Part shown: positions 1 to 64,000 of the stretch, one piece after another
Layout of the letters: each line of letters begins with the position of its first letter
Position numbering within the stretch: position 1 is the stretch's first letter
Origin: Bugula neritina
Taxonomy: Eukaryota > Animalia > Bryozoa
Direction: 5' to 3'
NCBI GenBank assembly: GCA_964035545.1
Contig: OZ037765.1
Coordinates: 24,613,504-24,677,503 of the forward strand
Length of the DNA: 64,000 nucleotides
Position numbers and translations under genes: made by a program
The notes under the pieces: generated by a model
Told to the model about the DNA's origin: nothing
What the model saw: only the letters and a program-made list of their open reading frames with translations
The model's database searches: none

Positions 1-79
1 ATTATAAAACACTGTAAATTGTAGTACATAGTAAAAAAGTATAGTGCTATATAAACTTTATTTTTTGTTTATGTTTTAG

Positions 80-1342
80 TACTCCACGGTGGTTTTAATA
101 TTGCTCATTTGTGAATTGGCTGGATTAACAGTTGCCTGGTTTTTCTTTGATAAACTAGACAATAAAATGATATTTTATTTGGACAATTCATTGAAAAATG
201 TGTATAATGGAACCTTTGTACCTGGAGCTGATGATGTAGGATTTACCTACTCCTCTAGAGGGAGTGCCATTACTCTGGCTTGGGATATAGTTCAATTGCA
301 GGTAATTGTTTTATTATAAAGCCAAGAAACAGGAATAAAAGTTTGAAATATTATCACTGACTAGTATTATTATGGTGAAACTCATTAGTTGTGATATTTT
401 ATAAAGGAATTTGGTTTATATAATCAAGCTATATATTTTTGCTGTTGTCCAAGTGTGCAATGTACACACGCGAACACACACACACGCACACACACGCACA
501 CACACGCACGCACACACACACACACAATAGTAACAGTTACACTGTACAATTGTTCACGCAGTACGACTGCTGTGGGAGAGCAGGTGGAGCAGACTATTCA
601 AATGAGACTCTGCTGTGGCACTCATACAGAGATGTTCAACTGTCCTCTGGTGAAGTCAAAACTTTGGTTATTCCTCCAACTTGCTGCATTGTTGAAGGAG
701 GCTCAAAGCAACTGATTTCTGATTTTAAAAAGACTGAAGACAGTACTGCCTCTGTGTTTACACTGGAAACCCCTGAATGCCCATACTCCTTGCCTGAGCC
801 AGATTTTGATGTAAGAATTTTACTAATCTCTCAGCAGCTACATCATTTTATTTTCTGTTAAAACATTATTATAATTAGATCTAAAGGTCTGCAAAATATT
901 CGCATTCAATGAGCAAATAGTGATGAATGTTTGTTTATAATTATGCACTGAGCCAACATTGAAAGATGAACAAAATTATTATTGTTCTGCTTTGTACAGG
1001 GTTGTTATGAAGAAATAAAAGACGCCATTAAGGACAACAGTGTTATTTTTATTGCTATTGGAAGTGCAACGTTGGGTGTTCAGGTAAAAGCTTGTAATGT
1101 ATATTACTTGTTAATTTTGCTCCCAGTTGACTAAATAGTTTATAACACTATAGACGTTAACTATAGTTTCCTAGCCTTTTAATGCTTTCTCTGATCACTT
1201 GCTTACCATGCAAAAACTGAACCAAGTCAATTTATTGTTGCAGCTTCTTTGTGTGCTCTTTTCCTTTTGCTTGGCCAAGAAAGATGACAGTCTAGTAGAC
1301 CAAACAGAAGTCTTGGAATTAGATGAAAAAACTTTAGATTAA
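80..1342 (+). CDS. Tetraspanin family protein, 3' part (5' exons lie upstream of the window)
   Basis: Exons about 80-301, 562-810, 1000-1083, 1244-1342 with GT-AG borders. Translation gives TM3 (VVLILLICELAG), 'AWDIVQLQ|YDCCG' (CCG motif), 'PPTCC' (PxxCC), 'GCYEEI', TM4 and stop TAA at 1340-1342. Confidence 0.9.
465..527. repeat. (CA)n/(CACG) microsatellite in a tetraspanin intron
   Basis: Direct reading: acacacgcgaacacacacacacgcacacacacgcac... Confidence 0.9.
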
Positions 1343-2523
1343 AAACAGTCAGCTTATATTACAAAGTGAATACATAGATATAATTTTAATAACAGGTCAA
1401 CTAATTTTTACAATTTTATCTTTGTATTTTGAATTTATTCCATGAACATAATATTATTATATTGATAAAACAAGCTATTATTTACTCATTGCATATTTAT
1501 ATTCATGTAGTAAGTCAAGAAAAGAATTTTAGCCAAGTTGATATTAAAAGATTATAAGTGAACATATGTTTTTATATGATCATGTGTGAATAAAAATATT
1601 TACATTCAAACACAAGTGCATTTACTGCTTCTAAACCATAATAATGTGGAGTTGAACAATTATGTTTGTAAAATCATCAATGCCATAAAATATAACAAAG
1701 CTATACTTATACAAATGTTAGGTCTAATGCCTAACTAGATTTGATTATCAAAATGTGATTTGTTAAAGAATTATTTTACCATCGATATTCAAAATGTATA
1801 GAGCTGTGAAATGTTTTTATGAAGCAAAAAATCAAACTACATATAAAAAGCAACTAACTTTAGACTCAGCTCAAAAGTAAATTCAATATCCGATTGCTTT
1901 TGGTGAAACTGCATTTCAGAAAAATAAAATCTTAAAGTAGTTTGTAGTTTGACTTTTCCACATATGTTAATGGATAGTAGAAAATTATGTAATGAATAAT
2001 GCTATGGCAACATTTGATATATAGAATATTTTTTTCACAAATGAAAAGCAGATAGAATTAAAATCTTGCTTAAAATATTTATTTATATAATTATGATAAT
2101 GAAAAACCATAACAAGAAATTATCATACATGTTTGTAAAAATAAAAAACACAATACATGAGATTCCTTCTCAAAGATGATGTTTGAGCGAAATTTGTATG
2201 ATAAAATACAATAAATTCAAATCTTTTAGAGACATGATTTCAAAAATCATTTTGAATAACTTTGATGACAGATAATTTAATCAACTACATTTTCTAGTCT
2301 TATTTTTAGTGACTGAATTGAAGAGAGATTTCAGTAAGCAACAGCTGCATAAAGGGAACAAAATAATTATTAAAATGTGTATACGATGAAAAGTTTTCAA
2401 GAGTATAATAACAAAGGGGATAGAGATTCAAAATGCACATGCCAAACAAGAATAAAAATGCACAACACGATATAATTTTACAAGAATAAGTAGCCACAAA
2501 TCACACCAATAAGTATTGTAGAA

Positions 2524-5500
2524 TTATGCATCGCACACAATCTCAGCCCAGGAGCTAGCTTGACGCCCATACTACAAGAGATTATATTGATTCGTTTGAG
2601 CATATACATAAAACACTCATGATAAATCATCAGTTTACACACGGCATTATATCACATATCACAATATTATACTATTTATAGAGTCTACATTTTTATCATG
2701 AAGTCAGGAGATAATGTCTCTTAGACGATTAAAAGTCAAAATCTATATTTTTATAATGAGTCTTAACCAGAAAATTGTAGCTAGAGAAAAAAATTCTTTG
2801 ATTAGAAAGAAATTATCATAAGTATAATTCCACAAATTATATTAGTAATTTGGTTATCTGTTATTGAAAGTGTGGTGGAAAATGCCAATATTAACTCTTG
2901 TTGGCTTGGACATGGTTTGTTGCTGGTTAGCATAATTATACGTTGACAGCTTGTGGTATGAATCGTAGGAAGATGATTATAATGTTTGAGCACTTATTTC
3001 AGCTGCAGTGTAAGGGGGGGGGGGGGTATCATAATGACACAGTGATCATTCAAAAGATAAATAATGACTGATCAACACCCTGAAGTAAATAATTTAATCT
3101 CTAGCAAAATAGATAAATACTTACGTAAATATCGTTAAGTATTTTGTAAAACTTTAAAAATAGAGGATCTGCTGAGTGCGCTGGAGCAGACAAATCCAAC
3201 TTTGGAATAGGAGGCAGGAGTAGTTCTTCACCCTTGTAGAATATCTTCTCTACAGGGCAGACCACACATGCTGTGCCAGCTCCAAAGCATTCCATCAACT
3301 GCAATGCAACAACTACTAGTAAAGAGTTTCCACATAGCACAGTTTAATAGACCAATTAGGACTAAACGGATTTGATGAGAAACGCTTTAATAGACCACAA
3401 TAAATACTACTTGTACTAGTTAATATATGTGCTTGTATACTCATAAAGGCAAGCATTAGCAAAATTTGCACTAACTATAGTCAAACACATTTGTACTGAG
3501 TAAACTAGACAAACAGGAAAATGTTTCAGTAACAAACTAACCCGGTTATCATTCAGTGCCTGCACTAACTCAGCCATAGTAATTGGGCGCTGAGAAACTT
3601 TAATATTGCCCATAGATTCAGCTAATTCCAACAGACTTCTTCGTACTACACCTGGCAGTATTGTACCCTGTGAAAGAGGTGGGGTGACTAATTCCGCTTC
3701 TGGAAAGTTAAACATATAAATTATTAGCAATGTTGAAAATATAAAACAGAAAGACTGGTTTCATAGATAAAACGTATCTTATAAATAGAAACTTTACTAA
3801 GTATAAAATCCATTATATAAGGCATATATACATACGGCCTTGAGAGTCTTTGAGATAGATGAACATGTTCATTGTACCGCACTCAGTAATGTAGTGCTCC
3901 TCCCCAAACAGCCATAGAACTTGCTGATAGCCTCTTGATACAGCCTCTTTTTGGATCATGACAGTTGGTCCATAATTCCTAACAATATCAATTGTGCCCA
4001 ACATTTTAGACATCTATTGCCTGAATTTGAAAATAAGTCTATTTTTGGAACAGGAGACAGTTGGGTAAGCCGCCAGAATTTCTACACCCTATATTGTATC
4101 TAATCAATTGAGTATTGGTAAATAAAAATCTAGCAGACTACAATGAAAAGCAGATTTTATAACCAAGTTTTTGACAGGTAATAAATTTACTCAATACTTA
4201 CGAACCAATCTTGCGGTTGCCACTACCACCTGGCCAAGCCCTCACATATTTGGGATCAGCAAGCAATGACACTGGTTTCATACCTGTAGGAAAATATGGA
4301 CCTACTGGGGAAGCTATGACATAAAGTAAAGCTTCAGCTGATTGGTCTACTCCAAGAGATGGCTGAAACAATGTCGACAAAAATAAAAGCAGTATGTTCC
4401 ATTTTATAGAGTAACATATTATCTATTTATTAGAGAGACGGAGATGTTTGATTAAACCAAATTAAACACAGTCATTGTTGCACAGACAGATTGCTATGAT
4501 AATGATGAGAGAATATGAGGAACTACAGGCACTGTCACTGCTTCAAGAAGGAAGATAAAACAAGATAGCTTTACAATGAGCTATCAACATGATTAACTAC
4601 TACAGCAGGTCCACTATAATAACAGGGTGTAGTATCTAAAATGAAGTTAAATTGAGCATACCAAAATATCTACAACTTCCTAATTCAAACTAAAATCATA
4701 GAACAAACTTTAACCAATGTAATGGCAAGGTTATATTGGGGCTTGGAGAGTTTAAAACATGACATATACAAATAAAGCTAATGAGCATGTGTTATGGCCA
4801 AACTGACAACAGCTATCACAGAGCTAAACTTTGAAATACAGTAACCAAAGTTATGGTCCACATTGACTTTCTGGTCTGACCCATACCTCAGTTCCAATCA
4901 TGGTAGGGCGAATATAGAGGGAGAACCCAGGTTGGTCAGGGACCCAATTCTTTTCAACTTCAACGAATCTGTGCAGACACAATCTCAGCTCTTCTATGTC
5001 AAAGGTAGGAAGAGCAATTCTAGCGGCAGAATCATGCATCCTCTGACAGTTATCAGTTGGCCGAAACATGCGAATCTTTTTATCATCTCCGCAGTATGCT
5101 TTTGTCCCTTCAAATAGCTATAAACCGGCACGATGCATTTAAATGACAGAATAATTACATCATACAGTGCAGCTACATTGCCACTGCCAGGACACTAACT
5201 TGGCAACAGTTTTCCAGACCAACTTGTTAATGGATACTTTATGCAAATCCAAGTCTGGTTTCATAAAGTGCTATATAATTATAACCCCATGCCACCTATA
5301 CTAATAAACACATTAATGTAGCTTTACAACATCCAAGTTACTTGTAGCTATAGGTTATTCAAACCAAAAAACCAGCTCAACCAACACATTTCCAGAAATG
5401 CACCAACAGATAAAAAGTTATAAATACACTAACTTCAAGAGCGTAATGAAGACATTTAGCTGCTGGATCAAGAGGCAGAGGATGGTAGGGGGAGATGGTA

Positions 5501-6251
5501 GGACTGCCCCACCCAGTCACATTATTCCATGGCACTTCCAAAATGTGATCAGTCATGACTTTACCAAACTTCAATGAATCATCATTTGGAGGTATCAGTT
5601 TGGGATATTTTGTACGGGACTCTTGAATGTCTACAAACTAGAATCATACAACAAATAATATGAATTTATCACAAAGACAGCAGTTTATAAAAAAACCTCT
5701 GTGGGTGAAATTACGGAAAAATATACTTCAATGAATAAATAACAACTTGGTTAAAAACAAATAGATGTATTTGTGAACTTGCAATTCTCTTACAAAATAC
5801 TGGCAGATGTACATATTTTTAGCAGAAAAAGTTGTCAGTTCTAAAAATAGAGCCAAACAGATTTTAACACAAAACATGAAATTGAAAAGTAGAGCTACTG
5901 GTTACATAAACACCACATTCTGTAGGTATCAGGATATTGCTTACCCTAAATGTCTCTTGATATGAACGATGAACAAGACCTCTCTTGACCAATAACCCGC
6001 ACTAAAATACACAGGTAGAAAAGGCATTAACAGGCAAAATGTAAATTCCTTCATACATATGCAGCTAATAAACATAACTTGTAAACAACTTGCTAAAGCA
6101 ATGTTGTCTGAGCTTTTTACAAGTTTGATTAAACTTTTTTCTCTACTTTAAAAGTTGAAATTATGAAGAAAACCTATAGAAGCTATCACATGAAAATTCT
6201 CACCACTGATGCAGAGTATCTTGATTTATGTAAGAGTGTGTGAAGTGCCAT
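2524..6251 (-). CDS. BCAT: Branched-chain amino acid aminotransferase, probably mitochondrial
   Basis: Exons about 6204-6251, 5945-6001, 5434-5637, 4887-5117, 4202-4362, 3836-3978, 3542-3699, 3125-3298, 2524-2571. Class-IV PLP motifs: [51 protein letters not shown] (PLP Lys), [25 protein letters not shown]. The N-terminus [30 protein letters not shown] is basic and acid-free, like a transit peptide. Confidence 0.95.
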
Positions 6252-8559
6252 TCTTTTCTTGAGTAAAACAAGGAAGTGCTGGTTCTTGATTTAGTATTTC
6301 CTGTAATAAAATGCTTACTGATTATACTACACAACTACACCACACACGAACTGATTGTCAATTGTCAATGATTTGTTATTCAACTACAATTTATACTTAG
6401 TCAGTTTCAACACCCAACAATAGATTTACAGCTGAGTGATTTTCGTGATTGAAGGTTGCAACACATGTGCTTGTAAATAGCATGCTAACATTCTATGATA
6501 ATAAAGGGGAAACCTAGGAGCCTTCCATGCATTGGCATTTGGCCCGAGTGAAATATAGCCTGAAATAAAACATAACATCATAGATTATACTGGATGGCAC
6601 CATTTTTCCTATTGACAGTATGCTGTTGCGTAGTAATGAAAGCCATTTATGACCAGAGTGAAGGTTGATGCAAGTTTATTACAACAGTTGAAAGAGTATT
6701 GCAACGCAATCCAAACACAAATAAACGCATGACTATTGACAATGCATTGTATATAGTAAGTGTCTACAATAAAAATACATTTATTACTTTATTAGAGAGG
6801 CTATTAACAACCGAAATGCTTTATTTGTAAATTGCAAGCTCATTTATGAAGAATATAAACTGTGCACAGAGTATTACATAAACATGATGGACTTGCTAAC
6901 AAATGTGAATTATATAGCAGGAAGTTACAAGGTATAGCATAGAACGAAACTTCATATAGTAGCATATTATTATGTACAGCAACTGTTTCTCCAAAAATGT
7001 CAAAACTAAGAAAACTTTTTATCAAAGATTCTGGTAGCATAACAAACATTGGCGAAAATATACATATGATAGTTCTAATGCTAAACCAAATTAGTGGTAT
7101 CTTAATAATTATTTCTCAGTTTGCTTTTCTCAATAAACATGCTGTCATAAAAACTTTTATATCTATGACATTGCATTAATTAGTTAAATAATAAGAGAAA
7201 CTATTAGGCTAAGCTTATAACATAGATACTTATTGGTAGTAACCTTATTGCTTATACTTAGAGTAGACACTTTTTATACAAAAATGGCTACGAGATACAT
7301 ATAAGACAATATAAGCAGGCAGTAAACTGAAATAACACATTTTTATACCATAACTAGCCGTAAATCATTAGGACTAAAATGCAAGCTTTATTCAGTTTTT
7401 ATAACAAAACTATGTTTATTATAAATAATCATTTCCACAAAAAGTTAAACATAAACGTTGAGCGGCTTTCGTTAGCTTTTTGCAACTATTTGGTCATATA
7501 TTTTATACTGTTTTGCAGCTATATGCCAACTTCATGCAAAGATGCTGCAAGATGCAGGATTTTACAGCACCAAAAATTCCCAGTGCTAAAATATCCCTTG
7601 TGATGATGCATTAACAATGAATTACAAAGATCTTTAGTAAACATTCTTTATATTGATCCAAACAAAGACAATGAAACATAATATATGCTTGAAAAAGGTT
7701 TATAGGTAACATGCGTAATTGATCATTTACAGTACCTGGACATTTGTTATTTGAAAAGTTTTTAGAAAGCTTCAGCTTTTACACTGTTACAAAACTGTCA
7801 GCAGATGTACAGTGTTGTGTAAATGTTTAATTTACAAATAGCCATATTGAAACATTGACTTTTTGGTTCTCTCTAGATGCCTATTGCAAAAGTGGGGTAC
7901 CTCCAATGTGAACAAGTGCTTCAAATTCTATCTTGTAGCTGTTCGATATCAATTACTACATGGTTGTTAAAAAAATTTAGGCCAGCACAATAATTACACT
8001 GTGTGTTGCAGCAGTTAAGAATAGCCTGCAATGAAAGTGAGCGATAACTAGTATTGGTTTTATAATACCACTGACTTCAGAACCTAACCAAAATGTCATC
8101 AACATAAGCACAAAGCTTTATATAAATCAAAACTGTAAGTATGCAAATATGTCAATACTGCTAATTATTTATAATACTAATAACAAAATAACTATAACTA
8201 AACGTACACAAATACGACGTGAATAACAGTTATACATATACTTATGCCTATTTCTTTAAAGGAATAGTCTTAGAGTCTAATAAATAAGTAATTATTATTT
8301 CTGTCATCATATACCTATGGCTATACAGCCTATACTAGTATTATTACATGAAGTATTGGCAACATGATAAGGATCATAGTGATGGTGATAAAATATTTAG
8401 AAAGACAGACTGATTTATAATATTGATAATGCAAATCAAAATGTGCACCAGAGAAACACTCTATGTCCTATGATGATGATTATTATCGATATTTATAATA
8501 AAAAGTAATATACTTATCTTAATATTAATTTAAATTATGATTTAACTTTCAATTGTTAT

Positions 8560-9360
8560 GGACAGTTAATGTTATACTGATTTGATACTCTTAGTGATAT
8601 TATCACTCATAGTCAATGTAATACTGAGTCTGATGGTCAGTAGTATAATTATTACTAATGACAATAGGCATAGCCATACTCTAGTCATACTGATAGTAAT
8701 AGTATTACTAATACTACTACTACTACTAGTATCAAATGTGCTTATGAGCTATCAGTAACTGTAATGACCTCCTAATCATATTCATACCAATAGTGACTCA
8801 GAGTTGATACTCATACTAATACTAAACTACTTCATAGTCATCATCACTTGCCTATGAAACTGAATGTGATAGCCATAGTAGTTACTAGTCACTCATACTG
8901 ATAGTAATAATATTAATGCTGGTAGTGGTACTCATAGTCATACTCATAGTATCAGTCATAGTGATGGTGATCCTCCTATTCATACACTCATAGTCATACA
9001 GATACATTTACAGCTACTGTTGCTGTAACTCACTAACGCCAACGGTAACACTAGTGAGTAGTAAGACTTAAGAGTGACACTGTCACTATGAGTATGAGTA
9101 TGACTATCAATTTAAGACTTAGTCTTAACAACTACAAGTACAAGTGTGACACTGACAGTCATAGTTTTACTGCTGGTGCTACACTTACAGTTACTATTAG
9201 ACTTGGTAGTATTATTATTACTATTAGTATTATCATTACTAGTAGTAGTAGTAGTGGTACTACTAGTACTACGAGTACGTCTACTGAAACTCAAACTGAA
9301 AGTAGAACACTAACACTAACAGTAATTGTAAATTTAAATGTTATAGAAACAGTTTGCGTA
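8560..9360. repeat. Low-complexity 6-bp-periodic (TNA-NNN)n island in the BCAT 5' intron
   Basis: e.g. about 9083-9127 tca cta tga gta tga gta tga cta tca att taa gac tta gtc tta; about 9285-9345 tga aac tca aac tga aag ... taa cac taa cag taa ttg taa att taa atg tta. Confidence 0.85.
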
Positions 9361-9938
9361 TAAACAGCAATGTCATTTTAGGGCTGACGCTCATAATAGA
9401 TTAATATTATAGCCTTAGTTATATCAGTGATCAATAAAATAAATCAAACTTAAGTAAAACAATTAATTTACTAAGTTTTTATTAACTACGCCATTTAGCC
9501 ACGGAAAATTGAAACGAACTATTGTTGTTCTGCACACAGGACTAATCGGGTCCGTTCTATTCGACTTGAATTCGCAACAAACAAGAATGCGTCACCTTGG
9601 TTTATAAGGATCCATACAGTTACGCTATCACTTGTTCATTGTCTTCCTTTTGTAACCAACTATCAAGAGCAAATAACTTTTCAATGTATTATAATCGAAA
9701 TGTGTTGAAATCTAAAAAATTATTAATCTACTATCAATTTTTTCTTCCTACATAGAACAAAATGGTTCTGAGAATGATAATCCTAATAATTCAATAGCAA
9801 TAAATAACATTCTAAAAATGGCAGCAGTCTCCAACTCAGCAATGCAGTGTATTACAATGTAATAACCTGCTTGGTAATATTAAAGTATCATTTGCAGGAT
9901 GCATCTTGTATAAGAATTATTTTCCTGCTAATAGTTGT

Positions 9939-9951
9939 TGACCTTTGACCT
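9939..9951 (-). promoter_or_regulatory. Perfect DR1 nuclear-receptor element (AGGTCA A AGGTCA) upstream of the presumed BCAT first exon
   Basis: + strand TGACCTTTGACCT matches the HNF4/COUP-TF/RXR DR1 consensus exactly; function not shown. Confidence 0.45.
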
Positions 9952-11914
9952 ATTTGGTGGCTTTTCACAGCTGTTTATCAATAGATAGCTAAGTTGGTGG
10001 CTATGGGTGAAACCCCTTTTTAAGTTCTAGGAATAATGATGCAGTTCATTTTAGAGGAAATGTGCTTTTAGACCAATCTAGTAATTAGCCTATAGGATCA
10101 ATTACTGATAACTATGGGAATAAAATTAAGAAAGTATAATCGTTAACTTTTAAAATTTTGTGGTTACATGGTATATGTTTTTTACAAGCAAGAAAATCTA
10201 TAGCAAATAGCAATTTATTATGATCCGAACACAAAGTTTCCAGTAAGTAATGTTTTACGGTTATATGCATGAAATAGCAACATTTGCTGACGGGCAAAAA
10301 GTCAAACATTGTATGCTCAGGTGAACTAAAAGATTTATTAAGGTAATGCACTATATTAAAAGATAGCAACATATTTTTTTGGAAGCTTATAATCAACTGC
10401 ATGCTAAGGATGTAATATACAAGCGCTAGTTTATATCAACATTTCATTAATTGGGCTCAATCTAATCTTATCAAAAGCATTTGTGATATATAGGTACATG
10501 CTTGTTTTCAACTGTTGAGAGTGATTTTGAAAGAACATGAATTGCAGCAAGACATATGGATGGTCATCTTAGAAAGTGCAAGTTTATATTATAGTAGTAT
10601 TCTGCTGATGATTTAATATTGTATACTGCCAAAATGTTAAGATACAATGTCTTTGTTGCAATTTTGGTTTACACATGTGGCCAATATATATATTTTCTGT
10701 GGCTTGCATGCTTCATAGTGCTCCACCAGCAGTTATTAAAGTCTGGAGAAAATAGAGAAGATTTCTCAGTCTCACAATGCGTGTAGGATCCCAGAGAAGC
10801 ACGTTGAAGTAGTCTTCTGCACAAATATGAATTTCTTTTTATTCTGTCATTTTACTTCCAGCTGCAATTTTACTTGTTTTTACAGCAAAACTCATTAGAA
10901 AAAAGAGAAAAGCTATAGAATTGATTTCACTGTCAATCCCAAAAGTTAAACACAAATTCAACCACTTTTGCCTTGTATTTATATATACAACTATAAATCA
11001 TGTAGTAATTGAGATTTCTAAGAGCAAAACTACCTATGATTTATATTGAAATTAATTTATATTGAAATTTATAGAAATAAAATATACATGAATAGCATAT
11101 AGCCTATAATAAACACTAAACATTGATTAGAAGAAGTCAGTAAAACGCATATACTGCACAGTTATAAGAAGTTTATTTTTCCTTAGCTGGAACAGTTATA
11201 TAATACATGTAATTATTATAAGAAAAGGTTTAGACTTTAGACACTAGATATCAAAATCGCAATATACTGTGCAGTAGATAAGGTTAGAACTATGCATTGT
11301 GCAAAACATAGTATTTCAGATACATAATGCTAGCTTATATGCAGTTCTATACTGTATACATCATATTTTATGCACAGCCAAATCCATTAGGTAATGCAAC
11401 CCCCCCCCCCTCCCAAATGTTTGGTGTGTAAAAATTATTATCCAGTGATTCCAGTTCACAGATTTTGTCCTATATTAATATAACTTAGACATGCATTATA
11501 ATTTATACTTTGAATTCCTATTGCATAACACTGAAACATATAATTATGACTAAACTCGTTAATACTTAGCTTTTGTAGTACAAGTTCCTATCTACAACAT
11601 CAAAGCATATTTTATAGTCGTGGAGAAGTGCATTAGGCTATAAGCTATGGCAAAATCCATCTAGGGTATAATATTTGCATGCAGACATTCAATTTCTAAG
11701 TGCAATTCTTAAACATTGAATTTGAAACTTTTAAAAATTTATCTTCAAACTCATAAATTAAAGATGTAAAAGAAAATAATTCATAAAACAAACGTTGCCC
11801 AATTATTTACAGAAGCACGAATTTAGCAGTTCTTTAATGTTGGTGATATATTAACGTTGATACACACACCATATTGGCTGAGTTGTACATCGTTATCGAA
11901 GCGACGGTTTAGGT

Positions 11915-11945
11915 CACTGAACTGAAACTGGGTTATAGTTCAATG
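11915..11945. mobile_element. 31-bp hAT-like mini-insertion (family A)
   Basis: CACTGAACTGAAAC...GTTATAGTTCAATG imperfect TIRs, flanked by a perfect 8-bp TSD GTTTAGGT (11907-11914 and 11946-11953). Confidence 0.75.
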
Positions 11946-11971
11946 GTTTAGGTCATATACCACACTGCGGC

Positions 11972-12007
11972 CAGTGTGGTATATTAAATATTAAATATAC
12001 CACACTG
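11972..12007. mobile_element. 36-bp hAT-like mini-insertion (family B)
   Basis: Perfect 14-bp TIR CAGTGTGGTATATT / AATATACCACACTG with an 8-bp spacer, flanked by a perfect 8-bp TSD ACTGCGGC (11964-11971 and 12008-12015). Confidence 0.75.
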
Positions 12008-12443
12008 ACTGCGGCGAAGTTGATGCTCTCGTAGCTACACGGTAATTGCGAGATGTTAACAAACAAAAACATTCCCAGTACCCCTGCATCTGGGCTCTTT
12101 CGATCAACGCAACCGCTGATATGTTTTGATAATTATTTTGATGATGCAAGACGGTAAAACAATTTAAATTAAAAGTTTACTTAGGCTATAAATATACAAC
12201 GCTTTTATAAACCTAAATACACAACAATTTTGTATAAGTTGATCTGTTAAAGACACACAGAGCAAGATTAGCCCTCAGTTGGAGATTCAGATTGTCATTG
12301 TCATTTGTGATACTCATACTGATACTGGTAGTGATAGTCCCACTTGCGCTCACTCTCAGTTGGTGTAGCACTCACTGTGAGTGTGGCTTGACAACATTTT
12401 ATGCTCAAAATCCAAAAACATTGAACTATTTACACCAATCGCA

Positions 12444-14905
12444 ATGGAGTTCCGTGGGCTCATATTCATATTATTGCTAGAAAGCTTTTTCTTTATCAAC
12501 TGTGAAGCCCAAGCCCCTGTATCGGAACCTTTGAGTTTGACTACAGCTGTTGCTCTTGGAACTCCGACTCGCACTTCTAATTCTGGTAATGTGTCTTTGA
12601 TATCAGCAGATGAACACAAAACTGAAGCAGTGAGTGTTCGCTTGAACTCTGAATCTTCTGTAAGCTCTTGTGATAAGTTGAAGGTAAGCTAAGGCTAATG
12701 CTATGTCAGTATGTGTTGGGTATCGAGTAATCGACATCTTACTCTTAGTCTTACGACGTACTTGTTTCACTAACTTGAGTTTTGATGTATTCCAGCAAGT
12801 GAGCATACTGATACACGTAGTTTTTTTACCACATCGGTATTATTATTTATAATACTATTAGTATTGTTACTACTATGAACAAATATTTTAGCGTGGTTAT
12901 AATTTTAACTTCACGTTCAACTAGTACACTATTTTAAGTTTTTATTCATGATTAAAATACTAATATGCTTATAGGGCTGATCATTTTTATATAATATTAA
13001 TAATGATTATTATAAATATAACACAGTTAAACTTAATGTGATTGTGGGTGAAGGATTATCATTACTGTAAATGGTAAATGGTTAAGATTAATTATTTCTA
13101 TGCTAAAAGTAAAAGTTAAAGCTTAAGTCTAGGAAACACTGACAAGAAATTCTTTAACTTACTTTACGTGTCAACTTCAAATCGATGTTTATGTAATTAA
13201 TCAAGGGTACAACTTCAAAGATGGAGTGTGTGCACTTCGAGGCAAAAGGGAGTGAAGAATTTCAAAAAATAAAATTTTAAATTTTATGTTGTTTTGCTAA
13301 ATAAGGTATGCAGATTATTCTGTTGTATATATTCTCATTTAATTTTAGGTTTCTTCATATACTGTATGCTCATCAGGCAATCGGATGTACCAGCTACTTA
13401 AATATGATGTTAATCAAGAGAATATTCTTTCAGAGTGTTATAAAGGTAATTATTCCCTACAATTTTACAATTGTTTGTATGCGTCACATTTTATTACATA
13501 TAACCTTATAAAAATGAATTCACATATCTCTATAGGCATCATAGTTTGTCAATTATGTTATAAATATTAAATTTGTTATGTCAAACCAATTTTCTTTCTT
13601 TCTGCTTTCAACAGCCTGCAATGAATCTTATTCCACTGCAAATGACTTGATTTCCTGTGAAGTTGGTTGCCGATCAGGAGTCCAAGATGATGAGCAAAGA
13701 CAAGCAGAGGTATGAAATTAATAAAAGCACATATAAGCAAGTACAGATATTTGGTGCTCATACTTTTCAGCAGTGCTGAAGGTTGGCACGCACAGTGAAG
13801 ATGCAGTGGACTACACACAGCTGAAAACACCAACAAAGCACACTGTTGTTTGTTGCTCTAAATTATTGCAGTCACAGCTGCAAATTGATAAGAAAACTAT
13901 TTCCACACTAAGTGATTACTAAGTAATAGTAAAACAGTTTAACATGTTTATTAAATTGAGTTTATTTATATCACAGGTGATTATTCTAAAATAATTTTCA
14001 ATTTTTCAATCCGATGACCAACATAATCGGTTACTATATTAGCTAATGATATTTGCTGCAATATTGAATATTATCTGTTTAGCCACCTAAGCACTTATGT
14101 GCGCTCAAAATTTATTTTCAGATAATGAACTTCAGATCACAGGCGTATTCTCTGCTTAACGAGGTCAGGATGCAGCAGATGTTCTCCCATTGGATGTTTG
14201 AAATGTTGGCTGGGTTTGACATGTTTAATGATTGGTACGATTCCGAATTGAATACTGAAACTGCTAATACTGTTTCTACTTACATAATCGTAGAGCAAAT
14301 AGATGATCAACTGAAAATTAGCAGCTACCAGTTTGATAGACTCAAACTGACCACGGATTTTTCAACTGGCACGCCAGATGGTAAATTTATTTTCAGTATA
14401 TTTTATACTATATCATTTAATTGTAATAAAATCTGCAGCTGGTTTATGTTTTGGGCACTACTTGGTATACTTGCATTATTTTAGAAGTTGGACCAGTGAA
14501 TCCATATGTGGAATCAAAGAATAAGAAATATGAATCTTGTTACTCTGCAATCAGTTACCCGCGGTTGATTGTCTGCCTGCTTCTAATGAGTTCAGGTGTA
14601 TTCCTAGTGTGGCTAATCTGTAGCACTGTGAAAACTGCACCCAAACAGCGTTTGAGACCAGAGAGTCTCTCTCAGGTATTTGTGAACATGATAGAGGCTA
14701 AATTGCTCGTCAGTCATATGTTGCTGAGCAGAATTGATTGTAAACTAATTGCCATCATTTTATTGTTCAGCTGTTCTTTTGGTTGCAGGAGGAGTTGGAA
14801 GACAAAAAGATCTTGTTGAAAGTGATGGTTGCTAAGAATTCTCTTGGACCTGTCCCAGTTCATTCCAAGAAATCACCTGAAGATGATAAAATGCTTCTAG
14901 CTTAA
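12444..14905 (+). CDS. TMEM59: TMEM59/TMEM59L (BSMAP) family type I membrane protein
   Basis: Exons about 12444-12683, 13349-13445, 13615-13709, 14122-14380, 14485-14675, 14789-14905. Signal peptide; 'ECYKACNESYS...SCEVGC' Cys pattern; 'STYIIVEQIDDQLKISSYQ'; TM followed by 'WLICSTVKTAPKQ...ESLS', matching TMEM59 (WICCATVATAVEQ...EKLS). Confidence 0.8.
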
Positions 14906-15290
14906 CTTATTCTGCAGCTGAAAATGACTTCATTTGTGTAATAGTTATCGTTATTATTTTTGTGCAAATCATTGTGATAAGTATGAAGAAGCACCAGTCT
15001 TGGAGTTGATAAAAGTATCAAGCAAAGATATATAATTTATTGTATGTTGCAAATTTTGTCTTGCATAGCTAACATGGATTTGTTTTGTCAAATTAAATTC
15101 TCAGAGTAGCCTATGTTTACACTTTTAGTTTTAGAGGTGATATATAACTAACTAACCATTCCATTTCAACTTCTTTTCATATTCTATACCAACATCATAA
15201 ATGTGTCACACCCTTTCAATGATAATTTATATATCTCTTATGTCTTATACTATCACAAGTATAATGCGGTGAATGCATAATCATAATTGT

Positions 15291-17379
15291 TTATTGTGTC
15301 AATGATTCACCCCAATGAGCATCTCCATCATCTTCGCTCTCTTTCTCTACCTGCAATCAAATTTCTGACATGACAATTGGTTCGATATGCTTGGAGTTAT
15401 TGAATCTTGTTATCATTTCATCATAATTTGGAAAGTTGCCCGTCAGGTAAATGTACTTACTGCTTGGCTATTTGTTGAATCTATTTGAGAGCTTCTCCAT
15501 CTCTGGATCAACTCACCCCAGAGCAGATTTCTTGAACATATTTTGCAATCACCAGCTACAGGCAGCAGCTCACCTTGAGAACCTTCTTGTATAAGAAAAT
15601 CTTCAGCAATGCAGGTCATGTGACTTATCATAGAACAGTCTGTACTGGTGCATTGCAGCAGCTGACTCCTATCCTGCCATAATATATGCTGTGATGTACA
15701 TAAATTATTATCAATTAATGTGCCTGGCAAGTAAATATTACTCGTACAACTTTTATAATGAGCAACAATGGTTTTGGAGTCAGCTGATCTCTGTGGTTGT
15801 ATTGGTATTGTGTGGGCTTGCGATTAGGTAACTATTTTGATGAAGTAAATTCTCAAAAAATATTATGACAGATTATATACCCACAAAATATCTAAAGTAA
15901 CAGGTTTCACTTTACCTTGATGGACTTTTCACAATAGATGCAGTTCACTGTCACTCCAGAATGCTTTTTCTTTTGATTAGTTGTGCCAGCAGTCAGTTTC
16001 ACAGGACCGTATGTGATGGCCATGTGTGTGGGAGGCTGCAGGTCAAAATTAAATTCTCTTGTATACTCTTGGTTAAGCCATCTTGAAAGAATGGGGTTTG
16101 ATAATTCTTAAAGTTTGCAAAAAATCAATAGCTTTAAATATGCAGCAGCAAAATTATTCTGGAAAATTCTACATTAGCACTTACAATGTAGTACAGTTCT
16201 AGTGCAATAAGTTTACTTTTTACCTAACCAATTATGATGATGTGTTGAAATCAGCTGTGAATAAAATATTTGATTCAAAAAACAATAATATTCAATTACA
16301 ACAAGAAAATATTTTCAAATTATTATGTTAATTTTCATTTTCAAAAATATTTGAAGTTGTCTTCAATTTTAGGAACAAAACAATTTTTAACCTAACAAAA
16401 TGCAAAGTTGGTAAAACTGAGAATTTTTATGTACAGTAATTAATTCAAAAGTTGTTAGAAAAATTTATACTGTTCTTCAAAATTGAAATTATTTTTTCAA
16501 AAACTCAATCCAACTGTTTAATTACAAGTATTTAGCGCAAGGTAAGTTTTTCTAATCATTGTTTATGTTTACACAATTATTGTAAATACCCTTGACAAGA
16601 AATCTTAAGAAAGTTGCCTAAGTGATCTACAAAATAGAAGGCAGTGAAGGGCAATTTAAATCTATAGACCACTTCAAGTGGCTAGCAAACTGATACTTAA
16701 GTAGATAATTAATATATTAAACTACTGTAGCTAAAGCAACCATTTCCTTTGCAGTAGAATCATAAAATATAACAGTAAGCTAAGACTTATACATTTGAAA
16801 CAACCATTGCTGATTATATAACGAAATATTTACAAATCTCATTACAGCTAGAGAGTCAACAGCAGGATAAATTTCTTTTATCCAATAAGAAAGCTCACCT
16901 GATGGTAAGAGGAAGTCTATTCCATGGACCTACTCGTAACATCTCTGACAAAATTAAGAACCGATAGTTAAACCCTTTCATTCTAGAATGCTTGGCAGTG
17001 ACATCTTTCAACTTTGTAGACTTTTGAGGGTGCTGCCATGCCCACTCAAACTAAAAACAAAAATATATTAATCTTATGATTTATACTAAAGTAAACTCTA
17101 TAGCAAACAACATTTATAATGAGGTTATGGGTATATTTTAATTATATGAGTAACCTGTAGAGCACTAATTTTGCTTGGAAATCCATGAATAATTAAAACC
17201 ATATCCCATGGACCCTTGCCGGAAGTTCTCCATGCACCACCTTTTAATCGGCCAACATTGTGTTGATTACATCTCCGATCAGGATTCACAGTGAATCCTA
17301 TATATGTCCATCCTTTATACTTGGGGTTGGCAGATACAAGGAGATAACACCCAAAAAACTTGTTAGCACTGTGTGCCAT
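15291..17379 (-). CDS. SLX1: Structure-specific endonuclease subunit SLX1 (GIY-YIG + RING)
   Basis: Exons about 17155-17379, 16899-17050, 15916-16081, 15461-15673, 15291-15350. Motifs [52 protein letters not shown] and the RING 'CIYC...CTSTDC...HMTCIA...CKIC...WGELI'. Confidence 0.95.
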
Positions 17380-17599
17380 AACATCTCTTTAATGATTAAT
17401 ATTCAATCAACCTAAAAGTAAAACATAAATAATAAAATATATAAACAAACCAGTAAGCTTTTTGAAATTAATTGAACCAAAATATGTTGAGAACAAGTTT
17501 GTCCTTAAAATCCATAATAGGTTTCTGGCTTACTTTTAACCAAATGGAGTTTGTTTCCACTAAACTCACGAATTCTTAACAATCAGCCCAATCCAGATT

Positions 17600-18030
17600 T
17601 TTAACTTAGTGTCGCTAAATCTATTAACCTTACTAACTCAAAGTCTAAGTCACTAAGTGAATCAAAATGACGATGAGAATCAGTCATTATCTAACTATTA
17701 GTATTACTACTACTATTAGAATAAATAATAAATATGACTATTACTATTAGTAGTACTATTACTACTAATATTAGTCATTCAATCACAATCACAATCAGAC
17801 CAATCACCAATGACCAATGTCATCAGTTCACTATTGGTATTGGAACGTTGCAGCGACGAAAATCAAAAGAAAGGTTTAAAAAATAAACTATTAAAACTTC
17901 TATAACTTTTGCCTCTACATGGTACAATTGGTATCTAAGCCCAACATAATGGTAGAGGTTGCAACTACGGTTTTGATCGTCACAGTTTAAGTTATGATCA
18001 TGATGATCATAATATTCATAATGATGAGGC
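17600..18030. repeat. TNA-lattice/ACT-rich low-complexity island around the SLX1 5' end
   Basis: tca aaa tga cga tga gaa tca gtc; (TAC/TAT)n; tga tca tga tga tca taa tat tca taa tga. Confidence 0.65.
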
Positions 18031-20184
18031 ATTCAAATGTTGTACAGGACGCATAATACATATTGTAAAATAGGACTCGCTTAGCAGCTCCTACATTTAT
18101 ACGAGTTATCTTCTCTTATGTGAAAAGTCCGCACCTTGCTGCAGAACTGATTTGCAGTACAAACATATAAACCATTCGACATCCTAATCATAAAACTATT
18201 TACGAATATTAAAAAGTGCTTTATACCATAAAACATTTTCTATATTGTAGTATCTATACTTTATCTTCTGAAACACTGTTATACACATATATCATTTGCA
18301 AAGTAGGCTATATAGCCTACTTATAGCTATCAATTAAAAAACAATTTATTATACAGGAATTATCAAACAGTTTTCCAAAAATCTTGCCAAATGAGTTGAG
18401 TTAAAACCTGTTGATTATTATTCTGACTCTTTCCTAAATTTATTGATTGCTCACTTGCCAAGTATTGCTGTGTCATGTATTGATGCATACAAGTTTGTTT
18501 AAAGGCAAAAGCATTGTGAGAGTCTGCTTCAGATGAAAAAGTTGTTATAGACAAACTATATCTTTACCATGCTGCCAACATATGGCTTGTCAACTAAAAC
18601 TGAGGCAGGCAAAGACTTTAATTTTTGTTCAGCATGGGCTCATATTACACAACTACTTGGCATGCATCTGGGTTCAGAACACATTTGCTTCTTTTTGTAG
18701 TATAGTACAACTTCCTGTGCTATCAGAAAAAAAAAACTTTTCGAAAAACTTCCTATTCTATTCTCATCTTACCTCTGCTATGTTTTTAAGCTATTGGTTA
18801 GCCACAATGTGTTATGTTATCTGGCTGCTCCTAATTCATATATAGTGAGTAGATGTAGATTATGCAAAAAAAATTTCCCTGTAGATTTTCTAGCTTACAG
18901 ATATTTTTGACTTTATTTTTGAAAATAGAAACTGCATGTATAGAAATCCTTATATATTTAAATTAGTAAGTTATATATATTTTCACATATGGAAAAATGG
19001 TTCCAGACTTCAGCTAGATTAGCTGTACTTCCTGCATTCCTCAAATATATATTTTTTTGTTCCAATATCAGTTATGGAAACTTTATTAGAAAATAGAACT
19101 TTGAGCAATAAAAACATTTTGCAATGTTTTTTTTCAAGAAGCATCAAAATACAAATTAGCATGACATGATATCTGCAATGCTCTACAAAAAAACCAGCAT
19201 GACTAAAAGTGGCATCAGCATCCACAGCCTTGACTAAATTTGTATAAAGCACAGTTTTTTAGACTCTAAACTTTGATCAACAAACTCAAAAACAATTATG
19301 TACATATTAGTATTGTAGAGCACTTAAAACAGGTTTAAAAAATTTCTATCCATACTATTTTTGAGATGAACTGCTTTAAAGAGAGGACAACTTCCCTTAG
19401 AGAAGTTTGTTGACGAACCCAAGAAGCAGACAACATTTTCACATTACCAAGAGTAAAAATGAGAAGGCATAATAGTGAGCAGCGAGATCACTGATAAAGT
19501 TAATTGGTCAAATTCCTTTGCATTTCAACTGCTATAAATACTTCAGTTTTAATTTTTCATAGCCTATCAACACTAGCATTGTGTGAGGGGAAGCAACAAG
19601 CAGCCATCAAATACTATCAGGAGAAACAACTCTTGATGGCGTATGTATATTGTAAACAACGTATATTCTTGAGTTTTCCCTACAAGTTTTATATAACACA
19701 TTGCTGAAACTTTGTTTATTTTACACGTGCAAATGCAAAACTCAGAATGAGCACCACATTTATTACAATTTCTACAAATAAGCAAGTGCAGAGATTAAAC
19801 ATGAATTAAGTTATATCGATTACCAATACAGCAGTATGTTAACAATCACAACAGTAAGGTGCTGACAATGATGAAAAACAAGTAGCAAAACATACATAAT
19901 AAGTTATCATAAAATACATATTCATTAGGCTTATGTTGTAGTTTATACACAATATTTCAGAAATAATAACTAAGCTACAACAACTAAACCTATTGCCATC
20001 AAAATACACATTGAAGTGGTGACAAATCTAAACAGACTAGAAAGCAGAATTATTCTGCATAAATAAAATATTATTACACCATAAAATATGTTACAAATAA
20101 GTTATAAAATTTGTGTACTAAGTAGTGATATAACTAAGTTTATCCAGTTAATCAACAGCACCAACATTAAGCAGAAGATTGTGG

Positions 20185-23100
20185 TTAGTTCAAAGATACA
20201 CAATAGCCTTGGCTTTCTAGGTAAATTAATCTCTTTTCTACTTCTTTTTTGTGGGAGGTAAGTAACCGTCTGTCATGATCAATGGTAGCCATTTCTGCCA
20301 GACTATGCAGCAGTGTTCGTGCACCATTGTACTTCTTGACACACTGTAACCAAGTATTTAATCATTGGAAACAGTAATAACTATATACTGTCCTGAACAG
20401 AGAATACAAAGCATCTCAAGAATATAAAGTCTAAGGCTAAAAAGTCTACACAGCAACACGCTAGTGATATTGTCATAATGCTTATAGGCTACGGACTATA
20501 AAAGGATTCTAATGTAATAAGAAGTTATCCAATTTAGTTGAAGCTTAAACTAGAATTATATTATACTTTAACTGTCATCTCATGTTGAATAATACTAGAA
20601 GCTAGAATGCCATGATCCAAACAGTAGTCAGTGCATTAACTAAACTACAATTAAATAATCACATTCAATCCTTTGACACACTTTGTATGGCACTCATAAG
20701 CTGATGACTCAACCATAATTTAATATTAATTTTGAGCATATAACACAGTTAGTGTTATATTCAATAAAACAATATAAAAAACAAACAAATTATTTTCATA
20801 CTAGTACAAACCTCTGTAGAGTTGCCATGCAATTCATCTATTGCAGCTTGTTGGCACTACAAATACAAGAATATAGACATTTTTATTTACTAATAACAAT
20901 TATCTTTATCGAAGTTTTAATTTCAAAACTTTCTGAGTTTGATGCTTATAATAATTATTCTGTGCTTAGTCTATCAGCCATTTTAGAAAAAACAATGCTC
21001 CGAAAACTTAAATCCTGTTCAAAATTTCTTCTATAGTCACACAATGAAATATAATTGATCATATAAAATTATATTATTTTAGGAGCTGAATTTCCAGGAT
21101 GTTTTCAGCTTAAACTATCACTTCAACATGTTTAACCTGATAGATTATTTGTGTGGCTCCGGCTATATTAACCAACAAGGTAAGAACATAACAAATCACT
21201 TTATGATCACAACTCTTTCGAGAACGGATAGTAGCATTAGAGAAAACAATTATTTTGAGATTGGGGTTGAAACCCTTACATCACCAATAGCAGCATTGGC
21301 AGTATAGAGTAAGCCTTTATTAGTTACACTACCAGGCTAACACTAAAAAGGAAGGCTGAATAGGAAATTTACTAAAAGCTCAGAACACAGGTACTTATAA
21401 GTCTAGAGTCTAGACAATACAAGGGTTCACAACACACTCCTAAGAAAAGTTTAATGCCTAATGTAAGCATATATTTCCATCATAGTATGACTAACACAAA
21501 TAGCAGAAAAAGTTTTAAAATACTACAAACTTTCCAAAAAAACCTGCTGGTAACATATTTGAGAGCTTTTAAATTATTCCACCAGCTCAGCACATGTGTC
21601 ATGCTAGAGCAGCACTTCTTATCAACAAGACTACAACATGAACTATAAACAGCATGGCCTTTCTAATATATGCAGCTGTAGTAGCATGTGGTAATCTTAC
21701 CAAATCAATAGCATGCTCGTATATCAGTTTGTCAGCTGTATTGCTCAGGAACTGCTGGTCCACCCCAGCCCCTTCTGTATCCACTCCTTTTGATTTCAAT
21801 ATTTTACTTTTTGCCAGACATGTGTGATAAAAGCCATTCAGTTCCTTTACAGCTAAAAAATGAATGATTGGTACAGATCAGGTGTAATGGCAGAAGGATA
21901 GAATAACACAATAAAGCTAAAACAATCTTTCTCAATAAAATCTCTCAGTTCAACACTTTACATAAACTATATGCAGATTTATAGTTTGATATGCTGCTAC
22001 TTACTATCTCGGACAGCCTGTGAAGGGTGGAGCTTCTTACTGGTGACCTGGTCTTTGGCAAGTTGGAGTGAAGCAGAAAGCAGCTGAAGAGCTCTTATAT
22101 ATAAAACTAGTTGTTCAATTCTTCTCTGTTTCTCACTCACGAATACCATGCAGCCAGTGAACTTATTAGCGTCACGAGACTCTAGCAATGGTGACATCCG
22201 ACTCTGGGCTAGTTCAACTAAATTCTGGATAACTTTTGCTACAAACTGTAACTTTTGAAGAACATCTTTGTGCTCAGCATTGTGCAATGTCTCATCAGTT
22301 AATTCTGGCACAACAAACATCACAGGGCCTTCCATATTGGGTGGTGATTGGGCATACGGAAAAGCAACCATGTGAGACGAGGATTCAATGTTGGAATGGA
22401 TGCTTGCACTGTTCTCCTTGTCCATAGTGTCTCTGGCAAAGCTAGGCTTACGTAGCAAATCTGCTAACCTATTGCCACTACTATGAGGTTTATGGTGCTC
22501 AATAGAGAAGCTGTTGCTAGTTGTGATTGCCTGCTGATGGACTGACCCTGTCTCGGCAGCGTAATCCTTCAGAGAGCCTTCAGTGTTGGATCTCTGCCGG
22601 GATGTAAACTGCCCTGTAAAAACAGGAAGACTCTCTTTGCTAAATAACACCACTTTGGGTAAACAACGAAATTTAAACTTTATATTTTGATAAAACAATG
22701 GTCTGTATAATATGAACTATTTGAAGTTAAAAAACAATTAGTGAGACATAATCATGAAAAGAAACACACAAATACTCAACAATTAAATTGATGAAACATT
22801 CTTAATAAATTACTGAACAATTAGTTTCTGTTTATTACTTTTATATTATTTGCTTACAGATATTATTTTTATTGTGGAAATTTATTCATGCCTTTACCAT
22901 GTTTATTTAATTTTAAAGTATCTTGCTATAATATCTCAATCTATATCTCGATTATTGAACAAGCCAGTTAATTATATTCTGATTAATAATTTTGCAGAGT
23001 TTTATATATTCAGTTGCAAATAGTATTATTTAAATTCTAAATGAGATAGCAAACACACCAACTTTGTGTAATTTTAATTCAGTTTTATTTCATTGACTTA

Positions 23101-26100
23101 GAGTGAGCAACTCTCAAATACTGTAAGCTGGTAATCCAAGTAGTCAACCGAAGTAACACATAAATCACAGCAACATTTATTTGTAACCTTACCTTTGTAG
23201 TTTGGTGGTGTTCCCATATGAAATGTTATGTTAGGCGGAGTGATAGAGCCAATGTCAATATTAGAAGACGACTCCGAACTGCGCCGAGAACGAGGCGAGC
23301 CAACCTGACTGTGACGTCTAAACCTGCCGGGACTGTTCGGCGAAATGGCAGCGTGACGGGCTGTGATGTTTGTAACTGGAGGTGAGCCGCTGCCAGAGTG
23401 GCGGGTTGGGGCAGCGAGGTTTCGAACTGGAACGGGAAGGGGGGACGAGTCTACTACAGGTAAGCTTACAGGACGATCAGAGGAAACAGGTTTCACCTGC
23501 TGACCAATTCTTCCTTGCTCCACATTGCCCAAAACCTCAAAGTCTTTCTACAAGTTTTCAAAAACTATTTCATATAATTATCATAGATTTACCAAAATAT
23601 ATCGCCCATGTGAATATAAATCAGCAACATATAATCCAAATATGAATGTGAATATTATACAAATATGTGCGATTATAGTAATTTCAAAAGTGAATGTGGG
23701 CCTACATTAAACAACATTTATAATATAACATACAATTAAATGTTTATATTTGATCAGAAAGCTATACAACAGTTTAGTATAGTCTAACTAACCTCTGTGT
23801 TTTTATTCTGAACAGCACGTTGAAGTGGAAGTTTGGAGTTGTCTGTCTGTTGAGCTGGGAGCAGTCTTTGCCGATTGGCTTCTGTTTTGTCAGCCATCAC
23901 AGGCTCAGCTGTCGCCCTGCCTTTCCTCTCTTCTGCAACTCGAGATGTCGCAGAAGATGGTGCAGAAGCATTTGTTTTCACTTTAGAATATTTCGTCACA
24001 AAAGGATGGTTAAAGAATGCAGTAAACTCTATTCTGTCAACAGAGTTCCGTTTCAATAATCTACAAACATAAACAGAGTTGTTGCATCCTTTGTGATAGG
24101 AGAACATCAAAGTTTAGATACACATTCTAAATACAGGATACAAATTAGCTAAGTAGCCTCAGAGTGATAATAAAGACTTGAGAATATGGAAATTCACTCA
24201 ACCTGACGATAAGATCTTTCAGCAACGAGGAGGTGCCACTTGGTATGATTGGCTGCAGATTACGATTTTTCTCGTAGTAGCTCTTTAGCTGTGGGGGAGA
24301 GTCAGCGTGGAACGGACCCCTACCAGTGAGGCACTGATAGACAATAGTGCCGATGCTCCACAGGTCTGCCTTCGCATCATACCTCTGCGACATGAGAACC
24401 TCTGGGGCCATGTACATTGGAGACCCGCACAAAGTAGCAGCCATTACACCGGCTTCCAGAAATCTCGCAAACCCAAAGTCAGCTGAAGTGCAAAATATAA
24501 CTCTTAATCAGCAGAGAAACATTACATGTTAAAATGGCTGACTTATAATTTTTTGAATATTAAATACTAGACTAGTTACTTTATTTGAAGTCAGTGACCA
24601 TGAGAAGTTACTAGATTGTCTATCATAGTAAATGTTTATAGTTGAATCAGTTTAACAGCTGTAGACTCGAAAATGCAAAACTGTGTGTTAGTGAAAAAAG
24701 GGTCTACATATTTATTTCATGAAACTTGTAAATGGTCTCTGGTGAACAGGCTTTAGAGGAATTTAACTATAAAAGTGCCTACCAAGTGAATTCTATTAGT
24801 ACTTAGTGATGTCACATAGCACATCATACAAACTACTAGAACATACACCAATAGGCAAGACTCTGGCTAAAAGCAACAATTGATGTTTCAGGGAATTAGC
24901 TGAGAACAGAATTATTGACCATTGATGCTAATATGAATAACATGTTATGATTGTCCAGCTATTATTAGTAAGCTAGCTAGTTGGGCTATTGATTCTAAAC
25001 TTCCAACGCATTACTGTGTTTAGAGTACATTCAAACAATCCAAAGTCATAATATTGGAAAGATAATATTCATTGAAAGTAGCCAACTTGCATAATATGTG
25101 GATATTTGGTGCCTAATGCCTATCATAATAGATTACATAAGGTAGCTCACTATTTACATTCACAATACTACACACATTGAACTATAACTATAAACAGTTA
25201 TAGTTCAATGTCTGAAGTTTTAGTTCATTGACTACACCCTTGTTACCTTAGGTTCTGTTTTGTATAAAGAGTAACCAAATTTCATTAAGAGAAAATGGTA
25301 AGCTTAACTCAATTTTAATATTAACAAAAAAAAACCATTTAAATATTAATTACAGCACAGAAAGATAGGCAGCAACAGTCAATATAAGATGTCTCACCTA
25401 TTTTTATTTTGATTTCACTAGGTTTTCGGTTGTAAGCAGATGGATAGGCAAGCAACAGGTTATGGGGCTTAATATCTCTGTGAACAATTCCTTTAGTATA
25501 TAAGGCCTCCATTGCTGCAGCTACAATAGTTTTGAATATATTATTAGTTAGAATATAAAACAGTGGTTCAATCTACTGGGTAGCAAGCTAGCCACCAGGT
25601 AACAAAGCTACACAGGGACAGAACCAAGCACTCGGTATTTATAAACTTTTTGAAATATTGAAACACAACTAGCCGATGTAATGTAAATGTATTGAGTGTA
25701 ACTGACTTTATAGGCTCAAAAATTCTTTCCTAATGCTGATGATACTTCTATGAATCTAGTTACATTAAAGATGAGATTAAAAAACCTAAAACAATACAAG
25801 CTTAGGAAAATTGAGAGTGCTGCTTTGATCATTCTTCATGAAAGTAAAGTAATCACATGGTAAATATAAAGAGTATGGGTATTGAGCAAGACTTGTGACT
25901 CATTATTTCACTGTAGGTTAACATTAGAAGTTACTATTCTGACAAGCAATATGAACGAAATCAATCAATATTACACTCAACACACTTACGATACACTATT
26001 GACGCAACATATCTGGCAGTAATGATTCAGCTGAACAGACACATGTTAGAATCTCATGAATAATATTGGAAATGCTGTTTATATTCCAACAGCATGTCAA

Positions 26101-28318
26101 AGTATTATTTAATGAATCGCTCATCCACTTATAATGTGAACTTGTACAAAGAAAGCAAAACTTGGAGATAGTATTATTGTCCTAAATTTTGCTCCAGCAC
26201 TACAAAACATCGTGCCAAATAAATAAACCTACCTATTTGAGACACAAACATGGCAATAGTGTCTTCACTTAGAGTTTTCTTCTCTCGAAGATAGTCTGAT
26301 AAGTCACCTCCATTACAATACTACAAGTAACAATATGTTATGCAGGACTATAATATTTAAAACAAATTTTATCATTTGCCATTTATCTACAATTATGAGT
26401 CAAGAAAACTTTTTAAATGGAAAAATTGTAGCTCCAACTTCAAAATAGTTTTTTGAAGAATAGAAATAAATTATCTATGCTCTCCACTAATGATTGCAAA
26501 TCAATTTGATTAACAATAGCCAACATCATTATGAAAACCTTTAACATTCATAAAGGAAAAGAACCTAATCAAATGAGTAATAGAATATTGAATTCTCACT
26601 TGACTTATAGTCGAATCATTCAATTACGGTACCTAATAATTCTCAGAGTGAAATTACATGTAAACAATTGCAATACAGAGATCTAGAAAATTTGTACCTG
26701 GGACCAAATTAGACACATAAACTGAATTGATGTACAATAGTGTTTAATTTTGATGACGCCAACTAAAGAATACTGTGAATGACACATTGGTGAACATTAC
26801 TGCTCTGCAGAACATGCTTTTTTATTAGAAAGTGGAGTTTTGGCAATCGACCAGCGCACAATAATCATTATAAAGGCAAAAATGATGTCTATAACTCACC
26901 TCTGTTATAAGATAGAGGGTATCAGACGACTCCTACAAGCAGTGAATTGAGTTGATAATTAACATAATATGACACCTGAAACAGGCTGAGCTAACTAATA
27001 GTGAGTTAAGATGCTGCAGACTACATAGAGAATAAGAACCAATTCTTTTTACTCTAAGAATGCTGGGTTAGTTAAAGTCACTCTGAACTATTATTTCAGA
27101 ACTACAACTAGGTGGTGCACAAATCAAAATAAATTTATTTCTTATAAGTTTACAACATAATTTAGGTATAACAATTTAACACGTTTTACTTCAACTAATA
27201 AACTTGGATGTTTCAATTTTTCTTCTGGTAATTGTGTTATCTAAACATTTTATTCAAACTTAGTAACATGACTGATTCAAAAAATTGTTAAAAAAATACC
27301 AAACGCAATTCTTAAATGTAGTGGGAAATACTAAACAAATTAGTATATCCATACATTGAGTTCTAAATAGATGTTCTCTAGATTTTTAGTAATAGAACGG
27401 TATTTACCTTACAATCCAACAGCCGCACCACATTTTCATGTTGCAGACTAGATAGCTCCTGAAATATAATTAAAATAAAAGATACATTTAATACAGTGTT
27501 GAGGAGTCTTGTCTAGCACAATATTACAAATGCTAGTTTAAACCATAATATATAAATATAGTGATCTACACTAACGAGGGGCCCAACTATAACACACACA
27601 GGGAATACAACATAACAACACACACAGAGAATACTGATACAACACACAACGGGATTATAATATAATACCTTGAGGATTCGAATTTCTTTGCTAAGAACTG
27701 CTTGAGATTTTGGAATCTTCTTTTTCTCAATGCATTTGACAGCTATCTCAAATCCTGGATTCTGTAACAAGTATCAGTTATTATTAGTGGTTAATATGAA
27801 ACTGAGTGACTTTGGGAAGCTGCCACCAGCTTAGGTGAGTAAAAATTCTAAATTAAATATTGAACAGTTGGACCTACTGTCAACACTGAAGGCACTTTAT
27901 TCATCATCTAAGAGAAAACCTAACTCATTACCAATTGTAAGCTGTTGATAAAAATTGCCTTGCAGCAGCAATTGTGAATCAATAGATCTGCCTTCAGCTA
28001 TAGAGTTCTGTCAAAACCTATTACAGCATATATATTAAGTGAAAATGCCAGCAGTTCAGTATGTATCACAAGCATATATAAAACAGTAGTAAACAGCAAA
28101 GCCCTAATGTCACATGTATGGAATTATGATAGTTATAGACATTCTCACTACTAAACAGTAAGCTTGATGATACATTTTATAAGTTTAATTAGTAGATAAA
28201 AATAAATAATGTGTGAAGTAAATAATACCTTGCGAAAACACCCTTTGTATACAATAGCAAAAGCTCCTTGTCCTAGCTTATCTCGCAAATCATAATCATA
28301 ATCACCAACATGCTGCAT
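20185..28318 (-). CDS. ULK1: Serine/threonine kinase ULK1/2 (Atg1/unc-51)
   Basis: About 13 exons (approx. 28229-28318, 27669-27761, 27408-27458, 26901-26933, 26233-26320, 25399-25521, 24203-24482, 23793-24060, 23193-23548, 22002-22613, 21702-21853, 20812-20856, 20185-20343). Motifs [71 protein letters not shown]; Pro/Ser linker; C-terminal MIT region ([32 protein letters not shown]). Confidence 0.95.
25175..25230. mobile_element. 56-bp hAT-like mini-insertion (family A) in a ULK intron
   Basis: Starts CATTGAACTATAAC and ends AGTTTTAGTTCATTG; flanks ACTACACA / ACTACACC (7/8 TSD); contains a 16-bp perfect hairpin at 25174-25211. Confidence 0.7.
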
Positions 28319-29089
28319 TTTGCTGATAGATTGTCTGCAATCCTCACTATGGAAGTGACACAATGCTGAAATTGTAAAGAGGCAAGCAATTATTGTTCTT
28401 CAAAGCTATGGAGTAATTTTAATAAGCACCCCAAGTAATACTTATAGAATAACTCTGTGTAAATAAATTATAGCGTCTTGAAATATTTTGCAAATTTCAG
28501 AGTAAAATAATTGTTTTTAAAAATAGTAGTGCATTATTTTTTCCTATTTAAAATTTTAATTATGAACTTTTAACATAATCTTTTTAAAAAATTGAGCTTT
28601 AGACTCACCAAAATAATGAAAAATATGCAAGTAACATATGATGTACAGCTATTTCCAGAAGCTCGCATTTCATTTTAATATTGTAAAATTTTATATAAGA
28701 TACAATGGAGAAACATTTTAACTTATGCAATATTCTCATTTGCTGAGTTCTAAATTGTTTATTAGAAAGTTGTAAGAAAATTAAGAAGAGGTAGCTGCAT
28801 TCAATTAACAAATAAATACAAGATTTAATACTACGAGGAGTCTATAATATTGTAATGCCTACATATACTAATCGCTTAAAACAATATTGAGACATTTTTA
28901 TATAATCAAAAGTAAAACCTTAACTGTACACGTTTTAATTGATCAAATAGGGATAAGTTTTATTCCGATAATATACATGTAGACTATATCGAAAAATAGA
29001 GCCTGTGCTGCCAAAAGTAAGAAAATGTGAATACAGAGTCAAAGAAATATCACGTTGTGAATGTTTAATATCCAACAGAATAATTATGA

Positions 29090-31260
29090 CTCACTCAATA
29101 GTCAATGCTATTAATATAATAATAATAGTAATACTAATACTAATAATAGTAATACTAATACTAATAATAGTAATACTAATAGTAATAATAGTAATACTTA
29201 TACTAATAATAGTAATACTAATACTAATAATAGTAATACTAATACTAATAATAGTAATACTAATACTAATAATAGTAATACTAATACTAATAATAGTAAT
29301 ACTAATACTAATAATAGTAATACTAATAATAGTAATACTAATAATAGTAATACTAATATTATTAATACTAATATTAGTAATACTAATATTAGTAATACTA
29401 ATATTAGTAGTTTTGGTGGTGGTGGTGGTGGTGATGGTGGTGGTGGTGATGGTGGTGATGGTGATGATGGTGGTGATAGTGGTGGTGGTGATGATGGTGG
29501 TGATAGTGGTGGTGGTGATGATGGTGGTGGTGATGATGATGATGGTGGTGGTGGTGATAGTAGCATTGAACTATAACGTTATAGTTTTAGTTCAGTGAGT
29601 GGCAGTAGTAATAGTAATATTATACGTAGTAGTATTAATTTAGTAGTATTGTACTAATAGTTAATGTTATAGTTATATAGGAAAGTTATACCAAGTTCAA
29701 TAATTATACTAAGTTTATAACATTGATAATTATGATGTTTATCAGTTTGAATTTAACTTAATAAATTAGAATTATCATTATGATCATCTTAATTTTATAA
29801 TGCATGCTACAATAATTGTAATATAACACCTATAATATGAATATCTTAATATATCCTAATATTCATAATTACCATAATCATAGAATCAGGTCATAGTGAT
29901 AGTCAAACACTAATAAACTAAGACAGCAGTAATACTCATACTGATAGTGATAACTGACAAGTTGTACTCATATCGATAGTACTAGTAGCAGTATAAATAT
30001 GAGTATCGTACTAATCACTTATTACTGATGAGATTTACTTTTAGTGATGGCCATACTGATATTGAAACTGAATCAATATTATTATAGTGATAGTCATACT
30101 CGTAGAAAATACTGAATAGTAATATTCATAATTATAAACACTTAGACTTAGAGTTAGTCTAAGACTTACACTTACAGAACTTATTGCTAGTAGTAGTTTT
30201 ACTGTGTCTGTTAGGTATAGTGATTGTTAGACGCTAGTGTAAGTTTTGCACCTACTGTTACACTTACTCACTTAGTCTTGCTTAAATTAAAGCTAGTGAC
30301 TGTGAGTTACCACTATCAAATTCACTAAGTCTAACCTAGTAACTTTAGAGCTTAAGCAGTAAGTACGACCAAATCAAAATGAGTAAGACTAGGTGCACCG
30401 TGAAGTGTACGTGTTACACTTACTCACTTAGTCTTAGACTTAGTGATGGCGAATATGATACTCATGCTTGGTACAGCAGCTGTAAGTTTAAGAATAACTG
30501 ACTTCTGAGTAAGTCAAAGTAACTGTCTAACTGACTAGCTCTAACTCTAAGAGTCAGACTCAGACTGATACTACTACTATTACTAATAGTAATAGCAATA
30601 CTTATACTAATACTAATAGTAATACTAATAGTAATAATACTAATACTAATAGTAATACTATAAGTATATGATACTGATGGTAATAGCTACTGATGGTAAT
30701 AGTAATACTTAGTCCCACACTAACAGTAACAGTAATACTAATATTAATAACACACTCACAGTGTAACTGTAAGTGTTATTAACTCTAACAGTATAACTAT
30801 AAGTATTCATAATAGTATTACTATTATTAGTATTACTATTAGTATTACTATTACATTTACTGCATTAGCCTTAGGCTTAGTATTACATTTACTCAATTAC
30901 TGTCTTAGATTTAGTAACATTAATTAATACTAATAGCATAGTCATACCAATAATATTGATAATACTAATACTAATACTAGTAATAGCAATACTAATACTA
31001 ATATTAATAGTAATACTAATACTAATAGTAATAATAATACAATACTAAGACTAAGAGTAAGTTATTCTAAAGTCTAGGTCAAAGTGAGTAACTAACTGTA
31101 AGACTAACAGTAAGTGTAACAGTAACTGTAAAAATTGGTTATACTTCTAGTTATACCTATACTTACACTTACAGTTACTACGTTACTTATGATAGGAATA
31201 ATACTAATAGTGAGTAACTAAAGTCAAAGCTGAGAGTTAACGTGATAGTACTTTTAAACA
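29090..31260. repeat. Large TNA-lattice island in the ULK 5' region, including (TAATAC/TAATAG)n and (GGT/GAT)n tracts
   Basis: 29115-29410 TAA-TAC/TAG hexamers; 29415-29560 GGT/GAT triplets; about 30143-30178 tta gac tta gag tta gtc taa gac tta cac tta cag; 24-bp direct repeat TGTTACACTTACTCACTTAGTCTT at about 30256 and 30413. Confidence 0.9.
29564..29597. mobile_element. 34-bp family-A mini-element (no recognisable TSD)
   Basis: CATTGAACTATAACGTTATAGTTTTAGTTCAGTG has the same ends as the 11915 and 25175 copies; its left flank is a microsatellite. Confidence 0.55.
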
Positions 31261-31502
31261 AAGCCACCATGATTTCTTTATTAAACACTGTCTCAGTAGT
31301 CAGTGAGGATTCGGATAAAAACAACCAATGAGGTCTCAGTTTCAAGATATCACCCTGTTGAAGTGCAGCCTTTGTGTGATCAGAGGAATAAAGGGTAGAT
31401 AACCCTTAAACGTAGACTGCAAGTGGTCTCGAATCAACTTTGACAGCAAAAGGCTAGGCAGGATAACTCCAAATAAACAATTAAGTACAATGTTATTGAA
31501 AC

Positions 31503-31524
31503 CATTGAACTATAAGCTGTAGTG
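31503..31524. mobile_element. 22-bp family-A remnant
   Basis: CATTGAACTATAAGCTGTAGTG flanked by ATTGAAAC / ATTGAAAA (7/8 TSD). Confidence 0.55.
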
Positions 31525-32509
31525 ATTGAAAAAGCTGAGCAGAAAATGCACCCATGCTTTGAAATCTGTTCATAGTATATTATTTGAACTTTGTGCCATT
31601 GCTTATAATATAGTATGTAACAGCTAATAGCTCATTTTGCACATTCTATACTTATGCCATTGTTTGTGCATTTTTAATGTTTCTTAGCATTCAGACTTCA
31701 AACAGTAATGAAGTTGCAAGGAAAAAATTAAGAAACTACTATTGGCCATAAAATATAGGTGTGCGTTATATAACTACTATTGTCGGGTAGTTGATTCAAT
31801 ATGAATATAACCAGCACACAAAATAGATTTGAAAAAGAATATTTGCATGGTGCAATATAAATTTGTAAATTATGTAGTAAAAATATATCAAGGGTTTCTT
31901 CTATAAAAAAAAGCAGAGCAAGATACTTCAGAGATATCTTAAATAGCTTTCCAAAAGCTGGTTGCAAAATTAGGACTGGTCTCAATACTGATAGTAAAGA
32001 TATGGTTGCATCTAAAACAAAATGTTGTAAGCCTATAGAAATAATGATAATAACATGTAACACTTAATATTATAAGAATCATGTATTACTTTTTACTATT
32101 AGTAGTATTATCAACAGATCAATTGGAAACCACGCAGAAATCAGTAACACCTAAGTGAGGATTTGTTTGCAAACCTGCAAATTTCATAGATCAGGGTCAT
32201 AGCGTATAAAACTTTATTTCAGCTTTTGAGTAATTTCTTGTACAGTTACAAGCGGTACGGGAGGAATAACTCCAGTGAATATGCACAGCCATTGCGTTGC
32301 ACGTTGTCCATGTGCCGTGTTCGAATGCCTTAGAATTTGAATTATGTGCGCGACAAAATGAAAATGACTCTTGAAGCTTCAAAACTTGTTAAAATTTTAA
32401 CTTAAAGTAGTTTGATTAAAATAGACACTTGTCTGCTGGCAGAAGGATTAACTTCAAAATTATTATCATCATTATGAGATAATTATCACAAGTAGTTTAA
32501 CGTAATTTT

Positions 32510-33210
32510 CGTTAAAGTTTTACTTATACTATAAAGTATAAGTAGTATACGTATAACTATAAGTTATAGTTATACTTATACTACTTATACTTTATAGTTA
32601 TACTTATAGTTATAGTTATTGTTAAACTTAATGTTAATCATGATATTGATAATGATTATCATATTCATTATGATTATCATTATGATTATGATTATTAATT
32701 ACCATTATCATTATGATTAATATTCTGATTATCATTATGATATTATTATTAACAATAACAATAACATACAGTTACTGTTAGTGTTACTGTTACACTTACT
32801 GTTAGTGTTACTGTTACTGTTAGTGTTACACTTACGTTACTGTTAGTGTTAGTGTTTTACTTGCTCTTAGACTTAGACTTACAGTTAGTGTTACTGATAG
32901 TGATACTGATACTCTTACTCTTAGTCTTGGTCTTAGTAACTGTCTTAGTCTTACTGTTACTGTTAGTGTTATTGTTGGACGCAGGACATAGTGAATGTGA
33001 TACTCATACTGATACTCACTCTGACTCTCACTGTTACTGTACTGCTATTGTTACTGTTAGACTTAGAGTTACTGTTAGACTTAGTCATAGTGTTACTTAT
33101 CTTATTCAGTTATTGAATATTATTATTATTGATATTCATGTTGACCATGACATTGATCATGGCCCAGGGTCTTAATCTTATCACACTGAATCACTGCCTT
33201 AGACTTATGT
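32510..33210. repeat. TNA-lattice island in the AKAP1 5' region
   Basis: tga tat tga taa tga tta tca tat tca tta tga; tta ctg tta gtg tta ctg tta cac tta ctg; tga tac tca tac tga tac tca ctc tga ctc tca ctg tta ctg. Confidence 0.9.
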
Positions 33211-33333
33211 CTTGCAAAACTAAGGGTTTATGATAAATATGTGCATTATATCGTTCAGAATGAAAGCTTGTGTGTCGGTGATTTTAGGTCCTCATTGACG
33301 ATTTTCTCTAGAGATTTCATCGTATTTTGAAAA

Positions 33334-36300
33334 ATGAGTGACTTGACTCAGAAAGTTAAAGTAATCGTGGGGTTATGTGGCACCCTTGTCACTGCATATA
33401 TTTCTTATGTGATTGTCAAGGCACTATCGAATCGGCGGTCTGTAAAGCATAGTGAGGCACATCCTAAAGGTGAGCAAGTTGAAGAGGAATTAGCAAAAAC
33501 TGAGTCTGTACTTGACACATTGGATTCTTCCTCTGCTAATGACCAAAAGCTTACAAATTCAAGTGAACCTTTGAGTTTGGGTGTAAAAAACTCACCTGAG
33601 CAGCCTGATACTGCAATAACGGTGCCATCAACTGGAAGTACATATAAAAATAATGACGATTCTGTAAGGCCTGCAATTGAAGAATTTGTCAGTTGCAGCA
33701 ATGTTTCTACTTGTGCCTCTCCAGCTGTTGCAGAAAACTTATCGTCAGAAAGTGATGCTAATACGTCTTCAAATGTGCCGAAAAGCCTGTCTACAACTGC
33801 AAAACCATCTTTAACTGATGCTACTAATGACTCAGCTCTTAACAATGATGATAATGCATCTCCAGTTGTTTCAGATGAGTCGCCATTGGTTGTTGCAGAA
33901 AGTTCGTCTCTGTGCACTGGAAAAGATCCATCTCCTATTAGTAGCATGCAGATAGATTTAGTAAAAGATTCATCTCTATGTATTTCGGAAGGTTCAGGTG
34001 TAAATATTGTTGAATCTTCATGTATCCTAGAAGAAAGAGCTTCAAATACTGATGCTTGTCACATAGATTTACCTGTTGGCAGTGATCAAAATGAAGAGAA
34101 TAAGAACAAATCCCCATTAGAAGTAGTTGAAGATTTCATAAATCCCACATCCGTTAGTGAGTCTTTTAAAAGCATTTCATCACCTAATGAAATTAACTGT
34201 ATTGAAGAAATTGTTCATGAAGAGCTATTGGTGGCTGGAAAAGCAACTCCATTAGAGGCATGCATCTCAACACAGCCTATTGATAATATTTTGGATAGAG
34301 GTGATAACAGTTCTTTGCTGAACAAATCATATGATTTAAATGAAGGTGCACCTTCTTCAGCAACCAATGGTGTCTGTGAACCTGAGCTTGCACATGTTTT
34401 TTCGACTACATCAGAGAAAGAGATGAAGGAAAACAGTGAATGCAACGGAATCCCTGTGTGTAGTGTTCCTGTTTCGCCAAATGCTGTTAAAAATGTGTGC
34501 TCTGTGTTGAGTGAATCACAAGGTAGTGGTTTGAGTGAGGTTAATGGATGCACCACAGCCGACTCTGGAATAAGCCAATGTCTTCCTCATAATAGCAATT
34601 TGGATACAGCGGTCACCAACTCTAAGGTACAAATTCTTTAAATATTCCCTCATATAAAAACTTACAAAAAATTTAATAAACAACTAAAATTGATACTGTC
34701 TATTAAATTTTGTGTATTACTATTTGTCAAAAAGAGATGTAATTTCAGAAATTTTAAAGTAGTTGCCAATAGTAAGTATGCAAGTTGTAAAGCAATTTAT
34801 GCTTGCTTTTTCAATGCAGTTTATGAAAAGGTATGTGGCAAGATTTCTTTTGAACATGATGATCTGTTTTAGTCTTATTTTAAATTTTTTTCTGTAGGAT
34901 TCTACAGAAGCTACAATACACACATTCTTGTTGCCAGAAACTCTGTGTGGGTTGTTTATTGGAAAATCTGGTCGAAATATTTCAGCTCTTAAACAAGAAA
35001 CTAATACGAATGTCAAAGTTGGGCGATCTACTGTATTTTCAAACTTCAGATATTGCACAGTAGAAGGTTAGTACTGTTATCAGAATTACGATTTTTTAGA
35101 ATTCATGTTTTATGAATCTGTTTCCTCAAATGGCATATAGTTGGAACAGCATTTTATGACTTGTGCATTTTTTTGTTAAAACAGGATCGCAAGAAAACAT
35201 TGAAAAGGCCTTGGAAATGGTCAGGAAAAAATATCCCAATGTGAACACTACTCACGTTACTGAAATACTGAGCCGACAAGCAATACCCGAGGGCATCACA
35301 CTTTCTACTGACAGAATGCAGGTAGTGTCATTTTGTAATATTTCAAAGAGTTTGTTTAGTTTTGATTATTAAAGTATTACAAAAATTGAGTTGCAGTTAA
35401 AAAGTTATCATTACCCCAAAACTAGCAAATGCCTTCATTCTGCTTGCAAAGCTTTATATGTATTTGAAATAGACTTTTAATGTTGGAAGAAAGCAATGGT
35501 TACTAAGAATGTGTGTTAAAACACATTGTTTCCACCCAAGTAATGAGGGTATTGTGAAACAAATGCAACATGTTGGATGTAATGATCATAAATCTGTTTT
35601 TTCGTAGCTCCATCTGCCAATGGGAGTTCTTTCAGATGTTGGGATCTCCCACATAGTCAATGCTGGTCACATTTTTGTGCAGCAACCCGCTCACCCATCA
35701 TTCAATTCATGGCAGGCATTCAATGACATTATGAACAAGTGCTATACAGATGGCTCCCAGGTTCCACCTTTGCCCCCTAATGTTGAAGGTATACATCATT
35801 GGTTTATAGACCAAATAATCTTAATAAAGAAGTCGTATTGATTGGAAACATCATAGGCTATCAATGCTGATTAACAGTGTTATGCTAAATTGAACTGGGA
35901 CATTTTAATTTCAATTTATTTTCCTGTATATCACTTGCATTGGAAATTAAAAAAACAATACGTTTAAAAATGTTCACTGTTTAAACTTTTTAGTAATTTG
36001 TTAATATAATAATACATAATAGTTACGATGAGTAGGATGTATATTCCTATCTGCTAATAATGATAATTTTCTAAATTCAATCTTTTTCACTTCTCTGCTC
36101 TACAGACAGTGTTCTCTGTGTGGCCCCAATCGAAGGCCAGTGGCACCGGGCTCAGATTATGAGTTTCAGTGAGGATAGGTTGACTTGTGAAGTCAGACTG
36201 ATGGACGTGGGAGGCTACAACAATGTTGCCACTGGGTCATTGAGACAAGTCCGAGAAGATTTTCTCAGGCTGCCTTTTCAGGCTTCAGAATGTTATTTGG

Positions 36301-36743
36301 CTAACATTGAACCCAGTAAGTATCGTATTCATAATGAGATTTGTGCAACCAGCTACAGTTTGTTTTATGGTGTTCGTTAATACAACATAATATTGGTTAC
36401 ATTTTTAGTTGATGGCATTGCTTACACCGAGGAAGCGACTGCTGAACTGAAGGCTATGACTTTCAACCAATTGGTGCAATGTCAACCGGTTGCTGTAGCT
36501 GACAATGGCATTCCTTTCATTCATATTGTTTCTGTCAAGGACCAACAGGTAATTTTTAAATATCTCTATCTGTACCTGGTTTTCAATCACTTTTTGATTA
36601 ATTTAATATTTTCTGGTTGACAAAGTGGTAGCAGAAATAATAATGTAATGTAGTTTGAAATTTATATTTTTGTTGCTTTGTAGGTTACAGTTGTAAACCG
36701 TGAATTGGCAAACAAAGGTGTAGTGAAATGGTACGAGATGTGA
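33334..36743 (+). CDS. AKAP1: AKAP1/spoonbill-like mitochondrial KH-Tudor protein
   Basis: Exons about 33334-34627, 34898-35067, 35185-35321, 35608-35788, 36106-36316, 36409-36548, 36683-36743. N-terminal TM anchor followed by basic residues, a long acidic/Ser region, KH (LCGLFIGKSGRNI), 'SHIVNAGHIFVQQPAHPSF', Tudor (APIEGQWHRAQI...DVGGY...LRQVREDFLRLPFQASEC) and the C-terminus VNRELANKGVVKW. Confidence 0.9.
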
Positions 36744-37177
36744 GAAACTATTTGATATGCTGCTACAATGTTGCTACTTTTCCGCTTAATTGCTTTTTGT
36801 CATTATATATTGCTTTGTGGATAACTTCTATAAAAAAGAATACACATTAACTATTAATAGGGCTTTATTTTTCAAAAATTCAGAAATAGTAAATTGTAAA
36901 ATAAGTGTGAATTTGATAATGTTACAATTATACTTAAAAAAATTGGTCAAGCTTTAAATTTTAAGTAATAGTGTTGATATAGTTGTAAATAAAAAACTAC
37001 TCAATTTTATGCAGCCTTGTATTAGAGATTCTTATAAACACAGCTTAGCATGTGGCAAATCAGACTAGTGTATATGTAAAATTGTAATGATATGACTACA
37101 ATGCCATTGGCCATCAAAACTCCCTTCAGTAATGACTAGACAGCATAGGCACATGGTGGCCTACTGATATAATGTGG

Positions 37178-40100
37178 CTACAGCTCCGTATGCCCTGTTA
37201 AGATTGGTGCTTTTTTGTCTTGAACTTTCAGCCCCAGCCAATCAGTACAAATTTGCTCCGGATTCTGGGGTTGAAACTTGTGGAAGGAAATGGTATAATC
37301 CTTTTGAGATTGTAAATAGGTCACTGGATAGGTTTGAGGAGGTGCCTGTAAAATCCACATTTAAGTTATTCTATGGAATAGGCATTTGGTAATGGAGCTC
37401 TTTAACCATGGCCATGAGTTCAAGCTGTTGTTCCAACCTCATGACTCCTGGAGTTACTTTAGCCTTCTGCCTTAAACTTACACACCTTCAAATACACTTT
37501 GGTATAAACATTAGCTTCTTCTACTGCAAGTTACCATTAATTTCTACAGATGCAAATTGCAAGTCATGTTGAGTAAATTCACTTGAATGGAAAAACGCAT
37601 GGAACACAAAATTAAAAAGCAAGATAACATTTGATGAACAGACCTGGTGAAACAATGGACTGTGTACAATAGGAATTCCTAGGGCCTTCAGCCATACTCC
37701 AATTGTCATATCATCAGGTGCATCTTCTCTGGAACATGAGACGGCGCCCTGCATTATTGCATCTACTGCTTTCATATTAAATACCGTCCTGTAAAATATA
37801 ATAGGCCTACATCTAACAATTATCATTTAATATAATATGTTGAATCTAAATCTTATGCATGATGTGTGTTGATAGAATGACCAAAGCCATTTATAGCCAA
37901 AAAACGTATTTTATAATTTTCAGCATTAGACTGCTAGCTATGAACTGGATAGAGAAATTACTTCCTACAGTGCTTGGAAATGAAGTATGCTAAATTTTTG
38001 AAAACTAAATAATTTTACAAAATATTCCAGGACTTGGAAAGTAACATATCTTGAAATTAGATGAACCTTAAAAATTGCTTCAAGCCTGAAAAAATTAGGT
38101 AGAAAACTCTAATTAGAGTTTTGAAAACTGATGTGATAGCATAAGATAACTTGCCCCCCTCCACCGGTAACATAATCATAGCCATATTCCTTATGAGACA
38201 TATAGCCATATCTTTCCCCTAGTACAACCGGTTTATCAGTTCCATAACAAGTCAGCAACTTAGCAAGACGAGTAACGCTAAAAATTGAAAATAGACAACT
38301 CTAAATATACTTAGCAAAACTCAGGCAAAATGGCTACTTACTGCCTAAACACAGATGTGCAGACTAGAAGCATGTTATATTGATTGAACCTGAGTATAGT
38401 AATCATCTATAAGCATAGATAGAGCATATTAATGATGTAATACTAAGTTATAAAAAGACTCACACCATTATTCAAAAGGTTAATCCATATAAAAAACAAG
38501 GCTGCTGATGAGCATCAAAATCTTCAAACCATAAATATCATTTTAAAAACTGCACATTTTGCAAAACGGACATTTTTGAAAATCAGAACTGTAAAAATAA
38601 TTTAATAAGCATTTTTCTGCAAAAAATTCCTGTATACAAAAATTATCTACATATGTTGGCAATAATGATGCAATTTTTGGGATATCTGCTTTCAGTAGCC
38701 ATGTTTTTCATGGGAACTAAGTAAACAGACATTTACTCTGTTTTCATCGATAATACTCTACCTCAGAAATGCATGTAAGCACAATATTAGCCAATAACTA
38801 ACACAAACTGTAGATTCATCCAGCTTAGCGAGTAACTTATGTGATGGTGAAATAAAACATGCATTTTAATATCCTATCCTCTAGGTACTAAAAAGAACTA
38901 ATATATATCAATATATGAACTATTAACTTACTTCATCATTGTGTCATCATCAACAATGACAAGCCAGCTTTTAGATCGAATGTGCTTTTCTTTGTATGCT
39001 CTTTTCAATATTGCATGAAATTTAGCACAATGTCCTAAATTAAAGAATATAATATATGTGATAAGTTCATGAGAGAAATAAAATTATAGTAGTAAACTCA
39101 CAGAGCAACTTTTTATTGAATGAGAGCTTATCTAACACTGGCGTTGAGCAGTGTAGCATCACATGTTATGCCACGTTATATAGAGTATAGGCTTTCACTA
39201 CTATTCTCACTACAAGCTGTTATGTTATAGTTTCATTAGCCAGAAGTAGATAATAATCTAATCCCATAACCAATAAAATGCAAAATATAATTATGTTTAA
39301 TTCCATTTCTGATAAAGCACAGCTGTGAATATCCATAACTTTCTAACATTTTCTTGCATTAATCTGCCCAATAAGGTTGTGTGGAGTAAACATCAAATGT
39401 TGAAAGGTATAGTGAGAGTTACCATCCCTATGCAAAATGTGGTTATTCATCACTTAGAATGCCAGTAATCTCAATCTTAAAATTTCAGCCATCAATAAAT
39501 TAATGTGGTGGAGGATAAATAACCAGACATAAACAGTTCAAAGGGGGCAATTCCTAATGCTACCTTTTCCCCCAACTTCTTCTGCTGAAACCTTAGTAAT
39601 GGAGTGGGCAAAATTTCCTTTTTCAAAAATACAGGAATCTTGATTAGATTCCCCATGCGGCAAGTTGGCAGATGACCTTTAGAATGGTGCATTAAACAGA
39701 AATGAGTTCTTACCTTGCTTAGTATTAGGAGCATCTATTTTAACAGTTGGTATGGATTTATCTTCCAATTCACTGCAAATCTCTTTGTGTTTCACACCAT
39801 CCACCCACAATTTCTTCTGCAGAATCACTAAATAAATGAAAAAAACTCAATCCTATTTACTAAAATCTTTCAACACAAAAATTTACCAAAGCAGCAGCAT
39901 TCAGTTGATATTTTTATTCAAATTTAAAAATAATACTTCAGCAAAGTCATACATTATCTTCCTTGTCATAAGCTTATGTCTAAATTATTAGTATTAAAAC
40001 AGCAACTGACACATTAGTCTTGTGCAACTTTTAATTAGTGACCGAATACCCATTAAACACTTTCTTTTAAAATTTGCTACTTTGACGAATGCATTACAAA

Positions 40101-42002
40101 TATTTGAGCAGCAAAGGATAAGAAAACAAAAACCTATGCACTACTTGATTTTAAATTAAACATTATCAATATTGCCATTACTGTGATTTATAGCTATTGG
40201 AAAATAGGAAATATAATAGTGATCTAAACAATTAGTATATTTAATACTTGATAAAGTATCAGCGTATTATCTACCTCGAGAATCATGAAAGACAGCACCA
40301 GTTTTAACCATCACAAATATATCATCATCTGTAACAGCTTTATGGCTACTGCTTGGCAACTGTTAAATATCAATGTAATGTCTGGTTAAGTGTTTAGAAA
40401 TTGAAAAATGCTGTTAAAACATCTCATTTAGCAATAGTCACTCTAAAGTTTAACATACTTATATAAACAAAGAAAATTTTTGAATTTCACTTTTCGGATT
40501 GTAGCATAAAGTGTAATAAAATACAGTGGAAATTAATGAATCATATAAAAAGTAATGTAGTAATATAAAGTAATAGAAAGGTAACAAATAGTAATGAAAC
40601 ATAAAAAACTAAATAATTTGCAAGACTTACGCATATTTGAGAATCGACTTTGTAATGAGTAGCACAGTTCGACACATCTTGAACTTCAGGTGAACAAAAC
40701 GCAGGAACATGGGTTAAAGATATCCCCTCACCATTGTTATAGAGATATGATGCTAGCTAAAACAAAAGAGCTTGTGGTAGTTGATAAATAGCAAAATGAG
40801 AAACAGGCTAAACAGCTTAGTCTAATAACAGCTCTATTACATAATCTATAAATTATTCCTATATACTGGAATTACAGTGTGATCAAATAATTCTAAGTTT
40901 CATATCAGTCGTTGCCAAAGAAAAAACTGTCCTTATACTTTACAACAAAAGAGGAGAAAGCTGAAAATTTTGCAAACCTCATATTTAGCATCAATATTGA
41001 AATCTTCTTTTTCGTCATGATTAGTGCTAGTTACTTGCTTCCAGCTGAGTAAAACACCACACGAAGTATCAGGATACAGCAGTTTGCTATCAGAAAAGTG
41101 GTGAATTATCACCATTTCTGAATCTTGAAGTGCATGCCCTATAAACTGGTTCTCTTTAGAGTCAAACTTCTCCAAAACAGAAAGTAGGTTGTGCAGGTTG
41201 ACTTCTGTATGCTCAGATACGATCAGCAGCCAATCCAGTTTATCCTCAGAATAATGATCTGAGATTCTAGAAAATAATGAGTTTCAATTATTGACTTGAA
41301 TCTTGTGAAGCTTTTTAATCCAAGGTTACTCTTTGTTGAAATAAACTAACTATTGAATGTTTAACACTTTCTCGGTGCAAAGATGCTTTATAGCGTCATC
41401 AATGTTGTGTGCCAGTGCCTTTAGATTTTGTACAGCTCAAGTATTTCGAAATTTTTTCTGAGCCTATAGGTGCAAGAGTTAACAATTTAAGTTCAAAATT
41501 AAAACTGGTGCATTGCAAAACATTCAGTATATGCCTTTAGTTTTGTGATATTTACATGATAAAAATACATATATAATGTCAGGTTTGTTAAAAAAAATTC
41601 AAGTAATGCTTACTCTTTTAACAAAGGTAGAAATGTCCAAGATCCATATAAATCTGGCCAATGCTCTGTAGAAATCACTACTTCAACAGCCAGCCGATCT
41701 CTAACAGATTGTAGTTGACCATATATATAAGATCGGCTCAGTTTGGCAAAGGAGATATGATGGTCTTGGTTTTCGTTGTTAATAACCACCAACAGCTTTT
41801 GCTTCTTCAAGGTCTCACAGTCTAAAATTATGGAAAATAAAATTAACATAATAATACATGGCATCATTACTTTATGTTGACAAATCATAGTCTGAAGTTT
41901 GATTAGTTGCATACTCTGGAAAACATGATAGGCTTAGGTTCCCTACTCACCCGAATTAGTTATTACAGCACAGCACACAAGTGCAGCTAGCAACAATTTC
42001 AT
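37178..42002 (-). CDS. B3GLCT: Beta-1,3-glucosyltransferase (GT31, fringe-like)
   Basis: About 10 exons (41951-42002, 41614-41821, 40977-41267, 40631-40756, 40275-40359, 39714-39827, 38932-39034, 38155-38277, 37643-37788, 37178-37345). Signal peptide, GSWTFLPLL, FIGHALQD...IIHHF, VKTGAVFHDSR, GHCAKF, WLVIVDDDT, LGERYGY...YDYVTGGGG, DAPDDMTIG, ISFHKF and a C-terminal KDEL-like HTEL. Confidence 0.92.
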
Positions 42003-43544
42003 TTTGAATGCAGTCGTCGTTCTTATATGCCCCCAGCCTATCCTGCAAAATTTAGCCAGCAAATTTACATTATGTAAGAGTTTCTTCTTAATGAATGTAC
42101 CAAACTGCTCATATTCAAATTTTTTTATGTAAGCGTTGTAACCTTTCATTACCTGGTGGGAAAACTTATATGAAATACCTAAAATGACTTTGTTACATAA
42201 AAGGGAAAAATTAGTAGAGAAAATTTGATTTAGAACGAAATTGAAAATTATTTGCTTTGCTGAAGTTTACAGCCTTGAAGCAATTGATTTATTTTAATGT
42301 GAAATGACAATTTAAATTTGCAAATTAGGCATTGATTTTATCAAGAGGGTGCAAACTTCATTCTACAACAAACAAGACAACTATCACACTTTCCGATAAA
42401 AAGCTTCATTAGAGTAATTTTAGTTACTCATTTTATTGATTTGAAGTATCATATCATTTACATACATCCAACAAAGAAAGAACTAAGCCATTTAGTGAAA
42501 ATTACATCATAAAACTACATAGGCCTATAACAGAAGATAACTTTTTTACTAGAGTACCCTGCTCTCACATTTCAGCTGTGCCTGTATTTCTAAACAACTA
42601 TACGATAGGTTAAGTTTAATGATTTGAAAGCGCTTACCAAAAGCAAAAAATACAATAGTCACTGAGAATATAAACTGGCAATGAAAAATAATAATATATA
42701 TTTTATATATTCACTCTAGCGCGACACCAAATAATTTGGCCAACAAATAAAATTTCAATCAATTATTTGATTCAATAAAAAATACTGTCAAGCCTGCACA
42801 TCAATTGATACTGGCACAATGTTAGATAATATTAAATAGATTATGCATATTCAAGTTTCACTGAGTAGCAACCATTTTAAACCAACATTATGCTGGAAAG
42901 AAAACCTAGACTTCCAAGCCCTGCTCTGTTAGAACCAAGAATTACTTTATGGAAACTGACTGCCTAAGCAGCATTGAATGATATGAAATTTATTTTATTC
43001 CTTTTTTAAGAATTGGAAAACTCTGGAGCTGAAAGATCTAATGCAGTGATATCTCTGAAACGATTAATACATTTTCTTTCTATGATAAATAAGGAGCATT
43101 TTCCCATTCAAAAATTTATCTTTGTTTAAGTTTCATATTCAAATTATGAACTTTTATTTGATTTCTTGTTAACAATCAGTATCAATAACCTAAATAAATA
43201 TATGTACAACAATAAATTAGAAAAATGTACTTTAAAAAAGTCAAAAATTAAATTTCTTAAATCAAAAACTATAATTTTTCAACTTGGTAAATGCTTTTAT
43301 AAAATTGAAAGCAAATCACGGTTATTCTTTATGTCTCCAGCTTTACAAAAGACAATAATTTTATTAATAACAAAACTTGAGTTGAATTCATTCTAAAATA
43401 ATTACTAGTTAATATAAACTAAGAATAAACAATGCATCATAGTCTCAGCATCAATAAATCACAAACAGTTTTGTTGCCATCTATACACCTTTGTTGTTCT
43501 TAAAAAAAGCTCAGAGAAAAGAAACAAACTTTTCATATATAATT

Positions 43545-44156
43545 TTAAATAGTTGCATATGATTCAGCCATAATAGCCTTAAATATGACTTGAAGTGCTT
43601 CACAAATGCTCACAGCTACATGTTCATGTGGACATTGAAACACATGGCAGCTGAACATGTCTTTGCCAACAATCACTTTCATTGCTAGGTTACTTTTATT
43701 AAAACCGTCATAATACATAACTAATTTAGCAAGTGTGTGCAGTGGTACTCGGAGAACAACATCATCACCGTTATTTCTAGATATTTGAAATCCATGATGA
43801 TCTAATTTTATAAGCACCTCATCAATAGGTAGCGGCTTTAATTTTATTTTACCATCAAGCTGCTCTTCTTCTATTTTTGAAATAAATTGTGTTTCTAGTG
43901 ATTTCCTGTTGCCTGCCACCATCATCAACTTAGATACAGTGCCTAAATAGTACGCAGAAAACTCAAATTGTCTGGTGTGTAAAGAAGAATTAAATTTCAG
44001 ATTTATATTGTCAATACCGAGACTGTTGTCAATTTGATCATTGTGATCTCCTATGTTTACTGCCGTAGAATGAGAATCCGCAGATGAATTTGAAGGTCCA
44101 AGAGATTCTTGGCTAGCATTCAGATTAGTTTTTGATCTTGTACGTTTCCCAAACAT
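43545..44156 (-). CDS. ITGB1BP1: PTB-domain protein, ICAP1 (ITGB1BP1)-like; single coding exon, 203 aa
   Basis: Basic N-terminus MFGKRTRSK, a Ser-rich linker, then a PTB fold 'FEFSAYYLGTVSKL...EEQLDGKI...YYDGFNKSNLAMK...VFQC...AVSICEALQVIF' ending at the C-terminus, as in ICAP1. 'VVLRVPLH' also resembles the CCM2 PTB. Confidence 0.7.
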   Translation of the reverse strand: MFGKRTRSKTNLNASQESLGPSNSSADSHSTAVNIGDHNDQIDNSLGIDNINLKFNSSLHTRQFEFSAYYLGTVSKLMMVAGNRKSLETQFISKIEEEQLDGKIKLKPLPIDEVLIKLDHHGFQISRNNGDDVVLRVPLHTLAKLVMYYDGFNKSNLAMKVIVGKDMFSCHVFQCPHEHVAVSICEALQVIFKAIMAESYATI

Positions 44157-44569
44157 ATCTTTTGCTCCTGGTCTCTCAGTTACAGTCAAACTCAACAACA
44201 GGCTTTTCAACTCGACTGAAAGTTATAAAATCAAAATCAGTTTTGATTTTATCTAATGCTGAAGTGACTATACAATTTTCGATTGACCATGTTGCATTCT
44301 ACAGAGTTTTTCACTTAGCCTTATTGAACAATTGAACAGAATTCATTTTATGGTGCATAAATGTTATTATTTGCTTTCCAGACTATGAGTATCATCATTG
44401 GTAAGTCTAACCAAAAGATACAAATCAAATTAAAAATCAAACTGGCTTACCCAGAATATTATGAATTGCAACGGAGAGCTATTAGTTTTACTTGTAATAT
44501 TTGAGAACATTCCACTCTATTATTCAATTTTGACTTATAACGATAATTTATTAGCATTACATCTATACC

Positions 44570-45790
44570 ATCTATCTAGACTAGTTGACTATAAGTATAA
44601 CTTGTAAGTTACTTTAAGTAATAAGTATAACCTACTGTTAGTGTTAGTCTAACTGCAACTTTGTGATAAAATCATAAAGCTGCATAATATTATAATTAAC
44701 TTTATTAAATCCTTACTTTTAATATTATATCATTACATTATATTATAACATTTGGTATAAGAGCAACATATAAGTATAAGATTAAGTACGACTGCAACTG
44801 CAAAGCTTCAAGTTCCCAAGGTATACAGCTTAACTACTTTTACTTCACTATTTAGTTTTACTATTTACTTTTAGTATGAGCTGAGAAATCATCATCAGAC
44901 TCAGAGTTAAAATGAGTAAACAGTGAGAGAATCAGTACGAGTATGGACTATGAAGTATAATGATTAGTATTACCCTCACTATTAGTATTAGCATTACTAT
45001 AACTATTAGCATAAGCATTATAATTACTATTAGTATAACTCTAAGTATTAGATATTTACATCGTCATTAGTGATTAGACAATTTGAGTTAGTAATATCAA
45101 ATTTAATAGTTAAAGTTTAAAGTTATAGTATCACTATCAGTATTAGTATGATAATCATAATAACAATTATAATGACTAATAATTTATCATAATCAATGTT
45201 ATTATTAGTAACATTGATTAACTATTGAATTGAGTTTAATAATATTGATAATAACGAATAAATTGATTTATATTTATAAGTAAATTATCTGTTATTTTCA
45301 AACTGAAACACAATCATGAATCAATATCATCACCATTACTATAAGTATAAGATTAAGTATAACATCAACTATAACTATAAGTATAAGTATCACTATTAGT
45401 ACTATTAGTATTAGTATTATGAATATTAGTATTAGGCTAATAGCAATTGCAACGGCTAATAGGCTAGTATTAAAGTATAACTTTAACTATAACTATAAGT
45501 ATAGCCATAGCCCAACAGACCGTATAGGCATAGCGGCTAGCCTTAGCCAGTAAGCTAAGGCATCCGCATCCGCATACTCATAGTGATAGCCACACATTCC
45601 GATATTCATATTGATACTGATAGTGAAACTGAATCACACATCAATCATCAATGTGATACTCATACTGACACTCATAGTCATGGTATTAATAATAATACTA
45701 GTAGGTGTAACTGTAACTCAGTAAGATCATGGTGCACCTGTGGTGACCGTGATGAACGCCAGGTTATTGTTATAAGTAGTACCCAGAGTA
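44570..45790. repeat. TNA-lattice island in the ICAP1-like 5' region
   Basis: taa gta taa gat taa gta taa cat ...; tca tat tga tac tga tag tga aac tga; tga tac tca tac tga cac tca tag tca. Confidence 0.85.
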
Positions 45791-46239
45791 AATCGCAATT
45801 GCTAGATAAATGTTAAAAAAAATGCTACGTTTTTATGTGATTAGTCTGCGTCGCCGTCAGTGATGCGTGTACTGAGATCTTCTGGTCTTTAAAGCGAAAG
45901 CGTCTTTCCACGTTGACTCTACCATTTCATTGGATATGAAAGAGGTCAATTAAACTCAATTAATTGGCTAGAGATAGCAACGTGTAAATTTTTTCAAGTC
46001 TCAGATTCTAAAGCATACCGCAGATTTGTTTTGATGCCACTACTAATGATCAATCATACAACAGAATTTTTTATGGCACATTCTAAGAAGCGCAAAGGCT
46101 ACTTATGTGTAGCAGACCGAAAAAGCATCGATATATTTATAATGATGAGGTGTCATATATTGAGGCAGAGCATTATTATCCCTGTCTATGCCACGTATCC
46201 GGTACTTTTTTTTACCATTCTACCATAATTTGAAGTTCC

Positions 46240-47150
46240 ATGACTATAAGTATAAGTGTAGGATAAGCCATATAGTGCATTACACTTGTAGTAATCCGTC
46301 GTAGATATCACAACCACCACCAGTAAGTCGGCTCACTAAAAGTCAGTGTAAGTTGGAAAATATGACCATAGTTTACGGAATCGAACTTTACGTAGTTACT
46401 TCTACTACTACTGCTAGTACTAGTACTAGCAGTACTACTACTAGTAGTAGTACTACTGTACTAGTAGTAGTAGTAGTACTATTACTACTACTACTACTAC
46501 TAGACCTATTACTATTAGTATTACTAGTACTACTACTAGTACTACTATAAGTAGATAAATCATACTCATACTGATACTCATACTAGGCCCTACTTAGGCC
46601 TAGCAGTTCTACTCCTAGAAATCAGAAGATCAACACCGACACGCCATGGAAGATCAGCTTGAACTTGAGTTTGAACTTCAAGTTAATCATGATGATCAAA
46701 ATAAACTGTCTGTCTTTTGTATTATATTTATCTTCAAATTTTGCTAATACTAGTAATACTAATACTAATAGTAATACTCTAGAAATAAGTTCACTGTAGA
46801 GTGTAGTTTAAGTTTAACTTTAAGTTCAATTTGAATTTGAACTTTAAGTTCAAGTTGAACTATTACAGATTTAGATTAATATTACTATTAGTATAAGTAT
46901 AACTAGTACTATAAGTTTACTATAACTAGTACTATAAGTATAAGTATTAGTTTACTATTAGTATTGCATTTACTATAATTATTACTATTATATTTAGTAT
47001 TACTTTCACTTTAGCCTTAAGGTATACGTACTAGTAATAGTAATACTGATAATGATAGTAATACTAATAGTAATATTATCACCATAAGTCTAAAGTAACT
47101 TTAAATTTTACTTTTAAACTTGGCCTTTAAACTTAAACTTGACTCTTTAT
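46240..47150. repeat. TNA-lattice island in the P4HA 5' region
   Basis: about 46808-46861 tta agt tta act tta agt tca att tga att tga act tta agt tca agt tga act; (ACT)n/(AGT)n palindromes at 46400-46550. Confidence 0.9.
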
Positions 47151-47903
47151 CCGAACTCACTGGTAAAGGTTACAGCCTACAGGAGATTAGGTCTTAGCTT
47201 TTTTATTTGCGAGTTGAAATTCACTTTGAACTGACTAAAAAGTCACTGTTAAGTTTTTTTATTGTAAATAATCAAACAAATTTTACAATTTTGATTTGCT
47301 TGTATGGAAAACTGTCATAAATGGCCATATTCAAGTTTAACTAGGCAAAAGATTATGTGGTTTTGAAGTTGTTAAACCAGTAATTGGTAAACATTGTCCT
47401 GGGTGTGTTTACAGCAAAGTTATTATTGAGGGATCTAAACATTAGATTTTATGTAAGCCTATACCTTAGAAAGGCAACAAGCCTATTTAAAAACCCACAT
47501 CCTCACAAGAATAATGTACAATACATGGAATCATTATTTCAGCAACACTTTATAAACTGGGCTTGTTGTCTTATTGTGAAAATACTACTAGTGCATGTTG
47601 AAGATATGATCAAGATTCACTAACTGTATAGCTACTGGTTTTTTGATTGATAGCAACATTTCGGTGACATTTTTTTTTCATAAAGTTCTTTTTGAATTCA
47701 AAGTATAACCTAATTTATATTTGTAATGATGGCAACCAATACCATTACGAGCAGTTGCAATATGTCTAGTGTTCAGTTAGTACTGTATAGTGTATAGTTA
47801 ATTTTACCTCTTTTCTGCTCATCAGTTTCCACCATGTACCTTGATAATTAAAAGTTTTTTGTATTTAATTTTGAGTATCCTTATATATTTTCACAGGTTC
47901 AAA

Positions 47904-50900
47904 ATGAAGAGTATATTAGTTACTGCACTGCTGTTGGCAATCACACTCCAAGTTTGCAATGGTGAAATATTTAGTGCTTTAGCTACTCTCAAGAAAGCAT
48001 TATATATAGAGAAGAACTTAGCCAACCATCTTCGCTCATATGTTTCCCTAATAGCTGATGCAGACAGAGCCAAAAAAGTTTCAGAGTCAGTTAATTTGTT
48101 TCTTTCCACTTTTTTCATTGAAAGCTAAAATCATGTGTCTGCCCATATGATTCCAGTCACGTATGCACGGAATGATTAAGCACATTTCATGTGTGCTAAC
48201 TTATAAGATGCAGTTTTTCATGCATGGGTGACAAACATTATGCTAATGAAGTCAGTTATGTGTGTTTGCAAATTAATTGTTTTTGCTATTGATGGTTAAT
48301 CTATTGCGCTATAGCAATCACTAATCTAAAACTTAGCCCAAGTTTTAAACTGGAGTACGTGTTTTATCATCAAGGCTGGCTATGGAGTATGACAGAATTG
48401 CTGATGAGTCTCTAAAAGATCCTGAAACATACCTAGCTAATCCGATCAATGCTTATATGTTATGCAAAAGATTTACTACAGAATTACAAGCTGTACAAGA
48501 TCTACTCGGTGCCCCAGCTTTGCAAGCCGGTAGAGCGGTTTTCCGTGTACATTCTCTATAAGCATGGCAAACCTTTTTGTGCCAGTTTTTATCTGATCAG
48601 TTAGTTTGGTTGTATTTTTCAATTTCAATGTTCTTATTATGTTTACAATAATTTAGATTTTCTTGTTCATATATTATGCATTGTATTTAGTGTTTTCTGG
48701 AAGTTTTGTCCAGAAAATTTTTGTCCTCTATTTGCCGTCACTCTAGGTTACTTTTGGTATATTGTGTGGTTTTGGCAGCTTTTGAAGAGCAGCTCTCTCT
48801 TTATAAGCATGAAATGCCGACTACAGAAGACTTTGAAGGAGTAATTGATGCTATACTTAGGCTACAAGATACCTATGAAATTACATCAGGACAGTTTGTT
48901 GATGGCTCGTTTTCTAAAGCCTCCAATTCTCCACGAATGACAGGTTAGGGCATCGAACATTGAATCCCATTGTTATCATAAGTGATAGCAGCTACAGAGT
49001 TTATAGTTTAGATGCTAGAAGAATTGTGTTGTTTGTAGCAAGTGACTGTTTTGAGATTGGTCGATATGCATATGAGAATGGAGATAAATACCATGCTCTA
49101 ATGTGGTTGATGGAGTCATTAGCCAGCTTGGAGTTAGAAGGAGGCAAACACAGTGTTGATACAATTCTTTTGCATGATTATCTTATATATGCTGCAGATG
49201 ATGTAAGTCATGGAAATATAACACTGCTTTGTTGTATATAGCATGTAGTTTCATCTCACCCCCATAATGCACTTCACTAACATTGTGCCCACTAACACTG
49301 CTCATAAAACATGCCTAATCTACTGGTTATGCTTGCCCATATTTGTACTATGATGTTTCTCTCGTGTATAATTTTATCATTGTGAAATAAATATAACCGT
49401 ATTTAACTCTTGTTCAGGGAATGAAATCAGGCTGTGCTTAGTTCCATACTGCACCATTAAATTTTTAATCTAGGAAACCCAAACCCCACCTTAAGCTGCA
49501 CGTTGCTTAGCTAAATGATTTATTTATAACTGTTGCCATGGTTACTGATGACAGCCACTTCCTTTTTTTAACATTTCATTATTAACCTGTTGGAATGGAG
49601 CTGTGGGCAGGGTGTATTCATGTGGCTATCAATGTTGCTCAGGTGTGCTCGTTGTAGGTATCATAAAGCATGATGGCGTGGGATATGACCAAAGATATTC
49701 TATATTCCACAAAACATTAGTCTGTGGTAGGAAAATTACTAAATAGGATGCTCTTACACCTTTTCTACTAACCCTGCTTGTGCAGCCAATCTAATTGATA
49801 GCAAGTTTGTATGGTAATTTTTATGCTTTGGTGTCATTTTATTGTGTTTTTGTTGAAATTTATGCTGTTGTTAAATTTTATTTTATGTTTTGTACTTGAT
49901 TATCTTGTAATGGTATTTATTTATGTCTCACTGAATCATTATAGCAAGGCAATCCCCGTCATGCCCTCAACCATGCTAAAGCCCTCCTTCAACTCTCTCC
50001 TACTAACCAAAAGACAATTTCTAGAATCAACAATGTTATTAACTGGCTGAACAAAGAAATATTAGAGGATAATGAAGTTCTTATATCCCAGGGGCAGCCC
50101 ATACCCAGTCAAGTAGGCTACAGTATATCTCTCTCTCATAAAGCTGGTCGGTTTATTGTGTTGGTATTCAGGAGTAACATTAATATGCATATACAATATG
50201 CAATATTGCAATATGCAATATGCAATATAAATAAGTCTCGTCAAATTTGTATGTTTCTCCCACTAACATCATTTGAAGTAGTGATATTTGATGACGAGGT
50301 TAAATCTTCCTGGTTTGTAAGCTTATTGAACAGATTTCTTCTTATGTTAGGCAATTCTTCACTTAGCCATAAATTTGTTGGAAATTTTGATTGAATGCAA
50401 GTAGCCCTTCTTATCTCAATAGTTATCGCATTGACAAAGTATGTTCTGTAGCCTATACTGTGTGGTAGATCACTAAACACGCTGTGCTTTATATCATAGT
50501 TTGCACTGCCTCCAGTCAAGAACAAGCGACTGATGAAAAGAGCCACTACACAGGAGTTTAAAAATTATGAATCTCTATGTAGAGGTGAAGATGTTATGGT
50601 GAGTGACTAGAGTTGAAATCTTATATCTTCAGGGAAACGAGATTATATTATCAGTCAAATAAATAATGTTGATGTTTTACATATAAAAAGTTTGTTTGTT
50701 CAATATTTTTTACTGTCAGACTTCAGTTGAAATGGTATAGGTATACTGTATTGTTTTGGGCAGAGTTTGGTTAGTTATCTTCTCGTTCTCCATTAAATAC
50801 TACTGTCATATAAACCAGCATCAGCTTCTCACCATGCTGCTATTGTGGAGCACCCACAGAGCTTTTTGTAGATTCTTCTAATTTATTACAAAGTTGCTAC

Positions 50901-53431
50901 TGTTATAAATTTAAATAAAATGTTGCTAGTTCTGTCATACCAGTCTATATATATATGCGTATATATGCATAATATCTCACCTATTTTTTCTATGACTTGT
51001 TCATAGCTTACAGTTTTTTTATTTTAATGAATGATGCATGGAAACCTGACTTTTCTTTGCAGTCCAATCCATATAAACACACTCTCACCTGCTACTACTC
51101 CACTGTTAATAATCACCCACTACTGTTATTGGCTCCTGCAAAGATTGAAGTCCTTTACAAGAACCCAGATCTGTTTTTGTACCATGATGTTATCAGTGAT
51201 GCAGAAATTGAAATAGTGAAAGGATTATCTACTCCTCTTGTAGGTTGACCTTCACACTATGCTCTTGTGCACAACACTCCAGCTTTGTTATCAACTTTAG
51301 CTATTTTCAACATTTAATTGTGAAATACTAATTTATTTAATTATAATTATTTTTGGCATTTATGAGATATTTCCTTCTGAGTTATTCAGTTGGCTTTCCT
51401 TCAACTACCTGCCAACTTCACCTGCCGGCTTTAGGAAGTCCAATATCATCATACCTATGTTATAACTTATGTCATTTACCAGCACATCGTGGCCATTACT
51501 GTGTTAATACTGTAGTTCATCAGAATTATTTTACATCTGCTTGCAATGTCATTGAACTTTTACAGCTCAAGAGAGCTGTTGTTAACGATCCTAAGACAGG
51601 GAAACTAATTACAGCCCATTACCGAGTTAGCAGAAGGTAATATTGAGTGGCTAATGCTGGTGATAGCACCCAGCAGTAAATACTTCCAGCATGGCTAAAA
51701 TGATCTTAAATTATGTGCAATGTTGGCAAGTATGACTTTATTGCTGATATGTTATATGTGTCTCCCATCCTTTAAAAATTTAATTTGTAGAAAGAGATGT
51801 GTTGGTGGCATATGGCTTAATATTCCCTAAGCATGGCAGCAATGAGATCTGTTTGATCAAACTAAACTAAGTTGATGACTAATTTGTACTCGCATTGCCT
51901 CCTTAACCTGCTTGTTAATATTTCCAAGTTACCCAATCTACCCAATATTGACTTGTTTGATTGTTTAATGATGCTACTTTATTATTTTAAGTTTTGACTA
52001 AATGTATTACGCTGGTGGCACTGTTTGCATCTTTTTGTAGCTCCTGGTTATACGATAATGACCATCCAACTATTAATACAATAACTAACAGAATATCGGC
52101 TATGGTTAACTTAGATATGGAAACGGCTGAGCCTCTGCAGGTTGTCAACTATGGAATTGGTGGTCAATATGAACCACACTTTGACCATTCTAGGGTAGGC
52201 ATCGCATCTAAAATATAATGTTGTTGATTGTAGCTCTTGGCTGTATGATCACGCCAACCACACAATAGCAACTATTACTAAGAGAGTAGGCGCTAGTACT
52301 GGCCTCCAAATGGAGACAGCAGAAGGCTTGCAAGTAGTCAACTATGGTATCGGTGGTCAATATGAGCCACACTATGACCACTCTGTAAGACACTACAATG
52401 ATTGTCGCTCATTTGCAATTAAATTCATATCATTGTAAAGCTGTGCACGCTCGGGTTACCTTTTGCAATCAGCTTTTATGTAATTCTGCTCAACCCTTGT
52501 CTAACCGGTACAACATCGCCTCCTTCTATTCTCTTTTCAAGTATTGAGGCTCAAAATTATCATTGAACTCAAGATTAAGTTCAAAACAAGATGGTGCTCA
52601 AACATTTGGAGTAATCATTTTATAGGTTTAGCTGTATGCTACTGAAGGTAAGTTGTGCTCTCTTTCTCTCGCTCCGGCAAAAATTAATATTGTATAAAGC
52701 AACAACATGGTATATTGCAGGATGACGACGGCCATCAATTTGAATCGTGGCGGGGCAATAGAGTAGCCACATGGATATTTTATGTAAGTAATAGATAAGT
52801 TTTCTATAAGTTGTTGTAATATAATGCATATGATAATTTCTTTTCTGGTAAATTACTATGCCTGTCATATCATATTTATTTTTTATTACTGTGTTGGTTT
52901 TTATAGCTGTCTGATGTCTCAGCTGGGGGTTACACTGTCTTTACCGAGATTGGTGCCAAAGTTCCTCCTGTTAAGGTCTGTAGGTGAACATAGGGACTAA
53001 AGTGTCATCAAATGTGACTGTTGACTATACACAGTGATAGGGTGCTCTAGTGCTTGGTTCAAAGGCTATTCTAGTATGAATGTTGCTCATTTTATGTAAT
53101 TGTTTTGTGGTGTTTGCAATAACCAGGAATGTAGACGCCGAGTTTAATTACCAGTTTGAACTCTTTTGATTATAGGGAGCTGCAGCTTTATGGTTTAATT
53201 TAAAGAAAAATGGAAAAGGTGATCCTAAAACTCGCCATGCTGGTTGCCCCGTTCTATCTGGCTCTAAATGGGGTAGGATATCTTCAAAGGTTCTGGTATT
53301 TATAAAGCGAAGATTTTTTATTTTGTGTATAGACTAAATTATTTTGTTTATCGTTTTTAGTTGCTAATAAATGGATTCATATAAGAGGCCAGGAGTTCCA
53401 CAGAAAGTGTAGTCAGGAAGCAGACGAGTAG
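47904..53431 (+). CDS. P4HA: Collagen prolyl 4-hydroxylase alpha subunit
   Basis: Exons about 47904-48085, 48375-48529, 48779-48943, 49039-49202, 49945-50112, 50500-50598, 51063-51239, 51566-51636, [52041-52194 or 52234-52384], 52721-52783, 52907-52975, 53176-53272, 53361-53431. Signal peptide; EIFSA, YLANPINAY, ILRLQDTY, DCFEIG, YESLCRG, LQVVNYGIGGQYEPH(F/Y)D, GNRVATWIFYLSDV, TRHAGCPVLSGSKWVANKWIH. Confidence 0.96.
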
Positions 53432-54139
53432 CTTGCACAGTCCTACTACTTGTCAACTACTAGCCCACATTAGTGCTAGTCTCCTCTATCTATGCATATA
53501 TTTTACCTTTTATATTTTACTCAAGACAGTTGGCGTATAATTGAGTCATTTTACAATTTTATTATTGCCAATTTATAAAATTGCAGTGTAATCAGGTGCT
53601 TTTATTTAATGTATACCCATATTTTATAAAAACGACTTTAGACCAAATAGAGATCTCGTGCTTAAGTTGTACAGGTTTGGGTTCAGAACACTTATAGACT
53701 TATTCAGATAATGTTCTATGTTGTATTTATCTCTGTTTTATTTGAAATGCTCAAGCAATAAAAAATTCTTAAAAGATTCTGCGTTCCAAGTTCCAACAGT
53801 TGATTATTTAGCATAAGATTATCAAAAGGCAGTACTCACAGCATGTTCAGCGATAAAATTTAATACAATTATGATAAACTATAGCCAGGCATACATGCAA
53901 TTAGACAGCCTGTGTTACACGTCTCTAACCAGACTGTGGGGTAAGTTTTTAAAACAACTATTGGATTGCAACAGACTAAATGCTAGTCAGTACTCAATAC
54001 CTACTTTTTGTTGACAGTTTTCACAGTGCTGATGTTTTATAAATTCGTGTAGGCTACTAAAAGAGGTCAACATTAAGTAAATTTTAAGTACTAGAATACA
54101 TGGAGAAACTGCATCTTATAACTTGGAATTGTCTGTATC

Positions 54140-55907
54140 CAGGGATGTAGTGGCAAAAATGTTCTTGGTCATACTCTCAGGCCAGGGGGCCGCCCAGGGG
54201 TCCGGGGCAGCGCCCCGGCCGCCGAAGCCCTCAGAGCGCCTCAGATGCAAATTTTTGCAATTTAAAGCCATTGTGAATTATAATTCTTCTAAAAAAAAAT
54301 CTGTGTTGAAATGTGCACCTTGCTACTATTTTCATACCATACCAGCTACATAACGACTGGGCATTGCTGCAAGCTATATAAATATTCAGTATTGTCCCCT
54401 ACCTGTTGACTGTAATTTTAAATGTAGTCTTACTCAACTGACACTAAGTCCAACCTGTACAGAAAATATTTTGAAGATCTCAAAAAGATGGAAGGATAGA
54501 GACAGGTAACAAGTGCTCTCCAAATGTAACCTGATTACTTCAAATATCTAATACTCTGACGTGCACCGAAAAAGAATTATAGATCAGAACAGAGGAAGAT
54601 TGCAAATCAGAAAATGTGTGTTGGTTATTTATAAAAATCAATTTGAATTGATAACTCATTGGCAAGCAGAAATTCGTTGAAAACCTATTTGGAGTTTATT
54701 AGAGTACTAGTCTAACCCATAAGGAGATACCACCTCACCTCCTTGCACACAATAAAGCACACCCAAGAAGAGTATGTTAACTTGGTTTTAAAGTAAAGCC
54801 CCTGAGCTTCCACGAGACACATCAAAGAAATATACCCCAAAAGAACAAATTTGACAGCTTTAATATGTGTTAACCTGGAAGATGATTAAATGTAAAGCCA
54901 GACGTTAGTACAATCAAACATAAAAGGTTACTTATGGTAGTAGTGTACAGTTTGCAAAACCTCTTTGCATTGATAATTAACATGCAATAACGCAACCGAA
55001 ATGTGGATATAGTACCTGTAGACCTCAGTGATAAATTTTCATTAGCCTCTCCTACACACCTGGTACTGTTTCTTGTAGACATTTTGATTTTATTTCTGGA
55101 TTTCATGTTGGTTTTTTTTCCAAATTTCATTGCTTATTGACAAAATGTAAGTCCACGCAAGATAAATAAGGGCAACTTTCTAGCTGTCACTGCCTTGCTG
55201 AGGCCACATTATTGGTATATTATAAGACTCAGTCCCGCAAAATAGAACCATACTTAATTGTGCTAGAATTAAAATTTAAAAACCATGTTTTAAATCTTCC
55301 TGTTTCTCAGAGCCCCTGCTTTTTCGAGTTTTCAATATTTTTTTTGCAAAGTTGTGAACAAAAATCTACCCATTTATGGCCAATTTTACCTGAAAAATTT
55401 ATTTTTCAATCCCTGCCAAATATCTCAGCAGGAAAGCATGGTATTCGAATAAAACAAAAACTGTCGGAAACCTGAGAAATTCATGCATAGCATGTATTTT
55501 TATCTTTTCAATAGCTTTCATAGATTTTCTACAAATTAGTGATTTATACACCGAAAATGAAATATTTTTTCCTTAGTAGTCACTAATGCACAGCACTTCG
55601 CGCTTCAGTGAATACGTAGAGATGAGAAGATGGAATGTTGATAGCTGCTTATTATTCATAGTGTAATCTCAAGCTAAACAATCACAAGTAGGCAACACGC
55701 ATGCCACCCACATAGCATTAACATAACAAGAACTTAAACTAGATTGTGAGCGAATTTTATGATAATATTCTCAGTGAGGATGCCCTAACTATCTTGTGCA
55801 CTAACCATCTTTCAAAAATATGCCCATACGGGCGTATGGCCAAGAACAGCCTATTTTCTTCTAGGCCATACGGCGTATGGGACCGTATGGGTACCACTAC
55901 ATCCCTG
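54140..55907. mobile_element. Non-autonomous hAT DNA transposon, 1768 bp
   Basis: Perfect 14-bp TIR CAGGGATGTAGTGG / CCACTACATCCCTG (Ac-like CAGGGATG start); perfect 8-bp TSD TCTGTATC (54132-54139 and 55908-55915); subterminal inverted motif TGTTCTTGG(T/C)CATAC; repeated CCATACG/CGTATGG at the right end; no transposase ORF. Confidence 0.93.
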
Positions 55908-55990
55908 TCTGTATCTGAAGTGACAAATCAACTTGAATTATTCGTACTTTCATAAGTAATTCCAAAAACCTGGAGATCGTCCTGCTGGAA

Positions 55991-58584
55991 ATGGATACTA
56001 ATTGCAGCTTTTCAATGCCAGCTATTGTGACAGGCAGTCAGCTTAATATTGTGATATTTACTGGAGCAAGTTTAGTTGCAGCAGCACTACTTACTACAAC
56101 AGGTTTGAATATATGCAGTCTACTATGTTTTTACATATTTAGTTATAGTTTTATGTAATTAATAGTGCTCCATGTAGAATGTATTTCATTAGCATGCATG
56201 AGTTAAATTTTTTTAGCTTTTCTGGTCTTCTAGTTTAAGCTTTGACATGAGAGTTGTCTGCTCACAATATAAAGCTTGGAACTCCAAGCCTACAGCCAAA
56301 TGAAAGAATGGAAACTCAACCTAAATCAACACTTGCAGTGTCAGTTCATTCAAGCACTCAAATCAGCGCGGCTTCAATTTAGTTTAGTCTCTTTGCCTTT
56401 ATACATGTTTGTTGTTATATTAATCCTAAATCTATAGTGTTGATTGCCTATAGCGTAGAGTTAACCCATCACTAGGAAATTGCCATACCGTAGCTTATAC
56501 ACACCTGTGTTGTCTTAGTTGGGTGTTGCCTGTGACAATATATAACAACTATTAATATTATGTGGTTGTATATGCTATCAGTATGTTTATATCACTTCAT
56601 GGCGATGGGTTTTGTATTGCTGTTGGGCAAATAACTGACAATTAGTGCTTACTCTTATTTGTAGTACTATGTCACATACCCCTAGCTTTAAAGTGCACAA
56701 AGCAATTTTGGTGTTCAATAAATATATAATGAACCATGCCGAAAATGCAAGTACCAAAAATTCCAACAATATTGCAAAGAATCGAGAAGGTAGCATTGAA
56801 ATGCTGTAGTACCATCAATTTCCCAGCTACTTAATTTTATTATTTCTGGTTTTTATAATGCCATCTCAACATTTATGGGCATTAAGTAGGTCTGACACAC
56901 ACAAAAATTAATTAATATAATATTATTTATGATAAGTAGTAATTATATGTATGCATTAGATATATGTAATCATATAAGCATTTTGTGGTGTAAATTAGCA
57001 TTAAACACGGTCTTGATAATTATAGATATATGCATTCGTCTCTATTGCTATTTTTAGCTTATATACTTGTAGGGTACCGATGGATAGCTGTTACAAGGTT
57101 CTTATCTGGTTTATTCACAGGGTTTTTGACTACCAACTTACTCCTCCACTATCTCACTGAGCTGAACCTTCCCATTTTACTATGCCTGTCTGCAAGTGTG
57201 GGCATAGCAGCTGGCTTCATAACTTTTCAGATCCATCTGTTAGCTTTAGTTCTATTATCATCACAGGCTGGTGGACTGCTAGCGTGCTTGTGTTTGTTGT
57301 TACCTCAATACTTCTATGGCTACATTTCTGCAGCTGTGATGTTTATCACTCTCATCAGCTGGTCACTCTGCCAGACTCTGATCAGCACCGTACCTCTCTT
57401 CCACAAACCTATGTATATTTTAAACACAAGCATAGTCGGTGCATCTCTTATATTAGTCTTCTTTGATACATACTTTCATAATTCTCAAATCTTAAGTCAT
57501 ATCTACTCATTTCTTAGTCTCACTATCGTTCAAAGTGATTATGCTTTCTGCAAGTACTCAGTGGCATTATTCAGCATGTGGTTTCTGATATCTTTGTCAG
57601 CTCTAGTGCTTCAAAGTCTCTTTACTGCTAGAAAGATACATCATTCAGCTGGTGAGTTGTTATCTGGCTTACAATTGACAAGTAATTATACGCACACACG
57701 CACACGCACACGGTATATGTGGTATATGTGGTATATGTGGTATACGTGGTATATGTGGTATATGTGGTATACGTGGTATATGTGGTATATGTGGTATACG
57801 TGGTATATGTGGTATATGTGGTATACGTGGTATATGTGGTATATGTGGTATAATGATAGATAGTTTCCAATATTTTCAACTAACTAGATGTGCAAAAGAC
57901 CATTACACAGTTGTTCACTTATATAGTAGTCTAAAGCTAATTTGCATATCTAAAATAGTTTTCCTTTTTACAAATAATTTGTTAAAAAATTATGGTTTTA
58001 AAATAGAGCTACCAACCTCTTGCTGTTTGAGTGGTCGAAGCTTGGTCCGTTCTAACAGCATGGCTACTGTTTCGCTATCTGTTGACAAGGACTCTCATGT
58101 GGAACTAGATGAGGATAGATTCAGAACTTTATACAGTCGGCGACTCGCCACTGGAGACATTCCAACCAAGGTACAGTCACTTATTGAAAAAGTGCAGTAA
58201 TGGAAAACTTGAGAAAAACTATGTTTTTATTGCGACATAGTACAAAAGAATGATTGTTTTTGCAATATGTTCAACCTGCCCCACAAACTAAAACTCATCA
58301 ACACAACTAAAAGAATTAGGCTGTTGAATTTTTTTTATTAAGATACTTAAATAGCTTAATGAGTTTTACCAATAATTATGTCTTTTTTGATAGATTTTCA
58401 GCATTTTTGCTATAAATTTTCAACTTGGTAATACTAATTGATGCTTTGAAATTAAAACTCTTTGTTTGCAAACTAAATGTAGAAATGTTAATAAAGCAAT
58501 ATATTTTTATTTTATATGATGCAGGCATGCCTAAGAGATGTTCAACAAGCTTGTCAGAAAAACATGTATGACATCGAAAAGTGA
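55991..58584 (+). CDS. TMEM198: TMEM198 family multi-pass membrane protein
   Basis: Exons about 55991-56102, 57073-57651, 58007-58170 and (less certain) 58525-58584. Motifs 'G|YRWIAVTRFLSGLFTG', 'TSIVGASLILVFFDTY', 'FCKYS...W...LQSLFTARKIHH', 'LYSRRLATGD' match the TMEM198 pattern. Confidence 0.8.
57712..57852. repeat. 9-bp minisatellite (TGGTATATG/TGGTATACG) with a 27-bp higher-order period, in a TMEM198 intron
   Basis: About 15 tandem units; the ACG variant recurs every third unit; preceded by a short CA/CACG tract. Confidence 0.95.
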
Positions 58585-59875
58585 CGGTCAATATAATAAT
58601 TACTAATATTTCATGCAAATTTTGCTAATATAGTCAATACAATTTATATTAATCTATCAATTTCTTATTAATTTTGATACACATAGGCCTATGTTTTTTA
58701 ACTATTGCTAAATCAAGTATTGAATGTATATTTATGTTTTCAAATTTTAATACTTAAGTTTCCCAGGAAAGTTTTAAAGTACAGCACAAGCACATTATTT
58801 ATATATTTGCATTATTTATATATTATTATATTTGTACATTACCTGAACATGAGCATACACTGCAACTAAAATACATGCCTAAGAAGTATCAGCTTAAAAT
58901 ATCACACATATGACATTATTTGGCATTTTTAACTTATTAAACATATGAATAAATAATCTATCTTCAGAATTGTGCTACTTGAGGCTTATCCACACTGGGA
59001 ACATATCTGTGACAAATACAATTCTCAAAACTAGCCATCACTAAAAAGCAGTGTTTTGTTGGTTTGTGTATTAAAGAGAAATAGACAAGTGTTGGGTGTT
59101 TCACTTGTCATATTATTGTTTTACAGAGAGACTGATAAAAGAATGCGCATATTCATGATCGTTTAAATAGGAATCCACTACTAAACTATTAAGTTTTGAA
59201 AAAATAACTGATTATTCAGATCTTTATGGAATATAAAATTTATTGTTTAGGAAAAACAGTAATGGTGTAAAACAGCTCTCAGTTTGTAGAAATTTTCCAA
59301 TGTGGATAGGCTTTTACATCTGTTTTATAGTGTTGCAGTAGAACATATAATAGCCAGTAATTTAGTATCATCTAATGTATATTATATTGTAAATATTACT
59401 ATAGTTTTTATTCTGTTTTATTTGATAAGATATAAACAGCATTATAAAAAAATCTTATGTGTAAAAAATAAAAGATTGAAAGTCCAATAAAAGTTTTTAT
59501 TTCAGAAGCTTCTAGAACAAAGTTTTCATCAAAAAGATGTAATAAAATGATGTTAGGGTTAGCAAAACACATTGAAAATACTTTATAATGTTTTTATATA
59601 GTTTGTTATACACCATAACTTACTTGGTTGTTGGCTGTCACAGTATTACTCATACAGCTTTCATGGAGGTATATAATCAGCGCCATGTAAAACTGAACAC
59701 CAGAAACACATAATATATGAATGAACTGTTGTTTTAGCATGTCTTTCTTAGAATACTTTTCATAGCAAAAGACATAAAGCTAAATTGAAAACGATATAAA
59801 TTATATAAAAAGTGGAACAAGCTCAGGGTAAGAATACAATTTAAACTGTCAATATTTATCAACTTCTTATATAAT

Positions 59876-59995
59876 GGGTGTGTGTGAGTGTGTTAGATGT
59901 ATGTCAGGTGTGTGTGTTAGGTTTGTGTAAAGTATGTGTCAGGTGTGTGTCAGTTATGTATTAGGTATGTGTTGGGTGTGTGTAAGGTATGTGTT
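59876..59995. repeat. Degenerate TG-rich repeat (about 12-bp unit GTGTGTGTYAG-like)
   Basis: ggtgtgtgtgagtgtgttagatgtatgtcaggtgtgtgtgttaggtttgtgtaaagtatgtgtcagg... Confidence 0.7.
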
Positions 59996-60049
59996 ATACA
60001 TATAAAATTGTTAATAAGGAAATTTTGTTGATGACTTTTGTGTATGCAC

Positions 60050-60113
60050 TGAGAGCTGGTTAAAGGGGACCAAATTAATTGTTTCTCTATTTGGCCCTTT
60101 TCAACCAGCTGCA
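60050..60113 (-). ncRNA. mir-133: microRNA mir-133 precursor
   Basis: Minus-strand hairpin: 5' arm AGCUGGUUGAAAAGGGCCAAAU (60110-60089) and 3' arm UUGGUCCCCUUUAACCAGCUCU (60073-60052), versus the conserved miR-133 UUGGUCCCCUUCAACCAGCUGU; seed intact. Confidence 0.93.
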
Positions 60114-60167
60114 GCTGACAACACAGTATCTGGTGATGTGATGTTCCTAGGAGTCGATCTCAGCGTC

Positions 60168-60230
60168 CACAGCATACTTCATTACATTCCATGCAAAATC
60201 ATAATCATAGCGTGTAATGAAATATGGTGC
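60168..60230 (-). ncRNA. mir-1: microRNA mir-1 precursor
   Basis: Minus-strand hairpin: 3' arm UGGAAUGUAAUGAAGUAUGCUG (60191-60170) versus the conserved miR-1 UGGAAUGUAAAGAAGUAUG; complementary 5' arm CCAUAUUUCAUUACACGCUAUG (60227-60206); lies upstream of mir-133 in the conserved order. Confidence 0.93.
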
Positions 60231-61531
60231 AGGCAGGTAATAAGGATGTTTCTTCACTCCAGGAGTAATCTTCTCTTGCCATCTCTGTTATAAAATATAG
60301 CATACAGTACCATACAGCATGCATGTAAATTGTAAACTACTAATTAACCCTCATTTCTGTTTTTAATTGTGAGTAGCAATTATAACATATTACTTCAGTT
60401 TTGAATAGCTGATTTCAGCTACCACTATAAATATGGATAATTATGGCATACGTAGGATGGCCTGTTTACATTTGCTTCAACGGGTTTAAATTTATTGAGT
60501 TCTGGGTACAACAGCTAATCAAACAGTTATGGAAGCAATCCTGTAATCAATGAATAACTTGGTGTAACAGCCTAAGTAGTAAAAGTGAGAAAAAGTTACA
60601 CAAAAATTATTTTTAAAGTGCTGAATATAAGATATTTGGCATAGTGACACCAATCTAAAATGGTATTTCCCAAAGAGAAAACAGTTTATTGCCAGTCGAA
60701 TTGCTTACTTGTATTTACACCTGAGCTTAATACTTAATACTTCATTCATTCAGCAACTAGCAAGCAGTTAATGGCATCAGATAGTCTGCAGTATACGTTG
60801 CAATACCAAGAAACACCCGCAAGTATCTTAGTTGCCTCTCAAAGTCCTTCTCAAGTGTTCAGCTGTCAAATATTAGACTAGTCCTGAGTTAGAATGTACA
60901 GCCTTGTGTTGGAGATGCAGGCACCAATGGTTTGTCATAATATTACAATCACAGTCCTGAGTTCTGTCTACTCTACATTAATTAATCCTAAAGAGTTACG
61001 ATATGGTACTAGCAATCTGTTTCAATCAATATCCATGAATATACATGTATGAATATATTAATTATGACATACAATAATGTAGATTGCTGTTAGATGCATA
61101 ATCGTAATGACTTTATAGTATGGCTAGTGTGAGAAAAAAATACTAGTTGAGGTGTATAAAGTAGCTTTAGCATTTTTGTCTATGTATAGCTACAGTGTTT
61201 AGCTGTAACTTGCTAAGCCAAAATTAGCAATTCGAAAATGCAGACATTTCACTTAAATTGACCAATTCTTATGTATGTATCAGTTTAGAAAAAAATAAAA
61301 ATACAACAAATGATATCTAATAGCTTCGCAATTTATGATGTTTATAGTATAGCATATGGTTAGCTGAAAGAGATATGCATATATAGCAGGAGCTAAAATA
61401 AGTCAACTTCTCGATTGAAATAGTAACATCTGTCACAACTTCATAAATTGAATTTTCCTATTAGCCCAACAAGATCATGGTTGGCGAGTTGCAAGTAGTT
61501 GTTGCATGAGAACACACCAACTGCATATTAA

Positions 61532-61541
61532 CCAATAATGG
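61532..61541. promoter_or_regulatory. CArG box (SRF) upstream of mir-1/133
   Basis: CCAATAATGG = CC(A/T)6GG. Confidence 0.35.
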
Positions 61542-62828
61542 GAACACTTGCCTTCATTATAGTGCGCGAGGACTATAACAAATGGAGTCTACTATGACTT
61601 ATGGAAGGCAAATGCTAAATATTCCCATTACACATGTATGGTCTACTATAGATTTCATTTTAACCAAATAAGATGTAGGTAGTATATTGGGCACCATAAT
61701 AGAAGCTGAGTTAAAACAGCACAGGACCTGCTCAATTGCTGGAGTTTAGGGCAAAATCGTAGATTATAAATTGACTTTTAATAATAGACTGGCAGTTATA
61801 AATCGAATGTTTCAGTTCAAAAGTTACTATGAAACTAATTTTAACTAAAGTTGATTAGTTCAAGCTTGAATATAGAAAGTACTTAAACCAGCCATTCTTT
61901 GTAAGAGTTATTCTATCTTGCATTTATAACCCTCGAACTGAGCTCAAAGTCATAATATTATTTTGAATAGTATATATATCAATATTTTATCTTTGATTGC
62001 ACAAATATTTTTACTTATAAGGAATTTGCTTTTAAATGAAATGCATTTCGTTTATTCATGATGAAATATGGCCGTATGTTTTTAACTCACTGTTTATCCC
62101 CTCTTCTAATAATAGAGTGGAATATAACTGTATTTTCTGTTTACAAAAGACTTGAAAGGGCAGTTTTTATAGCTAAGTTTGCTGTTAATTCTGGATTCTA
62201 CAAATTACATGTATGTAAAAGCAGTATTAAAAATCAGTGCTACTCTGGTTGTTGAAATAAGAGTAGCAACTTATAGCTCATCCTTCTGCAACTTTGAGTT
62301 GAGCTGGAATCTAATCAACATAATATTATTAATATAATGCCATTGATTGATCAGCGAATATTTGCCTCACAGTACAGCTTATATCATTGTATGAGTTTGA
62401 ACTATTATATTCTTGTTGAACTGAATATATTATGCAATTATGATACACTGTTGGGCCATCAGCATGCTAATGAAATAAAAAAGGTCAAAAATCAGAAGGA
62501 GTTTAACTTTTTCTTGTAAGCTCCTGTTGAAAATATGTGTAATGAAATTTCAAACTTTTCAAGTAAGGTTTGGTACAAATTTATCAAAATATTTCCTTTA
62601 AAAAATTATTCGTAATAATCTAAATCTTACAAATTACTATCAGTCTGTCCACAGTCTTTGTTTTAACTGACTTAAAATCAAGTCAAATAGATTGAAATAA
62701 ACCTAGACTATTGGCCTAAATTCCCAAATAGAAAAATGATTAAACTACCAACCCTGTTGTACAAAATAACTGTACAATTCTACACCAAGTTTTTCCTACA
62801 CAAGCTTTTATTCCATATTAACTAATCA

Positions 62829-62851
62829 CTATAAATAGTAGCTAAAGATAG
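62829..62851. promoter_or_regulatory. MEF2 site plus adjacent near-consensus site upstream of mir-1/133
   Basis: CTATAAATAG (62829-62838, perfect YTAW4TAR) and CTAAAGATAG (62842-62851, one mismatch). Confidence 0.35.
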
Positions 62852-64000
62852 TTATATACAGATCCCTGCCTTTTTATTGGTACAAAAAGCCTAATTTTTA
62901 AACTATTTTAAAAAAGAAAAGTTTTATATTTTGTTGAGATGCAGCTAATGAAGATTATTTCTTAGAATAATATCGTTAAAAGATATGTAACAGGCAAATT
63001 TACACATAATCAAATTCGACAAGAAAACTGCTGTCAAGATTGATAAGTTGACATACACAAGCATCTGCAGTTCATTCCCATCATAATGTACTAAATGTTA
63101 ATTCCATCAAAGCTCTACACCACTAAATCAATATAGACCTACACTGTAGAACAAGTACTGCTTCAAGTGTTAGCTTTATCATGTGAAAGAAATATAAAGC
63201 AAATAATCTGTACATCATCCATCCATGTCAGCCTAAACTTAGTTATCTTCATTTCTTATACTGCAGGCAGTTCAAATATATGGTTAATTGCAAGAGTAGA
63301 GCATGAAATGAGCTTATAATAATATATTCAACAAGTTTTCACTGGCAAACTTGATCTATATAGACTTGTTTTGTGTAGTAATTCTTTTTTGGTATCTTTG
63401 AACTTAATTTTATTGAAATACCTAAACTTTTGTCTTCCATCTCAGCTGATAAATTGTTTCTAAGAAAATAAAATTACACATTGCAAGCCATTATTACGCA
63501 ACGTAGCAATTATACTAAACTGCATACTACCTTGCAACTGGTTGCAGGTTTTCAAAGTAAATAGTTCGCTTGCAGTCGATGCCCTGTGAATAAATTGCTG
63601 AACTGTTAAAACCAACATGCTACTTATTAAAGACTCTATTAGCGCATATCTCTACACAGCCCATGTAGAAAAAAGTATTTATGCCACATTTTAGTGTAAT
63701 AAAGCAATATAAAAAATGTTGATAATGAAAAATAGAAATCCCATGGTTTTGTTAGCGTTAATGATTTATATAAGTTAAGTTTTTTCCCACATCTAACTGT
63801 GGTCGTTTCTGAAATTTTTCAAACTTACTGTGTCAAGCTGTTGCTGAAACTACAAGTTATTGCATTGGGTATAACATATTGCTTACCTCTACAATACGAA
63901 GTACCACTGACCTTGTGACACATGTATGTTTTACTGTAGCCTTCCCATTGCCATGTTCTGACCACAATGACATCATATGTAGACTACACTGTGTGTGTCA

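Follow-up and report, generated by a model that had tools for sequence, protein, structure and literature searches.

Promoter-proximal islands of six-letter near-repeats in Bugula neritina, probably the product of a recurrent copying event

In Bugula neritina, non-coding DNA is filled with near-repeating six-letter units over approximately the first kilobase behind many gene starts. What produces these islands, and are they read by the cell? We analyzed a window of 64,000 nucleotides from contig OZ037765.1. An initial annotation had proposed that its low-complexity blocks are built on a strand-symmetric lattice, in which only the T and A of the triplet TNA are retained at every sixth position. 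We find that the islands are real and genome-wide. We think it rather probable that they accumulated through one kind of mutational event, which recurs and is limited to transcribed non-coding DNA in about the first kilobase behind active promoters.

The low-complexity blocks and the three example strings from the initial annotation are all present where it placed them, and the period of six is borne out. Identity at lag 6 is 0.535 inside the blocks versus 0.29 elsewhere in the window, and there are 68 runs of at least four TNA at lag 6 versus 5-10 at lags 4, 5, 7, and 8. A caller that does not rely on any motif found nine segments in the window, all inside these blocks. At Ras-family loci, it found 33 segments per 200 kb, versus none in Markov-2 controls. 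Within the islands, AA and TT are at 0.71 and 0.69 of expectation, GG/CC are depleted, and TA steps are enriched. A search for related loci in metagenomes found no match. (Sequences L065 and L104, which are labelled human-gut metagenome, were excluded from every analysis.) The islands and promoter cores in the window are:

8448..9365: island behind the BCAT-like promoter; gene on the minus strand, with a match to PF01063 in a downstream exon
9400..9700: putative promoter core rich in CpG (o/e 1.36)
11850..12200: CpG-rich promoter core (o/e 1.15) of the putative TMEM59, as the initial annotation named it
12290..12390: short island directly before the ATG at 12444 of the putative TMEM59
12700..13150: weak island in the probable first intron of the putative TMEM59, downstream of the donor at 12684
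17600..18030: island with a CpG core (18040-18250, o/e 1.1) on one side and, on the other, the first coding exon of an SLX1-like GIY-YIG gene on the minus strand
29070..31260: largest island, in a probable 5'-UTR intron of a ULK-like kinase gene on the minus strand (candidate donor 31353, acceptor near 28366)
29112..29558: ordinary repeats inside the ULK island, a 21-bp minisatellite (29112-29409) plus (TGG)n (29414-29558)
32240..32400: core rich in CpG (o/e 1.26), flanked by the ULK-like and AKAP1-like genes
32495..33210: island that follows the candidate donor 32502 and lies upstream of an ORF starting at 33334 (putative AKAP1, again the initial annotation's name)
32528..32598: near-perfect hairpin inside that island, with arms of 35 nt that are 97% complementary and 1 nt between them
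44570..45790: island upstream of a single-exon ICAP1-like ORF on the minus strand (ATG 44156)
45800..46340: CpG-rich core (o/e 0.98) shared by the divergent ICAP1-like and P4HA genes; it still aligns with the sibling type (75%)
46347..47150: island from the candidate donor at 46348 (retained in the sibling type) of P4HA intron 1, with acceptor 47897 and ATG 47904

Relative to the CpG-rich promoter cores, the islands sit on the side that is transcribed, as had been claimed for the blocks. In the window, BCAT, TMEM59, and SLX1 have one-sided promoters, and in each case the island is on the gene side only. Among 20 Ras-family genes of our choosing, an island lies up to 4 kb upstream of the domain start in 14 and up to 4 kb downstream in 3 (Fisher p = 0.001). 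Islands are not universal: in the window, the 5' ends of a B3GLCT-like gene (near 42070) and a TMEM198-like gene (at 57030) have none. The islands' positions suggest that they lie in first introns. The island at 12290..12390 is probably in the 5' UTR, because no acceptor is seen before the ATG. At the ICAP1-like gene, the alignment of RNA contigs runs from 43392 to 44468 with no joint, and the contigs have just 74-91 further letters, so they end near the edge of the island. These RNA runs are from another cryptic type whose promoter core is 75% identical, which is below the cut-off of 85, so exon 1 is outside their view. Proteins were searched one exon at a time, and letters at loose read ends that lack a reference were compared by eye only.

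Which letters are kept? The data do not bear out a retention of only T and A within TNA. TNA recurs at lag 6 at just 2.9x its base rate, versus 4.8x for A[CG]T, 6.4x for T[CG]A, 4.7x for C.G, and 4.5x for G.C. (Lag-6 identities at the six positions around a TNA are 0.65, 0.48, 0.61, 0.48, 0.53, and 0.52.) The rule is that the center of a self-complementary triplet (ACT/AGT, TCA/TGA, or TAA/TTA) is exchanged for its complement between neighboring hexamers. C<->G changes account for 47% of the single differences between adjacent units versus 4% of interspecies substitutions in the flanks, and 115/115 C<->G swaps have complementary flanks. The swap rate for C/G is 0.45 with complementary flanks and 0.03 without; for A/T, it is 0.17 and 0.05.

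This signature is strongest at period 6, and we found 100 cases in 7.3 kb of island versus 5 in 57 kb outside. Beyond the islands, such swaps show no excess (0.8% versus 0.8%), which rejects a genome-wide, context-specific C->G mutator. Selection on the minor groove or on the W/S pattern is rejected as well, since C/G in non-complementary flanks does not swap, and so are triplet inversions, since non-palindromic spacers are not swapped for their reverse complements (1/411). On the sense strands, ACT and AGT occur 630 and 632 times, and neither ACT/AGT nor TCA/TGA has a sense-strand bias. This supports the earlier suggestion of a directed, strand-symmetric process at the DNA level. Two hexamer classes show a weak strand bias, from counts that are not independent.

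The neighbor statistics narrow down the process. In lattices with two C/G positions, adjacent units differ by 0, 1, or 2 swaps in 11, 73, and 16% of local cases (n = 177; p = 9e-9 versus independence), and in ~19, 64, and 17% of 10,967 hits genome-wide, where the last figure is partly estimated from the hits listed. Perfect neighbors are under-represented: 19% of the 10,967 genome-wide are perfect dimers. Of the models that we tried, one in which a 6-nt tandem duplication carries one complemented base reproduces these values: it predicts 17/67/17, or 19/62/19 with deletions, while single-swap neighbors never rise above 50% in uncoupled models. In lattices with one C/G position, the swap frequency is 0.64 and the frequency of two successive "same" steps is 0.06. 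The model gives swap values of 0.63-0.67 and double-same values of 0.02-0.13, versus 0.25 for a coin toss and 1.0 for slippage. A pure coin toss of the central base holds only if all lattices are pooled, and it is rejected within lattices.

Ordinary slippage plus random mutation, which the initial annotation had already doubted, gave no complement swaps and perfect neighbors when simulated. In 78 unrelated metagenome contigs, the islands' words occur as perfect repeats (858 same versus 68 swapped), whereas Bugula has 126 same and 219 swapped. A more elaborate proposal is that hexamer or trimer slippage comes first, and that independent C<->G hypermutation at specific sites or quasi-palindrome correction follows. 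This would fit the excess of exact direct repeats within islands and the pure (ACT)n and (ATC)n stretches, which retain memory as normal microsatellites do. But it allows at most 50% single-swap neighbors, versus ~64-73% observed; the swap rate does not rise with arm length (0.52, 0.49, and 0.50 for arms of 1, 2, and 3); and long inverted matches are not in excess, with inverted matches below the null. The slippage, coin-toss, and quasi-palindrome models all fail on the neighbor statistics. This proposal is largely refuted, and we consider it very improbable. The lack of excess long inverted matches also rules out long fold-back copying.

When the copy rule was run on ordinary intron DNA, it regenerated island-like text. 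It also reproduced the islands' trinucleotide enrichment (r = 0.7-0.78, versus 0.45 for slippage) and their hairpin loop-size profile. Against the rule in its simple form, it explains just 31-35% of the top-25 hexamer vocabulary share (the real value is 74%), and it misses the TA-rich bias and a 3-bp component. Further sequence preference or selection is therefore needed.

The event that these statistics point to would be a[bcdef] -> a[bcdef]a'[bcdef], a 6-nt tandem duplication with one base complemented. It would be possible only if b and f are complementary, and it would be favored if a is C or G. We propose that a free 3' end forms a fold in which f is paired with b across the smallest possible loop (3 nt); the folded end would copy one base (a'), unfold, and re-copy bcdef. 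The loop of 3, the closing pair of 2, and the 1 copied base would together give the period of 6, and action on either strand would give the strand symmetry. Repeated events, along with deletions and point mutation, would rewrite the region, so that its position persists while its sequence turns over. The free ends might be promoter-proximal nicks or breaks that are coupled to transcription, and the enzyme might be Pol theta-like or another translesion or end-joining polymerase. A study of synthesis-dependent MMEJ (SD-MMEJ) describes snap-back with primers of 1-2 nt (PMC5728401). Against our proposal, priming by a single base pair is physically weak, and just two unassigned loci of the Pol A family were found, with no expansion. 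An inverted copy of 1 nt plus a 5-nt direct repeat fits the statistics, although a 1-nt fragment is not provable from one sequence.

Other chemistries at the level of the unit yield the same product, such as a 5-nt staggered break, fill-in, and one templated base. The islands could be footprints left by a nuclease or transposase that makes cuts staggered by 5 nt at X'NNNX sites close to promoters, after which fill-in and hairpin or end processing would add one complemented base. Comparable end processing is found in hairpin-type excision footprints. This would produce the same period, and the duplicated 5-mers do have complementary ends (mostly T...A or A...T) and are TA-rich; odd-centered hairpins also occur. 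However, the islands contain no element ends or remnants and no paired termini as in foldback elements or MITEs, and their best matches elsewhere in the genome are 71-83% identical over 50-130 nt. Also, ~10^5-10^6 cut cycles by a putative enzyme would be needed. We consider such footprints quite improbable. (Mutator-like ends were an early guess, which was dropped once the genome was identified. A search for PRDM9 SSXRD, run without a positive control, was blank.)

In a sibling Bugula type, islands are found at the same places, yet they cannot be aligned, even though the flanks are 82-89% identical. Two orthologous islands have alignment scores of 66 and 61, which is inside the range of unrelated islands and unlike a conserved array of transcription factor sites; the flanks score 821-1418. 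One imperfect candidate for a copying event between the types lies at 46392. Across 44570-45790, an alternative haplotype path (1.2 kb, one path) has just two transitions, with no C<->G change and no 6-nt indel. By our estimate, a few copy events would be expected in this path at a constant rate, so this is weak but real counter-evidence.

Low complexity, and the few stop-free frames that cross blocks, might raise the suspicion of an assembly artefact or of hidden coding sequence. But independent contigs from run X1 reproduce an island with 2 differences, and the sibling type is an independent sample with islands at the same places. There is no conserved frame, and a search of the islands against Rfam found no match. 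These explanations are refuted, and we give them almost no weight.

The turnover between types also bears on function. A selected TNA lattice that is read by a binding protein is not supported as the origin of the islands: the sequence is wholly replaced in the sibling type, and the statistics are those of one-swap copying, not of a consensus. Still, the islands, however made, might be kept as a chromatin mark that positions the +1 to +6 nucleosomes, bounds methylation, acts in intron-mediated-type enhancement, or binds a protein for which sequence turnover is tolerable, which would be a looser version of the initial annotation's idea. This can be compatible with the copying event. The two types share island positions and have similar island lengths (~1220 nt in the window versus 1370 nt in the sibling type, and 760 versus 720 nt) despite the turnover, which could reflect selection and counts against copying alone. 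The depletion of A/T tracts and GG/CC with enriched TA steps, the TA-rich vocabulary beyond the copy rule, and the few variants in the second haplotype path would fit as well. On the other hand, no alignable sequence is left between the types, and selection alone would have to purge about ten transitions for each C<->G change, across megabases of sites and over a divergence of 10-15%. Neither a binding consensus nor a palindromic site predicts exactly one swap per neighbor (double swaps are rare). The window contains at least two genes with no island, and the ICAP1 orthologues of Watersipora, Lineus, and Capitella have none. We view a maintained chromatin mark as possible but doubtful. It is unlikely, in our judgment, that a dedicated transcription-linked activity writes and renews the lattice behind active promoters while the cell reads it as a gene-start mark (a nucleosome, methylation, or anti-silencing boundary), which would be a self-renewing mark without conserved sequence.

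If the copying event is correct, then it is an undescribed insertion signature whose strength suffices to rewrite, between sibling species, the DNA next to the promoters of thousands of genes. It would bear on the origin of low-complexity DNA, on mutagenesis linked to transcription or breaks in a clonal animal, and on the way in which regulatory regions stay functional despite sequence turnover. It predicts that the deposited alternate haplotype will show insertions of 6 nt in which one base is complemented. Also, the islands would provide a sequence-only marker of gene starts for the B. neritina genome.

How do the islands compare to known systems? A literature search, with most subscription papers outside its reach, found no description of this 6-bp lattice; the islands' mutation pattern, which marks promoters, is apparently undescribed. 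The PATCs of C. elegans (PMC4947018) are also pervasive, periodic, fast-evolving non-coding DNA, but they have a 10-bp period, An/Tn clusters, and a demonstrated anti-silencing role. The initial annotation's analogy to PATCs fails on the period (lag-10 identity in blocks is 0.253) and on A/T tracts (AA and TT are depleted to 0.7). Intron-mediated enhancement signals likewise stay within approximately one kilobase after the start, but they are known for an effect on expression, and no periodic swap grammar is mentioned in the abstract of an example study (10.1101/083261). Hexanucleotide microsatellites and cryptic simple sequence share the 6-bp period, tandem growth, and fast turnover. In the islands, however, neighbors are mostly non-identical (19% perfect) and differ by complement swaps rather than transitions, so that the interruptions are off the genome's spectrum (C<->G 47% versus 4%).

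Snap-back SD-MMEJ resembles the proposed event in its fold-back priming on very short inverted repeats (TA/AT and single-base pairings) and its brief synthesis. As described in the accessible part of PMC5728401, it acts at induced breaks with varied outcomes, mostly deletions, and no heritable promoter-wide lattice is reported there. In the four-point model of short-range template switching, a reverse-complement fragment is copied before return to the original template, and some cases create inverted and direct repeats (PMC5453318; PMC7954356). Known events of this kind are rare and are scored just for fragments of at least 10-14 nt outside low-complexity DNA. In Bugula, the fragment would be a single base, with a fixed geometry (period 6) that is iterated over about a kilobase behind many promoters. 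Our best reading is that the islands are the scar of a promoter-proximal template-switch process, rather than a conserved binding lattice.

Blocks of 6-bp near-repeats behind promoters, which the initial annotation described as a T-N-A lattice, were found where it placed them, as were its sequence examples. Identity at lag 6 is 0.535 within these blocks and 0.29 elsewhere in the window. A motif-free caller identified nine segments in the window, every one of them within the blocks, and no segments in Markov controls. In the reference assembly of Bugula neritina (tzBugNeri2.1, GCA_964035545.1, 216,009,554 bases; PMC11480708), a single 15-letter lattice class occurs 10,967 times. These islands are a real, genome-wide sequence class, and as far as our searches show, it is undescribed in the literature that we searched. 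A copying rule fits the evidence better than the conserved T-N-A binding lattice that was proposed. A co-opted role in chromatin is possible.

Among 20 Ras-family loci, an island lies within 4 kb upstream of the domain start in 14 and within 4 kb downstream in 3 (p = 0.001); many of these loci have an island on each side of a CpG core. Three promoters in the window are one-sided, and each has its island only towards the gene. Thus, the blocks do mark 5' ends, as the initial annotation claimed. CpG is at 0.37 of expectation outside the blocks in the window, which resembles a methylated genome, and at 1.0-1.4 of expectation in the short cores that adjoin them. Some small unplaced scaffolds of the public assembly with Ras and ubiquitin-conjugating matches (such as C101, C110, C66, C160, C230, and C95) look like ciliate contamination, because introns are scarce or absent and in-frame TAA or TAG codons are numerous.

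Judging from splice signals, most islands probably occupy the beginning of intron 1. Candidate donors lie within ~100 nt of the island edge in P4HA, ULK, and the putative AKAP1 and TMEM59 (names from the initial annotation only), and the one in P4HA is conserved in the sibling type, a diverged type of Bugula. RNA contigs for the ICAP1-like gene show no joint in their alignment, which reaches 44468; beyond this point they contain only 74-91 further letters, and so stop close to the edge of the island. Exon 1 was not seen in them because the RNA runs are from a diverged type. Some public "Bugula neritina" data are from a type whose non-coding DNA differs from that of the reference assembly by about 11%, and RNA runs X2, X3, and X11 carry the indels of this type.

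Pfam assignments in the window cover the BCAT-like, kinase, SLX1-like, ICAP1-like, and TMEM198-like genes; the sibling contig has P4HA and a weak Fringe match. Some features are:

40631-42070, minus strand: B3GLCT/Fringe-like gene, without an island; in RNA, its 5' end is contiguous to about 42070
43548-44156: ICAP1-like ORF, without introns; the closest named relative is from the bryozoan Watersipora subatra (53%), and a JGI metagenome contig matches at 98%
57030-57863, plus strand: TMEM198-like gene, without an island
57712-57852: 9-bp repeat (15.7 copies, 93%), which adds a (W-Y-M/T)n tail to the TMEM198-like ORF

Both island-free genes are just downstream of a same-strand gene with an island; they might have their own weak promoters or be co-transcribed with the upstream gene. 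The repeat tail probably lies past the true splice site. The ICAP1 genes of Watersipora, Lineus, and Capitella span more than their coding length, and intron loss in Bugula is probable.

T-N-A is an instance of a broader rule, not the retained core it was taken for: A[CG]T, T[CG]A, C.G, and G.C all recur at lag 6 more strongly. Among single differences between neighbouring hexamers, 47% are C<->G, as compared to 4% of the substitutions between types in flanking DNA. All 115 of 115 C<->G swaps (replacements of a base by its complement) are between complementary flanks. With complementary flanks, the swap rate is 0.45 for C/G and 0.17 for A/T; otherwise, it is 0.03 and 0.05. We found no excess of complement swaps outside the islands. 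ACT and AGT are equally frequent on sense strands, and pooled across lattices, the centre base resembles a coin toss (588/588). Within a lattice, the centre bases of successive units are anti-correlated. Lattices with one C/G per unit swap at 64% of steps and are unchanged twice running only 6% of the time. Locally, neighbours in lattices with two C/G per unit have 0, 1, or 2 swaps in 11%, 73%, and 16% of cases. Genome-wide, 2,079 of 10,967 (19%) are perfect dimers, and two of the four double-swap classes account for 1,316 (12%). The other two classes account for about 5%, as estimated among the matches listed, which leaves about 64% as single swaps by a partly estimated remainder. In 78 unrelated metagenome contigs with the same degenerate pattern, the repeats are perfect (858 same vs. 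68 swapped, as compared to 126 vs. 219 in Bugula).

We propose that a[bcdef] would be duplicated to a[bcdef]a'[bcdef] where b and f are complementary. This model predicts 2/3 swaps and a 0/1/2 split of 17/67/17, or 19/62/19 with deletions. In simulations, three alternatives (slippage with independent swaps, slippage with quasi-palindrome correction, and coin-toss insertion) never put single-swap neighbours above 50%. The earlier view that the islands are not ordinary microsatellite decay is upheld. When the simulation starts from ordinary intron DNA and uses the substitution spectrum that was measured, the duplication rule generates text that looks like the islands, with the observed swap statistics and hairpin loop profile. 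Its trinucleotide enrichments correlate with those observed at r = 0.7-0.78 (0.45 for slippage). Neither the TA-rich vocabulary nor the 3-bp component emerged from the simulated rule, so a further preference of some kind is also at work.

In the sibling contig (L011), whose flanks are 82-89% identical to the window, two of the islands have counterparts in matching positions that are of similar length and follow the same grammar, but these match the window's islands no better than unrelated islands do. The rest of P4HA intron 1, its non-lattice distal half (47150-47890), is likewise unalignable, and may be a decayed older island that was pushed outward. Also, the island-free B3GLCT-like promoter has diverged more than internal introns. 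Promoter-proximal DNA here thus turns over quickly in general. Across the ICAP1-side island, contigs from run X1 show two transitions, no C<->G change, and no 6-nt indel, at one locus and in contigs that drop variants; their flanks have about 27 differences in 4 kb. This counts against very fast ongoing change. A 6-nt insertion in the sibling type, at the edge of the island (46392), resembles a swap-duplication apart from one additional mismatch. In the shared promoter core (45800-46340), E-box-like CACGT/ACGTG and CCAAT-like AATTGG motifs are kept between the two types and are candidate binding sites. We found no island near the ICAP1 orthologue in Watersipora, Lineus, Capitella, or two further contigs, within 10 kb of this one gene, whose start may lie beyond.

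The simplest chemistry would be a snap-back of one base, in which f, the 3' base, would pair with b over a 3-nt loop, a' would be copied, and bcdef would then be copied anew. This would yield both the period of 6 and the strand symmetry. A 35-bp hairpin within an island (32528-32598) may represent this process in a rare, longer form. The duplicated product would also arise from a staggered break of 5 nt with one templated base. The proposed snap-back step resembles short-range template switching (PMC5453318) and snap-back SD-MMEJ, which uses primers of 1-2 nt (PMC5728401).
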